Positions 1 through 64,000 of a DNA stretch of 64,000 nt are shown here, one piece after another. Made by a program: the position numbers and the translations under genes. The stretch is from a virus (Duplodnaviria > Caudoviricetes): the IMG/VR virus record IMGVR_UViG_3300029288_000107, positions 32,001 through 96,000 of that record; one strand, given 5' to 3'. The notes under the pieces are model-generated. The model saw nothing but the letters and a program-made list of their open reading frames with translations. It did not search any database and was not told where the DNA came from. Every line of letters begins with the position of its first letter. Positions within the stretch are counted from its first letter, which is position 1.

Positions 1-24
1 TGCCGAGGAAGCGGAAGAAATAAG

Positions 25-52
25 TTGACACGGCGCGGAGTCGTGTTACAGT
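25..52 (+). promoter_or_regulatory. sigma70-type promoter
   Basis: TTGACA (25-30), 16-nt spacer, extended -10 TGnTACAGT (44-52), upstream of the first ORF. Confidence 0.6.
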
Positions 53-95
53 TGGGGTTGCGAGGGGCGCCTGCGAGGGGCGCGCGGAGGTGCGG

Positions 96-1244
96 ATGGG
101 ACGTGGGCGGCGGCTGGGCCCGCTGAAGAAGGACAGGGGCAAGGTGCTGCGCGGGGACGACGGCCGGTCGTACCGCATCACGCAGATCCTGGCGTGCCTG
201 CGGACCGGGTCGCGTCGGTGCGACGGCATCGTGCACCGCGTCGGGCGGATCAGCTTCAGCGGCAGGGCCTTCGATGTGCTGCCGCGCGCGAAGTTTCAGC
301 ACTGCACCTCGAAGTTCTTCCCGGGCGAGGTGCCGTGGGAGGAGCGCACGGTGCAGGCTGGGATGCGCAGCGGGATGACACAGGCCGCTGCGGTGGCGGC
401 GGTGAGGCAGGTGTACGAGGCGGACAAACGAGCCGTGGAGGCCGTTGTGGAGGCGCCCATGGAGGGGCGCGAGGAGGACGGGATGAACGCGACGAAGAAG
501 GTGGTGCGGGCGGTGCGGTTCAACAACGAGAAGAACGGGCCGATGCTGCTGGACGCGGTGCGGGTGCACCAGCGGGACACGGGCAAGAAGCTCATGTTCG
601 ACAACTTCTGGCCCAGCTTCGCGCAGTACGCGGAGCAGAGCGCGCTGCTGAAGAAGTACGGGGGCGACGCGAACTGCTGGCGCGGCCGCTACAACAACGC
701 GGCGTACCGGTTCAGCCCCGAGGGCGAGGTGATGCGCCAGCAGGCGGACCGCGTGCGCGCCGTGGCCAAGCAGCAGGGCATCAGAGTGCAGGCCCTCATC
801 GACATCATGGGGGGCAACGCGGGCGCGGCGGACGCGCAGCTCACGGCCACGCGGCCGTGGGAGGACGGCATGCTGGCCGCGCTGGCGGGCGCGTTGAAGG
901 TGGACGTGGCGTACCTGCGGGACGGGACGTCGGTCGCGGCGCGGCAGACCACGCTAGCCGACCTGCGGGGGCCGTCGGAGGAGGCGCAGCGGGCCACGAA
1001 GCCGGTCGTGGAGGCGGTGCAGCATGCGCAGGTCCGTGCGAACGCCGACGCGGAGGAGCTGCGGATCCTGCGCAAGATCATCGGTGGCATGGGGCGGCTG
1101 GCGGACAACGGGTTCGACATGCCGAACCTCATAGTGCGGGCGGCGGTGCAGCAGGCGCGTGGCGCCGACCCCTTCATCGGCATGGTCGAGGCGCTGGTGA
1201 ACAACCGGCCGGGTCAGGTGTTGACGGAGGACGGGAGGCGGTAG
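96..1244 (+). CDS. hypothetical protein with C-terminal XRE/Cro-like HTH; possible internal start at 483
   Basis: GGAGG before ATG 96 and GAGGAGG before ATG 483; segment VRAVAKQQGIRVQAL...LAALAGALKVDVAYLRDG resembles an XRE HTH. Confidence 0.5.
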   Translation: MGRGRRLGPLKKDRGKVLRGDDGRSYRITQILACLRTGSRRCDGIVHRVGRISFSGRAFDVLPRAKFQHCTSKFFPGEVPWEERTVQAGMRSGMTQAAAVAAVRQVYEADKRAVEAVVEAPMEGREEDGMNATKKVVRAVRFNNEKNGPMLLDAVRVHQRDTGKKLMFDNFWPSFAQYAEQSALLKKYGGDANCWRGRYNNAAYRFSPEGEVMRQQADRVRAVAKQQGIRVQALIDIMGGNAGAADAQLTATRPWEDGMLAALAGALKVDVAYLRDGTSVAARQTTLADLRGPSEEAQRATKPVVEAVQHAQVRANADAEELRILRKIIGGMGRLADNGFDMPNLIVRAAVQQARGADPFIGMVEALVNNRPGQVLTEDGRR

Positions 1245-1246
1245 CG

Positions 1247-1705
1247 ATGGACGGGAAGATGATCGAGGCGGGATCGCGGTGGGCGGAGGTGGAGCGCACG
1301 GAGGACGGCCGGGTGATCCTGCGCGGCGACATCGTGTGCTGCGACGTGCCCAACCACAACGGGCGGATCTACCCGCGCGCGGTGATGGAAGCGGCCGTGG
1401 TGAAGGCGCAGGAGTCCATCCAGCGGGGATCCTTCTTCGCGGTGATCCCGGACGATCGCTACGGACGCGTTCACTTGGCCGACGTGGCGGGGCGGGTGCG
1501 GGCGCTGGCCGTGGGGGAGCGCGTGCGGGGAGACGTCGAGATGCTCGACACGGACCGGGGCAAGAGCATCCGCGTGCTGATGGATGCGGGGAAGCCGGTG
1601 CGCCTCTACCTGCGCGGCAGGGGATCGCTCCGGGAGGTGGACGGCGTGCAGGTCGTGCAGGACGACTTTGTGTTCGACGGCGTCGGCATCACGGCGGAGG
1701 AGTAG
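1247..1705 (+). CDS. T4 gp21-like prohead protease paralogue, apparently inactive
   Basis: NHNGRIYP, VEMLDTDRGK and RGRGSL align with the protease at 24301, but the H-P and SSRG catalytic motifs are replaced. Confidence 0.7.
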   Translation: MDGKMIEAGSRWAEVERTEDGRVILRGDIVCCDVPNHNGRIYPRAVMEAAVVKAQESIQRGSFFAVIPDDRYGRVHLADVAGRVRALAVGERVRGDVEMLDTDRGKSIRVLMDAGKPVRLYLRGRGSLREVDGVQVVQDDFVFDGVGITAEE

Positions 1706-1717
1706 AAGGAGGAGCTG

Positions 1718-1945
1718 ATGGGTGTGGTGCGGGTGAACGTCGGGGATCTGACCGCCGGAGAGTCCATGCAGCGGCTGCGGACGGTGCGCGGGCAGTACCA
1801 GGAGCGCTGGTTGATGCAGCACGTGAGCGCGGCCACGGAGGACCTGTTTGTCCCGTACTGGCGGTGCGCGTTCTGCGACGCGCACGTGAAGGCGGATCGC
1901 GAGCGCTGCGGCGAGTGCGGGGCCTCGCGGCCGGGGAGGGTGTGA
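1718..1945 (+). CDS. small zinc-ribbon protein
   Basis: WRCAFC...CGECG; AGGAGGAG RBS. Confidence 0.6.
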   Translation: MGVVRVNVGDLTAGESMQRLRTVRGQYQERWLMQHVSAATEDLFVPYWRCAFCDAHVKADRERCGECGASRPGRV

Positions 1946-2163
1946 TGGCAACGTGGCGCGTGAGCGTGGCCGTGTACCGCGTGGTGGAGCAGGCGGTGGT
2001 GGAGGTCGACGTTGGCGAGGGCGTCGGGGGCGGCCTGCTGACGGAGGCAGTGGTGGAGCGGATGGCGCGCGAGGTGGCGTTCAAGAAGGCGGTGGCTGGC
2101 GACGTGACGTTTGAGAAGCGGACCGGGGCACCGTTCGTAGTGATGGTGATGGCGGTGGAGTGA
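1945..2163 (+). CDS. hypothetical protein
   Basis: TGATG coupling to the upstream gene; GC3-rich codons. Confidence 0.55.
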   Translation: MATWRVSVAVYRVVEQAVVEVDVGEGVGGGLLTEAVVERMAREVAFKKAVAGDVTFEKRTGAPFVVMVMAVE

Positions 2164-2177
2164 AAGGGAGGCGAAGG

Positions 2178-2570
2178 ATGAGTGAAGACCAGATCGTGAA
2201 GTTCGATCCCGCGCAGTTCGCGTCGCAGCTCAAGGACAAGATCCGGCTGGACATCGCGCAGTTCCTGCCGGAGGACGAGTGGAAGCGGCTGATCGAGGCG
2301 GAGGTGAAGGGCTTCCTGGAGGGGCGGTGGGAGAAGGAAGACTACTATCGAGACCGTCAGAGGTACTACCCCAGCGGGTTGCGTCTCGCGGTGTTGGCCG
2401 TCATGGAGGCGGAGACGACGCGGTTCGTGAAGGAGTACATGGGGCAGTACCAGAACTACGGCGGCCAGGTGGCGAACAAGGTGGACGAAGTCATCGCCCA
2501 AAACATAGAGGGGCTGGTCCGGGCAGCGCTGGGGCCGTTCTTGCAGCGCGTGTTCAACGGGCAGCTGTAG
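2178..2570 (+). CDS. hypothetical protein
   Basis: GGAGG RBS; coding-like codon bias. Confidence 0.65.
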   Translation: MSEDQIVKFDPAQFASQLKDKIRLDIAQFLPEDEWKRLIEAEVKGFLEGRWEKEDYYRDRQRYYPSGLRLAVLAVMEAETTRFVKEYMGQYQNYGGQVANKVDEVIAQNIEGLVRAALGPFLQRVFNGQL

Positions 2571-2578
2571 GGGGATTC

Positions 2579-3025
2579 ATGGACTGCACGGCGTGTAGCA
2601 GGGAGGGGACGATCGAGTGCATCGCGTGCTTGCGGGAGCAGCTGGAGAAGGCGGAGCGCGAGATCGAGGAGGTGCGGTCGGCGGTGTGCGCCGACGACAC
2701 CGAGACGACCGTGGAGGCCGCGCTGCACCTGGCGCAGGCGGCGGAGAAGAAGGGGCAGGAGGTGGCGTTTGCGGCGGCGCTGCGGGTTGGTCCGAACGAC
2801 ATCGTGCTCGTGCGTCCGAACCTAGGAGACCTGCCTCCTCACGTGCAGCGGCACCACATGCGGCGGGTGCGGACGGACCTGCTGGAGCTGCTGGAGCGGG
2901 AGGGCGTGCGGCACAGTGGCGTGATCATGCTGGCGCCCGGTTGGGAGCTGTCGGCGGTGTCGCGCGAGCAGCTGCGGGCCCTGCTGGACGGTGCACGCGC
3001 GTGCGCGACAGAGGAGGACGCATGA
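2579..3025 (+). CDS. hypothetical protein with N-terminal CxxC-CxxC
   Basis: MDCTACSREGTIECIAC; ATGA overlap with the next gene. Confidence 0.6.
   Translation: MDCTACSREGTIECIACLREQLEKAEREIEEVRSAVCADDTETTVEAALHLAQAAEKKGQEVAFAAALRVGPNDIVLVRPNLGDLPPHVQRHHMRRVRTDLLELLEREGVRHSGVIMLAPGWELSAVSREQLRALLDGARACATEEDA
2993..3004. repeat. dispersed palindrome GCACGCGCGTGC, copy 1 (in CDS)
   Basis: exact 12-mer. Confidence 0.9.
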
Positions 3026-3288
3026 GGCACCGGACGGCAGCTGGGCGGCGGGATCACCACGCGAAGCAGCGGGTGCGCAAGCAGAGGTATCGGGCGTGGG
3101 AGGCGGAGTACGCGTCGTTCCTGGAGGGGTTGGGGGCCGATCGTGCGACACGCAAGCAAATGTACCGGTTCAGACACATCGCGCGGCCGATCGTGCGGCG
3201 CTGTTTCGACGGCGAGTTGATGCGGGAGATGTTCGGGGTGGAGGTGCGGATCGCGCAGGACGCGATGGTGAGCACGGCGGGCGCGTAG
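3022..3288 (+). CDS. hypothetical basic protein; frame stays open past TAG to 3333
   Basis: GAGGAGG RBS; ATGA overlap. Confidence 0.55.
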   Translation: MRHRTAAGRRDHHAKQRVRKQRYRAWEAEYASFLEGLGADRATRKQMYRFRHIARPIVRRCFDGELMREMFGVEVRIAQDAMVSTAGA

Positions 3289-3332
3289 GCCCTGCCGAAG
3301 CTGGCCGAGATGGTCGGCGGAGGGGAGACTTG

Positions 3333-3686
3333 ATGGGCTACGAGGCGACGACAGAGGTGACTGCGGAGCAGGTCTTCGCGTGGGCGCAGGAGGACATGGC
3401 GGCGCAGCGGAAGGAGCAGGGGGAGTTCCTCTATCTCCGACGCGGGTACTGCGGCCTCCTCCACGTGAGGGAGGATGGCCACGTCGATGCGGCGCAGGAC
3501 GCGGTGTACTCGCACGGCTACCGGGTGGTCTTCTGGCGGTTCGAGGACGGGCGGCCCCGCGAGGTCTGCGCGGTGGAGAAGGCGGACGCGGCGGAGCGCG
3601 CGCACTGGGGCAAGCCTGCGCCGGAACGGAAGCCGGGGCCGTACGTGTGCTCGCGGATGCGGGCCGCACAAGGGGAGGAGCCATGA
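3333..3686 (+). CDS. hypothetical protein
   Basis: RBS, codon bias, ATGA overlap downstream. Confidence 0.6.
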   Translation: MGYEATTEVTAEQVFAWAQEDMAAQRKEQGEFLYLRRGYCGLLHVREDGHVDAAQDAVYSHGYRVVFWRFEDGRPREVCAVEKADAAERAHWGKPAPERKPGPYVCSRMRAAQGEEP

Positions 3687-4051
3687 CGCGGCAGGAGGAG
3701 CTGGTGTGGGCGGCGGCCTGGGCGCTGGGGCTGCATGAGACGGACAGCGGGTACTCGTTGACGCAGCGGCGGAAGCACGCGCGGGCGAAAGCGGCCATCG
3801 CAGTGGGAGCGTTGCGGGAGGAGGCGGACGACCCCATGGTGCGGGAATCGGACGATTGGGCCGAAGAGATGCTGCGCCAGATGGCGGGGGAGCCGAACTG
3901 CTTCACCAGGAGACGACCGGATCCGCAGCGGGGGGCCGTTTACATCATGTGTCAGCACCCGCAGGTCGAGGCAGCGGATCACTGCCATCGGTGCGCGGCG
4001 TTCGGTGGCTGGCCGGAGGAGGAAAGCGATGGCGCTTCTGATAATGGATGA
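3683..4051 (+). CDS. hypothetical protein (VWAAA...MLRQM type, C-terminal Cys/His cluster)
   Basis: GAGGAG RBS; resembles the gene at 4839. Confidence 0.6.
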   Translation: MTRQEELVWAAAWALGLHETDSGYSLTQRRKHARAKAAIAVGALREEADDPMVRESDDWAEEMLRQMAGEPNCFTRRRPDPQRGAVYIMCQHPQVEAADHCHRCAAFGGWPEEESDGASDNG

Positions 4052-4247
4052 CAAGCCGGTGTCGGTGATACTCGACGAGGCAGTCCTCGTGAGTCGTGTG
4101 CTGAAGGAAGCCGGGCACGTCACGATGGCGGGCACCGTTGATGCCGTCGTGCGGCTGGCGCGCGATCTGGTTCACGGGGAGGAGTTGCGGCGGGGATCCG
4201 CCGAGCAGGCCGAGATGATGGAGAGGCTGGCAAGGGTGAAGTCATGA
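4029..4247 (+). CDS. hypothetical protein
   Basis: GGAGGA RBS; ATGA overlap downstream. Confidence 0.55.
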   Translation: MALLIMDDKPVSVILDEAVLVSRVLKEAGHVTMAGTVDAVVRLARDLVHGEELRRGSAEQAEMMERLARVKS

Positions 4248-4645
4248 TGGACATGAAGCGGTTGGGGGCGATGCGGGCGGCTCTGTACGGGCCCGGGGCG
4301 GGCAGGACCACGGCGGCGCTGGCGGAGGCGCTGGATCGGCTGTGGAGCTTGCAGGGGGATCCGGCGGTGCTGGTCTTCGTGGGGTGCGGGCCGACGACGA
4401 TGATCCCGTCCTGGAAGGAGGACGCGCGCACGGTGGCGGAGGCCATGGGCATGGTCGTCACGGGGGAGCGCAGGGATGCGCTGGTGATCGGGCCGTGGAA
4501 TCGCGAGCTACGGTTCGTGACGGCGCGCCAGTTCCTGCACGGGATCGAGGGGCGGGGGCGCAACTGGGGAGGGCGCCGGGAGCCGTCCTTCGTGGCGGAC
4601 CCGGGCGTGCTGGAGCTGCTGTGGCGGCTGCGGAGGAAGGCATGA
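4244..4645 (+). CDS. hypothetical protein
   Basis: coupled ORF; GPGAGRT resembles a degenerate P-loop. Confidence 0.55.
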   Translation: MMDMKRLGAMRAALYGPGAGRTTAALAEALDRLWSLQGDPAVLVFVGCGPTTMIPSWKEDARTVAEAMGMVVTGERRDALVIGPWNRELRFVTARQFLHGIEGRGRNWGGRREPSFVADPGVLELLWRLRRKA

Positions 4646-4842
4646 GGCTGGCCAAGGTGCAGTTCCCAGCGGTGTACGTCGAGTACGCGCCGGAATACCC
4701 GTTCAAGGAGGGCGACGTGGTGCTGCTGTTGGGGGAGATCGAGAACATGCCGGGGCACCTAGTGGTGGCGCTGATGGACGGACGCGTGCTGTTCGGGTTC
4801 CACCCGGAGCTGTTCCGGGTGCTGACGGAGGACGAGACATGA
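4642..4842 (+). CDS. hypothetical protein
   Basis: ATGA overlaps at both ends; LGEIENMPGH motif. Confidence 0.6.
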   Translation: MRLAKVQFPAVYVEYAPEYPFKEGDVVLLLGEIENMPGHLVVALMDGRVLFGFHPELFRVLTEDET

Positions 4843-5111
4843 TCCTGAGCCAAGGAGAGATGAAGGTGTGGGCGGCGGCGTTCGTGGAGGCGTACCACCG
4901 GCAGATGCGAAACATCATCTTTGAAAATCCCAAGGCGGCTACCCACGACGAGCAGGAGGTCCATCGGAAGACGCGCGGGAGGGCGATCATCGATGCGTGG
5001 GGGATCGTGATGGAGATGCGGAAGGCGGAGTAGGAGACGCGGGCCACCTTCAATCCAGACGGCGACCGGCACATCCAGATGCTCCGCGCCATGCTGGGGG
5101 ACGATGGTTAG
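4839..5111 (+). pseudogene. hypothetical gene interrupted by in-frame TAG at 5031-5033
   Basis: frame continues ETRATFNPDGDRHIQMLRAMLGDDG to TAG 5109-5111, abutting the next ATG; the MLRAM tail matches the paralogue at 3683. Confidence 0.5.
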
Positions 5112-5327
5112 ATGAACCGTCCCAAGGTGGAAGAGGGGCCAAGGTTCTACGCCAAGGGGTGGGACGGGCGGTTTTTCTGTCCGTTCCTCCCGTTGCGCGT
5201 GAGCGATCTGGACGGGAGCGCCTACTGGTTGGGTCCGGGCGGGGCGCGGTGGACGGACGCGCAGGTCAACGCGGACGTGGATCGGCAGCTCCAGGAGTTC
5301 CTGCGGGCGAAGGAGGGTGAGGGATGA
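5112..5327 (+). CDS. hypothetical protein
   Basis: coupled ORF. Confidence 0.55.
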   Translation: MNRPKVEEGPRFYAKGWDGRFFCPFLPLRVSDLDGSAYWLGPGGARWTDAQVNADVDRQLQEFLRAKEGEG

Positions 5328-5448
5328 CGGTCAAGGAACTGATTGCGGAGTTGGCGAAGTGCGATGGTGACGCGCCGGTCTGGACGGAGGGGTGCGACAG
5401 CTAGTGAAAACAGACTCAAGTCTGGACATTGAGGGACAAACAATATGC

Positions 5449-5477
5449 TTGACACCTATACCAAAAACACGTAGGAT
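5449..5477 (+). promoter_or_regulatory. sigma70-type promoter in the element left end
   Basis: TTGACA-N17-TAGGAT, 6 nt before ATG 5484. Confidence 0.7.
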
Positions 5478-5483
5478 TGACCC

Positions 5484-5621
5484 ATGAAGAAGGATCAGCG
5501 GTTACAGGTGCAGTTCGATGCGGAGATGGCGGCGTGGCTAAAGGCGGAGGCTGAGCGGCGCCGGTGCAGCATAGCGCAGATCATCCGCGATCTGGTGCTG
5601 GCGGCCATGGAAGCGAAGTGA
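5484..5621 (+). CDS. 45-aa CopG/ribbon-helix-helix protein (not in ORF track)
   Basis: MKKDQRLQVQFDAEMAAWLKAEAERRRCSIAQIIRDLV; GTGA overlap with tnpB. Confidence 0.75.
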   Translation: MKKDQRLQVQFDAEMAAWLKAEAERRRCSIAQIIRDLVLAAMEAK

Positions 5622-6868
5622 AGGCGTACCGCACCGAGTTGGACCTGAACAACAAGCAGCGCACGGCGTGTCTGCGGCATGCGGGGGCGGCGCGGTTCAC
5701 CTACAACTGGGGGCTGCAACGCAAGCGTATGGCTTGGGAAGGACGAAAGTCCGTGTTGGATGCTGGAGTGCCCAAAGAGGATGCGCCCAATGTACCCACG
5801 GCCATTGATCTACACCGCGAGCTGAACACGCTCAAGAAGACGGACTTCCCATGGATGTACGAGGTGAGTAAGTGCGCGCCGCAGGAGGCGTTGCGGAACC
5901 TCGACAAGGCGTTTGAGGGGTTCTTCCGGCGCTGCAAGCAGGGCGAGGCCAAGAAGGGATATCCGAAGTTCAAGAGCCGGAAGCAGGGCATTGGATCGTT
6001 TGCGTTGACTGGCACGATCCACGTTTCGGAACGGACCATTCAGTTGCCGCGTCTAGGTGTATTGCGATTGAAAGAGCACGGGTACTTTCCGACGACGGCT
6101 CGGATAACGCGCGCGACGGTATCTGAGCGTGCTGGGCGATGGTTCGTATCCATCCTGACGGACGAGGAACCGGTGCGCAAGAAGGGCACGGAGGTGCTCG
6201 GGGTAGATGTTGGCATCGCGCACCTGGCGGTGTTGTCGGATGGCACGGTGTTCGAGAATCCGATGGCGCTCAAGATCGCACAGGATCGGGTGCGGCGGTT
6301 GCAGAAGTCGGTTAGCCGAAAGGTGAAGGGATCGAAGAATCGGAAGAAGGTAGTGCAGCGGTTGGCGCGGCAGCATTACCGGGTAGCGTGCGTGAGGAGC
6401 AACGCGATCCACCAGGCGACGTCGGCGATATCCAAGAGGGCGGCGGTGGTGGGGATCGAGACGCTCAACGTGCGCGGCATGCTGAAGAATCACTGCCTGG
6501 CTGGTGCCTTGTCCGATGCGGGCATGTCGGAGTTCTTGCGGCAGCTGGAGTATAAGGTGGGCTGGTCGGGCGGCGTGGTGGCGAAGGCGGATCGCTTCTA
6601 TCCATCCTCGAAGCTCTGTTCAGATTGCGGGTACGAGATGGAGGATCTGCCGCTGTCGGTACGGGAGTGGGACTGTCCTGGTTGCGGATCCGTGCATGAT
6701 CGCGACATCAACGCGGCGATGAACCTTCAAAACATGGCGGCCAGTTCGGCCGTGACAGCCTGTGGAGAGGATCGCTCTGGCGCGCAGATGCGGAAGCGCG
6801 TGAAACGAACTTCTGTGAAGCAGGAAATCAACACTGAGCGAGGCATGTCCTCGCTTGGGTCAGTTTGA
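5618..6868 (+). CDS. tnpB: RNA-guided endonuclease TnpB
   Basis: KAYRTELDLN start; RuvC motifs GVDVG, IETLNV, HDRDINAA; zinc finger CSDC/CPGC. Confidence 0.95.
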   Translation: MKAYRTELDLNNKQRTACLRHAGAARFTYNWGLQRKRMAWEGRKSVLDAGVPKEDAPNVPTAIDLHRELNTLKKTDFPWMYEVSKCAPQEALRNLDKAFEGFFRRCKQGEAKKGYPKFKSRKQGIGSFALTGTIHVSERTIQLPRLGVLRLKEHGYFPTTARITRATVSERAGRWFVSILTDEEPVRKKGTEVLGVDVGIAHLAVLSDGTVFENPMALKIAQDRVRRLQKSVSRKVKGSKNRKKVVQRLARQHYRVACVRSNAIHQATSAISKRAAVVGIETLNVRGMLKNHCLAGALSDAGMSEFLRQLEYKVGWSGGVVAKADRFYPSSKLCSDCGYEMEDLPLSVREWDCPGCGSVHDRDINAAMNLQNMAASSAVTACGEDRSGAQMRKRVKRTSVKQEINTERGMSSLGSV

Positions 6869-7020
6869 TGGAACGGTGCGACTGCTGGGGGATCGCGTTC
6901 GAGGTGCGGGAGCGTTCGAAGTTCTGTCCGGACGTTGGGGAGGAGCACCCGGAGTTCCCGGAGTACGGAGATGGGATGCCCGCCAACGCGGTGCTGATCC
7001 TGCGGTAGGGAGGGTGAGGG

Positions 7021-7290
7021 ATGAGCGACGAATTCTACAGTTGGGTGCAGGAGGCGACGCCCGGGGCGCCGCACGCGCAGGACGTCTGGCTCTACCAGTC
7101 GCCCGCGGCGTGGTGGAGGCGGCTCTGGTGGCGCGTGCGGATGCTGCTGGGGCGGATCGTGTCGCGCGTGAAGCCGCGCCCGAACATGGTGCTCTATGGC
7201 TGCGTGCCGGTGCGGTGCTCCGCGCCCGAGGGGGACGACGTTGTCTCGGTGGTCTCGGTGAGCGAATTCACGTGCACGAGGCAGCTTTGA
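7021..7290 (+). CDS. hypothetical protein
   Basis: RBS and codon bias. Confidence 0.5.
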   Translation: MSDEFYSWVQEATPGAPHAQDVWLYQSPAAWWRRLWWRVRMLLGRIVSRVKPRPNMVLYGCVPVRCSAPEGDDVVSVVSVSEFTCTRQL

Positions 7291-7292
7291 GG

Positions 7293-7697
7293 ATGCCAAA
7301 CAGGGAGAGCCGCCGGAACCGACGGTTCCTGTGCGCGCTCGCGGTGCGGGTGCTGCGCGACGTGGAGCTGCTGGGGGGAGAGGTGGACCCGCGCGCCTAC
7401 GAGTTGATCCGAATGGCGCGGCACCACACGGTGCAGCCGATGCGGGTGCCGGAACTGCTGTTCGCCTACGAGGAGGCGCGGGCGCTGTTCCATCACCGCG
7501 GCAACAACTACACCCACTACGCCTTGTTGAAGGCGACGCTGTTCCATGAGGCCAACCACAAGGGCATCTTAAACTACGTGGGGTACGTGCTGCACGGGCG
7601 GCGGGAGAGCCCCTACGCACAGCTCTGGATCGCGTGGGTGCGGGCGCAGGCGCCGCGGTTGGGCATCGCGGTGCCGTACATCACGGATGGAGGTTAG
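7293..7697 (+). CDS. hypothetical protein
   Basis: MPNRESRRN start 2 nt after the upstream stop. Confidence 0.55.
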   Translation: MPNRESRRNRRFLCALAVRVLRDVELLGGEVDPRAYELIRMARHHTVQPMRVPELLFAYEEARALFHHRGNNYTHYALLKATLFHEANHKGILNYVGYVLHGRRESPYAQLWIAWVRAQAPRLGIAVPYITDGG

Positions 7698-7699
7698 GC

Positions 7700-7939
7700 A
7701 TGATCGAGTACAACGAGGAGACGTGCGTTACGGCGGGGGCGTTGCGGGAGGTCGGGGTGCCGATCCCGGAGAACGTTCCGGACTGCGCGTGGGTGCCCCG
7801 GTGGTCGTTCCGGCCGGAGGTCGTGCAGGGCAGCGCGCATGACGACGGGCAGGGGCGCATGAGCATCGGGATCGCGGTGCGGTTCGACGAGCCGTTCCGC
7901 TGGGTGGAGGGGACGTTCCAGGTGGGAGGCGAGGGATGA
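7700..7939 (+). CDS. hypothetical protein
   Basis: GGAGG RBS; ATGA overlap. Confidence 0.6.
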   Translation: MIEYNEETCVTAGALREVGVPIPENVPDCAWVPRWSFRPEVVQGSAHDDGQGRMSIGIAVRFDEPFRWVEGTFQVGGEG

Positions 7940-8499
7940 GCGCGTTCCTGTGGATGGCCCTGTGCTTCGGCGGCGGCCTGCTCTGCGGGTCGATCGCGAC
8001 GCTCCTCGTGGAGGGGCGCCCGCAGCGGCGGTGGCGGCGCTGGCGCGAGAACCGGGCCTGGCGGGCGCAGGAGCGCCGGGGCGGCAAGCGGTGCCGCTGC
8101 GGGGCCACGATGCGACAGGAGTACAGCGAGGTCTCGATGGGGCGCTGCCTGCACGACTTCGATCCGGCCTCCGTGATCTACTGGCGCTGCGACGCCTGCG
8201 AGCGCACCTGCGCGGATCGCGATGGCAGTGGCGTAGACGCCGGGACGATCCCAGCGGAGGAGTGGTGCATCCACGACGCGCAGGGGTTCGTGCGCGAGCT
8301 GGGGGCGGTGAAGCTGCTCCAGATCCGGGGGCGCGGGACGGTGGCGCAGGTGCCCCGCACGAGCCCGCGCTTCTTCGAGATCGGGCAGCGGGTGGACGTG
8401 CAGGGACGGCGGTTTGTGATCTCGGGGATCGAGTACAGCAGCGGGGCCCATGGGGTGCTGCCCGGTGTGGGCCTCGTGCTGCGGACGGAGGGGGCATGA
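7936..8499 (+). CDS. hypothetical protein, N-terminal TM helix and Cys cluster
   Basis: hydrophobic N-terminus; CRCG...CDAC. Confidence 0.55.
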   Translation: MSAFLWMALCFGGGLLCGSIATLLVEGRPQRRWRRWRENRAWRAQERRGGKRCRCGATMRQEYSEVSMGRCLHDFDPASVIYWRCDACERTCADRDGSGVDAGTIPAEEWCIHDAQGFVRELGAVKLLQIRGRGTVAQVPRTSPRFFEIGQRVDVQGRRFVISGIEYSSGAHGVLPGVGLVLRTEGA

Positions 8500-8771
8500 G
8501 CGAGCTGCCGAACGTGGACGAGGCGGAGGGGCTGCCGTTGGAGGTCTTCGCGGGCCTGAGCCTCGTGCTGCACGTGGAGTCGGAGCTGGTAGGTGGGGTG
8601 CTGTTCGTGAGCAACGACTACGTGGCGGCGCCGGGGGATCCGGTCGCGTACCGCGCGTGGGAGCTGGCGTCCCTGCTGTGGCTGGATCAGCGGGTGGTGC
8701 GGCTGACGCACGCGGTCAAGAGTACGTTTGCGGGCGCGCGGGTGACGGCAACGGAAAGGATGAAGGCATGA
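8496..8771 (+). CDS. hypothetical protein
   Basis: ATGA overlaps. Confidence 0.55.
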   Translation: MSELPNVDEAEGLPLEVFAGLSLVLHVESELVGGVLFVSNDYVAAPGDPVAYRAWELASLLWLDQRVVRLTHAVKSTFAGARVTATERMKA

Positions 8772-9532
8772 CGATGAGGTGCGGACGTTGTGGAGTGGAG
8801 GTGCAGGGGTCGGACGCGACGGCGGTGGAGGCGCTGACCGTGGAAGGGACGCTGCTGTGTTCGGTGCTGTGCGCCGACTGCGCGAGGGTGCTGAAGGCCG
8901 GGAAGTATCCCGGGGTGACCATGCGCGCGGACGGGCGGCTGGAGGCGATCCCGAGCGTGCCTGCCAACGACTGCGACAAGCTGGGAGAGCACGGGTGCGG
9001 GGTGCACTGCGGGCCGTGTGACTTCGACGCGGGCAACCAGGCGGACTGCCCGTACCACCAGGACAACGTGCACGCGCGTGCGTCGGAGGGGGATGTGCTT
9101 GTTGTGACGGAGGCGGAGTGGAATCGCGCGGTAGCCCTCCGCGAGCGACTGGCAGCCTACGCGCACGAGGCGTGGGCGATGTGGATGCGGCACCTGAGCA
9201 TGCGGCAGCGCGGGACGAGTTGGCGGGGGGAGCGCGAAATCTGGGAGTTCGAAGTTGAGGACGCGAAGCGGTGGGACAGGCAGGTACGGACGACCTACGC
9301 GGAGCTGCCGGAGGCCGAGAAGGCGAGCGATCGGGCGCAGGCGGACCGCATCCTGGCGATCCTGCGCGGGGCGGACACCACGGTGGCCAAGGAGGAGGCG
9401 GTGCCGTTGGCGGAGCGTCCATGCATGTTCGAGGGGTGTCGCACCCGCACGCATCGGGTCGATCGGGGATACTGTCCGGCGTGCAAGGCGCGGATGAAGG
9501 CGCGCGAGGCGATCCTGCGGGGGGAGGGATGA
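8768..9532 (+). CDS. mosaic protein: Cys-rich segments plus RyR-like helical domain
   Basis: LAAYAHEAW...YAELPEAEKASDR motif. Confidence 0.55.
   Translation: MTMRCGRCGVEVQGSDATAVEALTVEGTLLCSVLCADCARVLKAGKYPGVTMRADGRLEAIPSVPANDCDKLGEHGCGVHCGPCDFDAGNQADCPYHQDNVHARASEGDVLVVTEAEWNRAVALRERLAAYAHEAWAMWMRHLSMRQRGTSWRGEREIWEFEVEDAKRWDRQVRTTYAELPEAEKASDRAQADRILAILRGADTTVAKEEAVPLAERPCMFEGCRTRTHRVDRGYCPACKARMKAREAILRGEG
9070..9081. repeat. palindrome copy 2 (in CDS)
   Basis: exact 12-mer. Confidence 0.9.
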
Positions 9533-9854
9533 TGCGGTTGTTCGACTTGCAGTTCCTGCTTGGACATCGCCTGGATCTGGTCAACCAGGTGGAGGGCGAC
9601 GACGAGTTCATACACAGCGAGAAGTTCTGCGATCTGGACGAGGAGCAGCGTGCGCGGTTCGAGGGCGGCGCGCGTGGGCGACTGTTCCAGCTGCGGGAGA
9701 TCGAGGCGATCGACCTGGCGCACCCGGAACAGGCGGACGCGTGGCTAGGACCACCGTGGCCCATTCGGAAGTCGCTGGAGGAACTGGCGAAGATGGACTT
9801 GCCGTCGAGTTCCAGTTGGAAGGTGCGGGCGATCCTGCGCGGGGAGGGGTGATG
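9508..9854 (+). repeat. 27-nt direct repeat pair (9508-9534, 9828-9854) flanking one gene
   Basis: GGCGATCCTGCG(G/C)GGGGAGGG(A/G)TGATG, 25/27 identical. Confidence 0.8.
9529..9852 (+). CDS. hypothetical protein
   Basis: coupled ORF; ends AILRGEG like the upstream gene. Confidence 0.6.
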
Positions 9855-10142
9855 AACGGACGGACCATGGTGGTGATCGGTGGGGCGCACGCCGGGCAGC
9901 GGGTGGAGGATGTGGCGGGGCCGATGTTGCGCCTGGCCATGTACGCGACACCGCAGGCGATGCTCCCGGGAAGGGGGCTGCCTCCGGACACGACGGTGCG
10001 GGAGGTGGAGTACCGGCGGGTGCGGTTGGCGGAACTGGACGTAACGCTGGAGGCATGGGTCCACCCGTCGGTGCTATCGCCGCTGCGGGAGTTGCTGGAC
10101 CACTACCGGCCGATACGTGCGGTCGTGAGCGAGGAGGGGTGA
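9852..10142 (+). CDS. hypothetical protein
   Basis: TGATG coupling; IGGAHAG motif. Confidence 0.6.
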
Positions 10143-10144
10143 GA

Positions 10145-10291
10145 ATGCGGGTGCGTCCAATCTTCGCCTGGTACGACTGCTGGGTGGGCGTCTTTTGGGA
10201 TCGCGGCAAGCGGATGCTATATGTGTTCCCGCTGCCCATGCTGGGGGTGCGGATCGAGTTCGGAGGAACGTCATGGAGAGACCAAACGTAA
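10145..10291 (+). CDS. small hypothetical protein ([13 protein letters not shown] type)
   Basis: GAGGAGG RBS; aromatic-rich small phage protein. Confidence 0.6.
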
Positions 10292-10482
10292 AGTGCCCCG
10301 TGTGCGGCAGCGCGATAACGAGGTTCCGTATCTACGAGGACGGCAGTCCGGGCGTGGCGACGTGTGGGTGCGGCGCGGAGGTGCCGGTCCTGCGCGAACA
10401 GGTCCGGCTTCTGCGCGGTCCCGATATCGTGTGGAATGGAGAGAGGTGGGAGACGGTGACAGATTCGGAGGATCGATCATGA
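10273..10482 (+). CDS. small zinc-ribbon protein
   Basis: CPVCG...CGCG; GGAGG RBS. Confidence 0.55.
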
Positions 10483-10688
10483 TGCGGATTAAGTACCTAC
10501 TGCGTTGTGCCTGCCATTGGTTGCGGTGCTCGTTGCCAGCTTTGGAGGAATTCTACGAGGCCGGGTGGTGGACGCGCGTGCGTATGCAGTTTTGTGGGGG
10601 AATCTGGATCTGGCATCCAGATCGTGGACGCGTGTGGGTGTACCAGATCAACGGGGAATCCTGGCGGGACGCGCTGGAGGAAGACTGA
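10479..10688 (+). CDS. hypothetical protein
   Basis: GGAGG RBS; ATGA overlap. Confidence 0.5.
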   Translation: MMRIKYLLRCACHWLRCSLPALEEFYEAGWWTRVRMQFCGGIWIWHPDRGRVWVYQINGESWRDALEED

Positions 10689-10690
10689 TC

Positions 10691-11020
10691 ATGGGTGCGA
10701 TACCGATGCCGCCTCCGCCGAGGCGGGTGAACGTGACGCGAGAGGTCGTGGAGGCGCGGATGGGCAGTGGGCCGCCGTACCCGTTCCACTTCGTGGGGAC
10801 GCAGCGGCCCGCGCATCCCAAGATGGGTGATTGCCTGTTCGTTGAGGAGACGGGCGAGGAGTTCATCTACTGCCCCGAGAGCGAAACGTGGCAACTGCTG
10901 GCGGGGGCGGGGTACGACTACGACTGGAGGCGCGAGCGCGAGTGGCACTGCGCCTACTGTCGGACGGTGTTCGTGGAGCAGCGGTGCCCGACCTGTGGTG
11001 CCGGGCGCGGGGAGGAGTAG
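10691..11020 (+). CDS. hypothetical protein with C-terminal zinc ribbon
   Basis: WHCAYC...CPTCG. Confidence 0.6.
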   Translation: MGAIPMPPPPRRVNVTREVVEARMGSGPPYPFHFVGTQRPAHPKMGDCLFVEETGEEFIYCPESETWQLLAGAGYDYDWRREREWHCAYCRTVFVEQRCPTCGAGRGEE

Positions 11021-11023
11021 GAG

Positions 11024-11311
11024 ATGAAAACGGCATCGAAACTGTACGAGATCACGGCGAAGCGTCGGCGCGCAGCGATCGACAAACACGTGGACGGGAT
11101 CTGGCGCATGATGTCATCCCTTGCTGAGGGGCACGGGACTGGCAACTACACGGCGGAGATCGAGAGTGACGCTCCTAGTGCTGTTGTGTCAGCGGTCGCG
11201 AGCATCTTCCGGGAGCACGGGTACGCCGTGCAGGTGCGCGACGCGGACCCCATGGAGAAGCGGGATTGGCGGATCGTGATCAGCTGGGAACCGGCAGAGG
11301 AGGAGGCGTGA
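11024..11311 (+). CDS. hypothetical protein
   Basis: RBS; TGATG coupling. Confidence 0.6.
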   Translation: MKTASKLYEITAKRRRAAIDKHVDGIWRMMSSLAEGHGTGNYTAEIESDAPSAVVSAVASIFREHGYAVQVRDADPMEKRDWRIVISWEPAEEEA

Positions 11312-11712
11312 TGGGCAAGCGGATGGATCGGTGGTTTCGGAGGCCGGGGTCGTGGGCGCGGGTGTGGGGCGTATGGGGCGCGGTCCTGATGGCGGCACTG
11401 GCGACGTGGCAGGGCTTGCACGGGGAGGCGAGTTGGCTGGTCTGCATCGTGATGCTGCTGTGCGTGATACTGGGGGAGATGGTGGCGCTGCGGAAGTACG
11501 CGGAAGCGCACTGGGACGATCTGCACGGGCCGGTGCGGGAGACGCTGCGGGGCGCCGTGAACTTTGATAGGTTCGACATCAGGCCGGGCAGCACGGTCAA
11601 CTTCGACGGCAAGGAGTTCCGCGTGCAGCAGGTGACGCACGAGATCGCGATGGGGGCGAGCGCAGGCGACACGACGAGCTTCGAGGCGACGCGGGGAGAG
11701 GATCGCGCGTAA
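11311..11712 (+). CDS. hypothetical membrane protein (2 TM)
   Basis: two hydrophobic stretches. Confidence 0.55.
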   Translation: MGKRMDRWFRRPGSWARVWGVWGAVLMAALATWQGLHGEASWLVCIVMLLCVILGEMVALRKYAEAHWDDLHGPVRETLRGAVNFDRFDIRPGSTVNFDGKEFRVQQVTHEIAMGASAGDTTSFEATRGEDRA

Positions 11713-11714
11713 GC

Positions 11715-11726
11715 GCACGCGCGTGC
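11715..11726. repeat. palindrome copy 3 (intergenic, after TAA)
   Basis: extends to GCGCACGCGCGTGCGC. Confidence 0.9.
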
Positions 11727-11737
11727 GCAAGGACGAC

Positions 11738-12127
11738 ATGAAAGACAAGGACGACAACCTGATCGCTGAGAACGTGGTGCGCGCGTTGGGAGACCTGCGC
11801 CTGCACGCGATGCGGTCGGAGTACGCGGTGCACGAGGCGATTGCGACGTGTTTGCGGGCGGCGGGGATCGCGTTCGAGCATGAGGTGCGGGTCGGATCGC
11901 GGTGTCGGGTGGACTTCCTGTGCGCGGGCGGCGTGGCGATCGAGGTGAAGCGCGGGAAGCCCATCACTAGGGTGGTTGCTGAGCAGGTGGAGCGCTACTG
12001 CATGTGCGATCCGGTGCGGGCGCTCGTGTTGGTGACGGAACGCGGGTTGCAGCAGGTGGTGACGGAGGCGCACGGCAAGCCGGTGCGCACGGTCACGTTG
12101 GCGGAGAACTGGGGGATCGCACTGTGA
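11738..12127 (+). CDS. PD-(D/E)XK-family nuclease
   Basis: RVDFLC...AIEVK...QVERY motifs. Confidence 0.75.
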   Translation: MKDKDDNLIAENVVRALGDLRLHAMRSEYAVHEAIATCLRAAGIAFEHEVRVGSRCRVDFLCAGGVAIEVKRGKPITRVVAEQVERYCMCDPVRALVLVTERGLQQVVTEAHGKPVRTVTLAENWGIAL

Positions 12128-13947
12128 CGGACCGAATCCCGGACTATCTGGCCGAACCGACCTACGCAGGGCACCTGTATGGGGAGCTGCAATACAACGT
12201 CGACCGCAAGCGGTTCGTGATCGCGGGGGAGCCCGCCATGCGGGAGTTTGCCAAGCGCTTATTCCCGGGAGCCCGGGTGACGCGCGACCTGGTGGCCTTC
12301 GACGACACGCGGCGCGCGGCGGGGGACCTCAACTGGTTCCTGCTTCGGTTCCCGCTGCGGATCGGATGCCCGGAGGAACTGGCGGCGGCGCGGCAGCGCG
12401 CTGTGGATCACGCTCTGCGGCGCACGGCGAACGCCGACTTGACGGCGACGGTGCCTCCGGCGGAGTTCACGGGGAAGCTCTTTCCCTACCAGCAGGTGGG
12501 GGTGTCCTACCTGTGCAGCAACGAGCGCACGCTGCTGGCGGACGGCATGGGGCTCGGGAAGACGTGGACGGCGTTGGGGGCTGCGGCGCAGGTGGGCAAG
12601 TATCCCGTGCTGATCGTCTGCCAGACGCACGTGCAACGGCAGTGGCAGCGGGCGGTCGGCGCGTTGCTCGACATGCCGGGCACGGGGCAGGAGATTATCG
12701 GGGAGACGCAATGGGATCGGGCGGAGCGCAAGGGCAAGGCGCTGGCGCCGATCCTGCGCACGTTGACGCCGTACGATCTGCCGAGCACGCCGTTCGCGAT
12801 CATCCACTACGGCCTGCTGTCCGCATGGCGAGAGGATCTGGAGCGGCGCGGATACCCCGTCGTCATTTTCGACGAGGTGCAGGAGCTGCGCCACGACGGC
12901 AGCCGCAAGTACAGCGCGGCGTCGCTGCTGTCGTCGGCGGCGGACTGCGTGTGGGGGTTGTCGGGGACTCCGATCTATGGGTACGGTGCGGAGATCTGGA
13001 ACGTGACGAACGCCATCGACTTCAATTGTTTGGGGTCGTTCGAGGCGTTCTCTCGGGAGTGGTGCACGGGATACGGTGTCAAGGTGATCGAGCAGCCGAA
13101 CGTGCTGGGAGACTACCTGCGCCGGGAGGGGCTGATGCTGCGGCGCCGCCAGTCGGAGGTGCAGCCGGACCTACCGCCCGTCCTGCGGCGGGTGCAGGAG
13201 TTGGACCACGATGAGGAGTTGCACGCGCAACTCATGCGCGAGGCGATAGCCACGGCGCGCGGATTCAACGAGTTGGCCTGGCATCGTCGAGGGCAGGCGG
13301 CACGGGATATTGATCGCCGATCACGATACGCAGCGGGGATCGCCAAGGCTCACCAGGTGGGGGCATTCATCGTAGGATTGATGGAGGCTGGGGAGCGTCC
13401 GCTGGTGTTCGCCTGGCATCACGACGTGCACGATGTGCTGCGGGAGATGCTGGCCCCCTACCATCCGGCGGTGCTGACGGGGCGCGAGACGGAGCGGCAG
13501 AAGGATGCAGCGCTCCGGAGCTTCGTGAACGATCAGGCTGGCGTGGCGATCTTGTCGTTGCGAACGGCAGCAGGCATCGACGGGTTGCAGGCGCGGGCGA
13601 CCTGCGTGGTCATGGCCGAGTTGGACTGGGCGCCTGCGGTGCACGGGCAATGCGAAACGCGAGCGGCTAGGCTTGGCGTGCCGGACACGGTGACGGAGAT
13701 CCCGAGCTACTACTGCGTGGCGCGGACGGGATACGATGTCACCATGATGGACGTGCTTGGGCTCAAGACGGCGCAGTTTCAGGGGATCATGGGCGACGAG
13801 CCGGAGACGGCAGAGGAGAAGGTGGCGCAGGACGAGGCCGTGGCCCGGCGCCTGCAAACGCTGATCGAGCGGTTGGCGGGGCACGAGGTGCAGTTGCGCG
13901 TGAACAGCGGGGAGATTGTGCAGGCGTTGGAAGAGGAGGAGGAGTGA
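12124..13947 (+). CDS. SNF2-family helicase/ATPase
   Basis: LADGMGLGKT, FDEVQ, LSGTP, GIDGLQ, QCETRAAR. Confidence 0.92.
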   Translation: MTDRIPDYLAEPTYAGHLYGELQYNVDRKRFVIAGEPAMREFAKRLFPGARVTRDLVAFDDTRRAAGDLNWFLLRFPLRIGCPEELAAARQRAVDHALRRTANADLTATVPPAEFTGKLFPYQQVGVSYLCSNERTLLADGMGLGKTWTALGAAAQVGKYPVLIVCQTHVQRQWQRAVGALLDMPGTGQEIIGETQWDRAERKGKALAPILRTLTPYDLPSTPFAIIHYGLLSAWREDLERRGYPVVIFDEVQELRHDGSRKYSAASLLSSAADCVWGLSGTPIYGYGAEIWNVTNAIDFNCLGSFEAFSREWCTGYGVKVIEQPNVLGDYLRREGLMLRRRQSEVQPDLPPVLRRVQELDHDEELHAQLMREAIATARGFNELAWHRRGQAARDIDRRSRYAAGIAKAHQVGAFIVGLMEAGERPLVFAWHHDVHDVLREMLAPYHPAVLTGRETERQKDAALRSFVNDQAGVAILSLRTAAGIDGLQARATCVVMAELDWAPAVHGQCETRAARLGVPDTVTEIPSYYCVARTGYDVTMMDVLGLKTAQFQGIMGDEPETAEEKVAQDEAVARRLQTLIERLAGHEVQLRVNSGEIVQALEEEEE

Positions 13948-14426
13948 TGCGAAGGTTTTTCTACGACACGGAGTTCATGGAGAGTCCCGGCATGCTGGAG
14001 CTGCTGAGCATTGGCGTGGTGAGCGAGAGCGGGCGGGAGTGCTACCTGGAGAACTACGAGGCGGACCTGAGCCGGGCGAATCCGTGGGTGCGCGAGCACG
14101 TGCTGCCGCACCTGAACCATCCGGACGTGCTGCGCGGGACGCGGAAGATGATCGCGGAGTCTCTGCTGTGGTTCCTACAGCCGTCGAAGGCGGACCCGGT
14201 GGAACTGTGGAGCTATTACGGGGCCTACGATCACGTGGCGCTGTGCTGGCTCTGGGGGCCCATGGTGGACCTACCGCCGGGCATGCCGATGCTGACGCTG
14301 GACGTGAAGCAGCTGGCGCTGAGCCTGGGCGATCCGAAGCTGCCGAAGCAGACCGGGGCCGAGCACAACGCGCTGGCGGATGCGCGGTGGACGCGGGAGG
14401 CGTGGTTGTTTCTGGAGAGTCTGTAA
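13947..14426 (+). CDS. DEDDh 3'-5' exoribonuclease (Rv2179c-like)
   Basis: YDTEF, YGAYDHV, HNALADAR. Confidence 0.88.
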   Translation: MRRFFYDTEFMESPGMLELLSIGVVSESGRECYLENYEADLSRANPWVREHVLPHLNHPDVLRGTRKMIAESLLWFLQPSKADPVELWSYYGAYDHVALCWLWGPMVDLPPGMPMLTLDVKQLALSLGDPKLPKQTGAEHNALADARWTREAWLFLESL

Positions 14427-14427
14427 C

Positions 14428-14439
14428 GCACGCGCGTGC
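14428..14439. repeat. palindrome copy 4 (intergenic, after TAA)
   Basis: exact 12-mer. Confidence 0.9.
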
Positions 14440-14452
14440 GAGAGGAGGCATC

Positions 14453-14671
14453 ATGACGGATCGAGTGAGCGGCTTGACGGTGATCTTGGACAAGGACGTG
14501 CGGGAGGACGACGTGGACGGTCTGGCGCAGGCGATCGGTCACATGCGGGGCGTGATCAAGGTGACGAAGGAGACGGCGGCGCCGTTCCCGGAGTCGGTGG
14601 CGCGGGCGCGGCTCGCGGAGGATCTGGCGGGGCGTTTTAGGGCCATCCTGGACGATCTGTGGAGGGTCTGA
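14453..14671 (+). CDS. hypothetical protein
   Basis: GAGGAGG RBS; LDKDVREDD motif. Confidence 0.65.
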   Translation: MTDRVSGLTVILDKDVREDDVDGLAQAIGHMRGVIKVTKETAAPFPESVARARLAEDLAGRFRAILDDLWRV

Positions 14672-15036
14672 TGGCGGCGTTCGACGGCCCGACCTGCGAC
14701 TACAACACGACGAGGTGCTACCACGTGCCGTACGGGGTGACGGTGTCGCGCACGGACGACGTGACGCGGGCCACTAGCACGGTGCCGTGGGACGACGTGG
14801 TGGTGAACAACACGACGGCGACGTGGCCGAGCGCGGAGATCGACCTGGACCTGCCCGCGTTCGAGCCTCCGAAGCGGCCGGTGGCGCTGCGCACGAGCGT
14901 GCGTGAGGTGGTGAGCGCGATGCTGTCGCCGAAGACAGTGGATCGGGTGACGCAGGTGGCATGGACGCGGGGGCGGGCGCCGCGAGGCTGTAGCTTCCGC
15001 ACGCTGCGGTGCTGGGGAACGGATCGGAGGAGGTAG
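14671..15036 (+). CDS. hypothetical protein
   Basis: TGATG coupling. Confidence 0.5.
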   Translation: MAAFDGPTCDYNTTRCYHVPYGVTVSRTDDVTRATSTVPWDDVVVNNTTATWPSAEIDLDLPAFEPPKRPVALRTSVREVVSAMLSPKTVDRVTQVAWTRGRAPRGCSFRTLRCWGTDRRR

Positions 15037-15037
15037 G

Positions 15038-15466
15038 ATGTCGAGCGAGAACGTACAGGGCATGCGGGACCGGTTGGAGCGCTTCATCAAGGCCATGCAG
15101 TCGGTGGGGGACGCCGTGGACGGGCGAACGACAGCGGAGCCGCCGTCCTTCCTGCTGCGCGTGCTGGCCATCGTGGACACGGCGCTGGCGCAGCTGCCGT
15201 TCCGGGAGGGGGATCGCGTGGCGCTGGTGCGGGACCTCCAGATCCCAAGGAACGATGGCTGGTACCACTGCCGCCACTTCCTCGTGCAGGGCGCGGTGGG
15301 CACGGTGCGCGAGGTGGTGCACAGCGGGGGCGACCACTTCACGTTCTACGTGCGCTTCGACGACGAGTCGTGGGTTGACGATCGCGGCGAGGTGCACGCC
15401 ACGGCGGAGGAGAACCGCCACGTGTTCGGGTTCCGCGAGGGCGAGTTGCGGCGCCACGGCATCTGA
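15038..15466 (+). CDS. hypothetical protein, possible SH3-like C-terminus
   Basis: GGAGGAGG RBS; FREGDRVAL...GTVREV. Confidence 0.6.
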   Translation: MSSENVQGMRDRLERFIKAMQSVGDAVDGRTTAEPPSFLLRVLAIVDTALAQLPFREGDRVALVRDLQIPRNDGWYHCRHFLVQGAVGTVREVVHSGGDHFTFYVRFDDESWVDDRGEVHATAEENRHVFGFREGELRRHGI

Positions 15467-15473
15467 ACCGCTG

Positions 15474-15501
15474 TTGCCGGGACCGTGCATGGTGTTATAG
15501 T
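15474..15501 (+). promoter_or_regulatory. sigma70-type promoter for the terminase/head operon
   Basis: TTGCCG-N16-TATAGT with extended TGn. Confidence 0.6.
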
Positions 15502-15509
15502 GTGAAGTC

Positions 15510-17561
15510 GTGACGGTGATCCGCACACAGGAGGGGCGCCGCAAGAGCGTGCTGCGCCCGCAGGACGCGGCGAGCGTGCTGGCCCGGCAGATTGGCACCA
15601 TGCCGCCGGGCGAGGTGGCGCTGCTGGATCTCGTGATCGCGGACCGTGTGGCCCATCAGAAGGTGGAGGCGGCCCGCTGGCGTCGCAAGCCAGTGTCCAC
15701 GGCGCAGTTTCTGGAGGATCCGTACTTTCTCGGCGATTCCTGTCGCACATTGTTCCCGGCCCTTCGGGAGGACCTGATCCGGCTGTTCGAGGGAGGGTAC
15801 CGGGAGATCATCGCTGGTGGAGCCATCGGTGTGGGCAAAACCATGATGTCGACGCTGGTGCTGTGTCGCGTGCTCTACGAGTTGAGCTGCATGGCGTCGC
15901 CGCACGCGGCCTTCGGGCTGTCTCCTGGGAGCGAGATCCTGATCCCGCTGGTGTCCAAGAACTTGTTGCTCACGCGCCGTGTCATCAAGAGTGCTGTGGA
16001 CGACAAGCTCAAGCTGTCGCCCTACTTCTTGAACGAGTTCACGCCGCAGTTCCGGACGGAGGAGACGATCTTCCCCGGTAACATCCGCATGGTGGTTGGG
16101 TCATATGGTGCAGAGCGTGTATTGGGTGGAAACGTTGCGGCAGCTTATTTGGACGAAACAAATTTCCCCCCTGGTACGCGCAAGCAGGTCATCACGCAGA
16201 CGTTGGGCAAGAAGGTCAGCGAGGCGCACTTCGACGTGGTGGAGAAGGTCTACACGAATCTGATGACGCGCATCAAAAGCCGCCTCATGCGCAGCGGGGG
16301 CGACACGCCGGGGCTGATCATCTTGACGTCGTCGGCGGGAACGATCAATTCGTTCATTGATCGGCGGGTCAAGGAGGCCGAGAACGACCCGCTGTGTTTC
16401 GTGCGCGACCACACGTCGTGGACGGCGCGGCCCAAAAGCCACTTCTGCGGGAAGACGTTCCGGGTCGTGTGCGGGACGTCCTCCGTGCAGTCGAAGATCC
16501 TCGATGACAACGAGGAGGTGGACCATGGGCAGCTGGAGCGGCAGAATTCGTTCGTGGTCGAGGTGCCGGTGGAGTTCAAGCGCGACTTCGAACTGAACCT
16601 GGAGGACTCGCTGCGGGACATCGCGGGCATATCGACGCAGGCGATCTCGGCCTACATCCAGCGCGTGGAGGCGTTGGAGGATGCCGTGCGAGACGATCGC
16701 ACGCACCCGTGGGGGAAGGAGGCGTGGATCGCGGGTACACCCATGACCTTCCGCTGGGACCTGTTGTGCCAGGAGGTGGAGCACAGCGTAGCGGGGGGGA
16801 AGAAGGAACTGCTGTGGCAGCCGCTGAGAAATCCGAGTGCGCCGCGCTGGATTCACATCGACACCTCGCTGTCGGGGGATGCGACGGGGATCACTATGGC
16901 GCACATCGCGAGGTTCATGGAGGTGCAGCGGCGCATGCCGGACGGTCGCCCCGTGGTGGAGTTGGCGCCGTTCTATGTGGTGGACTTCATGCTGTGCATC
17001 CGGCCGCCGAGCGGGGAGCAGATCTTCCTCGGGGACGTGCGGCAAATCGTGTACGAGTTGCAGAACCACGGCTACTACATCATGGGGTTGAGCACGGACC
17101 AGTTCCAAGCGGCCGATCTGCGGCAGCAGGTCACGCGGACGGCGGGCATCAAGACTGTGCTTCAGTCGGTGGACTTGACTACGGCGCCATACGATACGTT
17201 AAAGGGGGCGATCTACGAGGGGCGGCTGGAGTTGTACCGGTACGAGCCGCTGCTTGAGGAGCTTCGGGCGCTAGAGTATGATCGCGAGCGAGGGAAAGTT
17301 GACCACCCGAAGCATGTCGGGAAAGACGTGGCGGACAGTTTGGCGGGCGCAATTTTTGGACTGGCACAGAACGCGAGCCGAATGCCGGTGATGCGGAGCG
17401 TGGAGGACGTGGAGGCGCCGCCGACGGAGCAGGATGTCATGGGTCGCATCGTGAGCGGCGGCCAGGTGAAGGGGCCGGTGGACGCGGATGAGATGCGGGC
17501 GCGGCAGGAGGCGGAGCAGGCGGTAGGGCCCATCGCGGTGCCCTTCCTGTTCGGGGACTGA
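15510..17561 (+). CDS. terL: terminase large subunit
   Basis: Walker A GAIGVGKT, Walker B AYLDETNF, nuclease HIDTSLSGD and DHP...KDVADS; precedes the portal. Confidence 0.93.
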   Translation: MTVIRTQEGRRKSVLRPQDAASVLARQIGTMPPGEVALLDLVIADRVAHQKVEAARWRRKPVSTAQFLEDPYFLGDSCRTLFPALREDLIRLFEGGYREIIAGGAIGVGKTMMSTLVLCRVLYELSCMASPHAAFGLSPGSEILIPLVSKNLLLTRRVIKSAVDDKLKLSPYFLNEFTPQFRTEETIFPGNIRMVVGSYGAERVLGGNVAAAYLDETNFPPGTRKQVITQTLGKKVSEAHFDVVEKVYTNLMTRIKSRLMRSGGDTPGLIILTSSAGTINSFIDRRVKEAENDPLCFVRDHTSWTARPKSHFCGKTFRVVCGTSSVQSKILDDNEEVDHGQLERQNSFVVEVPVEFKRDFELNLEDSLRDIAGISTQAISAYIQRVEALEDAVRDDRTHPWGKEAWIAGTPMTFRWDLLCQEVEHSVAGGKKELLWQPLRNPSAPRWIHIDTSLSGDATGITMAHIARFMEVQRRMPDGRPVVELAPFYVVDFMLCIRPPSGEQIFLGDVRQIVYELQNHGYYIMGLSTDQFQAADLRQQVTRTAGIKTVLQSVDLTTAPYDTLKGAIYEGRLELYRYEPLLEELRALEYDRERGKVDHPKHVGKDVADSLAGAIFGLAQNASRMPVMRSVEDVEAPPTEQDVMGRIVSGGQVKGPVDADEMRARQEAEQAVGPIAVPFLFGD

Positions 17562-17566
17562 GCGAC

Positions 17567-17578
17567 GCACGCGCGTGC
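17567..17578. repeat. palindrome copy 5 (between terL and portal)
   Basis: exact 12-mer. Confidence 0.9.
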
Positions 17579-17592
17579 GCGAGAGGTAGCGG

Positions 17593-19314
17593 ATGGCCAA
17601 GTGGACCGATCGGGTGCGTTCGTGGTGGCGGGGCCGCGGCAGCAGCGATGAGCTGGCTGAGGTGGCGCGCGGCGTAGGGCAGGGCAGCCCGGACGCGCTG
17701 CGTGTGCTGCCGCCGGACGCGGGGCCGGTAGTCACGCCCATGCTGCACGCGGATGGCCTCACGGACGGCATGGGGGCCATGCTCAGCGTGGGCACCGACC
17801 TACTGAGCAAATACATCGACATCGAATTGATGGACGAGTACCCTCCTCTGAGCGCGACCCTCGACGTCTACGCCGATGACGCCACGGTGCAGGACGTGCA
17901 GCGGGGCCACACTATCTGGGCCACCGGCAACGAGAAGCTGGCCCGGGACCTCGCGAACGACATGCTGTACCGCATCTTGCGCATCGACGACGACGCGTGG
18001 GGGGCCATGCGGACGATGGTCAAGTACGGAAATACCCCGGCAGAGATCGTGGCAAACGAGCGCGGCGTTCTGGGTCTCAACTTCCTGCCGCCCGCGTCGG
18101 TGCGCAAGGTGCTGGACCACAAGGGGGCGGTGGTCGGCTACGTGCAATCGGTGAGCGCGGCGGGCTTCGCGGCGGTGACCAGCGAGAGCTTCCCCAAGTT
18201 GCTGAAGGAGCGGGCGGCGGGCCCCAACAAGGACGGGGTGGTGGTGTTCGCGCCGTGGGAGGTCGTGTGGTGGCAGATGCCCGCCAAGCAGAGCCGGGCG
18301 CCGTACGGGGAGTCGGTGCTGAGCGCGGCGCGCTGGGCCTGGAAGCGGCTCATCATGCTGGAGGACGCCGCGGTGCAGATGCGGCTTACGAAGGCGCCTT
18401 CGAGATATGCAGTATATGTGGAATGTGGCCACATGCCGCCGAACCAGCAGTTGGCCTACCTGCGCAACGTCAAGAACCAGTGGAAGAAGCGAAAGGTGGT
18501 AGACCCGTCCACGGGGCAGCTCGATTTCCGGCCGAATCCTGCCGGGCTCGACGAGGACCTGTTCATCCCGGTGGTGGACGGGCGCGAGGCGACGCGGGTC
18601 GACGTGCTGAACGGCATCGACTTCAACATCATCGACGATCTGGAGTACTTCCGGGGGCAGATGATGAGCGCGACTCACGTGCCGAAGTCGTACATCTTCC
18701 AGACCGATGAGGTCACGCGTGCAAGTTTGTCACAATCCGATGTGATGTTCGCGCGGACGGCCATGCGGGTGCAGCGCCAGTTCATGGCGGGGATTCGGCA
18801 GGTGCAGCGGCTGCACTTCGCGCTGTTGGGGGTGGACCCGGACCAGGTGGAGTTGGACTTCGACATGACCGTGCCGTCGAGTGTGCTGGAGATGTCGCAG
18901 ATCGAGTCGGGCAACGCGCGGGCCGCGCTGGCGGCGGCGGTGGCCGACTTCTACGATCGCAAGACCATCCTGACGGAGGTGCTGGGCAAGAGCGAGGCGG
19001 AGGCCGAGACCATCATGCGGGCGCGCAAGAACGACTACGCCAACCAGGTCAGTCTGGAGGCGGCTGGGCAGCAGGCCATGATGGGCGGGGAGGCTGCGTT
19101 CGGGGGCGAGGCGGGCGCTGAGGGCGGCGCGCTGCCCACGCTGCCAGGCGAGGAGGCAGAGGGCGAGGAGGCGGCGGCCACGGAGGCGCTCCGGAAGCGG
19201 CTGGACAGGTTGGTGGAGGACGTGGAGCACTTGAACGGGGCGGTGCGGCGCACGGAGGATAACGTGCGGCGCCTGCCGCGGGTGCTGGCGCGATCGGCGC
19301 GGGGCCGGGGCTAG
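17593..19314 (+). CDS. portal protein, T4 gp20-like
   Basis: PYGESVLSAAR, LIMLEDA, EDLFIPV, IDDLEYF motifs. Confidence 0.92.
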   Translation: MAKWTDRVRSWWRGRGSSDELAEVARGVGQGSPDALRVLPPDAGPVVTPMLHADGLTDGMGAMLSVGTDLLSKYIDIELMDEYPPLSATLDVYADDATVQDVQRGHTIWATGNEKLARDLANDMLYRILRIDDDAWGAMRTMVKYGNTPAEIVANERGVLGLNFLPPASVRKVLDHKGAVVGYVQSVSAAGFAAVTSESFPKLLKERAAGPNKDGVVVFAPWEVVWWQMPAKQSRAPYGESVLSAARWAWKRLIMLEDAAVQMRLTKAPSRYAVYVECGHMPPNQQLAYLRNVKNQWKKRKVVDPSTGQLDFRPNPAGLDEDLFIPVVDGREATRVDVLNGIDFNIIDDLEYFRGQMMSATHVPKSYIFQTDEVTRASLSQSDVMFARTAMRVQRQFMAGIRQVQRLHFALLGVDPDQVELDFDMTVPSSVLEMSQIESGNARAALAAAVADFYDRKTILTEVLGKSEAEAETIMRARKNDYANQVSLEAAGQQAMMGGEAAFGGEAGAEGGALPTLPGEEAEGEEAAATEALRKRLDRLVEDVEHLNGAVRRTEDNVRRLPRVLARSARGRG

Positions 19315-19317
19315 ACC

Positions 19318-20049
19318 ATGGGGCTCCGGGCGCTGCTGGCCGTGGTGGAGGCCACCTACGCGCGTGACGCGAGCGTGCGTGAGCAAGCGGAGCGCTTCTA
19401 CAAGGACCTGTACGACTATCTGAACGTGGAGAAGGACGTGCTGGAGCGGCGGCTCACGCCGGGCAAGAACGGCGTGTTCAGCGTCATGGCGCGGGCCTTC
19501 ACGGACGTGGGGCCCGCGAACCTGATCGTGGTGTTCGCCACGTCGGTGGGTGGGCGCAAGGGTGGCACGGGGAAGCTGGGCCATATGGACGCGATGGTGA
19601 TCAACGCGTTGCTGGCACCGGGGGATCTGGCACACCTACAAAGCCGTGTGCAGAAGAACGTTGTGGTTCACGAGATGGTTCACATCCTGGACCCGGGGCG
19701 TCGCAAGGGCCAGATGAGCGCGAAGGCGGTGGAGCGCGGCGACGTGGCGGGCTACTACAACGAGCCCGGCGAGTGGAACGCGTACTGGCAGGAGGGGGCG
19801 TCGCAGCTGGAGCGGATGCTGCGCACGCTGACCAACAATGCCGGTCTGGATCCGGACTCGCGGTCGAAGGCGTTGGACTTCATGTTCGGGGACGGGAGCC
19901 TGCGATCCTTGCAGGGCAAGGTGGAGCGGTTCTGGGACGTTGACTTCCTGGACGCGATGGACGCCAAGGTGCGGCGCAAGTTCGACAAGCGGCTGGCGGC
20001 GCTGTGGGCCGCGTTGCGCGAGCAGGGGATGCTGCGGGGCGCGCCATGA
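19318..20049 (+). CDS. HExxH zinc-metallopeptidase-like protein with head-targeting-like leader
   Basis: HEMVH followed by YYNEPGEWNAY; N-terminus MGLRALLAVVEA. Confidence 0.65.
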   Translation: MGLRALLAVVEATYARDASVREQAERFYKDLYDYLNVEKDVLERRLTPGKNGVFSVMARAFTDVGPANLIVVFATSVGGRKGGTGKLGHMDAMVINALLAPGDLAHLQSRVQKNVVVHEMVHILDPGRRKGQMSAKAVERGDVAGYYNEPGEWNAYWQEGASQLERMLRTLTNNAGLDPDSRSKALDFMFGDGSLRSLQGKVERFWDVDFLDAMDAKVRRKFDKRLAALWAALREQGMLRGAP

Positions 20050-20777
20050 GTCTGCGCGGCCTTGCTCAACTGTTGGAGGGATCGACGGCTTCGCCCGAGG
20101 TGGAGGCCCTCGTCACGGAGATGATGCCGGTGCTGTCGCGGGGGCTGCCGCGGCCGATCATCCGCATGGTGGAGAAGCTGGGGGTGAAGTGGCTGGGTGA
20201 GTGCCGGTACAAGGTGGGCGACGCCACCACGACCATCTCCGTGCAGCGGTTCGTGGCTGGGGATGAGCCGACGCTGCGGCGCGTGATCGCGCACGAGTTG
20301 TGCCACCACGAGGACTTGTTGGCGGGGTGGGATGAAGCGGCGGCGAAGGGCTGGTCAACCGAGACCTTCCTCATGGATCGCAAGATTGAGAGCAAGGGGC
20401 ACGGGCCCGAGTGGCAGGCCATCGCGGCGGAGTTCAACCATCGGTACGGTGCGGGCTTCGTGACGCCCAAGAGCGACGAAAGCTACGCCAAGCAGTCGGC
20501 CACGCGGGACGCGCTGCTGTTGCTGTGGCAGAACGGGGCGCGTCTCATGTGGGCGGTCAGCGTGCGGCCCAGCGCGCGGCAGCGAGCGTACATCGAAAAG
20601 AAGCTGGGCGGCATCGACGGCCCGAGTATGCGGCTGGTGGCGACGCGCGACGTGGATCTGATACAGGGCGGCCCGCGGCCGGGTGATGGGTTCGCGTACT
20701 CCCACGACGTGCGGGTCAACGAGAAGCTGCTGCGGGCGTGGGAGGACGGGAAGAGGGTAGATCTGGCCGATGTGTAG
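20046..20777 (+). CDS. SprT-like zinc metalloprotease with leader
   Basis: IAHELCH and GHGPEW; N-terminus MSLRGLAQLLEG. Confidence 0.75.
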   Translation: MSLRGLAQLLEGSTASPEVEALVTEMMPVLSRGLPRPIIRMVEKLGVKWLGECRYKVGDATTTISVQRFVAGDEPTLRRVIAHELCHHEDLLAGWDEAAAKGWSTETFLMDRKIESKGHGPEWQAIAAEFNHRYGAGFVTPKSDESYAKQSATRDALLLLWQNGARLMWAVSVRPSARQRAYIEKKLGGIDGPSMRLVATRDVDLIQGGPRPGDGFAYSHDVRVNEKLLRAWEDGKRVDLADV

Positions 20778-20787
20778 GAGGCGTGAC

Positions 20788-21321
20788 ATGAGCTTGAGGG
20801 AATTGCGGCGGGACGTCGAGGAGCGGGCGCTGGACGAGGGGCTGGTGGGCAGCATCCTGCGCGGGGCCGGGCGGATCCTCGCGGCGCCGTTCGGCTCGGT
20901 AGCGAGGTCGGCGGAGGCGGCGGCCAAGCGGGCCAAGAACGCCAAGGCGAAGGGCAAGGTGGCAGCGAAGCCGGGGACGAAGGCGAAGCCGAAGGCGGGA
21001 CAGAAGGCGTCGGGGCAGCCCAAGGGGGCTCCCAAGCTGCCAGCGAAGGGCAAGAAGAAGGCGGCTGCCGGGGCGGTGCGGTCGCTGCGACGTGCCTCCA
21101 CGACGCAGTTGGAGCGCACGGCGAAGCGGGCGAAGAACCCGCAGATGCGGGTGGCGGCCAAGCGGGAGCTGGCGCGGCGCAAGGCGGGGCGGGGCAAGCA
21201 GGCGGTAGTCGCGAAGTCGGGGACGCAGGCGAAGCCGAAGCCGAAGGCGGGGCCGAGCCTCGCGAGCCGGGTGCGCGGCGCGCTGGCGGGCGCCAAGACG
21301 GGCTGGAAGGGGTCGCGCTGA
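20788..21321 (+). CDS. Lys/Ala/Arg-rich histone-like protein with leader
   Basis: MSLRELRRDVEERALDEG, then a very basic low-complexity body. Confidence 0.7.
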   Translation: MSLRELRRDVEERALDEGLVGSILRGAGRILAAPFGSVARSAEAAAKRAKNAKAKGKVAAKPGTKAKPKAGQKASGQPKGAPKLPAKGKKKAAAGAVRSLRRASTTQLERTAKRAKNPQMRVAAKRELARRKAGRGKQAVVAKSGTQAKPKPKAGPSLASRVRGALAGAKTGWKGSR

Positions 21322-22178
21322 TGGGGCTGCGGGCCATCCGAGATCGGGCACGGGGCGGCTACCTCGCGGAGGCGCGCGGGGCGGTGGCGGTGGACGTGGC
21401 GGCCTACGCGCGGGACCTCAAGAGCTACGTGTCGCAGTTGAGCATGGGGGCCGAGCGGACGAAGCAACGGTACGACGCGGGCGATCCCGACGTGCGCGAG
21501 CGCTACAAGAACTACGCACCCAGTGGCTACCCGTGGAAGGACGCGCGCATTGACGTGGCAGATCGCGTGCGCGAGACCAAGCGCAACATGGAGGGCGTGG
21601 CGCGGCAGATCGCGGCGGCCGTGGGGCGTGTGGAGGTGTGGTCGGGAACGCCGTTGATGGTTCGGCCGAACTACAGATACAGCGAGAATCATTGGGGCGC
21701 GGAGATGCGGCCGGAGGGGGCGCCGACGGACGCCACGGTGGACTTCGTGGGGGGGCGCAACGCGCCGGGGTTCACGCTGTTCTCGGACGGGACCGTGGAC
21801 GACGTGCTGGACGCGGGGGATCGCGACTTCTTCACGGACCCGGCGGTGGAGGCGGACTACTTCGCGCTGGTGAGCGAGCTGCGCAGTCCGGGCAGCACGG
21901 CGCGGACGGGCAAGGTGGTCACGCTGTTCACGGCGCGGCCGCGCAAGGATCGGGCCCAGTACGACGGGGCTAAGGCGATCCCGCACGGCATCTTCCTGAC
22001 CACGGGAGAGGACCGCGCGTACCGGTTGGGCATGGATCTGGGCGGCGAGCGCGACGTGTACCGGGTGCGCATCGACAGTCGGCACTTGGTGCAGACCTTG
22101 GACGCGGGCGGCGTGCGCGAGTACCAGGCGGTGGGGCGCGGCACGGTGCCAGTGGTGTCGATCGATCTGGTCGCGTGA
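21321..22178 (+). CDS. putative internal head protein; C-terminus possibly ADP-ribosyltransferase-like
   Basis: leader MGLRAIR...YLAEA; C-terminal VTLF...GIFLT...A...VYRV...EY pattern. Confidence 0.5.
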   Translation: MGLRAIRDRARGGYLAEARGAVAVDVAAYARDLKSYVSQLSMGAERTKQRYDAGDPDVRERYKNYAPSGYPWKDARIDVADRVRETKRNMEGVARQIAAAVGRVEVWSGTPLMVRPNYRYSENHWGAEMRPEGAPTDATVDFVGGRNAPGFTLFSDGTVDDVLDAGDRDFFTDPAVEADYFALVSELRSPGSTARTGKVVTLFTARPRKDRAQYDGAKAIPHGIFLTTGEDRAYRLGMDLGGERDVYRVRIDSRHLVQTLDAGGVREYQAVGRGTVPVVSIDLVA

Positions 22179-22191
22179 GAAGGAGGAAGAG

Positions 22192-23052
22192 ATGGGATTC
22201 GTACGGAAGGCAGACATCGAACGGCACCGGGCTGGGTGCCTGGAGGCGCGGGTGGCGGCGGTGCGAGAGGCGGCCGAGCGGGCACTGGGCACGGAGATCG
22301 AGGTGATCGCGACGCACGCGGACCACGCCATCGTGCGGGCGGGCAGCGCCGTGAAGCGGCTGACCTACAGCCTCGCGGAGAGCGGCGGCCTCGCGGGCGG
22401 CGTGGCGGTGGAGGACGCGGACATGGCGGCATTGGAGGGGATGGATCTGGACGCGGCGGTGGCGGAGGATCTGCGGGGCGTTGTGGCGGCCATGCTGGCG
22501 GGGCAGGCACTGCCGCGCACGCGCGTGCGTGACCTGTCGCGCATGGCGCGGCGGGATGGCGCGTACTGGCTGGGCGAGGCCGTGGCGGGGTGCGCGCGGG
22601 TCGAGGCGCCGTGGCGGAACTGGTTCGCGCCGCAGTCGGCGACGGTGCGGGAAGCGCTGCACGGGCGCATCCGGGAGATCGAGGAGCCGGTGCCGCGCCA
22701 GCGCTTCGGCAAGCTGCCGGAGGGCAAGCTGCCGGAGTACGCGGGCGAGCTGCGGGAGGGGCTGGCCGCGCTGCGCGTGGTGGCCCGGGGGCTGTTTGAC
22801 GATTTAACGGACGATGTGGCATACCAAGAGGCGGGATTGGCGGCCGTGCACCAATCGCTGCGCGATGAGGCCAGCACCATGGATCGGGGGTTGGCGTGGT
22901 TGGAGCGGATGGCGTGGGCGGGCAGGGAAGGCGTGGTGGCGACGGCTCACGATCAGATCGCAGCGACGCTGCGGGACGCGCTGGTGGTGCGGGAGCACTT
23001 GCGAACGAGAAGGAGCACGGACCATGGAGAGGAAAGTTCAGCCGCTGAGTGA
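22192..23052 (+). CDS. hypothetical head morphogenesis protein
   Basis: strong RBS; lies between portal and protease. Confidence 0.6.
   Translation: MGFVRKADIERHRAGCLEARVAAVREAAERALGTEIEVIATHADHAIVRAGSAVKRLTYSLAESGGLAGGVAVEDADMAALEGMDLDAAVAEDLRGVVAAMLAGQALPRTRVRDLSRMARRDGAYWLGEAVAGCARVEAPWRNWFAPQSATVREALHGRIREIEEPVPRQRFGKLPEGKLPEYAGELREGLAALRVVARGLFDDLTDDVAYQEAGLAAVHQSLRDEASTMDRGLAWLERMAWAGREGVVATAHDQIAATLRDALVVREHLRTRRSTDHGEESSAAE
22517..22528. repeat. palindrome copy 6 (in CDS)
   Basis: exact 12-mer. Confidence 0.9.
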
Positions 23053-24094
23053 GGACCTGACCGGGCTCGGGTTCACCGACCGGACGCCGGGGGGCGCGCA
23101 GGCGTTCGCGGGGATGATCGATCTCATCCCCGGGGCGTTCGAGCCCACGGGGGCAGCCGGAGCGCCCGCGGCGCCCGCGGCGCCGATGACGGAGGACGCA
23201 GCGCCTGGCGCGGACGCGGCCGACCCCATCGACGGGCCGGTCGTGTCGGAGCAGACGCTGGAGTGCGTCGGCGCCATCCTCGCGCACGCTCCCCTCACGG
23301 AGGACACCGAGATCGACCTGGAGGCCATGGACCCCGAGAAGCTGGAGCAGATGGGTGAGGCCATCGAGCAGCGGCTGCGCGATCTCCAGCAGGTGGTCGA
23401 CGAGATGGCCGACAAGGAGGTCCCGGCGGAGCTGGAGGAGCGCACCAGCGAGATCATGGGGCGCGTGATCACCGAGATCAAGATGCTGCGCATCCTCGGC
23501 GGCAAGGTGACCCGCGTCCTCAAGCGCATCGGCTCTGCGGCGATCAAGGCGCACCGCAAGGCCAAGATGTACTACAAGAAGAAGAAGGCCCATGTGAAGC
23601 AGCTCCGGAAGAAGGCGGGTCGCAAGGCGAAGACCAAGATCATGGCCGCCAAGACGGCGCGCAAGCGGCTCAGCATGGGGCTCAAGAGCATCGCCAAGAA
23701 GGCGGGCGGGGCCATCAAGGGCGCGCTGAGCAAGGTCCGGAAGGCCAAGGGCGGCGGCGGCCTCGTGGCGCACGAGAGCGATCTCGCGGCGCGGCTGTCG
23801 GCCCTGCTGGACGAGGGGCACCGCGAGGATCGCAGCGAGGCGCAGCGCGAGCGCGACGACCTCGTGGAGTGCATCGGCAACGTGCTGACGCTCATCGAGT
23901 GGATCACGCAGGACGACGAGGCGGTCGGCCTCATGGCCGAGGAGTACGAGCGCATCGCGGACGAGTTCTGCGCGGGCGCGCTGAACGAGGCCAAGACGGA
24001 CGAGGCGGCCTTCATCGGGCGCGTGACGCCGATCGTGCGGGCCATCGGGGCCTGCGTGGAGGAGCTGGAAAAAAACTTGGGCCGCTCCGCGTAG
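23024..24094 (+). CDS. putative prohead core protein (acidic-basic-acidic); -1 frameshift could extend it to 24291
   Basis: AGGAG RBS; many L/M-x-E sites; Lys-rich centre; slippery A AAA AAC at 24070-24076. Confidence 0.65.
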   Translation: MERKVQPLSEDLTGLGFTDRTPGGAQAFAGMIDLIPGAFEPTGAAGAPAAPAAPMTEDAAPGADAADPIDGPVVSEQTLECVGAILAHAPLTEDTEIDLEAMDPEKLEQMGEAIEQRLRDLQQVVDEMADKEVPAELEERTSEIMGRVITEIKMLRILGGKVTRVLKRIGSAAIKAHRKAKMYYKKKKAHVKQLRKKAGRKAKTKIMAAKTARKRLSMGLKSIAKKAGGAIKGALSKVRKAKGGGGLVAHESDLAARLSALLDEGHREDRSEAQRERDDLVECIGNVLTLIEWITQDDEAVGLMAEEYERIADEFCAGALNEAKTDEAAFIGRVTPIVRAIGACVEELEKNLGRSA

Positions 24095-24300
24095 CGCAGG
24101 AGGCGCGGGGCTCCGGTTGGGCGCGGACCCGGTCGGAGCGCCGTCGCCGTATCGGTGCGGAAGCGGGGCTGGCGCAGGTGAGACCGGAGGGGTGCAAGAC
24201 GCGGCGCAAGGTGGGCCGCGCCGCCCGGTGGCGGGAGCTGCGGAACCCGATCGCGCGGTCCGAGTTCAAGTTCCACCGGCGTAAGGGGTGAGGAGAACCG

Positions 24301-25941
24301 ATGGGCTGGCTTTTCGAGATGATCCCGACCGGGCTGACGTTGACGGAGGCGGCGGGCGGCAAGCTCACGGCGCGGGGGCTGTTCGGCATCTGCGGCGTGC
24401 CCACGGCGAACGGCCGCATCTACCCGAAGAAGCTGGTGGAGCGGGAGATCGGGCGGCTTGGAGAGCGCATGAAGAACCGGCAGGTGCTGATGCAGCTCGA
24501 TCATCCTTCTGACGGAAAAGCATCGCTGTTGCAAGCGGCGGCGCTGCTCACCGGATTGGACCTCGACGGCGACAACGTCATGGGCGAGGCGGAGATCCTC
24601 GGCACGCCCAACGGCAAGATCCTGCGGGCGCTCATCGAGGCGCAGGTGAAGGTGGGCGTGAGCAGCCGGGGTTTCGGCAGCACCAAGGCTACCAACGAGG
24701 GCGAGGAGGTCGGCGAGGACTTCGCGCTGGCGAGCTACGACTTCGTGGCGGACCCCAGCGTGCGGACCGCGCTTCCCAAGTTCTACGCGGAGAGCGTGGA
24801 GGCGCCCGCCGAGGAGGCGCCGCTGGAGCTGTTCCAGCGGGAGTTCCCGGAGGCGTTCGCGCAGTTGACGGAGGCGGCGACCCGGGACGCGGTGGCGCGG
24901 GCGCAGGAGCAGACGGCGGCCATCATTGCGAAGGCGGTCGAGACGGAACGCACGCGCGTGCGAGACGAGATGACGGAGGCGTTCGAGCACCAGCTGCGGG
25001 ACGCCGTGGTTGGCTTGCGTGAGGATTTGGAGCGCGATCTGCGCGAGGAGTACGAGCGGGACCCGGCGGTGGCGGGGGCCCGGGCGGCGCTGGCGCAGGT
25101 GGTGGAGATGATCCGGCCGTACCAGCAGGCGCCGGACGCCGACGCGGTGCGGGACGCGCTGCGGGCGCGGGAGCTGGAGCTGGCCACGGCGCATGAGGCG
25201 ACGGCGCAGGCGGAGGAGCGGGCGGCGCGGTCGGACCGGCTGCTCGCGCTGGAGACCAAGCTGGCGGGGCACCCGCTGGCGGATCCGCTGCGCAAGGTGC
25301 TGGCGCCGGTGGTGGCGCGCGAGCGCGATGAGGGGCTGGCCGGGCGGCTGGACGACCTCATTGCGGAGGCGGCCGACATGGTCCCGGCGAGCGAGGTGGA
25401 GGCGCGGGCGGCCGAGCGCATCGCGCTCACCGAGGCGCAGGATCTGATCAAGGAGAACGAGCAGAAACGGTCCCAACTGGCGGAACGGGTGGACGAGTTG
25501 AAGGCCAAGTTGGTCGAAGCGGTGAAGCTGGGGCAGGAAGCGGACGGGCTGCGGGCGGAGGCCGAGCAGCGCGCGGAGGAGGCGGAAGCCAAGCTCGACG
25601 AGGGCGAGGCGGAGGTCGACGAGCGCGAGCTGGCGGCATTCAAACGCGGTGCGGCGGCGATTCTGCCTGCGGGCGCACGGGCGCGCAAGCTCATCGAGGC
25701 GGCTGGCGACGAGGCCGAGGTGGAGCAGGTGCTGGTGGAGAGCAGGGCGCAAGCCATGGGTGACGGGGACTTGGAGCAGGCGCGGCAGGCGGTCCGGGGC
25801 CGAGGGATGGCACCGGGGGCGGCCGCGTTCCGGCTGGAGGAGGGGGCGTCGCGCGGTGGTGCGCGGGGCTCCGACGAGGTGGTCTCGGCCACGGGCCTGA
25901 CCGCCAACGACATGACCGCGCTACTAGGAGACGGTCAGTAG
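24301..25941 (+). CDS. prohead protease (T4 gp21-like) fused to coiled-coil scaffold
   Basis: NGRIYP, QLDHP, GTPNGKI, GVSSRGFGS, YDFVADPS; long Glu/Ala coiled coil. Confidence 0.93.
   Translation: MGWLFEMIPTGLTLTEAAGGKLTARGLFGICGVPTANGRIYPKKLVEREIGRLGERMKNRQVLMQLDHPSDGKASLLQAAALLTGLDLDGDNVMGEAEILGTPNGKILRALIEAQVKVGVSSRGFGSTKATNEGEEVGEDFALASYDFVADPSVRTALPKFYAESVEAPAEEAPLELFQREFPEAFAQLTEAATRDAVARAQEQTAAIIAKAVETERTRVRDEMTEAFEHQLRDAVVGLREDLERDLREEYERDPAVAGARAALAQVVEMIRPYQQAPDADAVRDALRARELELATAHEATAQAEERAARSDRLLALETKLAGHPLADPLRKVLAPVVARERDEGLAGRLDDLIAEAADMVPASEVEARAAERIALTEAQDLIKENEQKRSQLAERVDELKAKLVEAVKLGQEADGLRAEAEQRAEEAEAKLDEGEAEVDERELAAFKRGAAAILPAGARARKLIEAAGDEAEVEQVLVESRAQAMGDGDLEQARQAVRGRGMAPGAAAFRLEEGASRGGARGSDEVVSATGLTANDMTALLGDGQ
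24950..24961. repeat. palindrome copy 7 (in CDS)
   Basis: exact 12-mer. Confidence 0.9.
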
Positions 25942-25969
25942 CGGCACCAAGTCGCCGCAGGAGAGAACG

Positions 25970-27616
25970 ATGACGAACAGCAACGGAATGGAGGCCCGGA
26001 GCCTGCTGGAGCAGGCGGGCGGGCGCGGACAGGGCACCATGCTCGACGAGTCCTACAACGCGCAGGTCGTGCGCAAGTGGTCCGACATGGACGTGCAGGG
26101 CGGGAAGGTCAACTTCCTGCGCGACCTCGACCCGCAGCGGGCTAAGGTGGCGGCGCTGTGTCTGGAGAACCAGGCGCGGTTCCTGCGCAACCTCAACGAG
26201 GACACGCTTTCGACGAACAGCGGCAGCTTCCAGAAGTACATCTTCCCGGTCGTGCGCCGCCTGTTCCCGAACCTGATCCTCAACGACATCGCGACGGTGC
26301 AGCCCATGACGGGTCCGCAGGGCGCGATGTTCACGCTGGAGTACCGCTACGACGACCGCAAGGGCACCAAGCGTCCGTGGGGCGGCATCGCGTTGCAGCC
26401 GTACCAGATGGGGTACGAGGGCGCGCTGGCGGCGAGCGACGACGCGATCAAGAACTTCGCGAAGAACTACGCGAACGAGTACGTGGACTACGACGCGGTC
26501 TGCACCGACACCGGCGCGGCGCCCGCGACGCTGTCCAACACGGATCTCAACTGCCGCGTCCCGGCCTGGTGGCCGATCCGGGCCCCGGGAACCAGCGGGC
26601 AGCGCACCTTCGCCGTGACGGCGGTGTGCCGTGTGACGGACGCTGCGGTGCCGGTGGTCGGCGCCTACACCAGCATCAGCACCAAGGCGGCGGCGACGGC
26701 GGTCCTCACGGACCAGTACGCGCACGCGACGGGCACGCTGGACATCTCGACGGGCGCGTGGACGGTCAACGCGCTGCTCATCGCGGGCGGCGCCTCGACG
26801 TTCGTGGCGAACACGGTCATCTACCTCCAGTACTGGGTCAACAGCGAGTTGACCTACACGGTCACCGGCAACCGGCTCCAGCGCATGTCGCTGAACCTGA
26901 CCCGGCACGACATCGTGGCCGAGCCGTGGCGGCTCAGCGCGGCCTGGTCGCTGGACGCGGCGCAGGACCTGCGGGCGCAGCAGGGCATGGACCTCGAAGC
27001 CGAGATGGTGGCGGGCATCGCCAACGAGATCGGCTGCGAGATCGACCGCACCGGCATCGACATGATGATCAACGGCGCGGCGCACGCGGCGTCGTACGCC
27101 TACGCGGGCACCTGGCCGGGCGACATGGAGAAGATCCACACGGCGGTCACCTACATCGACGCGCTGAGCGCCGCCATCTCGAAGGCGGGCGGGCGCGGCC
27201 CGGCGACGTTCGTGGTGGCGGGGCCGGAGGCGTCGGCGCTGCTCGGGCAGCTCGGCGCGCACACCGACTGGGCGAGCAACATGCAGATGCAGCAGCCCGC
27301 GTCGCACGGCGACCGCAACACGAACTACCCGATCAAGCGGGTGGGCTCGATCAACGGGAAGTACACGCTGTACGAGAACCCGTGGCAGGACAGCACGAAG
27401 GTGCTGGTCGGCTACAAGGGCGGCTCGTGGCTGGACGCGGGCTTCGGCTACGCGCCGTACATCCCGCTCTACGCGACGGACACCTGGACCGATCCGGACA
27501 CCCTGATCCAGAAGAAGGGCATGGCCAGCCGCGGCGCGCTGAAGCTGCTCCGTTCGGAGTACTACGGCGTGCTCACGCTCACCGGCCTGCCGACCGTCAC
27601 GTCGACCCTCGCCTAG
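25970..27616 (+). CDS. major capsid protein, T4 gp23-like
   Basis: LENQ, PVVRR, VQPMTGP, WSLDAAQDL, EIDR, VGYKG, YAPYIPL. Confidence 0.95.
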   Translation: MTNSNGMEARSLLEQAGGRGQGTMLDESYNAQVVRKWSDMDVQGGKVNFLRDLDPQRAKVAALCLENQARFLRNLNEDTLSTNSGSFQKYIFPVVRRLFPNLILNDIATVQPMTGPQGAMFTLEYRYDDRKGTKRPWGGIALQPYQMGYEGALAASDDAIKNFAKNYANEYVDYDAVCTDTGAAPATLSNTDLNCRVPAWWPIRAPGTSGQRTFAVTAVCRVTDAAVPVVGAYTSISTKAAATAVLTDQYAHATGTLDISTGAWTVNALLIAGGASTFVANTVIYLQYWVNSELTYTVTGNRLQRMSLNLTRHDIVAEPWRLSAAWSLDAAQDLRAQQGMDLEAEMVAGIANEIGCEIDRTGIDMMINGAAHAASYAYAGTWPGDMEKIHTAVTYIDALSAAISKAGGRGPATFVVAGPEASALLGQLGAHTDWASNMQMQQPASHGDRNTNYPIKRVGSINGKYTLYENPWQDSTKVLVGYKGGSWLDAGFGYAPYIPLYATDTWTDPDTLIQKKGMASRGALKLLRSEYYGVLTLTGLPTVTSTLA

Positions 27617-27640
27617 TCCTGCGCTGATCAAGCGCCCTCC

Positions 27641-27669
27641 TTGAGATAAAGCGTCACGTATTGTACAGT
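27641..27669 (+). promoter_or_regulatory. sigma70-type promoter after the capsid gene
   Basis: TTGAGA-N17-TACAGT in an AT-rich gap bracketed by CCTTGA/TCAAGG. Confidence 0.55.
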
Positions 27670-27707
27670 CACTTCAAGGCGCGCCCCTGCGCGTCGTCAT
27701 GGAGGTA

Positions 27708-28085
27708 ATGATGAGGTACATCGCGTTGGAGCAGGTGGGGAGACCCATGCACCTGACGGGCGTGCGGGCACGGATGCAGGGCACGGTGCGCGTGGCAGAA
27801 CACGCGTCGGTGCTGATCCTGCCGGGGGGCATCACGGAGGACACGGATCTGGACCTGTCGCCGTGGGTGGCGGCAGGGTTCGTCATGCCGATGCCGGAGC
27901 GGGTGGCGCCGGTCCCGAAGCCGGAGCCGAAGGTGGAGCCGGAGGCGCCGAAGGCAGCGGATCCTGTGGCGGAGACCACGAAGGCGGAGGATCCGCTGGA
28001 GCCCGTGGTGGAACCGGAGCCGCCGGTGGTCGCGAGCGCGGCCCCGGAGGCGGTGCGGGCCGGGCGCGCGCGGCGGCGGGTCTAG
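27708..28085 (+). CDS. hypothetical protein with Pro/Glu-rich tail
   Basis: GGAGG RBS. Confidence 0.6.
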   Translation: MMRYIALEQVGRPMHLTGVRARMQGTVRVAEHASVLILPGGITEDTDLDLSPWVAAGFVMPMPERVAPVPKPEPKVEPEAPKAADPVAETTKAEDPLEPVVEPEPPVVASAAPEAVRAGRARRRV

Positions 28086-28086
28086 C

Positions 28087-28650
28087 ATGCGTCTGGACGA
28101 GCTGAACGCGCGGGCTGTGGCGCCCGCGGAGTTGGGCGTAGGGAGCCTCGTGGAGGTGCGGACCCGCATGGGGGCCGTGGTGGCGGAGGGGGCCGCGGCG
28201 TACCCGACGGCGCATGGGACCTGCGTGGGGGGCCGCTTCTTCGACGGGGCGCTCTACCTGTTCCTGCCGAAGGAAACGCACGCGCGTGCGCCATTGGACG
28301 AGGCCAAGGCCAAGGAGAGGCGGGGCAAGTCCAAGTTGGGGCCGCTGGACCCGGAGGCGCTGCCGGATGACGTGCGGCTCGCCGTTACGGTGGACCACGA
28401 CCTCAACGAGGAGGACGTGCAGCGCGTGCTGGCCTCCATCGGCGATGCGGCGCTACAGGCACTGAAGGGAGTCGGCATGCGGGAGGACGAGGTCTACGCC
28501 CGCGTGGCCGCCGTGCTGAAGGCCGTGGAAAACTGCCTCGTGGCCAAGGAGGGCGCTGCGGAGGACGCGGCCGCCGCCAAGGCGCGCGTGGATGCGGCGA
28601 GCAAGGTCAAGCGCAAGGCGAGCGGCACCGACGCCGACGACGAGGAATAG
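28087..28650 (+). CDS. hypothetical head-associated protein
   Basis: MRLDEL start; internal LDEA site. Confidence 0.6.
   Translation: MRLDELNARAVAPAELGVGSLVEVRTRMGAVVAEGAAAYPTAHGTCVGGRFFDGALYLFLPKETHARAPLDEAKAKERRGKSKLGPLDPEALPDDVRLAVTVDHDLNEEDVQRVLASIGDAALQALKGVGMREDEVYARVAAVLKAVENCLVAKEGAAEDAAAAKARVDAASKVKRKASGTDADDEE
28278..28289. repeat. palindrome copy 8 (in CDS)
   Basis: exact 12-mer. Confidence 0.9.
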
Positions 28651-28653
28651 CAC

Positions 28654-29364
28654 GTGGGCACCGAGGCGGAGATCATCCTGTTCGTGCAGCGCACGCTGGG
28701 ATCGACCGTGGTGGACTGCGAGCTGACCACGGATCAGGCGGCGGAGGCCGTGACGTCGGCCAAGATGTGGTACGCGCACTACATCGGGCAGTACAAGAGC
28801 ACGACCATCACGCTGACCTCGGGCCTGACGGAGTACGCGGTGCCCACCGACTGCGATGCGATTGTGGAGGTCGTGAGCGACGCGGCGGACTCCGTGCTGA
28901 CGTGGGGCGGGTTCGACATCCCGGTCAACTTGACGCCCATCCTGCCGCGCGTGGGGGCCGGGTCGGGCTACATCTCGGACCTGACGCAGATGCTCCAGTA
29001 TACGGGGGCCATCCGGCGCACCGTGGCGCGGGACCAGGACTGGTACTACGACGAGGCGCGGCGGATCCTCGTCATCACGCCGACCACGAGCGGCGCCTCC
29101 ATGGTGCGCATCTGGTACATGGCCAACACGGTCGACGTGCAGCTGCTCAAGTACTACGAGTTTGGGCTGGTGCGGGAGTACGCGCTGGCGCAGGCCATGG
29201 AGAACCTGGGCAACATCCGCAGCAAGTACAGCGAGATGCCGGGCGCGGCGGGAGGCTTCTCCATGAACGGGGATCTGCTGGCGAGCAACGCCATGACGCG
29301 GAAGCAGGAACTGACCGACCAGCTGCTGAAGCTCCAGCCGCCGGTTGGCTTCATCAAGGGGTGA
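28654..29364 (+). CDS. neck/head-tail adaptor, T4 gp13-like
   Basis: LG..VVDCELT..Q; YALAQAMENLG.IRSKY..MPG..G...MNG. Confidence 0.85.
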   Translation: MGTEAEIILFVQRTLGSTVVDCELTTDQAAEAVTSAKMWYAHYIGQYKSTTITLTSGLTEYAVPTDCDAIVEVVSDAADSVLTWGGFDIPVNLTPILPRVGAGSGYISDLTQMLQYTGAIRRTVARDQDWYYDEARRILVITPTTSGASMVRIWYMANTVDVQLLKYYEFGLVREYALAQAMENLGNIRSKYSEMPGAAGGFSMNGDLLASNAMTRKQELTDQLLKLQPPVGFIKG

Positions 29365-29368
29365 TCGC

Positions 29369-29752
29369 ATGAAGACGGTAAGGGATCTGATGGAGGGCAC
29401 GGGCGAGGGGGTCGAGTTCTCCGCGTTGCAGAACGAGATTGCGGTCAAGTTCCTCGGGGCGGCGGCCAAGGCCATCAAGGCGTTCGCCAAGGGGCACGTG
29501 ACGAAGGCGGAGGTGAACGAGGGGCGGAACCACGCCGCGACCTACCTGTCCGTGGAGGCCACGACGCTTGGCGACATCGAGTTCTCGTGGACCTGCCAGA
29601 TCATGGTCGTGGACACGTTCGCGTGCGAGCTGCACGCCATGACGAATCGGGCCGACGAGCGGCGCACCGTCGACAGCAAGATGCGGCTCGCGATGGGGGA
29701 GTGCACCCCGGCGAAGGTCGTGGAACTGTTCAAGCAGGCGTACGGGATCTAG
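29369..29752 (+). CDS. putative internal head protein
   Basis: leader MKTVRDLMEG. Confidence 0.6.
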   Translation: MKTVRDLMEGTGEGVEFSALQNEIAVKFLGAAAKAIKAFAKGHVTKAEVNEGRNHAATYLSVEATTLGDIEFSWTCQIMVVDTFACELHAMTNRADERRTVDSKMRLAMGECTPAKVVELFKQAYGI

Positions 29753-29784
29753 CGCGCACGAGCGTGTGCGATTAGGAGAGGATC

Positions 29785-31311
29785 ATGGACGAGCGGCAAC
29801 CGATCGATGAGGCCAAGTTTCCAGCGGCGGGCAAGGGCATGGAGTGGGGCGAGAAGGAGCCGGTCGCGCCGGAGACGTTGCCGTCGTTCGTGGAGAAGTT
29901 GAAGCGGGACGAGGGCATGTTCGTGCTCGCCACCTACACGCGCATGACGTGGTTCGACCGCAAGGCGTGGGAAGCGTGGGAGCGGACCGGCAAGCTGATG
30001 ATCAAGGTGGCCAAGGACGGACGGAACTTCTGGACGTTGGAGGGGCGTGGCGTCAAGTACGTGTTCACGCAGCCGACGTCGATCTTCTGGTTGCCACGGC
30101 AGCCGGTGGAGGAGAGCATGGACGCGAACGACATGCGGAGTTGGATCGATCGGTGCGCGGGCATCGAGGTGGCGGCGGTGGCGGAGGCGGTGCGGCCGCT
30201 CGGGGGGCTGGACGTGGCGGCGGCGGACGACGAGGTGCAGATCCACTTCGAGAGCGCGGCCGACGCGCAGCTGGTCTACGACTTCCTGATCGGGGCGGGC
30301 ACTGGCGTCCGGCTGCTGGAGCCCGGCGAGGTGCAGCTGCGGGTCATCGAGGGATGGGACCAGTGCACGGTGGCGTTCGCGCCGCACGTGCGGTACCTCA
30401 AGCCGGAGATCATCGCGGCCGTGCTGGAGGCGTTTGCCGACCGCATCCACGAGGCGGCGTGGGATGCCGCGCAGCGCGACCTCGCGGAGGAGGTGCAGGC
30501 GCTCCAGGAGTTCAACCCGTACCACGACAAGCAGGGCAACTTCGGGTCCAAGGCGGGGCTGGCGGCGGCCAAGGCGGGCTCCTACAGCAAGGGGAGCCGC
30601 AAGAACAAGGTCAGCGGCAAGACCAAGAAGGGCCTCAAGCTGGTGGCCACCAAGTTGCCGTGCGGGCGCGACGCGCGGGACTCGGGCCGGAACCAGCGAT
30701 GCTGGGACGGCGCGAAGCTGGACTGGACGGGGCAGGCCGCGGCGCGCGTGCTCAAGAAGGCCAAGGCGCAGGGCAAGATCCACGATGCGGTCACGGCGTA
30801 CGACCGTGCGATCCTGGAGCGGGCGGCGCGGGCGCTGGACGCGCGAGCGGCGATGATGGACGAGGCGGCGGGCGCCAAGAAGCTGCGTACAGCGGTCAGC
30901 ACGGCCTACAACAAGTACTTCGAGAACGTGCCGGTGGACATCTTCGCGATCGGCAAGATCGGCAAGGAGATCGAGGCGCTGATCGTGGCGGGCAAGGACC
31001 TGGACGCGGAGATGCCCGCGATCGTGAAGAAGTACCGGAAGGAAGAGTCGGATGGGCGCTCCGTGCGGGACCTGCTGAGCGAGCTGGGCGGGCAGACCTT
31101 CGGGGGGCGGCGCGGGGGCCGTGATCCGTACTGGATGGCCGCCAAGTACGCGGGAAAGGACAAGAACGGGACGCCGTTCCGGAAGGGCGACCAGGTCTTC
31201 TACTACCCGAACACGAAGACGGTGCTGGCTGGCGACGCGGCGGAGAAGGCGGCGGCGGAGTTCCAGGGGGCCAAGGACGACGAGCGGCAGTACAACTACG
31301 GCATGGAGTAG
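29785..31311 (+). CDS. modular putative head polyprotein
   Basis: modules separated by IDEA, VEES, IHEA, LQEF, MDEA, LSEL; FNPYHD..G.F motif. Confidence 0.65.
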   Translation: MDERQPIDEAKFPAAGKGMEWGEKEPVAPETLPSFVEKLKRDEGMFVLATYTRMTWFDRKAWEAWERTGKLMIKVAKDGRNFWTLEGRGVKYVFTQPTSIFWLPRQPVEESMDANDMRSWIDRCAGIEVAAVAEAVRPLGGLDVAAADDEVQIHFESAADAQLVYDFLIGAGTGVRLLEPGEVQLRVIEGWDQCTVAFAPHVRYLKPEIIAAVLEAFADRIHEAAWDAAQRDLAEEVQALQEFNPYHDKQGNFGSKAGLAAAKAGSYSKGSRKNKVSGKTKKGLKLVATKLPCGRDARDSGRNQRCWDGAKLDWTGQAAARVLKKAKAQGKIHDAVTAYDRAILERAARALDARAAMMDEAAGAKKLRTAVSTAYNKYFENVPVDIFAIGKIGKEIEALIVAGKDLDAEMPAIVKKYRKEESDGRSVRDLLSELGGQTFGGRRGGRDPYWMAAKYAGKDKNGTPFRKGDQVFYYPNTKTVLAGDAAEKAAAEFQGAKDDERQYNYGME

Positions 31312-31314
31312 GTC

Positions 31315-31827
31315 ATGACGGTGCGCGTCTGGGGCGAGCAGGATCGGGTGATCCTGCGGCGGTGGGAGGCCGAGCGGAACGAGCTGATCGGGCCGACGGC
31401 GCTCTACTACAGTCTGGTCCGGGGGGCGCATGTGGATCCGTTGTACCAGGAGCCCGTAGCCGACCCGCTGTACGGGGGCCCGCCGACGGGCACGGGGGCC
31501 CGGCACACCGACGCGTTCGAGTACGTGGGGCCGTACAGCGTCATCGTGGCCGTGCTGTTCGAGCGGTCCTCGGGCCGCACCGTGCAGGCCGACGAGACCG
31601 GCGTGGAGGCGATGTACGACGGCGAGGTCTACGTGGCCCGCGACGAGTGGGAAGGCAAGGTGACGAGCGGGGTGCCCAAGGAGGCCGACGTGCTGTTCGT
31701 CAACAACGAGTGGTGGGACGTCATCGCGGCCAACACGGGCGGCCACGTCACGGACAGCGGGCACTTCGTGGGGTGGAAGCTTCAGGTCAAGAAGCGGGAT
31801 CGGTTCGAACCGAACCGGAAGGTCTGA
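31315..31827 (+). CDS. head closure/neck protein, gp14-like
   Basis: YYSL...VDPLYQE; PKEADV; position in the neck module. Confidence 0.7.
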   Translation: MTVRVWGEQDRVILRRWEAERNELIGPTALYYSLVRGAHVDPLYQEPVADPLYGGPPTGTGARHTDAFEYVGPYSVIVAVLFERSSGRTVQADETGVEAMYDGEVYVARDEWEGKVTSGVPKEADVLFVNNEWWDVIAANTGGHVTDSGHFVGWKLQVKKRDRFEPNRKV

Positions 31828-31837
31828 GGAGGGCAGC

Positions 31838-32140
31838 ATGAAGGTGCGGGATCTGATCGAAGTTGATCAGGGGCGTGACATTTGGATGGCGGGCATCGAG
31901 GAGATCGAGGGCCTGACCGGGCGGAACCAGCACGCGGAGGCGCTGCTGGCCAAGGCGAAGATGCTGCGGGCGCGCCGCGAGATGGCCGTCATCGCGCTGA
32001 TCCAGAAGATCCAGGACGTGGAAGGCGAGATGCCCGAAGAGTTGCAGCGCTACAAGAACGCGATCGGCAAGCGGCTGGACGCGGCGGCCAAGAACAAGGT
32101 GCCCGCAGATCTGCTGGATCGCTTCGTGCGGGCAGCGTGA
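31838..32140 (+). CDS. putative internal head protein
   Basis: leader MKVRDLIE. Confidence 0.6.
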   Translation: MKVRDLIEVDQGRDIWMAGIEEIEGLTGRNQHAEALLAKAKMLRARREMAVIALIQKIQDVEGEMPEELQRYKNAIGKRLDAAAKNKVPADLLDRFVRAA

Positions 32141-32151
32141 GGAGCGTGGCG

Positions 32152-32346
32152 ATGCGTCGGGTGGTAGCAATAGTAGTGGTGGCGGTGCTGGCGGCGGCCT
32201 GCGCGAGCCCGGCGCTGGAGTACGCGCGGGCGCGCAACCCGCACTGCCGGGTGACGCCGCTGGAGGATCGGGGCGACGCGGTGCGGGTGCAGATCGCGTG
32301 CCCGGACGAGGAGCCGTTCGAGCGGACGTACCGGAGTGGGCGGTAG
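32152..32346 (+). CDS. small lipoprotein
   Basis: MRRVVAIVVVAVLAAAC lipoprotein signal. Confidence 0.65.
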   Translation: MRRVVAIVVVAVLAAACASPALEYARARNPHCRVTPLEDRGDAVRVQIACPDEEPFERTYRSGR

Positions 32347-32349
32347 CCC

Positions 32350-33204
32350 ATGCCCCTGCTGCTGAGCATCGACGGCGGCGGCGCGTTGGGCATCGGGCCC
32401 TGCGAGCTGCTGGCACGGCTGGAGGAGGCGCAGGGGCGGCTGTTGCCGGACGCCTACGCGGGGACGTCAGTGGGGGCGCTGCTGGCGGCCCTGGCGGCGA
32501 CGGGGCGGCCCTGGAGCCACGTGCGGGAGATCTTCATGCGGGAGTGCCCCGGCATCTTCGAGCGGCCGTCGTGGGCGTGGCGGATGAACCCGTGGCGGCC
32601 CCGGTACGACGGTCGGGCGCTGCGGCGGGCCGCGCAGACCTACTTCCAGGACCAGCGGATGTGCGAGGTTGAGGTGCCGATCTTCCTGACCAGCTTCGAC
32701 TTCCACACGGGGCGGCCCAAGGTCTGGGATCGGGGCGACGCCACGCCGATCTGGCGGGCCGTGCTGTGCAGCGCGGCGGCGCCGACCTACTTCCACATCG
32801 TGGAGGGGCGCTACGGGGACGGTGGACTGGTGGCCAACAACCCGGCCATGGTCGGCTTGGCAGGCTGCGCGGCCAAGGAGAGTTGGGATCTGCGGACCGC
32901 GCGCTGCCTGAGCCTGGGCACGAACGGCGACGCGTGGCGGGACCCCAAGGTGGCGCACCGGACGTTGCTGGGCTGGCTGCGGCCGCTGCTGGCGACCTTC
33001 ATGGAAGGCAACGAGGAGCTGGCAGACTTCGAGGCGCGGGCCGTGCTGGGCGACCGTCTGCGGCGCGTGGAGCCCGCGCTGCGGCACGAGGTCAAGATGG
33101 ACGACGTGGCGGCGGCGCTGGGCCCGTACCGGCAGCGCTGGGTCGACCTGTGGCACGCGGAGAAGGACGCGATCCTGCTGTGGCTGCGGCGCACGGCGAC
33201 GTAG
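32350..33204 (+). CDS. patatin-like phospholipase
   Basis: IDGGGALG, GTSVG, SAAAPTYF, DGGLVANNP, LSLGT. Confidence 0.93.
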   Translation: MPLLLSIDGGGALGIGPCELLARLEEAQGRLLPDAYAGTSVGALLAALAATGRPWSHVREIFMRECPGIFERPSWAWRMNPWRPRYDGRALRRAAQTYFQDQRMCEVEVPIFLTSFDFHTGRPKVWDRGDATPIWRAVLCSAAAPTYFHIVEGRYGDGGLVANNPAMVGLAGCAAKESWDLRTARCLSLGTNGDAWRDPKVAHRTLLGWLRPLLATFMEGNEELADFEARAVLGDRLRRVEPALRHEVKMDDVAAALGPYRQRWVDLWHAEKDAILLWLRRTAT

Positions 33205-33228
33205 GCGGAAGACAAGGCTGAGGAGGTT

Positions 33229-33851
33229 GTGATGGTGGACGTGGCAGAGGGCGAGAAATCCTGCGAAAAGTTCGAGTTGGCGGGTGGTCGCGCCGTGCTG
33301 TGGCGTGGCGACTGCCTGGACGTGCTGCGGGCGATGCCGGACGCCAGCGTGGACAGCATCGTGACGGACCCCCCGTATGGGCTGTCAGCGCACTCAGCGG
33401 AGGCCGTGGCGGCCTGCCTGCGGGCGTGGGTGGACGGCGAGGAGTACGTGCCGCGCGCCAAGGGTGGCTTCATGCAAAAAACGTGGGACGCCTGGGTGCC
33501 CGGCCCGGAGGTCTGGCGCGAGGTGATCCGTGTACTGAAGAACAGGCAGAGGTTGGGGTGGCGCGTGGTCTTCGCAGCAATAATCACCCGACCGTGAAGG
33601 CCACGGCGCTCATGCGCTACCTCGTGCGGTTGGTGACGCCACCCGATGGAACGGTCTGCGATCCGTTTGCGGGCAGCGGATCCACGGGCAAGGCGGCCCT
33701 GCTGGAGGGGTTCCGGTTCGTCGGCATAGATCAGGAGGCCGAGTACGTGGAGATCGCGAAGGCGCGGATCGAACATGCGGCGCGGATGGCAGTAGATGCG
33801 CAGGAGAAGGAAGTGGCAGCGCAGCAAAGGCAGACGGAGCTGTTCGGATGA
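33229..33851 (+). pseudogene. N4/N6 DNA methyltransferase (beta class), internally deleted and out of frame
   Basis: DPPY...RVLK in one frame; HPTVK...DPFAGSGST in the -1 frame; central region absent. Confidence 0.8.
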
Positions 33852-34192
33852 GGGCCAAGATCTACTGGTTCTGCACGACGTGCGAGCGGCTGCCAGCAGG
33901 CGGCGAGTGCGACCAGCCGATCTGCCACGGGCCCATCGCGGGGGGCTGGTTCCCGGCGTACCGTGGCCCGCTGCGGAAGGCTGGAGATTACGCGCACCAG
34001 TGGTGCTTCATGTGCGGTCAGCCCGCGACGGCGGCCGTGCGGGTGGCGGATCACTACATGGGGGTCTGCGCGACGCACATCAACCACCTGCGCACGCGCG
34101 TGCGTCGGGAGGGGGGGCAGGTGCGGGACGTCTTCATGCGCGAGCAGAACGGCGTGTGGGGCTGCCTCGACGACGAGTTGCGGCCCCGTTGA
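33848..34192 (+). CDS. Cys-rich hypothetical protein
   Basis: CTTC, CFMC, CATH; ATGA overlap. Confidence 0.6.
   Translation: MRAKIYWFCTTCERLPAGGECDQPICHGPIAGGWFPAYRGPLRKAGDYAHQWCFMCGQPATAAVRVADHYMGVCATHINHLRTRVRREGGQVRDVFMREQNGVWGCLDDELRPR
34092..34103. repeat. palindrome copy 9 (in CDS)
   Basis: exact 12-mer. Confidence 0.9.
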
Positions 34193-35518
34193 CATCCACC
34201 GTCCGCTAAAGCGGGCGGATTCCTGGTGAAACGTGAGAAGCACGAGACAGAGCAGGTTGGTTCACGGTTCTACGGATGCTGCGCTTGGCGGCCTTGGCCG
34301 CTTTGCGTCTAACGCTTCCTCCCCGTGCAGCAACGGAGTGTCCCTCCGCCAGAATGTTCTTCGATGCGTTCTTGTCGCGATCATGTACGGACCCGCACTC
34401 GGGGCACGACCATTCGCGGACGGAGAGCGGCAGACGTTCTACGATATGCCCGCAGTCGTGGCACCGTTTGCTGGACGGGAAGAAGCGATCCACCTTGACG
34501 AGCGTCTTCCCGTAGCGGTCGCATTTGTACTCCGTCAAGCGCGCAAACTGACCCATTGCGGCGTCACTGAGAGCGCGAGCGAGGCAGTGGTTGCGGACCA
34601 TGCCGCGCACGTTCAGGTCTTCAATGCAGATCAGATCGAACCGTCGCACGATGTCGGTCGTGATCTTGTGCATGTGGTCGAGTCGAGAGTCGGAGATCTG
34701 AGACTGGATACGAGCGACACGGAGACGTTGTTGTTCCCTGCGATGACTTCCTTTCTTGCGCCGCGCGAGCACGCGCTGCTCCTTAGCGAGCTTCTTGAGC
34801 TTCGATTGCAGCAGTCGCGGATTGGCGATGTGCTCGCCGTTGGAGAGAGTGGCCAAGCGATTGATGCCAAGATCGATGCCGACGGACTCACCTGTTTTCG
34901 GAAGCGGACTAACCGGTTCATCGAGAACCAACGTGACGAAGTACCGTCCGTCACTGCGCTTGGTTATCGTCGCAGTGGTGGGCGAACTCACGAAGGTTCT
35001 GGACCAGTGAACATCGAGTCGCCCAAGTTTGGCGACAGTCAGGTTGCGGTTGGTGGCGTCCCACTTGAAGGCGCTCAGCGTGTACTCAGCGGCCTGCGGT
35101 CCGTGCTTTTTCTTGAACGACGGATAGGCGGAGCGCTTGTCGAAGAAGTTGCGGAGCGCGGTCTGGAGATGCCGGAGTGCTTGTTGCGTTGGGACGCAGG
35201 AAATCTCCTTGAGCCACGCGGTCCGTTGTTGCTTCTTGAGATCGGTGAGTGCAGCCGAGGAGGAATTGTAGTTGATGTTCTGCCCTGCGTCCTGGTAGGC
35301 ATCGGTGCGAGCGCGGAGAGCCCAATTGTAGACGAATCGGCAGGCCCCAAAGGTGCGCGCCAGTACTCGCTCTTGAGGCGGGGTGGGATAGAATCGAAAT
35401 CTGTAACGCATCTTCACAATTCAGAGTATGCTCGCGTAATGTCGCGCGAACAAGAGAAAAGAAAGGGGAGCGCCATTCCTCCGTCGGCTAAACCCGACGG
35501 TCTCCTGGCGCTAATCCG
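34189..35518 (-). mobile_element. IS200/IS605-family tnpB-only element (IS1341-like)
   Basis: subterminal hairpins at both ends (34199-34219, 35481-35500); right end ...GATGTCAA; inserted 3' of TCAT on the minus strand. Confidence 0.88.
34206..35417 (-). CDS. tnpB: RNA-guided endonuclease TnpB
   Basis: YRFRFYPT, GIDLG, IEDLNV, HDRDKNAS, zinc finger CHDC/CPEC. Confidence 0.95.
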   Translation of the reverse strand: MKMRYRFRFYPTPPQERVLARTFGACRFVYNWALRARTDAYQDAGQNINYNSSSAALTDLKKQQRTAWLKEISCVPTQQALRHLQTALRNFFDKRSAYPSFKKKHGPQAAEYTLSAFKWDATNRNLTVAKLGRLDVHWSRTFVSSPTTATITKRSDGRYFVTLVLDEPVSPLPKTGESVGIDLGINRLATLSNGEHIANPRLLQSKLKKLAKEQRVLARRKKGSHRREQQRLRVARIQSQISDSRLDHMHKITTDIVRRFDLICIEDLNVRGMVRNHCLARALSDAAMGQFARLTEYKCDRYGKTLVKVDRFFPSSKRCHDCGHIVERLPLSVREWSCPECGSVHDRDKNASKNILAEGHSVAARGGSVRRKAAKAAKRSIRRTVNQPALSRASHVSPGIRPL

Positions 35519-36343
35519 ATGATCGGCATCACGCTCAACCGGCGGGACATGGCCCGCATCGACGGCATGCTGCGGGACGCGGACCGGCGCGTGCAGCGGG
35601 GCGAGGAGTTGTTCCTGCTGGAGTTGGCGGCGCTGCTGCGGCGCGAGGTGCAGGGGGCGGACCCCAAGGTGCCCGCCGGGGGGAAGGGGAAGGGGCGGAC
35701 CTACAAGTACGCGAGCAAGCTCCGCATGGCGACGGTGGAGGGCATGCCGCGGGCCGAGGCGGCCGTGGCGGTCTGGTTGAAGGTGGCGGCGAGCGAGTTG
35801 AGGGCGGAGGACGTGATGCGCACGGCGCTCATCGTGCGGCCCAAGGCGGCGGCGCCGGAGTACGTGCGGGTGCTGGCGCAGGCGGGCATCTGGCCCGCGG
35901 ACCTGCTGCCCTTCCAGGTGCGGGCGGAGCAGGCCACCGTGGTGGCGCGCCACGTGCGGCCCGACGAGGCGCAGGCGCTGCGGCAGGGCATCTGGGCGCG
36001 GCGGCGGGAGATCGCGGCGCAACTCACGAAGGCGGGAGCGCCCCCGTTCGAGTTGGGGAAGGGCAACGCGGCGGGCCAGCGCGTCTACGTGGACATCGCG
36101 TGGGAGGTGCTGCGCGGAGAGTTCGGCTGGGACGGGGCGCCCGCGCGGGTCGTGTGGCGGACCGCGCTCCAGAAGGTCATGGCGCACGTGCCGGTGGCGC
36201 TGCGCAAGGTGGGGGACTACCTGCTGGACGGCAAGGAGACCCGGTTTGACACGACGGAGGCGGACACCGTAGCATGGCGGAAGGTGAAGAGGGGCATGGA
36301 GTTCCAGAAGGTGCTCATGCCGTTCGTCAAAAAGAAGGTGTGA
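35519..36343 (+). CDS. hypothetical neck/tail-completion protein
   Basis: position before the tail terminator; codon bias. Confidence 0.55.
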   Translation: MIGITLNRRDMARIDGMLRDADRRVQRGEELFLLELAALLRREVQGADPKVPAGGKGKGRTYKYASKLRMATVEGMPRAEAAVAVWLKVAASELRAEDVMRTALIVRPKAAAPEYVRVLAQAGIWPADLLPFQVRAEQATVVARHVRPDEAQALRQGIWARRREIAAQLTKAGAPPFELGKGNAAGQRVYVDIAWEVLRGEFGWDGAPARVVWRTALQKVMAHVPVALRKVGDYLLDGKETRFDTTEADTVAWRKVKRGMEFQKVLMPFVKKKV

Positions 36344-36348
36344 GGGAC

Positions 36349-36549
36349 ATGGACGTCAACGAACTGACCAAGAGCATGCAGAAGATCGAGAACTACCTTC
36401 TCCGCGTGAAGGCGGACATGATGGAGGCGGCGGCCGACTGCGTCGGCGAGGGCTGCGACGGCGAGGACGAGGAGGACGAGGAGTCCGACGAGGGCGCCGC
36501 CGAGGACGAGGAAGAGGAAGAGGACGACGCCGAGGCCGAAGAGGACTGA
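36349..36549 (+). CDS. small highly acidic protein
   Basis: MMEAA followed by a D/E tract. Confidence 0.65.
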   Translation: MDVNELTKSMQKIENYLLRVKADMMEAAADCVGEGCDGEDEEDEESDEGAAEDEEEEEDDAEAEED

Positions 36550-36564
36550 TCGTCCGACCGCCCC

Positions 36565-37308
36565 ATGACCATCATCGGCACGGTGCAGCTGCGGGACTTC
36601 GACCGGGGCGTGGTCCGGCTGCTCGGCCCCGACGAGGTGACGTACAGTGTGGACGGGGCCGCGCGCAAGGCGTTTGCGGTCGCGGTGCCCGGCGTGGACA
36701 CTGAGATCGCCATCTACGGCGGCCGCGTGCCCGTGCAGTTCGTGAACCCCGAGGACGTGTACCAGCCTGCCATCGTGCCGTGCTACCGGGTCGCGCGGAC
36801 CAGTGTGTCGCCCGCGTTCAACCGACAGCCCTGGTACACGCAGGCGGCCATCGCGGCGGCGCCGGGCGCGCGGGAGGTCATCCTGCCCAGCGGGGACCGC
36901 GGCTACAGCGGTTACGAGGAGCAGTGGCGGGCCACGCCGTTTGACGTGCAGTACGACCTCACGGTGTTGGGGCGACGGCAGGAGGACGCGCTGCGCATGC
37001 TGCTGCACGCGTTGCGCTGCTGCAAGCCGCCCTCGTGGCCCGTGGCCGTGGTTGACAGTATTGGGGACACCCGACAGTATGATGCTGTCGACCTCGGGGT
37101 AGACGACGTTTCGGCGGTGGCCGACGTGGCGGACCGGGTCGTAGGGTGGACAATGAGCTTTACCGTGTGGGCCGAGTTCGATCTGGACGACACCGTGACG
37201 GGCACGGCCTTCACGGGGGCATCGAGCCTGGACCCGCACGATCCGCTCTACAGCCGCCACGACCTGATCCTGCGGACGCATGTCGGGGTGGACCCGACGG
37301 ACTGGTAG
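36565..37308 (+). CDS. tail terminator/sheath stabiliser (gp15/Pvc16-like)
   Basis: PVQFVNPE, PFDVQYDL; upstream of the sheath. Confidence 0.65.
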   Translation: MTIIGTVQLRDFDRGVVRLLGPDEVTYSVDGAARKAFAVAVPGVDTEIAIYGGRVPVQFVNPEDVYQPAIVPCYRVARTSVSPAFNRQPWYTQAAIAAAPGAREVILPSGDRGYSGYEEQWRATPFDVQYDLTVLGRRQEDALRMLLHALRCCKPPSWPVAVVDSIGDTRQYDAVDLGVDDVSAVADVADRVVGWTMSFTVWAEFDLDDTVTGTAFTGASSLDPHDPLYSRHDLILRTHVGVDPTDW

Positions 37309-37309
37309 C

Positions 37310-37321
37310 GCACGCGCGTGC
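37310..37321. repeat. palindrome copy 10 (intergenic, after TAG)
   Basis: extends to a 16-mer. Confidence 0.9.
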
Positions 37322-37337
37322 GCGAGTGAGGGCACGG

Positions 37338-37874
37338 ATGCAGTACTGGAAGAACATCTCGGCGCGGGTGCAACCGGTTCCGGTAGGAAACGGCGACGTG
37401 GTCGCGGTGCGGCCGCAGGGCGAGGTGGAGGTTGTGGCGGAGTCGGCGGGGCTGCTGCGGCTGCGGGCGCAGGGCAAGATCGTGCGTACCGGGCGGCCCT
37501 TGCACCATGAGAAGGTGGCGCGGGGCAGCGTCGTGCAGGCGCCGGAGCGGCACCCGGTGAGCACGGAGTTCGCGCAGCACGTGGTGGAGCGCGGAGCGAC
37601 GCAGACCAAGGCGGACATGCTGCGGGAGAACGAGATGCGCAAGGCGCAGCGGGCGGCGGCGGCGGCCGATGCGGCGCCGGTGAATCCGGAGGTGGTGCCG
37701 GTGGTACCGGTGGTGCCGGAGGCGGTCCCCGCAGCGGAGGCGCCGGTGGTGGTGCAGGTGGGGGACGCGCCGGTGGTGCCGGATCCCCCGAGCGCGATGG
37801 AAGATGGTACGGATGGGCGGCGGTCGAGCAGGCGGCGACAACGGCACGGGACGAGCCGTAACGAGGAGAACTGA
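37338..37874 (+). CDS. hypothetical protein preceding the sheath
   Basis: YWKNIS...PV N-terminus, low-complexity tail. Confidence 0.6.
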   Translation: MQYWKNISARVQPVPVGNGDVVAVRPQGEVEVVAESAGLLRLRAQGKIVRTGRPLHHEKVARGSVVQAPERHPVSTEFAQHVVERGATQTKADMLRENEMRKAQRAAAAADAAPVNPEVVPVVPVVPEAVPAAEAPVVVQVGDAPVVPDPPSAMEDGTDGRRSSRRRQRHGTSRNEEN

Positions 37875-37876
37875 TC

Positions 37877-40800
37877 ATGAGTGAGCCGACCTATCCGGGC
37901 GTGTACCTTCGCGAGACGAGCAGCGGTCCCGGTGCGATCACGGGCGTGAGCACGTCGAACCTGGGCCTCGTGGGCTGGACCTCGCGCGGGCGCATCGACT
38001 ACCCCGTGCTGTGCACGTCGTTCGCCGACTACGTCGGAAAGTTCGGCGGATTCACGGCCGACGGGCTGGCGCCGACCATGGCGTACGCGTTCTTCGCCAA
38101 CGGGGGGCAGCGGCTCTACATGGTCCGCGTGGCGCACAGCGACGCGGTGGACGCCTCCTGCTTCTGGTACAAGACGGTGACCGGCGAGGTGCTGGGCCAC
38201 ACGGTGGAGGCGACGGGCCTCTACGTGCTGAGCACGAACAAGGTGCCGATTGTGCCGGGCTCGGTGCGCATGGAGTTCGAGGCGGCGGTCACCAACAATA
38301 TCTTCGAGGATGACGGCGCGGGCGCCATGACCTTCGTGGTGGCCGGGTCGGGCGGCGGCGGCGGCAGCGGTAGCATCGACTACGAGAGCGGCGAGATCAG
38401 CATCCAGCTCACGGTGCCGGGCGACTACATCGGCGGCGGCGGCGGCGCCAACGATCAGACCTGCACGTACGACTACCGGGTCGCGACGTTCACCATGCAG
38501 TGGCCGGGTGTGGTGGGCAACCTCTTCCGCGTGCGCATCACCGGGTCGCCCAACTACTACGACCAGGACACGGCGAGCTACAGCGCCTACAAGGTCATGG
38601 TCGAGGAGAACGTGGCGGCGGTGGGTGCGACGGCGAGCTGGCAGACCGACGAGACCTTCGACGAGGTGGTGCTCGACGACGCCACGGACGCCAAGTACTT
38701 CAAGACCATCATGGGCGACGTCTACAAGGGGTCGCAGATCGTGACGGTCACGGACTACGGCAACGCGCAGGACATCGCGGCGCTCAACGGCGTGGCGGTG
38801 ACGGCGGAGAACTTCGCAGGCGCGCAGGTGCCCGCGTACGACGGCACGACCAAGGCGTTCGCCTACACCATGGCCAACGCGGTGGCGCCGGGCACGTTGG
38901 AGGCCAGCTTCCAGTTCACGGAGTCGCTATACCGCATCGGCACCGGTGACGGCACGGCGGCCCCGGCCTGCAACCAGTTGGGTCACGACATCGAGGTGGG
39001 CGGCGGCACGGCGGCCACGGCGAAGGTGGTGGTCAACCTGACGCTGAGCATCGCGGGCGCCATCGCCATCTACGACGACGGTTTGGGCAGCCTGCGCACG
39101 GGTCCGTTCCCGGGCGTGGTGCACGGGACCGTGAGCTACACGACGGGGCAGGTCACGCTGGCGACGGCGGGCGGCAACGTGGTGGTGGGTGGATCGGCGA
39201 TCCGCATTTCCGCGGTCTACAGCGACGCGGTGGTCGTGGTGGACGACGGCAACGGCGGTGTGAGCGTGCAGACCCCGGCGGTGGGCACGGATCCGCCGAC
39301 GGAGTTCGGGCTCAACAGCAGTGGGACCAACAGCATCGACTACGACACGGGCGTGCTGACGCTCACGTGGAAGATCACGGGGCGCCCGGCGGACGGCCCG
39401 GCGGGCCTGAACATCGCGACGGCGGCGGCCAAGACCAGCACGGCGGGGCCGTGGGTGCTGACGCCGGGCTGCGCGTTCGACCTCGACGTGGACGGCGCGG
39501 GCGCGCCCACCACGATCACGTTCAACGCCACGCAGGGCTACGTGGACACCACGAACGTGTGGCCGGTGGCGGATTGCGACGGGTTTCTCGTCACGTTCGC
39601 AGTGAACGGGATCAACCGCACGGTGACGTTCGCCGGTGTCACGACGACGCAGGCGGCGGTCATGCTCCAGATTAACGCGCAGATCCCTGGCATCGCGAGC
39701 TACGATGCGGCGGGAGCGGCGAGGACGATCGCGGATCGGTACGGTAGCGGTTCGAACGTGACGATCGTGGCGAACACGACGGCCATGACGTTCGCGGCTC
39801 CGGTCGCGGGCACGGGCGACGCTTCCAACATCGAGGCCGTTACGGCGGCGGAGTACGAGACGCTGGTGGAGGGCCTCGTGGCCGCGGTGGCCGTCACGGA
39901 CAACGGCGACGGCACGCAGACCACGACATCGCTCACGACGGGCGTGGCGTCCGAGTTGACCTTCTCCAACCCGGTCCCGGCGGGCACGCTGACCGCGCTG
40001 GGAATCGTGGCGCCGCTCGACGTGTTTGGGACGGCGGGGTCGCTGGCGGGCAGCGAGTTGGCGGACTACTACACGCAGCCGAGCGACGAGGTCATCTACA
40101 CCATGACCAGTGGCAGCGACGGCACGGCCACCACGCGGGCGGACGTCACGGCGGCGGCGCTGGAGGCCAACGCGGAGGGCGTGTACGCGCTGTCCAAGGC
40201 CGACGAGATCATGCAGGTGGTCATCGCGGACTTCCAGACGGACGATGCGGTGTGCCGCGACGTGATCACGTTCTGCGAGAACATGGGCGACAAGTTCGGC
40301 CTGTTCACGGTGCCGGAGGGCCTCGACGAGCAGGAGGCGGTCAACTGGCGCAAGTTCACGCTGGCGCAGTACAGCAACAAGGTGGCGGCGCCGTACTACC
40401 CGCACGTCGCGATCACGGATCCGGTGAGCGAGGCCACGCTGAACATCCCGATCGGCGGCCACGTGGCGGGTATCTACGCGCGCACCGACAACAACAAGAA
40501 CGTGGGCAAGAACCCGGCGGGCGTCGAGGACGGCGCGCTGCGGTGGCTGGAGGGGCTGGAGGTCGACCTGACGCGGGCGCAGGTGGGCTACTGCGACCAG
40601 AACATGGTCAACTGCCTCGTGAGCTGGACGCAGACCGGCATGTGCGTCTGGGGCTGCAACACGCTGGAGGTGCCGGGCGGCCAGTTCGTGTACGTGTCGC
40701 AGAGGCGGCTCTTCCAGTACGTGGAGAAGTCGATCTTCAACGCGACGCACATCCACGTGTTCCAGAACAACGGTCCCGCGCTGTGGGCGGCCATCCGGCT

Positions 40801-40999
40801 CCAGGTCACCAGCTTCCTCATGGGGCTGTTCAACGCGGGCTACCTCGCGGGAACGACGCCGGACGAAGCGTTCTTCGTGGTCTGCGACGAGACCAACAAC
40901 GACGCGGACACCGCGCTGGTCTACTGCGACGTCGGGCTGGCCGTGTCCAAACCGGCGAAGTTCCTCATCTTCAGCTTCTCACAGCTGACGATTGGGTAG
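37877..40999 (+). CDS. contractile tail sheath with large internal insertions
   Basis: YPGVYLRE, FFANGG, YYPH, GHVAGIYARTD, VWG, YVSQRRL, AFFVVCDETNN, KPAKF. Confidence 0.95.
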   Translation: MSEPTYPGVYLRETSSGPGAITGVSTSNLGLVGWTSRGRIDYPVLCTSFADYVGKFGGFTADGLAPTMAYAFFANGGQRLYMVRVAHSDAVDASCFWYKTVTGEVLGHTVEATGLYVLSTNKVPIVPGSVRMEFEAAVTNNIFEDDGAGAMTFVVAGSGGGGGSGSIDYESGEISIQLTVPGDYIGGGGGANDQTCTYDYRVATFTMQWPGVVGNLFRVRITGSPNYYDQDTASYSAYKVMVEENVAAVGATASWQTDETFDEVVLDDATDAKYFKTIMGDVYKGSQIVTVTDYGNAQDIAALNGVAVTAENFAGAQVPAYDGTTKAFAYTMANAVAPGTLEASFQFTESLYRIGTGDGTAAPACNQLGHDIEVGGGTAATAKVVVNLTLSIAGAIAIYDDGLGSLRTGPFPGVVHGTVSYTTGQVTLATAGGNVVVGGSAIRISAVYSDAVVVVDDGNGGVSVQTPAVGTDPPTEFGLNSSGTNSIDYDTGVLTLTWKITGRPADGPAGLNIATAAAKTSTAGPWVLTPGCAFDLDVDGAGAPTTITFNATQGYVDTTNVWPVADCDGFLVTFAVNGINRTVTFAGVTTTQAAVMLQINAQIPGIASYDAAGAARTIADRYGSGSNVTIVANTTAMTFAAPVAGTGDASNIEAVTAAEYETLVEGLVAAVAVTDNGDGTQTTTSLTTGVASELTFSNPVPAGTLTALGIVAPLDVFGTAGSLAGSELADYYTQPSDEVIYTMTSGSDGTATTRADVTAAALEANAEGVYALSKADEIMQVVIADFQTDDAVCRDVITFCENMGDKFGLFTVPEGLDEQEAVNWRKFTLAQYSNKVAAPYYPHVAITDPVSEATLNIPIGGHVAGIYARTDNNKNVGKNPAGVEDGALRWLEGLEVDLTRAQVGYCDQNMVNCLVSWTQTGMCVWGCNTLEVPGGQFVYVSQRRLFQYVEKSIFNATHIHVFQNNGPALWAAIRLQVTSFLMGLFNAGYLAGTTPDEAFFVVCDETNNDADTALVYCDVGLAVSKPAKFLIFSFSQLTIG

Positions 41000-41021
41000 C
41001 GAAGGGGCAGCGAGGTAGGTC

Positions 41022-41495
41022 ATGGAGATCACGGTCTTCTCGGCGATACAGGAGCAGCACTTTCTGGTGGGGTCGCCCCTCGCCGGGGTGGCGCCAAACG
41101 GAACGGACTCAGAGGAGACGTGGGCGCGCGGGCGGATCCGGAAGTGGGCGGGTTGCACGGTGGGCGGGCTGTTCTCGTTCTACGTGGCTTCCACGTGGCA
41201 CGCGTCGCACTCGGCCAACCTGCGACAGATCGCGTGGAACCTGGACGGAATGGCGAACATCCAGTTCTCGTGGCGGGATCCGGACGGGATCTGGGTGCCG
41301 TTCGCGGAGCCCACGGCGGACATCGGACTGATGGATCTCCAGCAGGTCATGCTGTTCCCGCCGCGGGGAGCCCTGCGGGTGACGGCGAACGGGGCGACAC
41401 TGGCGGACTCGGCGATCGTAACGTGGTGGGAGGGCGGCATGTTCGACGACATGTTCGCTCACGTGCGGACACTCGGGCAGGAGGCGCGGCCGTAG
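41022..41495 (+). CDS. hypothetical beta-rich virion protein
   Basis: between sheath and tube; GAGG RBS. Confidence 0.55.
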   Translation: MEITVFSAIQEQHFLVGSPLAGVAPNGTDSEETWARGRIRKWAGCTVGGLFSFYVASTWHASHSANLRQIAWNLDGMANIQFSWRDPDGIWVPFAEPTADIGLMDLQQVMLFPPRGALRVTANGATLADSAIVTWWEGGMFDDMFAHVRTLGQEARP

Positions 41496-41519
41496 GCGGC
41501 GCGGCGCAGGAGGACCAAC

Positions 41520-42050
41520 ATGGCGAGGGCAGCGACGAACGACTTTCTGCAAGGGTTCCGGTACCACGCGGTGGCGCGGACGTTCGATGGCACCAACCCG
41601 TTGCAGATCGACCGCGGCGAGAGCGGCATGAACCCGCAGGCGGGGTTCCAGAGCATCACGATCCCCGAGCTGTCGCAGGACGTGGTGGAGTACCGCGAGG
41701 GCAACAGCTTCTGGACGGCGAAGCAGCCGGGCATCCCGACCGTGAGCGACATCACGCTCATGCGGGGCGTCACGAAGAGCGACACTACGTTCTTCAACTG
41801 GGTGCTCGGCGCCATCCAGGGCGTCAACTACCGGGTGGACCTCGATATCTACCACTACGCACGGGACGAGATGACCATCGGTGTGTCCACGACGGCTGCG
41901 GAGCCTAGCGATCGGCCGCTCTACTGCAAGGACTGCATCCCGACCCGCGTGAAGCCGCTCGGGGACCTCGATGCGACAGCCAGCGAGGTCAGCCTCGCGG
42001 AAGTCGACGTGGCGGTGGAGCGGTTCGCACACGATCCGGCGGCTGTCTAG
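41520..42050 (+). CDS. tail tube protein (T4 gp19/Afp1-like)
   Basis: AGFQSI..PE, VEYREG, KQPG, ITLMRGV, DLDATASEV. Confidence 0.92.
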   Translation: MARAATNDFLQGFRYHAVARTFDGTNPLQIDRGESGMNPQAGFQSITIPELSQDVVEYREGNSFWTAKQPGIPTVSDITLMRGVTKSDTTFFNWVLGAIQGVNYRVDLDIYHYARDEMTIGVSTTAAEPSDRPLYCKDCIPTRVKPLGDLDATASEVSLAEVDVAVERFAHDPAAV

Positions 42051-42057
42051 CGGACGC

Positions 42058-42069
42058 GCACGCGCGTGC
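42058..42069. repeat. palindrome copy 11 (between tube genes)
   Basis: extends to a 16-mer. Confidence 0.9.
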
Positions 42070-42085
42070 GCACGGGTGATCAGCG

Positions 42086-42700
42086 ATGGCGCGCAACATC
42101 CTAGCCGATCTGTTGCAGAACCATCGTTTCTGGCTCATGGATCTGGTGCCGTCGGCGACCTACCCGTTCTTCGTGTTGGGCTCCCCCATCTACGGGTTCC
42201 AGAGCATCTCGATGCCGGAGTACACGTTCGAGACGCGCGAGATCAAGCAGATGAACAGCATGCTCAAGCGCACCGTGTACGAGGGTGGCGGCTGGGGCAC
42301 AATCACGCTGTCGCGGGGTGTGCGCATCGTGGACGACACGTTCTACGAGTGGGTACGGCGCGCCATCGACGGGCTGGACACGATCGATCGGGATCTGCTG
42401 CTGGTGCAGTTCCACCCGGCGAGCGCGAAGATTCTCGACGGGGCCAACATCCAGGCGCTGGTCAACGGCGCCGGGGCCATCGGAAACCCGACGGCGGCGG
42501 CGGTGAACGCGCTGGTGGGCGGCATGGACTGCGGCTACCTGCGCAACATCCCGGGCAAGGCGTGGCTGCTCTGGGGGGCCGTGCCGACGCGCTACAAGCC
42601 GGGCAGCGATTTGGACGCAACGGACGCCGGGGTCAGCATCATGGAGATCGAGATCGCTGTGACGAATGTGTCTGAGTTTTCACTACTTTCGCCACTTTAG
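42086..42700 (+). CDS. second tail tube paralogue (Afp5-like)
   Basis: GFQSISMPE, ITLSRGV, PTRYKPGSDLDA. Confidence 0.88.
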   Translation: MARNILADLLQNHRFWLMDLVPSATYPFFVLGSPIYGFQSISMPEYTFETREIKQMNSMLKRTVYEGGGWGTITLSRGVRIVDDTFYEWVRRAIDGLDTIDRDLLLVQFHPASAKILDGANIQALVNGAGAIGNPTAAAVNALVGGMDCGYLRNIPGKAWLLWGAVPTRYKPGSDLDATDAGVSIMEIEIAVTNVSEFSLLSPL

Positions 42701-42709
42701 GAGCTAATC

Positions 42710-43033
42710 GTGAATGGACTGCGCGAGGTATTGCGGCGGGTGCAGGAGGCGGCGGTTCCGGTGGCGGCGTGGCCGGAGCAGTGGAGGCGCTGGGCGCCCG
42801 AGTTGGCGGACCAGCGGGTTGGTCAGCGCATGACGGCGGATCGGGTGCCCGTACTGCGCAAGGAGGGGCTGGACGGGGAGTGGGCCGTGGAGCGCGAGCG
42901 GGACGGGACGTTCCAGATGTCTTGTACTGTGGGCGTGGCGCGGAACTGGAAGTGGACGGGCGTAGCATGGTACAGGCGCCGATCCACCGGGGGTCGGATC
43001 CGGAGGAGACGGTGCCCATGCGGTGCGAGGTGA
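42710..43033 (+). CDS. hypothetical protein with leader (MNGLREVLRRVQEA); 3' end uncertain
   Basis: AGGAG RBS; may be the frameshifted first half of a gene ending at 43236. Confidence 0.5.
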   Translation: MNGLREVLRRVQEAAVPVAAWPEQWRRWAPELADQRVGQRMTADRVPVLRKEGLDGEWAVERERDGTFQMSCTVGVARNWKWTGVAWYRRRSTGGRIRRRRCPCGAR

Positions 43034-43236
43034 CTCTGCGGCCCAGTGAGCGTGGTGTCGCGTGGGACTGGAGCGTGGTGCAGGGCGAGCGCGACGAGGA
43101 AGTAGGGGCCGACGAGGGACAGGTGCCGTGGGCGCGGGTGGATGCGCTATCTGGCGTGGTGCGGGCGGCGGCGCGGGCCTTCGAGTCGGCGCAACGGGCG
43201 GTGGAGAACGGCGACGATTTGGACGTGGGAGACTAG
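43018..43236 (+). CDS. hypothetical protein
   Basis: GAGGAG before ATG 43018. Confidence 0.45.
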   Translation: MRCEVTLRPSERGVAWDWSVVQGERDEEVGADEGQVPWARVDALSGVVRAAARAFESAQRAVENGDDLDVGD

Positions 43237-43237
43237 A

Positions 43238-43672
43238 GTGGCGGACCTTGAAGCGGCCCGGGAGGTGGTGGAGCTGGCGCTGGCCGACCTGCGACGGGTC
43301 GGAGCGGTGCGACGCTACCGGGTCGGTGCTGGGGATGGGGCAGCCCGCGGCATCGCTACGCTGTACGGGCGGCACATGGAGGAGCGGGGCGAGGTGCGCA
43401 TCGAGGTGGTGCCGGACGGGTCCGATGCGGAGGTCGCCGTGCGCTGGACGTCGCCGCTGGGCGGGCGCTGGTGGGCGGAGGTGGTGGACCTGCCGGGGGG
43501 TGGCGCGGACCCGTACGGGGCGGCGTGGAGCATGCTGGACGCCGTGCTGGCGGACGTGCGGCGCTGGGCGACGGGATCCATTCGACCGGAGCAGTTGACG
43601 ACGGCGTACAGCCGTCCCAAGATCCGAGCCACCGTCGAGGCGGCGTGGGCGCGGGGGATGACGTGGGCATGA
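43238..43672 (+). CDS. hypothetical protein
   Basis: GTG start 1 nt after the upstream stop; ATGA overlap. Confidence 0.55.
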   Translation: MADLEAAREVVELALADLRRVGAVRRYRVGAGDGAARGIATLYGRHMEERGEVRIEVVPDGSDAEVAVRWTSPLGGRWWAEVVDLPGGGADPYGAAWSMLDAVLADVRRWATGSIRPEQLTTAYSRPKIRATVEAAWARGMTWA

Positions 43673-44298
43673 AGGCGATCTGCATCGCACCGAAGTTCAA
43701 CTCGGGGGCCAAGCACGATGCGACTGGCGCGTTTCAGCCGGAGGCGCGGGCCTTCGTGAAGCGGTGGGGAGGCACGCTGCTGCTGGTGGACAACCTTGCT
43801 GGTAAGGCGGCCATGCGGCGCGCCGTGCTGGAGGCGGTGGGGGCGGACCCGCCCGACGTGCTGGCGCTGTTCTGCCACGGGTGGAACACGGGCATCCAGT
43901 TTGGGTTCGGGCTGCGGGATGTGCCCGCGCTGGCCGAGCTGTTCCGGCGGAACGACCACGATCCGGTGATCGCGATCTACGGCTGCCTGACCGGCGGCAG
44001 CGCGGGGCCCGGCGGCGACGGGGGCTTCGCGGACGTGCTGCGGGATGCGCTCTGTGCGGTGGGGCAGGTGCAGTGCCAGGTGGACGCGCACACGACTGCG
44101 GGGCACGCGACGCGGAACCCGTACGTGCGACGCTTCGAGGGCGGGGGCGTGGCGAGCGGGGGCGTGGGGGGCTACTACCTCGTGACGCCGAGGTCGGCCA
44201 AGTGGCAGCGGTGGGTGCGGGCCTTGCAGGGCGATCTGCGGCTGCGCTTCCCGCTCATGTCCGCGATGGAGATTCATGCGGAGCTGGAGGGAGCATGA
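43669..44298 (+). CDS. putative clan CD (His-Cys) peptidase-like protein
   Basis: LALFCHG and IAIYGCLTG, then FA..L. Confidence 0.55.
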   Translation: MKAICIAPKFNSGAKHDATGAFQPEARAFVKRWGGTLLLVDNLAGKAAMRRAVLEAVGADPPDVLALFCHGWNTGIQFGFGLRDVPALAELFRRNDHDPVIAIYGCLTGGSAGPGGDGGFADVLRDALCAVGQVQCQVDAHTTAGHATRNPYVRRFEGGGVASGGVGGYYLVTPRSAKWQRWVRALQGDLRLRFPLMSAMEIHAELEGA

Positions 44299-44504
44299 GC
44301 CTGCGGGACTTGCGGCGGAGCATCGAGGAGAAGCGGCGGGTGGACCGGGATCCGGCCAAAGAGCTGTTCCACCGGTACTTCGACGACAAGCAGGTGCACA
44401 TGGAGGACGTCGCGAAGGTGATCGCGGAGATCGAGGACGCGCTGCGCGAGGGCAAGGACCCGAAGGCGTTCATGCCGGACCTCGTGCGGCGCTGGGGCAA
44501 GTAG
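44295..44504 (+). CDS. putative internal head protein, paralogous to a module of the 29785 protein
   Basis: leader MSLRDLRRSIEE; YF...V...K...EIE...GKD...MP..V. Confidence 0.7.
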   Translation: MSLRDLRRSIEEKRRVDRDPAKELFHRYFDDKQVHMEDVAKVIAEIEDALREGKDPKAFMPDLVRRWGK

Positions 44505-44505
44505 C

Positions 44506-44517
44506 GCACGCGCGTGC
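44506..44517. repeat. palindrome copy 12 (intergenic, after TAG)
   Basis: extends to a 16-mer. Confidence 0.9.
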
Positions 44518-44528
44518 GCAAGGAGGCG

Positions 44529-44972
44529 ATGATGGACAGGGTGTTGTTCGGGATCATGCTGATCGGGATCACGGTGGCGATGGTGGCGTGCGCGGTGACG
44601 GGCGTGCCGCGGGCGCGGCGGGGCGTGCGGGCTCTGGGCGGCATGACGGACGATCAGTGCGTGGCGCTCATGGAGAAGCGGGACGATGTGCTGCTGGCGG
44701 CTAAGATCCTCGGCGGCGTGGGTGGGCTCGGCGCGCTGGCCACGCCGCTGGTGGACATGGAGGACGACCGCAAGGAGCAGAACGCGCAGTGGGGCATCGC
44801 GGCGGGCGCCGGGACGGTGTCGGCGGTGGCCGTCGGCGTACTTTGGTACGGCGAGCGCAAGAGCCAAGAGTTCGAGCTGTACTGCGAGATGGCGGAGCGG
44901 GACGCGACGAGCGGGGCGAGCCCGGTGCTGGACGACCAGTACGGGCCGGGGGCGGTCGATGCCGGGCAGTAG
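44529..44972 (+). CDS. membrane protein (signal peptide or TM plus two Gly-rich helices)
   Basis: AGGAGG RBS; three hydrophobic segments. Confidence 0.65.
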   Translation: MMDRVLFGIMLIGITVAMVACAVTGVPRARRGVRALGGMTDDQCVALMEKRDDVLLAAKILGGVGGLGALATPLVDMEDDRKEQNAQWGIAAGAGTVSAVAVGVLWYGERKSQEFELYCEMAERDATSGASPVLDDQYGPGAVDAGQ

Positions 44973-45783
44973 GCGCGCGCTGCTGGTGGGCATCAACGCC
45001 TACCCGGGGCAACCCTTGGCGGGCTGCGTGGCGGACACGGCGGCGCTCGCGGAGCGGCTGGTGGCGCGCTACGCGTTCCGGCGGGCCGACGTGCGGGTCG
45101 TGACGGACGCGCGGGCCACGGCGGCGGCCATCCGGGCGCGGCTCGCGTGGCTGGTGGCGGGCGCCAAGCCCGGCGACGAGTTGGTCTACGCGTTCAGCGG
45201 GCACGGCGTGCAGGTGGCGGCGCGCACCGCGGCGGGCGAGGTGGACGGGCTGGACGAGGCTCAGGTGCCGGTGGACTTCGACTGGACGGACGGCACGCTC
45301 ATCCGAGACGACGATCTGGCGACGGTGTTCGTGGCGATCCCGGCCGGGGCGCACCTCACGGTGATCTCAGATAGCTGTCACAGCGGCACGCTGGCGCGCG
45401 AGTGGTCGCCGATCCGGCGGCTGCTGGGCCGCACGCGTCGGGCGCGGACCATGACGGTGCACGGGGATCTGGTGTGGCGCAACGCGGCGGCGCAGGGGCA
45501 CAAGCGGAACGGCCGCGTGCCGGTGCTGGCGGCGGGGGCGTGGCTGGAGGCGTGCCGGGCCACGCAGACGGCGGCGGACGCGTGGTTCGGGCGGAAGCCG
45601 AGGGGGGCTTTCAGCTACTGCTTTGGGCAGGCGCTGGATCGGGATCCAAACGTGACGCTGGCCGACCTGCGCGTGCTTGTGGGTCGCGGGCTGACGCGGG
45701 CCGGGTTCGGGCAGGATCCGGTGTTCGAGGGTGCAGAGTTGCATCGCCCGTTCTTGGGTGGCGTGCGGGAGGCGACGTCGTGA
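44959..45783 (+). CDS. metacaspase (peptidase C14)
   Basis: RALLVGINAY, L.GCV.D, FSGHG, SDSCHSG. Confidence 0.93.
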   Translation: MPGSRRALLVGINAYPGQPLAGCVADTAALAERLVARYAFRRADVRVVTDARATAAAIRARLAWLVAGAKPGDELVYAFSGHGVQVAARTAAGEVDGLDEAQVPVDFDWTDGTLIRDDDLATVFVAIPAGAHLTVISDSCHSGTLAREWSPIRRLLGRTRRARTMTVHGDLVWRNAAAQGHKRNGRVPVLAAGAWLEACRATQTAADAWFGRKPRGAFSYCFGQALDRDPNVTLADLRVLVGRGLTRAGFGQDPVFEGAELHRPFLGGVREATS

Positions 45784-46418
45784 GGACGGTGCGGGAGTTG
45801 CTGCGCGAGGCGGCGCGCGTCGCAGAGGCGGACGTGCGGGCGATGCCGTGGAAGTTCGGAGCGGCGGCCTACCAAGCCGCGTTGGGAGTGCACCAACCGT
45901 GGATCGCGGAGATCTCGCCGATGCAGTACGCGCACATGGGGAAGTCACAGAAGGCGGCGTACGACAAAAAGCGGTCGGCGGAGTGGGACGCGAGCGCCGC
46001 GGTGAAGCAGGAGTGGCGGGCGGCGGTGGCGGCCGCGTACCAGTCGGGGGAGTTCGATCCCAAGGATGCGGACGTGCACCCGGAGGCGGTGGCGGTGGCG
46101 CGCGAGGCAGATCGGGCGAAGGCGGACGCGGAAGCGAAGGTGGTGCGCGCGGTCAAGAACAGGGAGAACGCGATCACGGACGCCAAGCAGGTGAAGGTGG
46201 GGGATCGCGTGTGGCTGGTCATCCAACGCGCCTACGCAGAGGTGCTGAAGGTGTCGACGAAGAGTGTGGTGGTGAAGGGGGCGTTCGGACCGTACAAGGT
46301 GCCGGTGCAGGAGCGGACGCCGCTGCTGCTGTGGAACGATCCGCGAGAAGTGGGAGAGGCGGTGACGGTGCTGGCGTTGATGGGCGAGGCGGTGCTGGAG
46401 AGGGCGGAATGGCTGTAG
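45780..46418 (+). CDS. putative internal head protein, SH3/KOW-like C-terminus
   Basis: leader VRTVRELLREA; VKVGDRV...VLKVSTKSV. Confidence 0.6.
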   Translation: MRTVRELLREAARVAEADVRAMPWKFGAAAYQAALGVHQPWIAEISPMQYAHMGKSQKAAYDKKRSAEWDASAAVKQEWRAAVAAAYQSGEFDPKDADVHPEAVAVAREADRAKADAEAKVVRAVKNRENAITDAKQVKVGDRVWLVIQRAYAEVLKVSTKSVVVKGAFGPYKVPVQERTPLLLWNDPREVGEAVTVLALMGEAVLERAEWL

Positions 46419-46437
46419 GAGGGAAGGCGGTGGAGGG

Positions 46438-46734
46438 ATGAGTCTCGGACGGAAGCTGATACGGATGGGCACGCCGGAGGGGGATCTGCCGCCGCGGCTG
46501 CTGGCGCAGGTGGGGCGGCTGCGGACGGACGCGGTGCGGTTCTGCCAGGGGCGTGAGGCGCACGGATCGGTGGTGCTGGAGGGGGCGGCCGTGGTGGTGG
46601 ACCTCACGGGGCGGGATGCCGCGTTTGTGGCACGTCAACTCGCGCGGCGCGTGCTTGCACCGCTCCACGCGGTAGTGGAAGATGGTGGACGAGGTCACGC
46701 GCGGCTGCGGGTGACGGAGGAGACGTCGCAGTGA
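46438..46734 (+). CDS. hypothetical protein
   Basis: GGAGG RBS; GTGA overlap. Confidence 0.55.
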   Translation: MSLGRKLIRMGTPEGDLPPRLLAQVGRLRTDAVRFCQGREAHGSVVLEGAAVVVDLTGRDAAFVARQLARRVLAPLHAVVEDGGRGHARLRVTEETSQ

Positions 46735-47405
46735 GGACGGTGCGGGAGCTGATGGGAGAGGACGACGCGGTAACGACCACGGCGGACATACCTAGCATCC
46801 CGATGCCGTTCGTAGCGCCTGCTCGAAGGCGCAAGCGCAAGAGGGTGCACGCCATGAAGATCGGCGAGGAGATCGTCATCAACGAGTGGAAGACCCGGCC
46901 GGTCGGCGACGACAGCTGGGAGGTCAAGGTCGGCAAGAAGTGGGTGCAGGGGCGGTGGCGCACCATCGGGAAGCAGCGCGTGTTTCTCAAGGGGAGCGGT
47001 GGCACGCTGCCCGAGAAGCCGAACGCGATGCAAGCGAAGAAGCCGGGCCTCGTGGCGAAGATCAAGGCAGCCCTGTCGGGCGCCGTGGAAGGGTGGCGAA
47101 AGGGCCACCGATCGGAGGATATGAACATGAGCGAGATCGGACGGATTGCGCGGTCCTTGCAGGAGGCCGAGGGCAAGAAGGCGGCCAGCAAGAACGTCAT
47201 CGAGCTGCTGGCGGTGGACATGACGGAGGCGCCCAAGGTCGTGCGGCGGCTGGAGAAGCTGCTCGGCGACAAGGCGGCCGAGGCGGGCCCCGGGCTGGCG
47301 GAGGCGCTGATGCCGACCATCACCAAGTGGCTGGAGGCGCAGGGGCTGCGCGTGCAGGGCACGGCAGCGGCCGAGAAGGCGCTCAAGCAGTCGGCGCGGG
47401 CGTAG
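46731..47405 (+). CDS. putative modular internal head protein
   Basis: leader VRTVRELMGE; internal INEW, VEG and LQEA sites. Confidence 0.6.
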   Translation: MRTVRELMGEDDAVTTTADIPSIPMPFVAPARRRKRKRVHAMKIGEEIVINEWKTRPVGDDSWEVKVGKKWVQGRWRTIGKQRVFLKGSGGTLPEKPNAMQAKKPGLVAKIKAALSGAVEGWRKGHRSEDMNMSEIGRIARSLQEAEGKKAASKNVIELLAVDMTEAPKVVRRLEKLLGDKAAEAGPGLAEALMPTITKWLEAQGLRVQGTAAAEKALKQSARA

Positions 47406-47414
47406 GGGGAGATC

Positions 47415-47834
47415 ATGGCGAAAGATCTGGAACAGATGGTCCTGGACGAGGACAGCATCGCAGAGATGGGCGAGATGTGGTTCGACGCCAACCCCGACGT
47501 GTTCGACGAGGCAGGCGTGGACCTGGCGGAGGGCTGGACCGACGATCCGCCCGAGGAACTGGACCAGATCGCGCAGGATGCGGCGGTGGACATCGTGGAC
47601 CAGCTGCGCAACCCGGAGGACGGCAGCGCTGGCATCGCGGTGCTGAACGAGGCGGACCAGCTGGCGAACCTGCTGTACTTCAAGTTCGCCGAGTTGACGG
47701 CGGCCAGCCCCGAGGACTTCGACGCCTGGTTCGAGACGCTGGAGGACGAGGTCGACGACGAGGACGAGGCGGAGGACGACCTTGGCGACGTTGGCGAGCC
47801 CGGCGACGAGCCCGAGGTCGACGACGAGGCGTAG
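47415..47834 (+). CDS. highly acidic protein
   Basis: D/E-rich; LDED, LAEG and LNEA sites. Confidence 0.7.
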   Translation: MAKDLEQMVLDEDSIAEMGEMWFDANPDVFDEAGVDLAEGWTDDPPEELDQIAQDAAVDIVDQLRNPEDGSAGIAVLNEADQLANLLYFKFAELTAASPEDFDAWFETLEDEVDDEDEAEDDLGDVGEPGDEPEVDDEA

Positions 47835-48173
47835 ATGGCGACCCTTCTCGCCTACCCCATCGGCAGCGACGGCACGGACGTGCGGTTCCGCGTGATCCGG
47901 CGCAACCGGGCGGGCACGCGCATGGCGTTGCCGGTGCCGCTCTGTGCGGCGCTGGCGCGGCGGGCTGGGGGCGAGGTTTGGGCGGCGGGCGAGGGCGCGC
48001 TGGAGGCCAACGCGCAGGGGCTGCGTGGGCTGCGGCGCTGGTTCGTGGGGGCGCAGGGCGACCGGGCGGCATTCTACGGGGGCGACGGGGAGCCGTACGA
48101 GACCGTATGCGACGCGGTGCGCACCGTGCTGGGCTTCGTGCCGGGCGGCGTGCGATGCCCCGGAAGATCCTGA
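47835..48173 (+). CDS. hypothetical protein
   Basis: abuts the upstream stop. Confidence 0.5.
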   Translation: MATLLAYPIGSDGTDVRFRVIRRNRAGTRMALPVPLCAALARRAGGEVWAAGEGALEANAQGLRGLRRWFVGAQGDRAAFYGGDGEPYETVCDAVRTVLGFVPGGVRCPGRS

Positions 48174-48221
48174 TCGTTCGATTGACAGCAACAGATCGCG
48201 GCGTTACGTGGTGAGTGTGGA

Positions 48222-48293
48222 GCCTCTGTGGCCCAACGGTAGGGCGCCGGACTTTCAATTCCGTGATTCTAGGTTCAAATCCTAGCAGAGGCG
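48222..48293 (+). tRNA. tRNA-Glu(TTC)-like, imperfect anticodon stem, no encoded CCA
   Basis: acceptor GCCTCTG/CAGAGGC; D arm GCCC-AACGGTA-GGGC; T arm CTAGG-TTCAAAT-CCTAG; loop CTTTCAA; TTGACA at 48182 upstream. Confidence 0.8.
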
Positions 48294-48304
48294 CGGATGG
48301 TGGG

Positions 48305-48426
48305 TTGACAGGGGAGCGCGCAGTGATCAGGTTGGGAACATGATGCGGTTCACGTGAATGCCAGAGTAGGGCCCCCCCGGTAGGTCTTCTTCCGTTCGAT
48401 CAACGCAACAACCAAGGAGGAAGACC
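48305..48426 (+). promoter_or_regulatory. promoter plus leader with two mini-ORFs and an RBS-sequestering hairpin
   Basis: TTGACA 48305; MMRFT* 48340-48357 and MPE* 48358-48369; GGTCTTCTTCC (48383-48393) pairs with GGAGGAAGACC (48416-48426). Confidence 0.55.
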
Positions 48427-48843
48427 ATGTTCAATTTTCGCAAGAAGGCCCCCGTATCCGAGGGGCAGGAATTCAGCAAGGAAGAGTTGGAGCGGCGCGA
48501 GTCGGCCGCGGAGCGCCTGATCCACCTGCGGGTCAAGGTCAAGTCGCTGGCGGCGGAGGCGACGATCATCCGGCAGGAGGCGGCGCGCGTGCGGGGGCGG
48601 GTTCGATACGGCCTCAACCAGCACCGCACGACCGTGGTGCGGCGCCACGCGCGGCTCAACCTGCTGGCGTACGGACTGCTGCGCGGCGTGCCCTACGCGA
48701 CCATGGAGGCGCGGTGCCGCGAGGCGCCCGACTTCGAGGAGGTGGCCAGCATCGCACGTCGGTTCGGGGCAACCGAGGCGGCGGTGCGGGCATGGCGGGC
48801 GGATGCGGATGCCCACCGCAAGGCGTGCGAGCGCGCCGCGTAG
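48427..48843 (+). CDS. hypothetical phage protein (KVKSLAAEA...AYGLLRG.PY type)
   Basis: AAGGAGG RBS; codon bias. Confidence 0.7.
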   Translation: MFNFRKKAPVSEGQEFSKEELERRESAAERLIHLRVKVKSLAAEATIIRQEAARVRGRVRYGLNQHRTTVVRRHARLNLLAYGLLRGVPYATMEARCREAPDFEEVASIARRFGATEAAVRAWRADADAHRKACERAA

Positions 48844-48854
48844 TCCTGCCCTGT

Positions 48855-48884
48855 TTGACGACCCGCGAAAAATTCAAGTAAGAT
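48855..48884 (+). promoter_or_regulatory. sigma70-type promoter
   Basis: TTGACG-N18-TAAGAT in an AT-rich gap. Confidence 0.55.
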
Positions 48885-48908
48885 CTACTCAACCTAGGAG
48901 GGGTGCTG

Positions 48909-49100
48909 ATGCGGCTGAACGTAGAGTTGAAGAACGAGCTGTATGCCGAGGTGAGCGTGCACGCCGAACGGGAGGGGCGCAGCATCAGCGACGTGGTGCG
49001 GGTGCTGTTGCTGGACTGGTGCAAGGCGAAGCGGCGCGAGGAGCGCGAAGAACGCGCACGCGCGTGCGCGCAGGAAAAGGTGGCAGGAGGGAACGGATGA
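48909..49100 (+). CDS. ribbon-helix-helix DNA-binding protein
   Basis: RLNVELKNELY...AEREGRSISDVVRVLL. Confidence 0.8.
   Translation: MRLNVELKNELYAEVSVHAEREGRSISDVVRVLLLDWCKAKRREEREERARACAQEKVAGGNG
49056..49067. repeat. palindrome copy 13 (3' end of the RHH gene; longest copy, 18-mer 49053-49070)
   Basis: CGCGCACGCGCGTGCGCG. Confidence 0.9.
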
Positions 49101-49660
49101 ACGGGACCAACGTGACGGTGGTGACGGCGCCGGAGCCGTGGGTGAACGCGGGGCCGGAGGCCGTGTCGGTGTTTTTGGCGGGGGGCATCCAGCGGTGCCC
49201 GTGGTGGCAGGTGGAGGTCATCGACCTGCTGCGGGGCATCCCCAACCTGGGCGAGGTCGTGGTGTACAACCCGCGGCGCGCCAACTTCCCCATCGACGAT
49301 CCGAGTGCGGCGCAGGCGCAGATCGAGTGGGAGTTCCTGATGCTGGACCGGGCGCAGGTGTTCAGCATGTGGTTCCCGAACGCGGACTCCGATTGCCCGA
49401 TCTGCATGTACGAGTTGGGGCGGCACCTCGCGCTGCGGATGCGGGATCGACAGGGGCACCTCGTGGCGCTGGGCGTGGACCCGGGCTACCGGCGCGCGCG
49501 CGACGTGGAGGTGCAGGTGGCGCTGGCCTGCGGGGGGCACGAGGAGGTGGAGATCGAGCGGAGCCTGCTGGCGCACGTGCGGAGCATCGGGCTGGCCGTG
49601 CTGGCGGCCCGCCACTTGGGGCAGTCGTTGCGCGATCGCGCGCAGGGGAGGGTGAATTGA
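49097..49660 (+). CDS. nucleoside 2-deoxyribosyltransferase-like protein
   Basis: VFLAGGI..C..WQ, YNPRR, QIEWE, WFP, PIC.YELG. Confidence 0.85.
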   Translation: MNGTNVTVVTAPEPWVNAGPEAVSVFLAGGIQRCPWWQVEVIDLLRGIPNLGEVVVYNPRRANFPIDDPSAAQAQIEWEFLMLDRAQVFSMWFPNADSDCPICMYELGRHLALRMRDRQGHLVALGVDPGYRRARDVEVQVALACGGHEEVEIERSLLAHVRSIGLAVLAARHLGQSLRDRAQGRVN

Positions 49661-50100
49661 TGGCAATCCCGGAGATGCGGTTGGTGGATGGGTATCGTTT
49701 CGGACTGCGGATCGATGGGAGAGTGCGTGGCGTGGCGCGGTGCGGAGAGATGGAAGCATATCAGGAGCGTCATGGAAATTGGAAGTTGCGCCCCGTCAGC
49801 ATCGAAGCAGCGGTGAAGGCGGGAGAGGTAGGATTGGCAGGGCTGCTGGCGGGGAGCAGAAGGCATCGTGTTGAATTGGAGGAGTACGCTCGCGACGGCA
49901 GCGTGCTGCGGAAAATGGATTTGGGGAAATGCCGGGTGAAGAGGTATCGCTGCGCTCCGCACGACGCGATGTCATCGATGCCCGTGATGGAATCGGTGGT
50001 TGTGCATCCGGAGCGGCTGCGCGTGAGGAACCTGGTGAACCCGGATTTCGTGGAGCCGCATCCTGTGGCAGGTGGAGCGACGGAGGTGTGTGATGGCTGA
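49660..50100 (+). CDS. third, divergent tail tube-like protein
   Basis: YRFGLRIDG start; C.V.RY....DAMSS...MESVVV..ERL end. Confidence 0.55.
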   Translation: MAIPEMRLVDGYRFGLRIDGRVRGVARCGEMEAYQERHGNWKLRPVSIEAAVKAGEVGLAGLLAGSRRHRVELEEYARDGSVLRKMDLGKCRVKRYRCAPHDAMSSMPVMESVVVHPERLRVRNLVNPDFVEPHPVAGGATEVCDG

Positions 50101-50992
50101 AATGTTCAACGAAGCAGAAGATGCAGTGCGCGTTGCGGAAAAAGAGGCGGAGGCGGCGGAGACGCGCACGGTGACGGGCGACGCGGGGCGTGGGCACTTT
50201 CTGGATCCGGCGGGCAGCACCATGTCAGGCAAGCTGCCGGGCGGGTTCCGGGATGAGGCGGGAGTGTTGCACCGCGCCTTTGTGGTGCGCGAGATGACGG
50301 GCGTGGAGGAGGACCTGCTGGGGGGCAAGGGGTCGCAGATGGTGCGTATGAACCGCATCATCACGAACTGCCTCCTCAGTTTGGGCACGGTGTCGGACAA
50401 GGCGATCATCGCGACGGCGGTGCAGGCCATGCCCACGGCGGATCGGGTGGCCGTGCTGCTCACGCTGCGGCGCCTCTCGCTGGGGGACGCCTATGTGCTG
50501 CGGCTGAAGTGCCCCAACGAGGACTGCCTGGTGGAGGATAGCTACACGGTGAGCCTCGGTGATCTGGAGGTCTCCGACATGGCGCAGCCGGAGCAGCGCC
50601 AGTTCGAGACGGTGTGCCCGTCGGGGCGGCGCGTCGGCTGGCACGTCATGACGGGGGCAGACGAGGAGTGGATGTGGGACGTGGCCAAGCGGCGGCACGA
50701 CGACGACGCGTTCACGCTGAGCTTCCTCGCGCGGATGGACACGATCGACGGGGAGCCGGTGCGGCGCGGGACCGGGGCCAAGAACGACGCGGTGTACGAT
50801 CTGGCGGCAGCGCGGGTCAAGGCGCTCACGGTGCGGGAGCGCAACGACGTGCGCGAGGAGGTGGTGGCGTTGGAGGGCGGCGTGGACACCACGGTGGAGT
50901 TCGAGTGCAAGCAGTGCCACCACACGTGGGAGCGCAGCTTGCCCATTGGGGGGCCGGATTTTTTCTTCCGCTCGGCGAAGCGCAAGCGCTAG
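50093..50992 (+). CDS. tail assembly chaperone / gp26-like hub assembly protein
   Basis: REMTGVEEDLL, ADR..VL..LRR.SLG, CPNEDC, CKQC, DFFF; precedes the tape measure. Confidence 0.8.
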   Translation: MAEMFNEAEDAVRVAEKEAEAAETRTVTGDAGRGHFLDPAGSTMSGKLPGGFRDEAGVLHRAFVVREMTGVEEDLLGGKGSQMVRMNRIITNCLLSLGTVSDKAIIATAVQAMPTADRVAVLLTLRRLSLGDAYVLRLKCPNEDCLVEDSYTVSLGDLEVSDMAQPEQRQFETVCPSGRRVGWHVMTGADEEWMWDVAKRRHDDDAFTLSFLARMDTIDGEPVRRGTGAKNDAVYDLAAARVKALTVRERNDVREEVVALEGGVDTTVEFECKQCHHTWERSLPIGGPDFFFRSAKRKR

Positions 50993-51165
50993 AGGACGAC
51001 GTGTTTTACGCCATGGAGATGCTCGCGGTAGGATACGACGACGCCATGGCGATCCCCTGGTCGCGCCGGAAGCGCATCGTGGAGCGGAAGGCCGACTTGG
51101 AGCACAAGCGCGCGGCGGCGCAGCGGCAGGCACAGCTGGCATCGCGCGTGCGACGGGGAAGATAG
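50959..51165 (+). CDS. -1 frameshift extension of the tail chaperone
   Basis: slippery T TTT TTC at 50959-50965; -1 frame reads LEDDVFY...MAIPWSRRK and ends 1 nt before the tape measure ATG. Confidence 0.8.
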   Translation, partial: FFLPLGEAQALEDDVFYAMEMLAVGYDDAMAIPWSRRKRIVERKADLEHKRAAAQRQAQLASRVRRGR

Positions 51166-54100
51166 ATGTCGTTCATTCCGCTCGGCTTCGCGTTCGCAGC
51201 CCGGAACAAGGGCCTCGAAGGCGAGTTCAAGAAGACCCGCAAGAACATGGACGGGCTGAACGGCGCGCTCGGCCAGACGAACCGGTCGGCGACGGGGGCC
51301 GCGGCCGCGTTCGGCGCCATGGCGACGGCGGCCAAGATCACCAGCAAGGCGATCCAGCTGCCGTTCAAGGCCATGGGCGGCATGATCGACGCCGTGGAGC
51401 GCCGCGTCGGGCAGTTCAACCTCGCGAGCATCGCGGACGACGTCAAGAAGTTGACCGGGGAGTCGGGCAACCTCAGTACGCAGATGGACAGCGCGTTTGC
51501 CAGCAACGCCAAGGCGATCAAGCCGCTGCTGGCGGGCATCGGGAAGAGCGGCAAGGAGTTGCGCAGGCTGACCAGCCAGGCCAGCAGCATGGCCTACTCC
51601 ATGGACGTGTCGGCGGAGTCGGTCGGCAAGGTCATGGTCGAGCTGGAGAGCGCGGGCGGACCGGCCAAGGCGGGCCTCGACGCGCTCAACATGAGCACGA
51701 AGGACTTCGTGAAGCTGGTGGAGGTGGGCGGGCCCGAGACGGCGCAGTTGGGGTCGTTCCTCGGCGACCTTCAGACCTCGTGGAGCATGACGGCCACGCA
51801 GGCGGCGGAGACGGCCAACGCCGTGATGGCGTACGGGCAGGCGGCAGGCGTGGGGGCCGAGGGTATCAAGAAGATCGACGGCCTCATGGAGAAGTTCAAC
51901 GCCGTGCTGGCCGACGCGCCGCCCAACATGCAGGTCACGGCCGACCAGATGCAGGGCATGATCATCGGCGCCACCAAGCTGGCGGGCGCGTACCGCGAGA
52001 TGGGGGCGTCGCAGGAGCAGGCGCTGGATTACAGCCAGCAGACCGCCGAGTTGTTCACCAAGGAGGCCGTGGCCTTCCAGAAGGCAGCGGAAGGGCGCGG
52101 CGAGTACGGCGACATGGCCAAGGGCCTGATGCCAGTGCTCAAGGAGTGGGGCAGTTGGGATGAGTTCGGGGCCGCGCTCAAGGTGGGCGCGCTGGACGCC
52201 ACGAAGGGCATGGTCAAGCTCAACGAGATCGTGCAGTCGGCGTCGGCCAAGGGGTTCGGGCCAGCCGACGTGCTGATGCGGCAGCTGCTGGGTACGATCG
52301 GCGAGACCAGCCCGAGCATGGCGTGGTTGGCGCAGAACACCAACGCGGGCGCGGCCGCGCTGAGCAAGTTCGACGCCATGACTGTGAAGAGCGACGGGTC
52401 GCTACAGAAGTTTGCCAAGGACGGGTTCAGCACGGGATTCACGTTGCAGGAGTCGTTCGACCGGGCCAAGCAGGGCATGGAGCAGATGGTTCGCAGCATC
52501 GCGAGCAGGGAAGTCTCCGGCATGGTCCGTACGCAGATCGGCGCCTACCGGGACATGGGCAAGCAGATCGTGCGCATGGGGAACGACAAGACGTGGGGGC
52601 CCATCCTCAAGAAGGCGGTCATCCTCAAGCGCATGGGGCTGCGTGGCCTCCTCATGTCGGCGACGGACAGCAAGTCGCAGCAGAAGAGCATGGCCAAGAC
52701 GTTCGCAGGGCTGGAGATGGCAGCGGGAGCGATCGAGGACGTGACGGGCGCGATGAGCCCGCTCATGAGCACGATGGGCAAGTTCGGGCCGCTGGGAACG
52801 CTGGCGGGCGGCATCGCCACGTGGTTCACGATCCCAAAGTCGGCGCGCGAGAAGCTCATCAAGGACTTCCAGCCGGTGTGGGCGAAGGTCAAGGAGGGGC
52901 TGTGGAGTGCATGGGGGTCGCTGAAGGAGTGGTGGGCGGGCTTCAAGCCCACGCTGCTCAAGTGGGGTGGCGACCTGTGGACGGCGGTAAAGACAACGGC
53001 CAAGACATACGGTCCCGGCATCGCGAGCGCGCTCTGGGAGGGAATTAAGGGCATCGGCGGCCTGCTGATGGGCGGCCTCAAGGAGGCGTTTTCCGACCCC
53101 AAGATCGGCCTCGCGGCGAGCATGCTGGTGGCGATCAAGGCGGGCGGCATCTTCGGGGCGAAGGGGGTCCTTGCGACAGCCGCAGTTGAATCGTGGGTAC
53201 TTGCATATCAGCGGTCCGAGGCGGCGCTGAAGGAGATGAAGGACCAGCGTGATGCCGAGGCCAACATGCAGCGCCGCAACAGGGAGAAGCTCTCTGGAAA
53301 TCTTGCGGAGCGCTTCGTGGAGGGGTCGCGACCGGAGGACTGGGAGGCGGAGTTGGGCATCAGCCAGGAAGAAAGCGCGCTGATGGTCCCGGGCCTCACG
53401 CAGAGCACGGACTACGCCAAGAGGTTCGCGACGGATACGGCGACGCAGCTCGCGCTGGTCGAGAAGGGGCGCGTTGGGTTGCGGGAGAAGCTAGGTGGTG
53501 GGGTTGTCGGAGAGTTGCAGGAGAGCGCGCTGGCAGCGGCGCAGCGCGGCAACGTGAAGTTTCGGACAGGGCAGGGCGGCGACTCATCGTTTGCGGAGTC
53601 GGCGCTGTCGGGTGTGTTCAACATGGCTGGGGTGGGGCGCCAGGTCAACCAGCAGATGGAGGGCCACGAGGCGGCGATCGGGAAGGTGCAGAAGACGGGG
53701 ATGGGGCAGAAGCTGCTCGGCGAGGTGGCGTGGGATCCGAGCCTGTTCGCTGGGCGCATCGAGGTACTGCCCGCCATGATGCAGCAGGTGTCGCGGAGCA
53801 TGCAGGAGAACGCGAAGGCGATGGGGCTCGGCATCATGTCGGAGACGGCCCGGGGCTTGTCGGAGGGGCAGCAGGGCACGGTGGACCAGATCATCGCGAC
53901 GCAGAACCAGTGGTTGGAGTACACGAGGTTCCAGTCGCCGCCCAAGCAGGGGCCGTTGTCGGCGTCGGCGGGTAACCCGCTCTACAACAGCGGCATCGGC
54001 ATGATGCGGTTGGTGTCGGACGGCATCAAGATCGGCGCGCAGGACGTGCAGAACGCCATGCTGGAGGCCATCGTGGGGTCGTTCCGGCTGGCCATGGGCG

Positions 54101-54423
54101 AGTACGAGAAGGAGGCGGAGGCGGCGCTGACGTCCTCGCAGGTCATGGCCAAGGTGGCGGACCAGCTCGTGCAGAACTTGACAGGCGTGGGCCGCATCGA
54201 CATGGGGGACGTGAAGATCAGCACGGAGGAGCAGCGCGTGCTGCGGGCCAGCCTGGACATCCCGGGGCTGGCGGGCGTGACGGGCGCCATCATCGCGGAC
54301 GGCAACCTGACGCGGCAGATCCTGACGCGCATCGCGGACGCGACGGAGGGTACCTACAAGCTGGCCAGCGGGGAGGCCAAGAACACGAGGGGCAGTACGG
54401 GCCTCGTGTTGGCGGCGGTGTAG
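51166..54423 (+). CDS. tape measure protein
   Basis: 1085 aa, Ala/Gly/Lys helical, Trp-spaced repeats; position. Confidence 0.88.
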   Translation: MSFIPLGFAFAARNKGLEGEFKKTRKNMDGLNGALGQTNRSATGAAAAFGAMATAAKITSKAIQLPFKAMGGMIDAVERRVGQFNLASIADDVKKLTGESGNLSTQMDSAFASNAKAIKPLLAGIGKSGKELRRLTSQASSMAYSMDVSAESVGKVMVELESAGGPAKAGLDALNMSTKDFVKLVEVGGPETAQLGSFLGDLQTSWSMTATQAAETANAVMAYGQAAGVGAEGIKKIDGLMEKFNAVLADAPPNMQVTADQMQGMIIGATKLAGAYREMGASQEQALDYSQQTAELFTKEAVAFQKAAEGRGEYGDMAKGLMPVLKEWGSWDEFGAALKVGALDATKGMVKLNEIVQSASAKGFGPADVLMRQLLGTIGETSPSMAWLAQNTNAGAAALSKFDAMTVKSDGSLQKFAKDGFSTGFTLQESFDRAKQGMEQMVRSIASREVSGMVRTQIGAYRDMGKQIVRMGNDKTWGPILKKAVILKRMGLRGLLMSATDSKSQQKSMAKTFAGLEMAAGAIEDVTGAMSPLMSTMGKFGPLGTLAGGIATWFTIPKSAREKLIKDFQPVWAKVKEGLWSAWGSLKEWWAGFKPTLLKWGGDLWTAVKTTAKTYGPGIASALWEGIKGIGGLLMGGLKEAFSDPKIGLAASMLVAIKAGGIFGAKGVLATAAVESWVLAYQRSEAALKEMKDQRDAEANMQRRNREKLSGNLAERFVEGSRPEDWEAELGISQEESALMVPGLTQSTDYAKRFATDTATQLALVEKGRVGLREKLGGGVVGELQESALAAAQRGNVKFRTGQGGDSSFAESALSGVFNMAGVGRQVNQQMEGHEAAIGKVQKTGMGQKLLGEVAWDPSLFAGRIEVLPAMMQQVSRSMQENAKAMGLGIMSETARGLSEGQQGTVDQIIATQNQWLEYTRFQSPPKQGPLSASAGNPLYNSGIGMMRLVSDGIKIGAQDVQNAMLEAIVGSFRLAMGEYEKEAEAALTSSQVMAKVADQLVQNLTGVGRIDMGDVKISTEEQRVLRASLDIPGLAGVTGAIIADGNLTRQILTRIADATEGTYKLASGEAKNTRGSTGLVLAAV

Positions 54424-54424
54424 C

Positions 54425-54691
54425 GTGGCGGCGTGGGCGGTCACGGCCGGGAGCCTGCTCGCGTTGTTCGTGGCGCTGATGGCGTGGACGTGCTGGTACC
54501 TGCGGCGCGATCTGCGGTCGTACCGGAGGCGCTGCGGGGGCCGCTGGGGGCTGGTGCGGGGGCGGGCCAGTGCGGGCATGGAGGCGCCCGAGTGGTGGTT
54601 GCTGGAGAGCGAGATCGGCGAGGGCCAGTCAGTCCTGCGGTGGGAGGAGTGGCCGAGGCGCACGCGCGTGCGCAGGCGAGGTGACGCATGA
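54425..54691 (+). CDS. small membrane protein
   Basis: N-terminal TM helix; ATGA overlap. Confidence 0.5.
   Translation: MAAWAVTAGSLLALFVALMAWTCWYLRRDLRSYRRRCGGRWGLVRGRASAGMEAPEWWLLESEIGEGQSVLRWEEWPRRTRVRRRGDA
54660..54671. repeat. palindrome copy 14 (in CDS)
   Basis: extends to a 16-mer. Confidence 0.9.
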
Positions 54692-55065
54692 GTCTGCCCG
54701 ATGGGGTCCGCGCGACGCCGGTGTCGCAGGGGTCCGTGCTCAAATGGATGGAAGAGCACGCCGTGTGGGACAGCGTGCGCGGCGCGGAGGTGCGGTTCTT
54801 CGGCGTGTTCGAGGCGCCGGACATGACAACGGCCTCCGACGGCGAGATGCTCATCGTGGTGGACGACGTCAACGTGCGGCTGGACCGGCTGGCCTACAAG
54901 TACTTCGGGGACGCGAGCCTCGGATGGATCATCGCGCTCTACAACGACCTCGACGTGCCGGACGCGGAGCTGTACCGAGGACTGCAACTGCACATCCCGA
55001 GCAAGCAGTGGGTGGCGGACAACATCCTGCTTCAGCAGCGCGAGTCGCGGCGGTCGCGGATATAG
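54688..55065 (+). CDS. baseplate LysM/tail-X (gp53-like) protein
   Basis: RLDRLAYKYFGD..LGWIIA..N...G..LHIP. Confidence 0.85.
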   Translation: MSLPDGVRATPVSQGSVLKWMEEHAVWDSVRGAEVRFFGVFEAPDMTTASDGEMLIVVDDVNVRLDRLAYKYFGDASLGWIIALYNDLDVPDAELYRGLQLHIPSKQWVADNILLQQRESRRSRI

Positions 55066-55072
55066 GTGGATC

Positions 55073-56440
55073 GTGTACTACGGGCCAGCAGCGGCGTGCA
55101 TCATCGTGAGCCCCAACATGGATCGGCAGTGGGCGCTGCACGCGGCGGCGACCCCGTTGCCGGACTCCAAAACCTACAAGGTCTACCCGTACCTCACCGG
55201 GGTTACTGTGACCATCAACAGGGATCTGGTTTCTGCGCTCCAGATCACGGTCGACGCGCCCTTCGAGGAGGGCATCAAGATGCTGAGCGAGGACGCGGGG
55301 GGATCCTCTCCGTTCAACACGAACAACCTCATCAAGGTGCGCATCGGCTACGGCGAGATGAATCTGTGGACGCCGTGGTACTACGGGCAGCTCAACGCGG
55401 GCGGGGACGGCCTGACCATCGGGCCGGAAGGCGTGAGCGGCACGGTGAGCGCGCAGATGCGGAACTGGCAGAGCGGTTATGTGCTGGAGAACGAGTCGTC
55501 CTCGGCGGCGACGGCCAAGGAGTTGCTCCAGCAGATCGCGGATTCCATCGGGATGACGCTCAAGATCGAGCCGATGGCGTTGGCGATCCTGGACGATGCG
55601 GCGACGCTCATGAAGGGTCAGACGATCGAGGCGTTGTTCGGGAAGACGACGTTAGAGGGGTTGCAGGCGATTTGTCGGGCGAACGGATTGTACTGCACGG
55701 CGAGTTACAAGTACGACGGTGCGCCGGATACGCTGCGGATCGCAAGCAACGTGGACGTGAGCAAGGGCGGCACCATGGCCGGAAAGCCGCGGAACAAGTA
55801 TGTGATGCGCGGGCTTTTCCAGCCGAACGATCATCAGTACCCCATCCTGAGCTGGGGGCCGGATCCGGGGATGGCGTCGTGGTTCGGAACGACGGCGCGC
55901 GGCGGCAACGCTGGCGTTGGCGTGCGGAGCGTCAACAAGTACACGGGAAATCCGGTGGAGCTGGACGCGAATCCGTACGACAACCCGTCTCCGTTGGCGG
56001 TTGGGAAGACGCCGCACAAGAACAAGGCGCAGAATCGGAGCCACAAGGGGAAGAAACTGGACGTGGAGACGAAGCCGGGCCAGGCGACGCCGGAGTTGTA
56101 CTCCGTGCCGACGAGCGCGAAGGACGACGGGCAGGCCAAGGAGGACATGAAGCAGCAGGGCACGGCCAAGCAGACAGCCGGGATGCAGGCGCAGCAGGCC
56201 ACGCTCAAGTCGTTGGGGGTGCCCGACCAGGACGTGCTGGAGCTGATCGACGTGTACGGTCTCAGCCCGCGCTACGACGGGCCCTACGAGGTGATGGAGG
56301 TCACGCACACGTTCGCGCCGGGCAGCTACGAGATGGACATGAAGCTGCTTCGGATGGGCACGTTGGCTTCGGACGAGCCGGAGCAGAAGGGGACGGCCGG
56401 GGGCGTGGTGCCGCCGAGTCCGAGCTACTACGGGACCTAG
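55073..56440 (+). CDS. baseplate hub (gp27/gpD-like)
   Basis: IKVRIGYG; G.P...I.V.GL..RYDG.Y.V.EVTH. Confidence 0.85.
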   Translation: MYYGPAAACIIVSPNMDRQWALHAAATPLPDSKTYKVYPYLTGVTVTINRDLVSALQITVDAPFEEGIKMLSEDAGGSSPFNTNNLIKVRIGYGEMNLWTPWYYGQLNAGGDGLTIGPEGVSGTVSAQMRNWQSGYVLENESSSAATAKELLQQIADSIGMTLKIEPMALAILDDAATLMKGQTIEALFGKTTLEGLQAICRANGLYCTASYKYDGAPDTLRIASNVDVSKGGTMAGKPRNKYVMRGLFQPNDHQYPILSWGPDPGMASWFGTTARGGNAGVGVRSVNKYTGNPVELDANPYDNPSPLAVGKTPHKNKAQNRSHKGKKLDVETKPGQATPELYSVPTSAKDDGQAKEDMKQQGTAKQTAGMQAQQATLKSLGVPDQDVLELIDVYGLSPRYDGPYEVMEVTHTFAPGSYEMDMKLLRMGTLASDEPEQKGTAGGVVPPSPSYYGT

Positions 56441-57400
56441 ATGCCAGCGTTCAACCGTGACGACGCCTTCCTTGCTCGCAACCCCATTGCGTGGCTGCGC
56501 CAGGTCCTCAGCGACTGGGGGCTGGAGTCGTTCTGCAAGCGGTACTACGGCACCTACCCGGGCGTGGTGGTGGACAACGCGGACCCGGAGGGGCTGTACC
56601 GCATCAGGGCCCTATGCCCGGCCATCGGGTTGAACAAGTCGGAGGGCGTGCCGGAGAACTACTGGGCGTGGCCGTGCCTGCCCGGGTTAGGGAACGATCA
56701 GGACGGGTTGTCGGGTGGGGACGTGTGGGTGCCAGACGTCGGCAGCAACGTGTGGCTCCAGTTTGAGGGGGGCAGCCCGAAGAGCCCCATCTACATGGGG
56801 GGATGGGTCAACGTCAAGAAGGCCATGCCGGAGCTGGACCACGCGGCGGCGCTGCGCAAGGGCATCCGCACGCGCAGCGGGCACTTCCTGCGCTTCAGCG
56901 ACGATCCGGCCGACCTGCACATCACGATCGGCAAGGGGGACGGGGCGGGGTCGCAGACGGCCTCGTTTCTGACGTTCGACAAGGACGGCAACGTCGCCAT
57001 CAGCAACGACAAGGGCTCCCTGCTCTACATGAACGCGCAGGATGACGAGGTCAGCGTCGTCACGGCCAATGCGGACGGCGAGACGGAGAGCATAGTCATG
57101 CTGGGCAAGGACGAGGTCACGCTGGCCACGAAGGGCGGCGCCACGTTCGGCATGAAGGGGAAGGACATCACGATCAACGGGGGCAATATCATCCTCAACG
57201 GGACCATGGTGCACCTGGCAACGAAGCAGATCTACCTGGGCAAGAACGCGACGGAGCCCGCGGTGCTGGGCAACAAGCTGGCGCTGAACATGGCGTTGCA
57301 GATACACGGGACCGCGGCGCCGGGCTCGCCGACGACGCCGCCGACGACGCCACCGCCGCTGCTGGGCAAGGAACTGTCCACGGTCGTGTTCATCGAGTAG
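56441..57400 (+). CDS. baseplate spike (gpV/gp5 OB-fold)
   Basis: YYGTYPGVVVDN.DPE, WAWP, VP.VG..VW..FEGG, TRSGH. Confidence 0.92.
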   Translation: MPAFNRDDAFLARNPIAWLRQVLSDWGLESFCKRYYGTYPGVVVDNADPEGLYRIRALCPAIGLNKSEGVPENYWAWPCLPGLGNDQDGLSGGDVWVPDVGSNVWLQFEGGSPKSPIYMGGWVNVKKAMPELDHAAALRKGIRTRSGHFLRFSDDPADLHITIGKGDGAGSQTASFLTFDKDGNVAISNDKGSLLYMNAQDDEVSVVTANADGETESIVMLGKDEVTLATKGGATFGMKGKDITINGGNIILNGTMVHLATKQIYLGKNATEPAVLGNKLALNMALQIHGTAAPGSPTTPPTTPPPLLGKELSTVVFIE

Positions 57401-57409
57401 GGGGACGAC

Positions 57410-57763
57410 GTGTCGAAGTGCAAGATTCCAGCGCTGCCCATCCCGAAGCTGACGATACCGGTTCCGGGGATCCCCTTTTCGATTCCGAAGCCGCCGGGGT
57501 TGCCGAAGGTCCCGAAGTTGCCGGGATACGGGATCGCGTTGAAGCTGCCGGTGCCGAAGCTGACAATCCCAGTGCCCGGGATACCGTTCTCGATTCCGAA
57601 GCCGCCGAGTCTGCCGAAGGTTCCGAAGTTGCCGAGTTACGGGATCGCGCTGAAGTTGCCGGTGCCGAAGTTCACGATTCCGGTCCCGGGGATACCGTTC
57701 TCGATTCCGAAACCGCCAGCGCTTCCGGGCATCCCGGGAGTTCCGGCGTGCCCGTTGGACTGA
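57410..57763 (+). CDS. Pro/Lys-rich tandem-repeat protein
   Basis: 37-aa (111-nt) unit, about 2.7 copies; Cys near both ends, C-terminus CPLD. Confidence 0.75.
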   Translation: MSKCKIPALPIPKLTIPVPGIPFSIPKPPGLPKVPKLPGYGIALKLPVPKLTIPVPGIPFSIPKPPSLPKVPKLPSYGIALKLPVPKFTIPVPGIPFSIPKPPALPGIPGVPACPLD

Positions 57764-57768
57764 TCTGC

Positions 57769-57780
57769 GCACGCGCGTGC
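57769..57780. repeat. palindrome copy 15 (intergenic)
   Basis: extends to a 16-mer. Confidence 0.9.
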
Positions 57781-57794
57781 GCGGGAGGTGAGTA

Positions 57795-58184
57795 GTGGCG
57801 ACGACATTGAAGGGAATCAAGTTCCCGTTCCAGTTGGGGACGACCGGATTCCCGGCCATGAGCGAGGGGAACGTCGTGGTGAGCGACCAGGTGCGCGTAT
57901 TGTTCACGACGGGCAAGGGGGAGCGCGTCATGCGGCCTACGTTGGGCGTGGAGGCGCTGGAGATGATCTTCGGGGACATCAGCCCCATCACGAAGGCGCG
58001 GATCGCGGCGGATGCCGTGCGGGCCTTCCGGGATTGGGTGCTGCTCGCGGTGGTCCGCGCGGTTGACGTGTACGAGGGAACGACTGAAAATGACGACACG
58101 ACGTTGTACGCGGACATCGAGTACAGCATCGCGGGCCAGATCGAGAGCCAGCAGGTGCCGATGGCGACGGCGAATCAGGGATGA
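57795..58184 (+). CDS. baseplate wedge protein, gp25/W-like
   Basis: GIKFPF, T.KGERVMRP.LG. Confidence 0.92.
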   Translation: MATTLKGIKFPFQLGTTGFPAMSEGNVVVSDQVRVLFTTGKGERVMRPTLGVEALEMIFGDISPITKARIAADAVRAFRDWVLLAVVRAVDVYEGTTENDDTTLYADIEYSIAGQIESQQVPMATANQG

Positions 58185-58190
58185 GTATAA

Positions 58191-60356
58191 ATGGCGCGTG
58201 AACCACTGGTACAGGACCGGCAGCCGCTGAACGAAGTCAAGTTCGCGGGGCGGGACTTCGGGTCGATCTTCGACGCGCTGATGCGGCGCCTCAAGATCCA
58301 GTACGCCGACATCTACAACGACTACGCCGAGTCGAGCGTGGGCATCATGCTGGTGGATCTCTGTGCGCACGCGGCGGCGCAGATCTGCTGGACGCTGGAC
58401 CGCATCGCGAGCGACTGCTACCTCGCCACGGTTCGCACGCCGACCCCGGCGAGCTGGCTGTCCCGCATGGTCGGCTACAAGATGACGCCCGCGGCGGCGG
58501 CGGGGGCGGACCTCACGTTGAGCTTCGATAGCATCCCGGGTCCGGCGACCATGGGTACGGGGTGGCGCTTCATGGGGCCCGAGTCCATCCAGTACGAGCT
58601 GGTGGCGGACCTAGCGCTGGTAGTGTCCGGAGTGCCCGTGACTTACACGGCCAGCGTGCGACAGGGCGAGACGCGCAACCTCAGCTACGTGGGCGACGGC
58701 ACGTTGTTTCAGCAGTACACGCTGGAGTACGCGGGCGCCGACGAGTACATCGCGGACGGCAGCGTGCGTGTCTGGGTGGACGGCGCCGAGTGGACGGAGG
58801 AGACATTCCTCGCCTACGAGGCCACGGACCAGTTCGAGGTGGACTATTTGGCGGAGCCGCCCTACGTGCGCTTCGGCGACGGCAAGGCGGGCAACGTGCC
58901 CAACGACGGCGCCGACATCCGCATCGAGTTCGTGAAGATCGTGGGGGCCAAGGGCAACGTCAAGGCGGACACCATCACGACCAGCCTCGACACGCTGACC
59001 ATCGGGGGCGTGCCGGTGCCGTTCACGGTGACCAACGCGCTGCCCGCGCGGAGCGGCATGGATGCGGAGACGGTGGACCACGCGCGCCGCACGGCGCCCT
59101 ACGCCTTCGCGGCGCGGGGCGGGGCCATCACCCTCACGGACTACCAGGCGCAGGCCAACGGCTACGTGGACGCGCTGTACGGGGCCGTGGCCAAGGCGTA
59201 CGCGTACAGCCCGCACACGGCCTACGCCGACATTGTGTTCAACGGCTACGTGGCGCAGATCGGGCTGTACCTGGACGACTTCGACCTCGCCATCGCGGCG
59301 GTGCAGGCGGCGTGGGCGGCCGATCTGGTGACGATCAACGCGCAGGTCACGGCCATCGACGACGCCTACACGAACATGGAGGCGGAGCGGGCCGCAGCGG
59401 TGGCGGCGGTGGCGGCCATCGTGGCGACCTGCGAGTCGGCCAACGGCACGTTGCTGGTCAACGACGGCAGCTACAGCTCGTTGGGCACGGCCTACACGGC
59501 CCACACGGGGGCGTCGGCCTCGCTGCTGGCCTACCTTGCGACGGTACTGTCTCCAGCCGAACTGGTCATCGCGACGGGCTACATCACCACTATGGACGCG
59601 AGCGCGGACACGATGAAGGCAGCGGCGGACGCCATCAGCGGCAACGACGCGGCGGCGCGCGCCATGATCACGGGTACCATCCAGATGCAGAACGCGGCGC
59701 TGGATGCCATCGTGGAGGATACGACTGGCACGTGGGAGGTGGAGCTGGCGGCGCAGGCGGCGGCAGTGGCGGCGCTCGCCGTGCCGATCGCAAACGTAAC
59801 GGCACAGATCGCAGCGGCCGACGTGCTGGCGACCGATCTCAACGCGGACATCACGGCGCAGACCACGCAGATGCAGTTGCGGGTGGGCGAGCTGTTCGAC
59901 GCCAGCTGCCGGGCCAACATCGTGCAGGTGCCCATCCTGTCGGTGGACGCCAACGGGGACTACATCGCGCCGCCCAGCGGCCTCATGGCGAGCCTCCAGA
60001 CCCACCTCGACGGCCTCAAGGAGGTCACGCAGCAGGTGGAGGTGCTGGACGGCACGCCGGGGCTGTTGGACACGGACATCACGATTCGAACGCGGGTGTC
60101 GGACGGCTACGTGGTGGCCGAGGTGCTGAGCGCCATCGACGCCACGGTGCGCGGAATCATGCGGGGGCGGGAGTTCGCGGCGCCGCTCTACCTGTCCTAC
60201 CTGTACCAGATGGTCCGCGCCTGCTCGGCGGGGGTGGAGTACTGCACGATTACGATCTTGACGGACCCGTTGGCGTACACCATCGGGGGGAACGCCATCC
60301 CGGAGGCGACACAGATCCTCGTGCTGCGCACGTTGGATAACCAGGAGGCGCCGTAG
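58191..60356 (+). CDS. baseplate wedge protein, gp6/J-like, with Ala-rich insertion
   Basis: RDF.SI, E.SVG.ML, RFGDG..G.VP, G..GNV, AITL.DY. Confidence 0.9.
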   Translation: MAREPLVQDRQPLNEVKFAGRDFGSIFDALMRRLKIQYADIYNDYAESSVGIMLVDLCAHAAAQICWTLDRIASDCYLATVRTPTPASWLSRMVGYKMTPAAAAGADLTLSFDSIPGPATMGTGWRFMGPESIQYELVADLALVVSGVPVTYTASVRQGETRNLSYVGDGTLFQQYTLEYAGADEYIADGSVRVWVDGAEWTEETFLAYEATDQFEVDYLAEPPYVRFGDGKAGNVPNDGADIRIEFVKIVGAKGNVKADTITTSLDTLTIGGVPVPFTVTNALPARSGMDAETVDHARRTAPYAFAARGGAITLTDYQAQANGYVDALYGAVAKAYAYSPHTAYADIVFNGYVAQIGLYLDDFDLAIAAVQAAWAADLVTINAQVTAIDDAYTNMEAERAAAVAAVAAIVATCESANGTLLVNDGSYSSLGTAYTAHTGASASLLAYLATVLSPAELVIATGYITTMDASADTMKAAADAISGNDAAARAMITGTIQMQNAALDAIVEDTTGTWEVELAAQAAAVAALAVPIANVTAQIAAADVLATDLNADITAQTTQMQLRVGELFDASCRANIVQVPILSVDANGDYIAPPSGLMASLQTHLDGLKEVTQQVEVLDGTPGLLDTDITIRTRVSDGYVVAEVLSAIDATVRGIMRGREFAAPLYLSYLYQMVRACSAGVEYCTITILTDPLAYTIGGNAIPEATQILVLRTLDNQEAP

Positions 60357-60964
60357 TGGCAACGCGTGAGACGAGCCGGTTCAACATCCCGTACCCGGGG
60401 TACGACGACCAGGGGAACTGGGATTCTAAGTTCGTGAGCATGATCACGCAGGTGGACGCCACGCTGTTCGCGCTCATGGAGCACGTGCAGTTGACGTTCC
60501 AAGCGTTGCCCAGCGTCACGAACAACGCTGGGACGAACGAGATGGATCAGGCCACGGATCTGATCTTCATGTCGCGCACGTTCGGGTGCACGATCACGGT
60601 GGCAGCGGGTAGCGTGCCGTTGGTGCCGCAGCACCTCATCGGCATCCAGGTGCCGTCCGGGATCACGGCCAACGCGACGGCCGTGTGGGAAGTGGTGGGG
60701 GTCGCGGACATCGACGCTGACTTCCTCGTGCTGGGCTACATCGACGCGACCTTCAACATCTACTGGTGGAACGCGGCCGTGCTGTCGGTGGGGGACACGT
60801 CGCGGCTGTTCTCGCACGTGACGGTCGGAACGCTGGGGTTCATGGTTGGGGCGGGGAACCCGAACGGGATCGTGGTGGCGCCAGCGGGAACGAGCTACTA
60901 CGACAACGTGGCGCTGGTGATCTACATGAACGTCGACAGCATCTCGACGTGGGTGCTTCTGTGA
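60356..60964 (+). CDS. tail/baseplate structural protein
   Basis: IPYP...W N-terminus; GAGNPNG.V.AP.G..Y C-terminal motif. Confidence 0.65.
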   Translation: MATRETSRFNIPYPGYDDQGNWDSKFVSMITQVDATLFALMEHVQLTFQALPSVTNNAGTNEMDQATDLIFMSRTFGCTITVAAGSVPLVPQHLIGIQVPSGITANATAVWEVVGVADIDADFLVLGYIDATFNIYWWNAAVLSVGDTSRLFSHVTVGTLGFMVGAGNPNGIVVAPAGTSYYDNVALVIYMNVDSISTWVLL

Positions 60965-60972
60965 GGTAACGC

Positions 60973-63900
60973 ATGGCGTTTCAAATACCGATCAATTCGC
61001 ACAACTTCACGGGGCTGCACGCCGGGGATGCGGCGGCGACAACGTGGATTCAGACGAACCATTGGGACACCTCCTACGATGGGTTGGGAACACCGCAGGA
61101 GAGCGCGTGGTACTGGGACACGGTGACCGGATTCGAGAAGGTGTGGGACGGCGCCATGTGGGTGGTGCGGGGGGCGGTGTCGGGGACCACGCTGGACATG
61201 GCCTACGACGGCGGAGGTGCCGGGCTCGGGCGGTCGATTACGGCGGACAGCGGGGCGGTGGACATCTCCGTACCGATTGCGGTGAACGGCACGGCGTTGG
61301 CAGTGCACCAACTCAACCCGGCGGCGACGGTGGACGTGTTCACCGTGGAGAACCTCGGTGCGAGCGGGGCGAGTATCGGGTTGACAGGCACGCGGCGGTG
61401 GATCGAGTCGGACGCGGGAGACGCGACGTTCGGGCTGGTGGCGAACGATGCGAACACGTACACGCTGCACTTGTCGGCGGTCAACACTGGGGCCGGGATC
61501 GCGAAGATTGGAATTGGCGCTGACGACGATGTCGACATCACCTCGGACACTGGTTGTGTAACGATTCACGGGTACGATACCGGAACCGTCGGCGTAGAAA
61601 TCGAGGCGGTGGCTGGAGGCGGGTCCGTCAACATCGGCGCGGTGAATCTCCCGAACCAGCTCAACCTCGGGACGGGTGGAATTCGAACGGTCGTGCTCGG
61701 CAGCGTTACGGGAGCGGCCATTACCACGCTTCGCAGTGGCACCGGAGCGTTTACGGTGACGGCTGGTGGGACCTTCGACGTCAACGTGACCGGGGCAGTC
61801 ACCATCGACGCGGCCGGGGCGAGCGGTATCACGATTGGCGGGGACGCGAACACCGGGGCCATCGGGGTTGGGAACAGCGCGTCGGCGCGGTCCGTGACGG
61901 TGGGCAGTACGAACACGACGTCGGCGCTGGCGTTGCAGGCGGGCACGGGGTTCATCTCGTTCGCGGACGGCTACAAGGCGGCTGGCGGGTACGCGGGGGC
62001 TCTGTACCTGGCGCTGAACGCGGCGGAGTACACTTCGTTTGAGGCAAACTTCGGCGAGGTGTCGTTGCTGAACGCGATCAACCAGTGTGCGACGTCGGCG
62101 GTGACGCTCGACGAGGCGTACAACGCGAGTGGTGGTGCGAGCGCGATCACGGTGGACGCGGGGGACGTGACGTGGGCGCTGACCGGGGCGTACTCGTTCG
62201 TGGTGGATCTGACGGCGGCGACTGGCACGGCGGATGGGTTCCACGTCGAGGACGGGACGGACTATTTCCGGCTGAATCACACGGCGGCAAACTCGCTCGC
62301 ACTGTCGTCCGAATTCACGTCCGTGGGGATCAACACGTCCGAGGGCGTCACGATCCGTGCCAATCACGCCTCCGAATTCCGCGTGACGTCGAACAACCTC
62401 ACGCTGTCGACCGTGACGAGTGGCACGCTCGCGGTAACGAGTGCGGCGACCCTCGACCTAAACGCGGTCGCCGCGACGCTCGACGCCTCCGGTGGATACT
62501 CGATCGACGGTTCCGGAGCATCTTGCAATGTCTCGGCTACGGGACAGGCGCTCACCGTCTCGACGCTTTCCAGCGGGACGCTCGGAGTGCAAGCGGTAGC
62601 TCTTCTCGACATCGATGCGGGGGCGAATCTCGACTGTGACATCACCGGGACGATCGACATCGACGCAAGCGGGGCCGTAACGATCGACTCGACGGGAGGA
62701 TCGATTAGCGTCGGCGGTGGAGCGGACGCTCAGGCGATCAGCATCGGCACGGGCGCGGCGGCTCGCACCATCACGATCGGCAACGGGACGACGACAACGG
62801 GCATTTCTTTGCGCTCTGGCAGCGGTGGGGTTGACGTCTGGCGCGGTGGAAACCTGACGCAGACGACGGACCTGTTTAGCATCACGAATACGTGCAACGC
62901 GGCTTCAATGACTGCCACGGGAACCGGACTGCTGTGGAATCAGTGGTACTACGACGTAGCGACTCCTGCGCTTGCGGACAGTGGACGGATCGCAGTTATC
63001 ACAGAGGGCAACTGGACGAGCGACGCTGCGACACACGATGCCGCCATGTCGTTCCAAGTGGCGCTTAATGGGACGCTCACGGAACGGCTTGCGCTGTCGT
63101 CGGCGGGCGTTCTCAGTGGTCCCACGAGCATCGGCGTCACCGGGACTCGGATTGCCGCCGGGTTCTTCACCGATCTCACCGTGACGAACGCGATCACGGG
63201 CAGCATCACGGGCAACGCGGCGACGGTGACGGTTGCCGACACCGTGAGCGCGACTTGCTACGTCGGCCTGTACGAGGCGGCGAGCGGATCGCTTGCGGGG
63301 AAGACCGACGCCGCGCTCACGTACAACGCGAGCACGGGGGCGTTGGCGGCGACGTCTCTCGGAGTAACGGGCGCTGTCACTGGCGCGACGTCAACGTGGA
63401 CGACTGCGGGAACGGCGAAAGCCTTCACAGACATGCTGACGTTGACGAACACCGGCAACGCGGTGGACATGGACGGCACTGGCGTCGGGATTTTGTGGAA
63501 CCTCTACTACTACGACGCCGCGACTCCCGCTGTTTGGGACGCCGGTCGGATCGTCGTGGCGGCAGAGCAGGACGCTACAAGCACGGCGAGCACGCAGGAC
63601 TCGTACATGGCGTTATATACGTCGTTGGACGGGACGAATGCGGAGCGCTTGCGGGTGACGAGCGCTGGGCACGTGGGAGTCAATGACGTCGCGCCAACCT
63701 CTTATCTGTCGATCATCGCCGAAGGCGTTAGTAACTGCCTGAATGTGGCAGGTGGAACAGTCTCACACGGAGACAAACCCGCAATCGTTCGTCTCATCAA
63801 TGCAGCGACTACAATTTCGGCCGAGTCGCCGATCGGTAAAATCGAATTCTACTCATCGGACGCGAGCGGAGGAGGCGCGGGAGTCACATCCTATATATAT

Positions 63901-64000
63901 GGGATACAGCAAACGACGTCGCCGAACAACGGAGCATTGACATTCGGTACAGGCGCGACGACAGCCGCAGAGAGGTTGCGCCTAGACGTACTTGGCAATC
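60973..64000 (+). CDS. tail fibre protein, truncated by the window end (not in ORF track)
   Basis: GAGG RBS; MAFQIPIN start; Gly/Thr/Ala-rich frame still open at 64000; ERLR.T..G repeats. Confidence 0.85.
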   Translation, partial: MAFQIPINSHNFTGLHAGDAAATTWIQTNHWDTSYDGLGTPQESAWYWDTVTGFEKVWDGAMWVVRGAVSGTTLDMAYDGGGAGLGRSITADSGAVDISVPIAVNGTALAVHQLNPAATVDVFTVENLGASGASIGLTGTRRWIESDAGDATFGLVANDANTYTLHLSAVNTGAGIAKIGIGADDDVDITSDTGCVTIHGYDTGTVGVEIEAVAGGGSVNIGAVNLPNQLNLGTGGIRTVVLGSVTGAAITTLRSGTGAFTVTAGGTFDVNVTGAVTIDAAGASGITIGGDANTGAIGVGNSASARSVTVGSTNTTSALALQAGTGFISFADGYKAAGGYAGALYLALNAAEYTSFEANFGEVSLLNAINQCATSAVTLDEAYNASGGASAITVDAGDVTWALTGAYSFVVDLTAATGTADGFHVEDGTDYFRLNHTAANSLALSSEFTSVGINTSEGVTIRANHASEFRVTSNNLTLSTVTSGTLAVTSAATLDLNAVAATLDASGGYSIDGSGASCNVSATGQALTVSTLSSGTLGVQAVALLDIDAGANLDCDITGTIDIDASGAVTIDSTGGSISVGGGADAQAISIGTGAAARTITIGNGTTTTGISLRSGSGGVDVWRGGNLTQTTDLFSITNTCNAASMTATGTGLLWNQWYYDVATPALADSGRIAVITEGNWTSDAATHDAAMSFQVALNGTLTERLALSSAGVLSGPTSIGVTGTRIAAGFFTDLTVTNAITGSITGNAATVTVADTVSATCYVGLYEAASGSLAGKTDAALTYNASTGALAATSLGVTGAVTGATSTWTTAGTAKAFTDMLTLTNTGNAVDMDGTGVGILWNLYYYDAATPAVWDAGRIVVAAEQDATSTASTQDSYMALYTSLDGTNAERLRVTSAGHVGVNDVAPTSYLSIIAEGVSNCLNVAGGTVSHGDKPAIVRLINAATTISAESPIGKIEFYSSDASGGGAGVTSYIYGIQQTTSPNNGALTFGTGATTAAERLRLDVLGN

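Follow-up and report, generated by a model that had tools for sequence, protein, structure and literature searches.

One exact palindrome repeated between and within the genes of an uncultured T4-like phage: candidate docking sites for a phage-encoded symmetric protein

Why should a phage repeat one exact palindrome along its genome, so often in the short gaps between its genes? The question is raised by an uncultured T4-like phage in which a single palindrome of 12-16 bases recurs about every 4 kb, many of the copies lying between genes. The window analysed here is a 64-kb stretch of DNA, bases 32001-96000 of a 104,812-bp IMG/VR virus record (IMGVR_UViG_3300029288_000107; Caudoviricetes) that is estimated to be 57% complete. 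The 12-mer GCACGCGCGTGC is present in 15 copies in the window and 26 in the record, and is the commonest 12-mer of the whole record. All 15 exact copies of the original prediction were found where it had placed them, and 13 of them are CGCACGCGCGTGCG, as it had said (Table 1). The 13-mer GCACGCGCGTGCG is common to all 26 copies in the record, many of which are extended to GCGCACGCGCGTGCGC.

The number of copies had been judged far above the expectation from base composition, and the excess holds under stricter null models. Markov models of orders 0-5 predict 0.04-0.19 copies of the 12-mer in the whole record (0.06-0.16 with the motif masked); orders 1-5 give approximately 0.1-0.2 against the 26 seen. 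Dinucleotide shuffles of the window contain a mean of 0.07 copies and a maximum of 1. The enrichment is limited to exact copies. Near-copies do exist at 10570, 14891 and 29756, as had been noted, but copies with one or two mismatches are not enriched as a class and are at or below chance (16 seen vs approximately 29 expected). Under synonymous codon shuffling a mean of 13.9 of the 26 copies remains, close to the 12-13 non-coding copies that are retained by construction; the coding copies are thus lost. The earlier view that the sites form one system throughout the phage, under selection as nucleic acid, is supported.

Copies are concentrated at gene junctions. Twelve of the 26 are wholly non-coding, compared with a non-coding share of 5.8% of the record (P = 6e-9), and a typical junction copy lies 1-9 nt past a stop codon and 11-18 nt ahead of the next ATG. 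Our own gene calls reproduce the earlier division of the window copies into seven intergenic and eight coding. No copy lies within either TnpB gene (IS605 family; 5618-6868 and 34206-35417), in agreement with the earlier remark on the two insertion sequences. The coding copies occupy all three frames, as had been claimed, but use them unequally: seven of the 13 in the record are in the RTRVR frame (one reads GTRVR), and the cysteine-containing ARAC frame occurs only at 33 nt or less from a stop. The copies are also more evenly spaced than expected by chance. Gaps in the window measure 2433-6077 bp, which bears out the estimate of 2.4-6.1 kb. The spacing has a coefficient of variation of 0.446 (P = 1.5e-5 vs random placement), and none of 50,000 draws restricted to gene junctions was as even.

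Table 1. Copies of the palindrome and the ribbon-helix-helix gene in the window, with the corresponding sites in relatives
Feature	Position	Strand	Context	Relatives
Motif copy	2993..3004		3'-terminal 21 nt of gene 2579-3025, ARAC frame; ATG of gene 3022 follows after 17 nt	
Motif copy	9070..9081		In called gene 8768-9532, HARA frame; Shine-Dalgarno and ATG 11 nt downstream	Site ~50 nt from this position in G001 orthologue
Motif copy	11715..11726		Intergenic; 2 nt past stop, ATG 11 nt downstream	
Motif copy	14428..14439		Intergenic; 1 nt past stop, 13 nt before ATG at 14453	
Motif copy	17567..17578		Intergenic; directly upstream of portal gene 17593-19314	Site at same junction in G002
Motif copy	22517..22528		Coding; head-module gene 22192-23052, RTRVR	Same codon position (~aa 111) in orthologues of G001, G002, G004, G005, own spellings
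Motif copy	24950..24961		Coding; prohead protease gene 24301-25941, RTRVR	Position occupied in G002 (own spelling) and L372 (spelling unchanged)
Motif copy	28278..28289		Coding; gene 28087-28650, HARA frame	Sequence and position kept in L372
Decayed copy CGCACGAGCGTGTG	29755..29768		Just past stop, upstream of gene 29785	Intact site at neighbouring junction in G001, G004, G005
Motif copy	34092..34103		Coding; near end of conserved gene 33848-34192, RTRVR frame; ~100 nt before TnpB element	
Motif copy	37310..37321		Intergenic; 1 nt past stop, 16 nt before gene 37338; tail sheath 37877-40999 lies downstream	Site at equivalent junction in G002
Motif copy	42058..42069		Intergenic; 16 nt before tail-tube-like gene 42086-42700	
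Motif copy	44506..44517		Intergenic; 1 nt past stop, 14 nt before gene 44532	Site at same junction in G002
CopG-type ribbon-helix-helix (RHH) gene	48909..49100	+	E = 7e-6; own sigma-70-like promoter amid late genes; ends with motif copy	Conserved and syntenic in G001, G002, G005
Motif copy	49056..49067		Last 33 nt of RHH gene, ARAC frame; 29 nt before ATG at 49097	
Decayed copy GCATCGCGCGTGCG	51139..51152		One-base insertion in left arm; upstream of gene 51166	Junction carries an intact site in G001, G002, G005
Motif copy	54660..54671		3'-terminal 20 nt of gene 54425-54691; baseplate-wedge-like gene 54688-55065 follows after 16 nt	
Motif copy	57769..57780		Intergenic; 14 nt before gene 57795	Sites at same junction in G002 and G005

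Related T4-like phages that show an array all have it in the same 5+4+5 form, each with its own spelling. The form consists of an arm of 5-6 bp, a 4-bp centre and the mirrored arm, here (G)CGCAC-GCGC-GTGCG(C). In each of G001-G005 such a palindrome or inverted repeat is among the commonest k-mers. CGAAC-N4-GTTCG is the spelling of G004, G005 and L363 and of the shorter loci L127, L137 and L140, which have 3-5 copies each. The centre is fixed within each genome, and the non-palindromic centres of G005 and L127 are found in both orientations on the coding strand. The arms differ among related phages of similar GC content (G000, G001, G002 and G003, all 66-67%). One complete 153-kb relative, G006, has no obvious palindrome array although it does have a two-domain MerR-type homologue.

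Many sites occupy orthologous places in phages whose proteins are 35-50% identical, with differing spellings. These places include the interior of gene 22192-23052 (five lineages), the junction before the portal gene, the interior of the protease gene and the junctions before five other structural genes. The peptide across the head-module site is always R-T-R/Q-V-R or RMRMR in the five lineages. A closer relative (L372), whose major capsid protein is 70% identical, has the identical 16-mer at two coding positions with flanks that are 51-78% identical. Conservation in relatives extends to synonymous positions of the coding copies.

Comparison with the relatives also bears on the suggestion that the motif forms Z-DNA or is otherwise structure-prone, and on the possibility of a selfish micro-repeat, spread by gene conversion, that has no reader. 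The motifs of G000, G001 and part of G002 do alternate purines and pyrimidines over 14-16 nt. Recombination can spread identical short repeats, and repeat-flanked indels are reported for Cluster O phages (PMC4351075). However, the CGAAC-N4-GTTCG and GGACC-GTAC-GGTCC lineages break the alternation while architecture and positions stay the same. A selfish repeat fits poorly with positions that are long conserved while the spelling shifts in concert and with near-copies that are not enriched, and a mobile element would need more than 14-16 bp. These readings are scarcely credible and are already largely refuted by the relatives.

Most sites lie 1-9 nt past a stop and just ahead of the next ribosome-binding site, where a short GC hairpin after a cistron could act in the RNA: it might terminate or attenuate transcription, stabilise the 3' end, or serve as a protein-bound element for processing or translation control. 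Two sites of G002 look like terminators, being followed by T-runs and then a promoter. In G001 symmetric arm combinations exceed independence (18 seen vs approximately 8 expected), which hairpins or several homodimeric readers could explain as well, and some sites are perfect palindromes over 26 bp. Against this, the A/C variants of the two half-sites in G002 occur in all four combinations at 11, 11, 10 and 9 sites (Fisher p = 1) with no compensatory pairing, so that 21 of the 41 sites would carry a C-U or A-G mismatch in a stem. Flanks at the outer positions of the 16-mer in G000 are conserved without mutual compensation, and outside the 16-mer pairing is only at chance level. The hairpin would have 5-6 bp and a minimum free energy of -8.5 to -12.4 kcal/mol, which is that of shuffled sequence (z ~0), and a U-tract follows none of the 26 copies in the record. 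In most lineages the centre is self-complementary; otherwise it is present in both orientations. A loop needs neither, and some conserved coding copies are far from any gene end. The pairing and stability data speak against the RNA processing hairpins of the original prediction, and an RNA-level role of any kind is unlikely. Independent half-sites, absence of stem covariation and a hairpin no stabler than shuffles point instead to double-stranded DNA and a two-fold symmetric protein.

It is rather probable, in our view, that a symmetric protein encoded by the phage uses the palindromes as docking sites of high specificity on double-stranded DNA. The dimeric binder that had been suggested earlier would be the best fit. 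Site density is equal in early and late regions and the sites have no fixed position relative to sigma-70-like promoters, which makes simple operator control unlikely. The uniform density and the even spacing would suit a DNA-processing substrate. The enzyme might be a symmetric nuclease, nickase, resolvase or type II topoisomerase, and its action would initiate recombination-dependent replication, remove supercoils or resolve branches. The restriction-site-like exactness, the palindromic 4-bp centre and the symmetric arms agree with such an enzyme, and the record encodes RuvC-like and PD-(D/E)XK nucleases as well as a RecA/UvsX-like recombinase. Nevertheless, no enzyme is linked to the sites and the strong preference for gene junctions would be superfluous. 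The contigs of four DNA runs, which could reveal joints or ends and not nicks, contain none centred on a site save repeat-induced alignment ends. We know of no resolvase or topoisomerase that needs 14-16 exact bases, and consider DNA processing improbable.

The original prediction named the RHH protein at 48909 as a candidate reader of the sites. It is a real CopG-type protein, and its conservation, its own promoter and the motif copy at its end (Table 1) count in its favour. The DNA-reading element of RHH proteins is the beta-strand. Here the N-terminal, RLNVEIK-like strand is alike in all four genomes, whose motifs differ in both arms and centre. A small palindrome of another kind, AGATCT, is conserved in the RHH promoter region and suggests that the gene is autoregulated locally. 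In addition, G003, whose record is 59% complete and has a full array, yielded no orthologue. The constant strand and the AGATCT palindrome make the protein a weak candidate, and it is quite unlikely to be the reader.

A better candidate, and apparently the best, is an early-expressed MerR-type winged-helix protein of approximately 180 aa known from relatives: G001, G002, G003, G007, the L127 phage (locus L321) and loci L329, L332, L361-L363 and L323/L324. The family profile matches the DNA-binding domains of CarH, MerR, CadR, CueR and RacA in the PDB, the match to RacA being weak (E = 0.13). The protein has a conserved N-terminal RYxxDPAYR region, and its winged helix is C-terminal to this charged N-terminal part. 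Judged from sequence, the recognition helix appears to co-vary with the motif arms across about five lineage classes, uncorrected for shared ancestry: RS[KV][DN]x[IL]NYWTRIG with CGAAC arms (six records, 50-66% GC), [PS]RDTV[KQ][DE]W with CGYAY-GCGC (G001 and G007), RNISTVSQME with GGACC, ITVWVLREW with TGCAA-N4-TTGCA, and VTPWTISRW with CGCAA-TCAA-TTGCG. The RHH protein, taken as a control, shows no such co-variation. The MerR-type gene is not on the present 57%-complete record. In G002 it directly precedes the orthologue of the record's second gene, and in G001 it lies approximately 3.5 kb upstream of the gene orthologous to the one at record position 1231. In the phage studied it should, we predict, be found approximately 2-3 kb beyond the left end of the record.

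A host protein could read the sites instead, for example a LexA-type repressor, the phage recruiting or titrating a host regulator. Six of the relatives carry exactly CGAAC-N4-GTTCG, the ancestral spelling in the lineage, which we take to be the Cheo box, the SOS box of Gram-positives and Chloroflexi. The phage-encoded reader is still at the level of a candidate, and the TnpB gene has its nearest relatives in genomes of Ktedonobacteria (Chloroflexota), though at only 50-52% identity. However, the CGCAC arms of the phage studied and those of G001 and G003 match no LexA box known to us, and arms vary among related phages of similar GC (G000-G003). A centre fixed in each genome and near-copies without enrichment are unlike a regulon of degenerate operators, and no site overlaps a promoter. 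A search of five phage records for a LexA DNA-binding domain gave none, which excludes a phage-borne LexA only. A host reader is very improbable.

If the palindromes are docking sites for a phage protein, the reader would be two-fold symmetric (dimeric or two-domain), sequence-specific and encoded by the phage lineage, and sites and reader would change together between lineages. Sites would be put at gene junctions, between the stop and the ribosome-binding site, sparing proteins; inside genes they would persist only if the encoded peptide can accommodate them, in most cases as RTRVR. Binding may set up a roadblock to transcription or an insulator where genes meet, in the manner of stoperators or Gp36 of phage D29, or may organise the phage chromosome genome-wide, like RacA/ram or KorB/OB. 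Of the roles named in the original prediction, parS/matS-like marks, stoperator-like roadblocks and supercoil relief are still candidates.

Several known systems share features with this array. The LexA Cheo box is letter for letter the ancestral spelling of the lineage, but the sites here are CGCAC-GCGC-GTGCG with a fixed centre, are away from promoters and number approximately 25-40 exact copies per 100-160 kb. The stoperators of Cluster A mycobacteriophages (L5 gp71) are many short sites in intergenic gaps; they are asymmetric and oriented, and are read by the immunity repressor of temperate phages. Gp36 of phage D29 is a phage MerR-family repressor that binds GC-rich direct repeats (PMC12266134). 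Stoperators and Gp36 sites resemble the present array in that one short site recurs many times in the small gaps between the genes of operons, and there the bound phage protein lowers expression of downstream genes. They differ in that the sites described here are perfect palindromes in a lytic-looking, T4-like phage, in which neither an integrase nor a repressor was noticed.

Identical palindromes dispersed over a whole replicon are also present on plasmid RK2, where the OB sites have one reader, KorB, that acts on expression at a distance (PMC11790492). KorB is a ParB-family CTPase clamp; of the phages, only G002 and G003 gave a ParB_N domain, which the present record, G001 and G005 did not. 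In Bacillus subtilis the MerR-type winged helix of RacA reads a 14-bp GC-rich palindrome, TGACGCCGGCGTCA (ram), in approximately 25 dispersed regions, and so organises and anchors the chromosome (PMC4914108). Dispersed GC-rich palindromes and a MerR-type candidate reader are common to both systems. RacA, however, is a sporulation protein of a cell, has a coiled coil at its C terminus and binds sites clustered near the origin, whereas in the candidate of the relatives the winged helix follows the charged region and the sites are even and at gene junctions. The Cluster O mycobacteriophages (Corndog; Cresawn et al. 2015) have 17-bp dyad repeats in more than 30 copies per genome, with invariant inverted-repeat arms, partly in short intergenic gaps and partly in ORFs; the repeats are absent from the host, and their authors suggest a dimeric binder (PMC4351075). 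The likeness lies in genome-wide inverted repeats with invariant arms, in gaps as well as ORFs and at similar positions in related genomes. The Cluster O repeat is 7-3-7 (TGTTCGG-N3-CCGAACA) with an AT-rich variable centre and one spelling shared among Mycobacterium siphoviruses, whereas the T4-like arrays are built as 5/6-4-5/6, keep a fixed centre, are spelled differently in each lineage and are evenly spaced.

A single exact palindrome is dispersed across the virus record IMGVR_UViG_3300029288_000107 (G000, here the record), and the array itself is well established. The original prediction of 15 exact copies of the 12-mer GCACGCGCGTGC in the window proved correct for every copy, against a mean of 0.07 in dinucleotide shuffles. 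The whole record of 104,812 bp (IMG/VR, estimated to be 57% complete) holds 26 exact copies, and GCACGCGCGTGC is its commonest 12-mer. The count also withstands the higher-order null that had been proposed as a check: Markov models of orders 0 to 5 over the whole record predict 0.04-0.19 copies, or 0.06-0.16 with the motif masked. One- and two-mismatch versions show no enrichment (16, where about 29 would be expected), so it is the exact word that is kept. The 13-mer GCACGCGCGTGCG is common to all 26 copies and a 5' C to 21 of them, with the 16-mer GCGCACGCGCGTGCGC as the favoured full-length form. Decayed copies lie at two junctions where relatives have sites (see the table).

The motif favours gene junctions. 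Twelve of the 26 copies are wholly non-coding, against 5.8% of the record (P = 6e-9); 12-13 copies are classed as intergenic and 13 as coding. A typical junction runs from the stop codon through 1-9 nt to the motif, then to a Shine-Dalgarno sequence and the ATG, with the motif ending 11-18 nt before the start codon. A called start lies 9-20 nt downstream of 14 copies, against 0.5 expected. These junctions hold little beyond the motif and the ribosome-binding site, and the constant distance to the ATG may therefore result from genome compaction rather than show translational control. Use of all three frames by the coding copies was confirmed. The R-T-R-V-R frame accounts for 7 of the 13 (one reads GTRVR), and the Cys-containing ARAC frame is restricted to within 33 nt of a stop. 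Synonymous codon shuffling left a mean of 13.9 of the 26 copies, which is about the number of non-coding copies kept by construction. The copies are more evenly spaced than chance (CV 0.446, P = 1.5e-5 against random placement), and none of 50,000 draws restricted to gene junctions matched this evenness. The tendency is also found in the related T4-like phage records G003 (CV 0.56, P = 0.001) and G002 (CV 0.74, P = 0.03). The early/replication and structural parts of the record do not differ in motif density.

The record (67% GC) is strongly skewed towards G over C, and its approximately 167 genes lie essentially all on the plus strand. It represents a T4-like myovirus with a gp23-type major capsid protein (PF07068), portal, prohead protease, tail sheath and baseplate wedge, and it also codes for a RecA/UvsX-like protein, a RuvC-like nuclease and a helicase. 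A Pfam scan of 98 early-region proteins of this 57%-complete record returned no integrase or repressor family. The best GTDB matches of the second TnpB, used for host inference, are from Ktedonobacteria at only 50-52% identity. A 45-aa ParG/RHH-like ORF precedes the first TnpB and is 76% identical to an ORF of G002. A 30-bp unit outside the window (core GTCCAGCCAGCCGCACGTGG; G000:C1:9690-10090, L005:9690-10090) is repeated head to tail thirteen times within a gene and encodes a 10-residue protein repeat. Several nucleoside 2-deoxyribosyltransferase-like proteins offer hints of unusual nucleotide or DNA-modification chemistry. When 7.9 kb of window sequence was compared by blastn with deposited phages, no match emerged. 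Contigs of four DNA runs yielded nothing but identical sequence or pieces of conserved genes from other phages, and alignment ends at the motif in those runs were caused by the repeat itself.

Features of the record, in window and whole-record coordinates
Feature	Window	Record	Remark
Coding copies in R-T-R-V-R frame	22517, 24950	424, 25075, 26139, 66092, 86660	
Decayed motif copies	29755, 51139		
Head-module gene with orthologous site	22192-23052		site at about codon 111
Sigma-70-like promoters	25, 5449, ~15500, ~27650, 48182, 48305, 48860	7913, 9454, 18478, 26971	TTGACACGGCG-N-GTGTTAYAAT; longer intergenic gaps
First TnpB (OrfB) gene (5618-6868) with the 45-aa ORF before it	5484-6868 (+)		inserted; IS605 family
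Second TnpB (OrfB) gene	34206-35417 (-)		inserted; IS605 family
tRNA-Glu (TTC)	48222-48294		a single tRNA gene, as called by ARAGORN; flanked by two TTGACA boxes, immediately upstream of the RHH region
RHH protein	48909-49100 (+)		CopG-type ribbon-helix-helix
2-deoxyribosyltransferase-like proteins	49097-49660	early region	PF15891, DUF4406, DUF1937, DUF7768
30-bp tandem repeat		9690-10090	within gene at 9537-10601

The sigma-70-like promoter family (TTGACACGGCG ... GTGTTAYAAT) is separate from the palindrome. A TTGACA promoter adjoins only one of the 26 copies (record 102537), and 7 of 41 sites in G002. Where the two share a gap the motif usually lies beside the upstream stop, ahead of the -35 box (record 102537; seven G002 sites), and the sites are not placed like operators of these promoters. 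A search of the four high-GC records (G000-G003) found no T4-type late promoter TATAAATA. On the coding strand GTTGACAAA has 11 copies in G001 and 27 in G002.

Capsid-based searches found relatives with a major capsid protein 30-49% identical, and five whole records (G001-G005) were compared. In each of these, a palindrome or inverted repeat of one architecture (arm, 4-bp centre, arm) is among the commonest k-mers. The spellings are CGYAY-GCGC-RTRCG in G001 (mainly GCGCATGCGCATGCGC), CGMAC-ACGT-GTKCG in G002 (41 copies), GGACC-GTAC-GGTCC in G003 (23 copies), CGAAC-TCGA-GTTCG in G004 (35% GC) and CGAAC-TYRA-GTTCG in G005. Two shorter loci have CGAAC-CYRG-GTTCG (L127) and CGAAC-TSSA-GTTCG (L137). 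Conservation in relatives, on which the idea of a phage-wide site system depended, was found: sites lie at orthologous places, each lineage in its own spelling. One falls within a head-module gene in five lineages; others lie before the portal gene, in the protease gene and before five other structural genes. The conserved coding site reads RTRVR, RTRVR, RTQVR, RTRVR and RMRMR in five genomes. The CGNAC-type spellings differ at positions 3, 6, 9 and 12 of the 14-mer, which are third codon positions in the RTRVR frame, and embedded coding copies may thus channel how the motif can evolve.

Exact-motif scans returned nothing larger than small fragments of this sub-lineage. L372 (major capsid protein 70% identical, head proteins 52-70%) has three copies, and at two coding positions the 16-mer is identical within flanks only 51-78% identical. 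L026 has two copies and no detected protein homology. A search for close relatives with the record's 430-aa gene found nothing. Non-palindromic centres (TCAA/TTGA, CTGG/CCAG and TGGA/TCCA, in G005 [L224-L229], L127, L137 and L140) are always one substitution from TCGA or CCGG, and none of 17 sites in G005 has the palindromic centre TCGA. We infer that these centres may reflect avoidance of, or escape from, host 4-bp restriction sites. No palindrome array was found in G006 (L340-L347), a complete 153-kb relative, which instead carries about nine repeats of an asymmetric, AT-rich 20-mer (CTTAATTAACCTTATCTCCC-like).

The original prediction had offered both an RNA hairpin and Z-DNA as readings of the motif. 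A hairpin would have a 5-6 bp stem and a tetraloop. In G002 the left-arm A/C and right-arm T/G choices combine freely (11, 11, 10 and 9 copies; Fisher p = 1), so half of its sites are unable to form that base pair. The RNA reading was not borne out in the face of this lack of compensatory stem changes and of folding z-scores of -0.4 to +0.3 against shuffles. The outermost positions of the 16-mer in G000 are conserved on each side without mutual compensation, complementarity outside the 16-mer is at chance level in all five genomes tested, and the non-palindromic centres of relatives are found in both orientations on the coding strand. No U-tract or T-run comes after any of the 26 copies; in G002, T-runs follow two sites, a point counter to a duplex-DNA reading. 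The motif differs from intrinsic terminators in all these respects: compensation, U-tract and a stability not above background. The Z-DNA proposal also failed. Purine/pyrimidine alternation is present in G000 but not in the CGAAC-N4-GTTCG or GGACC-GTAC-GGTCC lineages, which keep the same positions, and Z-DNA is therefore not a conserved property. Overall, each site behaves like a pair of half-sites that are read separately on duplex DNA, the predicted signature of a two-fold symmetric protein. Counter to this independence, G001 favours symmetric pairs of arms (18, where independence predicts about 8, by our own count).

Several candidate readers were considered. The RHH protein proposed earlier is real and is kept in G001, G002 and G005. 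Its beta-strand does not change among the four genomes though the motifs differ, and its promoter has another small palindrome, so that its proposed role as reader was not upheld. A LexA DNA-binding domain was found in none of five records. ParB_N (PF02195) occurs only in G002 and G003 and is absent from G000, G001 (88% complete) and G005; HTH_23 matches were weak and scattered. Searches with the conserved small proteins of the structural module yielded no DNA-binding family. Two G002 proteins (121 and 195 aa), both conserved, resemble, by eye, a beta-rich structural protein and an IstB/DnaC-like ATPase, and an IstB_IS21 Pfam match in G002 fits the latter. G002 (L210-L218) also encodes an RNA polymerase alpha-CTD-like domain, a ribosomal L7/L12 C-terminal domain, GroES, a KH-domain protein, Dam and NAD synthase.

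A Pfam scan of 150 G002 proteins revealed a MerR-type HTH. Homologues of about 180 aa in G001, G002 and G003 combine an N-terminal RYxxDPAYR region with a C-terminal winged helix, and the genes in G001 and G002 lie behind early-type promoters. More homologues were found in G007, the L127 phage (locus L321), L329, L332, L361-L363 and L323/L324. The family profile matches the DNA-binding domains of CarH, MerR, CadR and CueR, and RacA weakly. Judged from sequence, the recognition-helix classes match the motif arms, with only about five classes and shared ancestry uncorrected. Helix ...NYWTRIG accompanies arms CGAAC (six records, 50-66% GC) and ...RDTV[KQ][DE]W accompanies CGYAY-GCGC (G001, G007); RNISTVSQME pairs with GGACC, ITVWVLREW with TGCAA-N4-TTGCA, and VTPWTISRW with CGCAA-TCAA-TTGCG. 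The gene was not found on the 57%-complete G000 record. In G002 it lies directly upstream of the orthologue of the second G000 gene, and in G001 it precedes the orthologue of the gene at record 1231 by about 3.5 kb; from this synteny it is expected just beyond the left end of the G000 contig. A complex prediction with two copies of the G002 protein scored zero, which counts neither way, and G006 has a homologue despite having no array. We regard the MerR-type protein as a testable candidate reader of the array.

Placement at gene junctions, even spacing and equal early and late density fit roadblocks or insulators between transcription segments, for which stoperators and D29 Gp36, a MerR-family phage repressor (PMC12266134), are parallels. 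The same features would also fit a genome-wide organisation of the phage chromosome, for which RacA/ram and KorB/OB are parallels, and a DNA-processing enzyme may instead act at the sites. A more specific proposal, which we consider improbable, is that in this clade a replication-coupled timer, made up of the array and an early MerR-type protein, takes the place of the T4 TATAAATA/gp55 late-promoter logic. Bound at approximately 45 gene junctions, the protein would act as a roadblock or insulator. The multiplication of genome copies, and so of sites, would titrate it away and release read-through into late genes. The lack of a TATAAATA-like late promoter in the high-GC members is consistent with such a timer, as is the position of the sites at junctions, where a roadblock would make no truncated proteins.

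Dispersed invariant palindromes have been noted in a few phages, Cluster O among them; here they mark an entire lineage of uncultured T4-like phages with GC contents of 35-70%. Their positions have persisted since the lineages diverged, and spellings have drifted by paths mostly silent in embedded coding copies (RTRVR). The array comes with a concrete, testable candidate reader family whose recognition helix appears to track the site arms. If it does, the clade would provide a natural series of protein-DNA specificity switches and a handle on genome organisation and timing in large lytic phages that lack T4-type late promoters.

Literature searches turned up no account of this kind of array in T4-like phages. 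The stoperators of Cluster A phages, which are read by the immunity repressor of a temperate phage, are asymmetric, 13-14 bp long and in one orientation relative to transcription. In contrast to that asymmetry, the motif here is a perfect palindrome, and the non-palindromic centres of relatives occur in both orientations. The LexA SOS (Cheo) box has the consensus CGAAC-N4-GTTCG, and its operators overlap promoters and occur as degenerate copies across a regulon. This spelling occurs only in relatives, whereas G000 has CGCAC-GCGC-GTGCG, situated between stop and ribosome-binding site and with no enrichment of near-copies. The PeSL cassettes of T4-type phages join an early promoter and stem-loop flanking novel ORFs, unlike the motif, which has a promoter beside one copy of 26 only. 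Identical palindromes dispersed over a replicon recall the sites of ParB/KorB-type systems (PMC11790492 for KorB/OB), although G000 has no ParB_N (PF02195) reader. RacA/ram, in which a MerR-type winged helix reads a 14-bp GC-rich palindrome at many dispersed sites (PMC4914108), has this kind of dispersed palindrome in common with G000, and a MerR-type winged helix is present in G001, G002, G003, G007 and seven further records, though not on the incomplete G000. Of the published repeats, the one nearest to this array is the 17-bp dyad repeat of Cluster O mycobacteriophages, itself unexplained (PMC4351075). That repeat (TGTTCGG-N3-CCGAACA) has another sequence and architecture and belongs to siphoviruses of Mycobacterium, whereas the present phages have a gp23-type capsid, tail sheath and baseplate. 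The two share invariant inverted-repeat arms, tens of copies genome-wide (26 in 104.8 kb here), and a mix of copies in short intergenic gaps and copies within ORFs, similarly placed in related phages.

Follow-up and report, generated by a model that had tools for sequence, protein, structure and literature searches.

In phage T4, propeptides of 10–20 residues direct proteins to the core of the prohead and are clipped off by the gp21 protease (PMC5694885, PMC3012670), and genes 67 and 68, in the interval between portal and protease, encode core proteins that gp21 also cuts (PMC5694885). In the T4 record the leaders read MKTYQEFIAE/A for IPII and IPIII, MAKINELLRE/S for gp24, MELITELFDE/D for Alt, and MLKEQLIAE/A for gp22 (the slash marks the cut after Glu in T4 and, below, a predicted cut). 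In the giant phages phiKZ, 201phi2-1, and SPN3US, a gp21-related protease cuts many inner-head proteins, ejection proteins included, at (S/A/G)-x-Glu, and the long phiKZ-type propeptides are thought to target these proteins to the prohead (PMC5694885). [quoted passage not shown] 2017, PMC5512222).

We analyzed a window of 64,000 nucleotides from an uncultured high-GC phage (positions 32,001 to 96,000 of IMG/VR record IMGVR_UViG_3300029288_000107), in which ten otherwise unrelated proteins begin with leaders of 8–17 residues, each ending in hydrophobic-x-Glu (Table 1; genes are named by their start coordinates). The system resembles that of T4 in its protease family and catalytic residues, its T4-type portal and capsid protein, the core genes in the portal-protease interval, an ART-type cargo comparable to Alt, and the short N-terminal leader ending in (L/I/V/M)-x-Glu. 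The likeness extends to wording, with MKT-x-[QR]-[ED]-[FL]-[IM]-x-E common to both and ELLRE recurring in gp24; the resemblance to T4 targeting sequences noted in the initial annotation was thus borne out, as the leaders both end alike and look alike. It differs from T4 in that the lineage is very distant (capsid protein 25–30% identical to cultured T4-like phages, with no DNA match), more genes are tagged (10–12 here and at least 12 in the relative G3), Arg is nearly fixed in the leaders, the capsid protein itself begins with a leader within an extra N-terminal piece of ~24 residues relative to gp23, the protease continues into a long C-terminal part of scaffold-like composition, a composite protein with an internal leader incorporates further tagged modules, and the system is known from sequence alone. 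The phiKZ group shares the gp21-related protease and sites after Glu, but its propeptides mostly exceed 100 residues and carry a small residue two before Glu, whereas the leaders here are of T4 length and have Leu, Ile, Val, or Met there. Polyvalent proteins share the zincin-like metallopeptidase and ART payload domains and the predicted packaging and delivery; here, by contrast, the domains are mostly separate small genes, each with its own leader, and release would use the head protease at leader sites instead of a built-in metallopeptidase.

Table 1. Head-module and leader-associated features of the window, with predicted cuts shown as slashes
Position	Strand	Leader or start	Product	Remarks
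17593..19314	+		Portal protein, T4 gp20 type	Pfam Portal_T4 1.4e-49; PHROG portal 1e-44
19318..20049	+	MGLRALLAVVE/A	Zincin-like HExxH protein, 243 aa	
20046..20777	+	MSLRGLAQLLE/G	Protein with SprT-like metalloprotease domain, 243 aa	
20788..21321	+	MSLRELRRDVEE...LDE/G	Very basic Lys/Ala-rich protein, 177 aa	pI 12
21321..22178	+	MGLRAIRDRARGGYLAE/A	C-terminal ADP-ribosyltransferase-fold protein, 285 aa	
22192..23052	+	No clear leader	Conserved head-module protein between portal and protease	Homologs at same position in G1 and G3
23024..24094	+	MERKVQPLSE/D	Scaffold/core-like protein	Very basic middle flanked by acidic ends; 14 [LIVM]-x-E sites
24301..25941	+		Prohead protease, T4 gp21 family (residues 11–173)	Pfam Peptidase_S77 1.3e-21; PDB 5JBL 1.4e-11
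25970..27616	+	MEARSLLE/Q, then MLDE/S, then invariant LNE/D	Major capsid protein, gp23 type	Pfam Gp23 5.2e-56
29369..29752	+	MKTVRDLME/G	127-aa protein	
29785..31311	+		508-aa composite protein	Two C-terminal modules (BLASTP)
31838..32140	+	MKVRDLIE/V	100-aa helical protein	
42710..48400	+		Hypervariable slot	Between tail-tube genes (41520, 42086) and baseplate-hub block (48909, 50126)
42710..43236	+	MNGLREVLRRVQE/A		Weakest member
44295..44504	+	MSLRDLRRSIEE/K	57-aa module	
45780..46418	+	MRTVRELLRE/A	202-aa protein	ELLRE core identical to T4 gp24 leader
46731..47405	+	MRTVRELMGE/D	214-aa basic protein	

The head module and the leader motif

The head module was of T4 type: its portal resembles gp20, its capsid protein resembles gp23, and its S77 protease retains the catalytic His and Ser. 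The 24301 product belongs to the gp21 family, with a BLASTP match to T4 gp21 (9e-18) in which catalytic His66 and Ser122 align with T4 His85 and Ser140. Its acidic C-terminal part spans ~370 residues, and the whole product contains 23 [LIVM]-x-E sites. The G3 homolog of the 23024 product starts MGKRAIHTSLEE/D and directly precedes the protease. The capsid N-terminus, MEAR-x-hydrophobic-hydrophobic-E, was retained in 19 relatives, down to 34% identity. Placing the capsid maturation site by alignment with T4 gp23 was unsuccessful; the T4 cleavage site aligns with no Glu here, and LNE/D is therefore a candidate site at most. The sites claimed previously, LLE/Q and LDE/S in the capsid protein and LTE/A in the protease, are all present; however, [LIVM]-x-E occurs 1.9 times per 100 aa in the proteome, so that a lone site is weak evidence and proves nothing by itself. 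We also considered [LIVM]-x-E density per protein as an indicator of scaffold or cargo but rejected it, since the motif is too common and the proteins ranking highest are small and unrelated.

All ten leader N-termini listed in the initial annotation read as given at the starts in Table 1, and a Shine-Dalgarno-like purine run lies 5–12 nt upstream of 8/10 leader genes. The consensus is roughly M-x-x-[LV]-R-[DE]-L-[LIM], followed by the hydrophobic-x-Glu end. For the statistics we called 166 genes ourselves across the full length of the 104.8-kb record, itself incomplete. The pattern M-x(1,2)-[LV]-R-[AGED]-[LIVM] occurred at 10/166 gene starts, compared with 0.61 expected from its internal frequency (Poisson ~1e-9), a post hoc figure, as the hits themselves supplied the pattern. 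A less circular motif, derived from T4 leaders, gave 5 matches compared with 0.63 expected (P 5e-4). By region, the pattern headed 10/64 structural genes and 0/102 other genes (Fisher 4.6e-5); an equal frequency of the motif among early genes, named at the outset as an observation that would speak against the cargo system, was not seen. [LIVM]-x-E followed within 15 residues at 10/10 gene starts and at 23/56 internal matches. Codons vary among the leaders (CTC/CTG/TTG, CGG/CGC/AGG, GAT/GAC/GAG/GAA), and synonymous variation of this kind indicates conservation at the protein level. The 18 identical nucleotides reported for the starts of 45780 and 46731 were verified.

Cargo proteins

The previous statement that the proteins are unrelated past the Glu held in that BLASTP found no similarity among the mature parts, but the mature 44295 product does match a module within the 29785 protein. 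PHROGs searches with all ten cargo proteins gave no match, and NCBIfam and PDB sequence searches with cargo proteins returned nothing useful.

Four leader genes (19318, 20046, 20788, and 21321) occupy the portal-to-protease interval. For 19318, 283 cluster representatives were found; in 73 aligned members D17, H118, E119, H122, Y146, and E152 are invariant. A hydrophobic-x-E lies 0–5 residues before D17 in 73/73, and 4–5 residues before this invariant Asp in 64. Two residues before the Glu (P3), Leu occurs in 44 members, Ile in 13, and Val in 5, giving Leu or Ile in 57/73. The AF2 model (pLDDT 92.7 overall, 52 at residues 1–10) places strands at 54–98 ahead of a helix carrying HExxH (113–124) and a helix carrying the downstream Glu ligand E152 (150–173). 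Foldseek and VIA searches with this model found no convincing fold (best E 0.17; best Z 5.4, at the helical C-terminus only), and matches to Pfam M90 and YgjP-like fell under the cut-off. Some homologs are embedded in proteins of 1100–1440 residues. The 20046 product matched Pfam SprT-like PF10263 (4.7e-6; 26.9 bits against a cut-off of 25.6), with HELCH at residue 83, and an ortholog (69% identity) starts MRRLEE/D; a SprT-like cargo was not found in the five relatives searched. The label of two zinc proteases mostly holds, both products being zinc-peptidase-like by the above-threshold match of 20046 and by the invariant HExxH and downstream Glu of 19318. By contrast, "histone-like" for 20788 stood only as a description of its basic, Lys/Ala-rich composition, the sole basis for the term; family searches with this product gave no match.

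Among the 27 homologs of 21321 found, ~20 start with a short leader and hydrophobic-x-E ahead of the conserved domain, and the remaining few lack the N-terminus or show no clear site. The AF2 model has a pLDDT of 87.8 overall and 42–51 at residues 1–19, so that in the 19318 and 21321 products alike the leader lies outside the folded domain at low confidence. In two cargo families (73/73 and ~20/27 members), the hydrophobic-x-E leader end keeps a constant spacing to the folded domain. Over residues 196–285, VIA matched the 21321 model to KptA (Z 8.5, rmsd 2.9, 82 aligned) and TreTu and diphtheria toxin (8.1), ART-fold proteins making up most of the top 40 rows, and Foldseek returned Tpt1 and tankyrase (E 1e-3 to 1e-1), in keeping with the earlier ART-like label. 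Within the family R206 is invariant, T227 and Y268 are nearly so, and Glu at 267 is not conserved (triads R-S-E and H-Y-E/D were considered). As modeled, residues 196–285 are an ART fold, an assignment of fold that does not imply catalytic activity.

The composite 29785 protein has two C-terminal modules, both with stand-alone counterparts. Residues 368–417 (30886–31035) resemble the mature 44295 product (BLASTP 5e-7). Residues 425–433 (31057–31083) form an internal leader copy, RSVRDLLSE/L, with a module after it; an 88-aa stand-alone leader gene of the relative G1 aligns with residues 425–500, leader included, at 51% identity (9e-18), and one joint of the composite is thus a leader copy. Another four leader genes lie in the tail-gene region. 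The first, 42710, occupies a position typical of frameshifted tail-assembly chaperones, and its coding potential shifts to the 42769–43236 frame near 42940 (a frameshift, error, or decay); given this position, its product may not be head cargo.

Leader-cargo cassettes in related phages

A DNA search against GenBank phages gave no match, and a search of IMG/VR with the sheath protein found no close relative. The closest relatives, with capsid proteins 70–83% identical, were on contigs of 19–53 kb (Logan, ENA). In related phages of 160–195 kb, the corresponding variable slot, downstream of the tail-tube genes, contains arrays of a dozen leader genes. None of the proteins of this slot in the window matched a G1 or G3 protein, though both flanks are syntenic; in G3 the slot holds ~18 kb of leader-bearing genes. 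In G3 (55% G+C), M-[RK]-x-[LIV]-[LIVM]-E occurs at 12 gene starts, clustered after the tube genes, compared with 2/1332 internal Met. The leader heads differing cargo in L003, G1, and G3. In L003, a 70% relative, MRTVRDLLAE/S precedes a different 135-aa protein in a slot neighboring that of 29369, and this protein is absent from the present genome; the ART-fold cargo lies in a different slot in G3. Units of leader and cargo behave like cassettes: in the variable slots of the structural operon they come and go, change place, and become fused. An S77 protease is encoded in 4/4 genomes examined (this record, G1, G3, and Salicola phage SCTP-2), and gp462 of the Salicola phage starts MKLEQLFE/D.

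Role of the leader

Our preferred reading, with a probability of about 0.72, is that the common N-terminal peptide is a capsid-targeting propeptide of T4 type, which loads cargo into the head before the protease clips it off. The initial annotation had seen in the leader a portable head-loading tag, and this is supported, every computationally testable prediction having held. By analogy with T4, we infer that the phage has a distant uncultured lineage's version of the capsid-targeting/gp21 system, including core binding, cutting after Glu, packaging and retention in the head, and ejection. As the prohead assembles on the portal, leader-bearing proteins would join a scaffolding core probably made of the acidic C-terminal part of the protease and the 23024 and 22192 products. 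The capsid protein, with the same leader at its start, would close the shell around core and cargo, and the gp21-family serine protease would then cut after Glu, removing leaders, dismantling the scaffold, and severing composite proteins, 29785 among them, at their internal leaders. The mature proteins would remain in the head together with the DNA, and at least the enzymes (the ART-fold protein and the two HExxH metallopeptidase-like proteins) would probably be ejected into the host at infection. Since the leader is short, its likeness to T4 could also be convergence imposed by the protease.

The leader may instead mark only parts of the prohead core or scaffold, which are cut and then leave or stay inert, with no payload delivered to the host. 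The portal-protease position of four leader genes, the same as that of T4 genes 67 and 68, agrees with this, as do the scaffold-like 23024 product and protease C-terminal part and the several members that are small and helical, or basic, without an enzyme motif; some small leader proteins may indeed be core parts and not injected effectors. As an account of the whole set we consider it unlikely, since three members have enzyme-type domains typical of injected effectors, and an essential assembly role fits poorly with a cargo set that is hypervariable between relatives while the head proteins are conserved: G1 and G3 build the same head yet lack counterparts of 19318, 20046, and 20788.

That 4/10 leader genes sit among tail genes could point to a tag for other machinery, namely a modifying enzyme, a secretion or membrane route, tail-lumen loading, or a translation-initiation element, and not to a head address. 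We regard this as distinctly improbable: the leader is carried by the capsid protein and lies next to the scaffold, always ends, at the border of the folded domain, in the motif that the head-protease family cuts, and lacks the hydrophobicity of a signal peptide; no radical-SAM domain was found in the incomplete 104.8-kb record; and the varying codons argue against an RNA element. Chance or composition has even less in its favor. At 68% G+C, the genome encodes much Leu, Arg, Ala, Glu, and Asp, the leader residues are the commonest of its proteome, and the nucleotides common to two leaders could be scars of DNA-level recombination, but this explanation is already contradicted by the enrichment in structural genes, by conservation in the 19318 family, whose AT-rich members follow the same leader logic, and by the leaders of G3 at its lower G+C; synonymous codons also differ among leaders.

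To our knowledge, the T4 capsid-targeting mechanism is known experimentally only from T-even phages. On the preferred reading of the leader as a capsid-targeting propeptide, the mechanism would extend to a distant environmental lineage, which suggests a general rule for phages with gp21-type proteases. A leader with hydrophobic-x-Glu at the edge of a folded domain would give a simple rule for listing candidate head-packaged, host-injected proteins of metagenomic phages, which are otherwise invisible. Here it yields candidates for early host take-over or counter-defence (the ART-fold protein, the two zinc-peptidase-like proteins, and the very basic protein), and the short leader might be useful as a packaging tag. 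At about even odds, we further propose that throughout this uncultured lineage (160–195 kb, heads of T4 type), and probably in a wider range of phages that encode a gp21-family protease, a minimal leader of 6–17 residues, ending in the motif which that protease cuts, serves as a universal plug-in address, with cassettes swapped among hypervariable slots, chiefly the tail-tube/baseplate slot, and sometimes fused into polyproteins cut by the head protease, making up a fast-changing arsenal of injected enzymes that includes a zinc-peptidase family of at least 283 clusters. As a point against the preferred reading, accessory enzymes also occur in the same slots without a leader, namely a patatin (32350) and a caspase-domain protein (44959).

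T4-type head module

The window spans bases 32001-96000 of an IMG/VR viral record of 104,812 bp, whose completeness was estimated at 57% (CheckV); it had a G+C content of 68%, with all genes but one on the plus strand. No DNA-level match to GenBank phages was found for the window, and its capsid protein shared at most 30% identity with those of deposited phages. Despite this, the head module is T4-type, as judged from its proteins. The protease gene, named here like the other genes by its start coordinate (24301), matched the solved T4 gp21 structure 5JBL (1.4e-11), and its His66/Ser122 aligned with the catalytic His85/Ser140 of T4 (BLASTP against gp21 from NC_000866, 9e-18). Beyond the protease, the product continues for ~370 acidic residues containing 23 [LIVM]-x-E sites, a part that looks like a fused scaffold, being scaffold-like in composition. 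In two related IMG/VR phage genomes, G1 and G3, the homologous genes have products of 921 and 589 residues, and portal length is 897-1289 residues.

Coordinates of head-module genes, the variable slot and neighbouring features
Feature	Position (nt)	Strand	Match
Portal, gp20-type	17593-19314	+	Pfam Portal_T4, 1.4e-49
Prohead protease, gp21-type, at start of gene	24301-25941	+	Peptidase_S77, 1.3e-21
Major capsid protein, gp23-type	25970-27616	+	5.2e-56
Patatin-like phospholipase	32350-33204		Pfam, 1.3e-24; CBASS lipase model, 5e-33 (under cut-off)
TnpB / IS605 OrfB protein, 403 aa	34206-35417	-	Pfam OrfB_IS605, 2e-30; Cas12f1-like TNB, 2e-23; HTH_OrfB, 8e-20
Hypervariable slot	42710-48400		
First gene after tail-tube genes	42710-43236		
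Caspase-domain protein	44959-45783		Peptidase_C14, 2e-24
Acidic 139-aa protein	47415-47834		
tRNA-Glu(TTC)	48222-48294		
Nucleoside 2-deoxyribosyltransferase-like protein	49097-49660		Pfam, 5e-13

Leader motif and its distribution

Ten genes (19318, 20046, 20788, 21321, 29369, 31838, 42710, 44295, 45780, and 46731) begin with a short leader ending in hydrophobic-x-Glu. All ten N-termini read as the initial annotation had reported them, and the 18 nucleotides said to be shared by the last two leaders were present. Its description of the mature parts as unrelated was borne out by BLASTP for all but one pair, in which a module was similar. The codons differ among the ten leaders, indicating that selection acts on the peptide.

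The record's long ORFs served to train a codon model, with which genes were called across its whole length. Of the 166 gene starts, 10 had the pattern M-x(1,2)-[LV]-R-[AGED]-[LIVM], which was chosen post hoc, compared with 0.61 expected (Poisson ~1e-9). The pattern was confined to the structural part (10/64 genes, versus 0/102 elsewhere; Fisher 4.6e-5); thus the test named in the initial annotation, whether the motif is equally common in early non-virion genes, does not refute its proposal of a capsid-targeting leader. By itself, [LIVM]-x-E is a common motif in the window's proteome; it followed the leader pattern at 10/10 gene starts versus 41% of internal matches. A motif built from T4 leaders alone gave five matches, with 0.63 expected (P 5e-4).

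The T4 leaders, taken directly from the T4 genome record (a slash marks the predicted cut throughout), are MKTYQEFIAE/A in IPII and IPIII, MAKINELLRE/S in gp24, MELITELFDE/D in Alt, and MLKEQLIAE/A in gp22. MKTVRDLME/G, MRTVRELLRE/A, and MRTVRELMGE/D from the window are plainly of the same type. In T4, head proteins are directed to the prohead core by propeptides of 10-20 residues, which gp21 takes off, and the T-even internal proteins are diverse and defence-related, having only the targeting sequence in common (PMC5694885, PMC3012670). The window's system is most likely a form of the T4 capsid-targeting/gp21 system, present in a lineage that is distant, uncultured, and high in GC; it differs in its larger number of tagged genes, its tagged capsid protein, and cassette fusion.

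The capsid protein begins, counted from Met7, with the leader MEARSLLE/Q, an N-terminus conserved in 19 relatives with identities down to 34% and at dozens of IMG/VR loci, and longer than that of T4 gp23 by an extra piece of ~24 residues. When the two are aligned, the cleavage site of T4 gp23 falls on no Glu in the window's protein, so any placing of its maturation site is tentative. The scaffold-like product of 23024 starts with MERKVQPLSE/D and its G3 homologue with MGKRAIHTSLEE/D, and an internal copy, RSVRDLLSE/L, lies inside the 508-aa product of 29785. MRDVIE/A at 64564, just past the window's end, is a possible eleventh leader. The acidic 139-aa protein starts with MAKDLEQMVLDE/D, which looks like a Lys-for-Arg variant and falls outside the counts made with the patterns used. 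Frameshifted tail chaperones are usually encoded immediately downstream of the tail-tube genes. Gene 42710 occupies that position and may encode one: near 42940, coding potential moves from the 42710 frame to that of ORF 42769-43236, which may reflect a frameshift, either programmed or an assembly error.

Cargo families and variable slots

The 19318 family comprised 283 cluster representatives at 50% identity. Across 73 aligned members, D17, H118, E119, H122, Y146, and E152 were invariant, and hydrophobic-x-E preceded D17 in all 73, lying 4-5 residues ahead in 64; two residues before the Glu, 44 members had Leu, 13 Ile, and 5 Val, and the median leader length was 11. Its topology and invariant motif make the 19318 protein, one of the two proposed zinc proteases, zincin-like; fold searches gave no convincing match. 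A cultured member is gp462 of Salicola phage SCTP-2 (MKLEQLFE/D), and SCTP-2, G1, and G3 alike encode an S77 protease. The 19318-type HExxH domain also occurs within homologues of 1100-1440 residues (P0177, P0179, P0224, P0239, and P0253), some of them carrying the motif two or three times; these architectures resemble those of polyvalent proteins.

For 21321, 27 homologues were found, of which ~20 have a short variable leader with a hydrophobic-x-E end followed by a conserved domain; a few are missing the N-terminus or show no clear site. The AF2 models had pLDDT values of 92.7 for 19318 (52 over the first ten residues) and 87.8 for 21321 (42-51 over residues 1-19). Together, the conservation of leader and site and the low-pLDDT N-termini place the predicted cut, in both families, precisely where the folded domain begins. 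The ART-like label of 21321 holds for the fold of residues 196-285, with no confident assignment of catalytic residues: VIA matched KptA with Z 8.5 and both TreTu and diphtheria toxin with Z 8.1, ART-fold proteins made up the majority of the best 40 VIA matches, and Foldseek and the ESM Atlas also pointed to this fold. The prototype of a packaged ART is T4 Alt. The second proposed zinc protease, 20046, scored over the Pfam cut-off as SprT-like, and its 69% orthologue has a shorter leader, MRRLEE/D. Among the domains of phage effectors predicted to be packaged in the capsid, ART and zincin-like peptidase are the most frequent (PMC5512222). The 20788 protein is basic (Lys/Ala-rich, pI 12), and its histone-like label reflects this composition alone.

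An alignment of capsid proteins recovered 80 IMG/VR loci, and two whole relatives were compared: G1, of 161 kb and with a capsid identity of 49%, and G3, of 195 kb, with terminal repeats and a capsid identity of 47%. The interval 42710-48400, flanked by the tube genes on one side and the baseplate-hub block on the other, had no counterpart in G1 or G3 while both flanks were syntenic, identifying a hypervariable slot, which carries different leader-bearing genes in each genome. The G3 leader genes cluster right after two tail-tube genes, across the contig ends, and also at 35.6-37.8 kb; G1 has a comparable cluster at 104-116 kb. Neither genome contained 19318, 20046, or 20788. The ART-fold cargo lies in the portal-protease interval here; its G3 homologue (45% identity, 8e-52) belongs to the array behind the tube genes. 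In a 70% relative, MRTVRDLLAE/S heads a 135-aa protein without a homologue in the window's genome. Within the 508-aa protein, residues 425-500 align with an 88-aa stand-alone G1 gene together with its leader (51% identity, 9e-18), and residues 368-417 are similar to mature 44295 (5e-7). Slot turnover, cargo relocation, and this correspondence suggest that leader-plus-module units are shuffled and sometimes fused.

Role of the leader and neighbouring genes

We favour, with a probability of roughly 0.7, a T4-type address leader: leader-bearing proteins would be loaded into the prohead core, the S77 protease would remove the leader, and the enzyme cargo would then be delivered with the phage DNA. 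The main rival, that tagged proteins are core or scaffold parts only, is probably true of some small members; for the set as a whole it is unlikely, fitting poorly with the hypervariability and enzyme domains of the tagged proteins. We consider it still more doubtful that the leader is a tag for another machinery, since the capsid protein also carries it and its end is the protease's own motif; no radical-SAM gene was found in the record, itself ~57% complete. Chance can be practically dismissed given the excess at gene starts, its restriction to structural genes, and the hydrophobic-x-E site in every aligned 19318 member; moreover, M-[RK]-x-[LIV]-[LIVM]-E was found in G3 at 12/266 gene starts versus 2/1332 internal Met, these starts being 12 of its 16 six-frame occurrences.

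The caspase-domain gene, within the hypervariable slot and without a leader, immediately precedes leader gene 45780 and overlaps its start, and the patatin-like phospholipase, also without a leader, is found among the head-tail genes. The interval from the variable slot to the baseplate hub contains the tRNA and the deoxyribosyltransferase-like gene. The TnpB gene, the sole one on the minus strand, sits in a lower-GC stretch that breaks the structural operon.

Follow-up and report, generated by a model that had tools for sequence, protein, structure and literature searches.

The 508-aa open reading frame at 29785..31311 (+) is a fusion of four to five small modules, and is regarded here as a candidate head-cargo polyprotein. 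Its product, P0001, is a mosaic. An exhaustive phmmer search over 1.84 billion representative proteins (E<=0.001) returned 326 homologues, every one of them partial and none full-length, and these resolve into blocks A, B1, B2, C and D, found singly, in most cases behind an N-terminal leader, or combined in other ways. Most joints of the chain carry a copy of the leader or the motif at which the head protease is expected to cut, and a prohead protease is encoded by the same phage.

The window, that is, the whole stretch of 64,000 nucleotides that was analysed, covers nt 32001-96000 of a 104.8-kb IMG/VR viral contig (57% complete according to CheckV) and has a G+C content of 67.5%. Judging from its genes, the source is an uncultured, metagenomic T4-like phage whose prohead protease is of the S77/gp21 type and whose capsid protein is of the gp23 type. 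The protease gene at 24301..25941 (+), presumed to encode the processing enzyme, matches Pfam PF03420 (Peptidase_S77, to which T4 gp21 belongs) at E 1.3e-21, with 77 bits where the cut-off is 27, and phrog_207 at E 2.8e-44. The major capsid protein (25970-27616) belongs to Pfam Gp23 PF07068 (E 5e-56; PHROG 138), and its identity to the capsid proteins of cultured phages, which are remote relatives, is only 23-30%. A portal (17593-19314; phrog_213, E 1e-44), a head-tail adaptor (28654-29364) and a sheath (37877-40999) are also present. Within this myovirus head-neck module the 508-aa frame follows the adaptor and a small gene with a leader (29369-29752); a conserved gene of 170 aa (31315-31827) comes next.

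The frame is open for 508 aa, its GC3 of 0.95 is uniform along its length, and a scan of 28600-32400 for promoters and terminators found none inside it on its own strand. Block limits were taken from the homologue matches and are approximate (A 10-110, B1 137-240, B2 243-330, C 360-420, D 434-508). The chain begins with an acidic propeptide of 9 residues (29785..29811 (+), pI 4.2) ending in I-D-E↓A, where the arrow marks the predicted cut. In stand-alone A homologues and in the closest relative, L049, a canonical, Glu-terminated leader takes this position, immediately ahead of the conserved F-P-S/A-A-G with which A begins, and the N-terminus of P0001 itself has no canonical leader, keeping only the I-D-E↓A. 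Module A (residues 10-110; 29812..30114 (+)) is predicted with a pLDDT of 80-92 and is alone or combined in homologues. The A/B joint (residues 111-136; 30115..30192 (+)) is the leader of B, running from V-E-E↓S to V-A-E↓A with a pI of 4.1. An in-frame ATG (Met112) lies in this joint behind GGAGGAG with a 3-nt spacer, and stand-alone B genes begin here; some B-C-D product could therefore also come from internal initiation.

Module B1 (residues 137-222), which is found in all B homologues and has a pLDDT of about 90, occupies 30193..30510 (+) together with an acidic spacer (223-242) ending in L-Q-E↓F. It is followed at 30511..30861 (+) by B2 (243-300) and the native tail of B (301-359), with pI values of 10.3 and 10.0; the tail ends in M-D-E↓A. 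In an alignment of B homologues, the invariant columns of B2 are N-P-x-H, G-S, P-C-G-R-x-A-R and a second Cys. Since P0005 and P0008 stop at its end, the segment 301-359 is assigned to B as a native C-terminal tail, and module C, following this tail, is thus without a leader of its own. A decayed C leader at residues 348-359 was considered and rejected, since these residues match the native C-terminal tail in B homologues and lie at the very end of two of those proteins.

Module C (residues 360-421; 30862..31047 (+)) has a pLDDT above 90 over 380-417 and is a paralogue of the product of the 44295 gene. The C/D joint (residues 422-433; 31048..31083 (+)) is an internal leader ending in L-S-E↓L. 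The observation in an earlier note on this DNA that the last block opens with an internal leader copy is confirmed, the copy R-S-V-R-D-L-L-S-E being residues 425-433 (nt 31057-31083). The DNA of this joint is purine-rich (GGAAGGAAGAG), and its only ATG is out of frame and meets a stop after 8 codons. Since there is no in-frame start at the joint, D is separable from C only by proteolysis. Module D (residues 434-508; 31084..31308 (+)) is a widespread domain of about 60 aa with a pLDDT of 95-98, and Cys4 variants of it are present elsewhere.

P0001 contains 13 [LIVM]-x-E sites, so that the cut-site motif alone cannot define blocks or joints. Of the six cuts that the earlier note had proposed, five coincide with module limits that the homologues define independently. 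IDE↓A opens mature A and VEE↓S closes A; LQE↓F opens B2, MDE↓A separates the B tail from C, and LSE↓L opens mature D. The sixth, IHE↓A, is without independent support. An additional site absent from that earlier list, VAE↓A (residues 134-136), is the end of the stand-alone B leader.

An AlphaFold2 model of P0001, built from a 54-sequence alignment, has a mean pLDDT of 76.8 and a pTM of 0.34. Confident domains appear at about 11-107, 150-240, 245-298, 380-417 and 446-503; the pLDDT falls below 50 at 110-142, 301-317 and 434-443, and short helices are predicted over the leaders. The modelled shape thus resembles beads on a string. Computed pI values separate the acidic leaders and spacers (4.1-4.8) from the basic A, B2, tail, C and D (8.3-10.3), and the predicted mature pieces are of 6-12 kDa, all of them basic except the acidic B1.

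The module edges are drawn from the homologues. For homologues that match near their own N-terminus, residue 1 maps to P0001 positions -8 to -2, 114-120, 201-214, 337-351 and 418-444, which these alignments mark as the module starts. Stand-alone B homologues account for 114-120, and their leader ends at VAE↓A. Where P0001 has a joint, the stand-alone forms bear a leader: A in P0010 and P0026, B placed first in P0003, B2 in P0062 and P0108, C in P0120, and D in P0063, P0072 and P0129. Architectures were counted in the best 150 of the 326 matches, plus P0002. In this set, D alone (32) and x-D-x (29) were followed by B1-B2 with unrelated flanks (16) and B1-B2 alone (15); the others were x-C (4), A alone, C alone and B2 alone (2 each), and C-D, x-C-D-x and B1-B2-B2 (1 each).

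Modules are also rearranged between proteins. Module A is found alone with its own leader (P0026, and P0010, which is L050 gene 1619-1981); it follows a Zn-finger module in P0054 and L049 and precedes other modules in P0007 and P0124. B1 is without a full B2 in P0067 and P0071, and B2 occurs twice in P0009. C forms the C-terminal end of the protein in 6/6 other homologues; in P0001 its stop is gone and the D leader comes next. The same leader precedes D in P0006, P0011, P0012, P0013 and P0155, and in each of the pairs P0011/P0012 and P0155/P0013 one member lacks a whole module, cleanly lost between two leader or cut-site stretches. D is the commonest block and lies inside database-matched proteins of up to 2114 aa, and of 2314 aa in locus L028. 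Other viral contigs carry Cys4 variants of the D family, the four Cys of which are not found in the D of P0001, and a D-like 63-aa gene adjoins a ParB gene on Sphingomonad plasmids. The blocks predicted by the earlier note were thus found alone and reordered elsewhere, in homologues neither full-length nor co-linear, and its proposal of gene fusion with gain and exchange of modules is strongly supported by blocks that stand alone, take other orders, or are lost or exchanged at joints. A tblastn search with the whole frame, B2 and D against 50,697 phage records gave no match. A search for related loci with the whole P0001 protein found none, and smaller alignments did find loci.

These loci, from related IMG/VR phages, have a common gene order: portal, g22192, scaffold, S77 protease, gp23 capsid protein, g28087, adaptor, a slot, g31315 and sheath, with the 508-aa frame occupying the slot in the window. 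In L005-L008 the slot contains a gene of 287-393 aa that matches P0001 in block B only, and about 120 C-terminal residues of the L005 gene are unmatched. The slot of L010 holds P0006 (619 aa), composed of leader, B, Zn-ribbon module, leader, D and a further module. In L049 (capsid protein E 2e-265) the slot frame is at least 631 aa long and runs off the contig end; its order is Zn-finger module, canonical internal leader, A, leader, B1, B2, tail, C and a module unrelated to D, and its A-B-C chain is about 60% identical to that of P0001. In L004, B is read through from the adaptor gene. Elsewhere the modules are separate genes: A, identical to P0010, is a leader-bearing gene after the g31315 homologue in L050, and D is an 88-aa leader-bearing gene downstream of the g42086 homologue in L014, L015, L022, L023 and L025. 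The region downstream of the g42086 homologue is also where the window keeps its stand-alone C gene.

Because B occupies the slot in every related phage and the other modules vary, B is the conserved resident of the slot, around which A, C, D and, elsewhere, others have been gained, lost or exchanged. The view of the modules as free cargo, taken in the earlier note, is dropped for B, a conserved and possibly structural protein rather than a free effector.

The stand-alone C-family gene (P0002, 69 aa; 44295..44504 (+)) has a canonical N-terminal leader ending in I-E-E↓K. Its frame plot indicates coding: from about 44280 onwards the GC3 signal follows its frame, and its ATG shares bases with the preceding stop. 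A likeness between this product and the block at about 30860-31040 had been proposed by eye, and it proves significant. Residues 368-417 of P0001 align with residues 18-67 of P0002 at 30% identity (BLASTP pair, 32 bits, E 5e-7), and the Smith-Waterman score of block C (368-419) against P0002 is 73, compared with 30.3±4.4 and 30.9±4.7 for shuffles of either partner, 0/2000 of which reach 73. C modules from other metagenomes are 46-55% identical to the C of P0001, and P0002 is about 25-30% identical to all of them. Since the C of P0001 is closer to the C of other phages than to P0002, the two are distant paralogues.

The leader type is common to at least ten window genes with unrelated bodies, which start at 19318, 20043, 20788, 21321, 29369, 31838, 42710, 44295, 45780 and 46731, and related phages have many more such genes. 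The pattern consists of Met, one or two residues and L/V-R-x-L, then hydrophobic-x-Glu within 8-17 residues. A similar peptide forms the N-terminus of the capsid protein, where the clade has retained another hydrophobic-x-Glu immediately ahead of the conserved mature core, and the prohead protease of the clade keeps hydrophobic-x-Glu before its catalytic domain. At the D leader the hydrophobic-x-Glu end is kept in 9/9 clade members, internal or N-terminal, and the adjoining residues vary. In phage T4, exchanging the P1 Glu for Asp stops processing and leaves targeting intact. The gp21 protease of T4 cleaves behind L/I-x-E, and the capsid targeting sequence (CTS) of the internal proteins, 10 residues long, serves as address and cut site at once (PMC9026906); the internal proteins of T-even phages are diverse and have only the CTS in common (PMC3012670).

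The internal copies were scored with a Glu-anchored leader matrix built from 19 N-terminal leaders, which replaced an Arg-anchored matrix dominated by the start Met. In 8 mosaic proteins it gave 9 internal matches where 1.99 were expected, and 0/500 shuffles reached 9; 5/9 of the matches lie at module joints, including that at P0001 residue 433 (score 10.2). As a control, 12 leaderless structural proteins (4277 residues) gave 3 matches. For P0001 by itself the internal leader is borderline, its Arg-anchored score of 7.7 equalling the 95th percentile of shuffles and the Glu-anchored matrix giving one independent match against 0.23 expected. With statistics this weak for P0001, the case rests on the comparison of homologues. 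Between P0001 and L049, hydrophobic-x-Glu sites inside domains are conserved as well as those at joints. The leaders at the A/B joint are degenerate, and the B/C joint has none.

On balance, these features make it likely, by a narrow measure, that P0001 is a mosaic precursor, loaded into the head through its leaders and cut at its joints by the S77/gp21-type prohead protease. The slot gene B (B1, the basic B2 and the tail) would have picked up accessory modules in frame, A upstream and C with D downstream, as stop codons were lost and recombination took place within the short stretches that encode the acidic leaders. The leader would be the clade's counterpart of the T4 CTS, an amphipathic N-terminal peptide ending in hydrophobic-x-Glu, through which the precursor may enter the prohead core. 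The protease would then cut after Glu at the joints, at about residues 9, 110, 136, 242, 359 and 433; the small acidic leaders would be discarded, and proteins of 6-12 kDa, all basic except the acidic B1, would be freed, stay with the DNA and probably be injected. More tentatively, the leader with its Glu cut site may be a reusable joint in this clade, by which cargo strung behind a resident head protein could be loaded in fixed proportion and freed by the protease, and the DNA coding for the leader may serve as the recombination site.

The T4 CTS is known to act only at an N-terminus. The chain could also stay whole, as a virion or early protein of the polyvalent, multi-domain type in which the leader-like stretches are fusion relics, now flexible linkers. 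Mosaic multi-domain proteins beside virion genes are well known (PMC5512222), the leaders at the A/B joint are degenerate, and many unrelated viral contigs carry D without leaders inside proteins of up to 2314 aa; the A-B-C order is moreover in frame in L049, so that the chain itself may be under selection. A protein that stays whole is nevertheless considered rather unlikely, given that all nine clade members retain the Glu that closes the D leader and, two positions ahead of that Glu, a hydrophobic residue, while the neighbours vary, that internal leaders are enriched over shuffles and controls, and that the same phage has a protease of a Glu-specific family beside its ten or more leader-bearing genes.

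Separate synthesis of the modules from internal translation starts, the long frame then being an operon that has lost its stops, is improbable as the main explanation, and could act alongside cleavage. Met112, behind its GGAGGAG and 3-nt spacer at the A/B joint, is exactly where stand-alone B starts, and the purine-rich GGAAGGAAGAG is kept at the C/D joint; the D leader, B2 and C, however, have no in-frame start codon, and ribosomes beginning at 29785 would still produce the whole chain. An assembly or sequencing artefact that removed the stops between adjacent small genes is very hard to credit. The contig is metagenomic and the relative L004 shows the odd read-through of adaptor and B, but in-frame errors would be needed at all three junctions, the GC3 is uniform at 0.95, and comparable fusions exist on independent contigs from other samples (L049, L010/P0006, P0011, P0013, P0155, P0054).

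If P0001 is a precursor cut at its joints, the nearest known counterparts are the internal proteins of T4 (IPI, IPII, IPIII and Alt). The phage studied here likewise has a protease of the gp21 family (S77) and a capsid protein of the gp23 family, and in both systems many unrelated small, mostly basic proteins carry a short leader ending in hydrophobic-x-Glu, at loci that vary between relatives (PMC9026906, PMC3012670). In T4, however, every cargo protein has a gene to itself and a single CTS, at its N-terminus, whereas here several modules, some with their own leader, share one frame and leaders are internal. Homology to IPI, IPII, IPIII or Alt was not found, no Pfam, PHROG or NCBIfam family being matched at E<=0.01 and none of the 50,697 phage records by tblastn. 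The leader system is thus analogous to CTS cargo and not of the same gene family.

Cutting of one chain at several Glu sites by a gp21-type protease is described for T4 gp22, gp67 and gp68 and for the propeptides of phiKZ and SPN3US ejection proteins (PMC9026906, PMC10052503, PMC5694885); for P0001 such cutting is predicted. In those systems the cuts yield scaffold or propeptide pieces that leave the head, with one mature product remaining, whereas the pieces of P0001 are folded modules, known elsewhere as genes in their own right. P0001 has no Pfam match to the phiKZ/SPN3US paralogue family A (PF12699) or related families.

Polyvalent proteins are likewise mosaic and multi-domain, lie beside virion genes, contain shuffled modules and are thought to travel with the DNA (PMC5512222). 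P0001, which carries at least two shuffled domains in one phage polypeptide beside virion genes, fits that definition. It is much smaller than these proteins, and their proposed processing is autoproteolysis by a built-in metallopeptidase (PMC5512222), in contrast to the prohead-protease cutting at repeated leaders proposed here. None of the catalogued polyvalent domains (MuF, ART, MPTase, PBECR, LPD and others) was found in P0001, which has zero Pfam families at E<=1. Among ten long D-bearing relatives, 8/10 have no Pfam family at E<=0.001; the other two match OAS1_C (P0051) and DUF3008 (P0115), neither of which is a catalogued polyvalent domain. With the polyproteins of eukaryotic RNA viruses and retroviruses P0001 would share a common logic, in which a viral protease turns one translation product into several mature proteins at a fixed ratio. 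The likeness goes no further than analogy, as the protease family, the virus type, the place of cutting (here the prohead of a DNA phage) and the purpose all differ. A full-text literature search for polyproteins with prohead protease, ejection proteins or inner body returned no description of such chains.

Searches of Pfam, PHROGs and NCBIfam gave no family for P0001, P0002 or their relatives beyond these same OAS1_C and DUF3008 matches. With the whole P0001 model, Foldseek found no match in the PDB at E<=0.001; BFVD matched only uncharacterised small phage proteins. A search of the ESM Atlas yielded nothing but hypothetical clusters. When D was compared with 48,161 chains by VIA-align, it resembled zinc fingers of the zf-PARP/treble-clef kind only weakly, with best Z values of 4.0-4.1 (PARP-1 Zn1, rmsd 2.8 Å over 53 residues), which are within the chance range. 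As B2 is very basic, DNA binding is a reasonable guess for it.

The earlier note also took the 46731 frame for a smaller mosaic of this kind, a suggestion that the homologues do not bear out. In a search of near-length proteins, its nine homologues are co-linear and mostly full-length; leaving out the window's own protein, 7/8 cover 81-100%, and the exception is a 137-aa match from a 699-nt contig. The family keeps an internal leader-like stretch ending in L-Q/M-E.

The T4 CTS is the textbook route by which anti-defence and takeover proteins are loaded into a phage head, and it also packages foreign proteins. If the leaders also act internally, as cleavable joints, this would explain the ready gain and exchange of injected proteins in such phages. 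DNA-phage biology would then include a polyprotein strategy, and a simple rule would be at hand for designing heads loaded with several cargos at fixed ratios. The modules form families that lack annotation, and D occurs widely in viruses and plasmids; they are therefore candidates for new early-acting or anti-defence functions.

A leader-like peptide, E-A-R-x-L-L-E, was found at the N-terminus of the gp23-type major capsid protein (MCP) itself (window 25970-26020) and is kept in its relatives, the MCPs of loci L005-L008. In these MCPs, a second conserved hydrophobic-x-Glu is located immediately ahead of the mature core (D-T-L-S-T).

Four genes, starting at 19318, 20043, 20788 and 21321, are missing from the related loci L004-L008, in which the homologue of g22192, the conserved gene downstream of the portal, directly follows the portal gene. 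Two of them (19318-20049 and 20043-20777), located between portal and g22192, carry the leader and a zincin-like H-E-x-x-H motif; neither matched any Pfam or NCBIfam family. Their products are candidate head-packaged metallopeptidases. The gene at 20788-21321, with a canonical leader, encodes a Lys/Ala-rich, very basic protein of 177 aa, reminiscent of internal proteins that coat DNA, whether histone-like or T4 IP-like. In P0007, a homologue of the 508-aa mosaic ORF, a comparable K/A-rich stretch is fused behind module A.

A near-copy of a dispersed GC-rich palindrome was detected at 29753-29778, after the stop of gene 29369 and ahead of the ribosome site that serves the 508-aa mosaic ORF, a location that agrees with the stop-to-SD placement at other sites in the same genome.

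Partial similarity to module D of this ORF was found in a hypothetical 63-aa gene (L048; NZ_CP016455.1, 21629-21820), immediately upstream of a 607-aa ParB/RepB/Spo0J gene; the pair is carried by mobilizable plasmids of Sphingomonads, and eight further plasmids contain similar matches. Many long D-bearing proteins have a conserved R-F-E-E-G-K-P-A-D-P-T-type motif immediately ahead of D, at times repeated (seen in L012, L013, L024, L032, P0040, P0051, P0058 and P0146).

In L004 (8843-10378), no stop separates the head-tail adaptor gene from the gene for module B. The B gene's own ATG is still present inside this frame, and the protein P0008 begins there; the frame reflects either a true fusion by read-through or an error in the sequence.

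The public call for the leader-bearing gene at 46731 (P0156, 183 aa; window 46731-46853) begins at an internal Met and leaves out the leader, which starts with GTG. For several homologues, too, the call begins immediately past the leader, and mis-annotation of GTG-started leader-bearing genes may be systematic.
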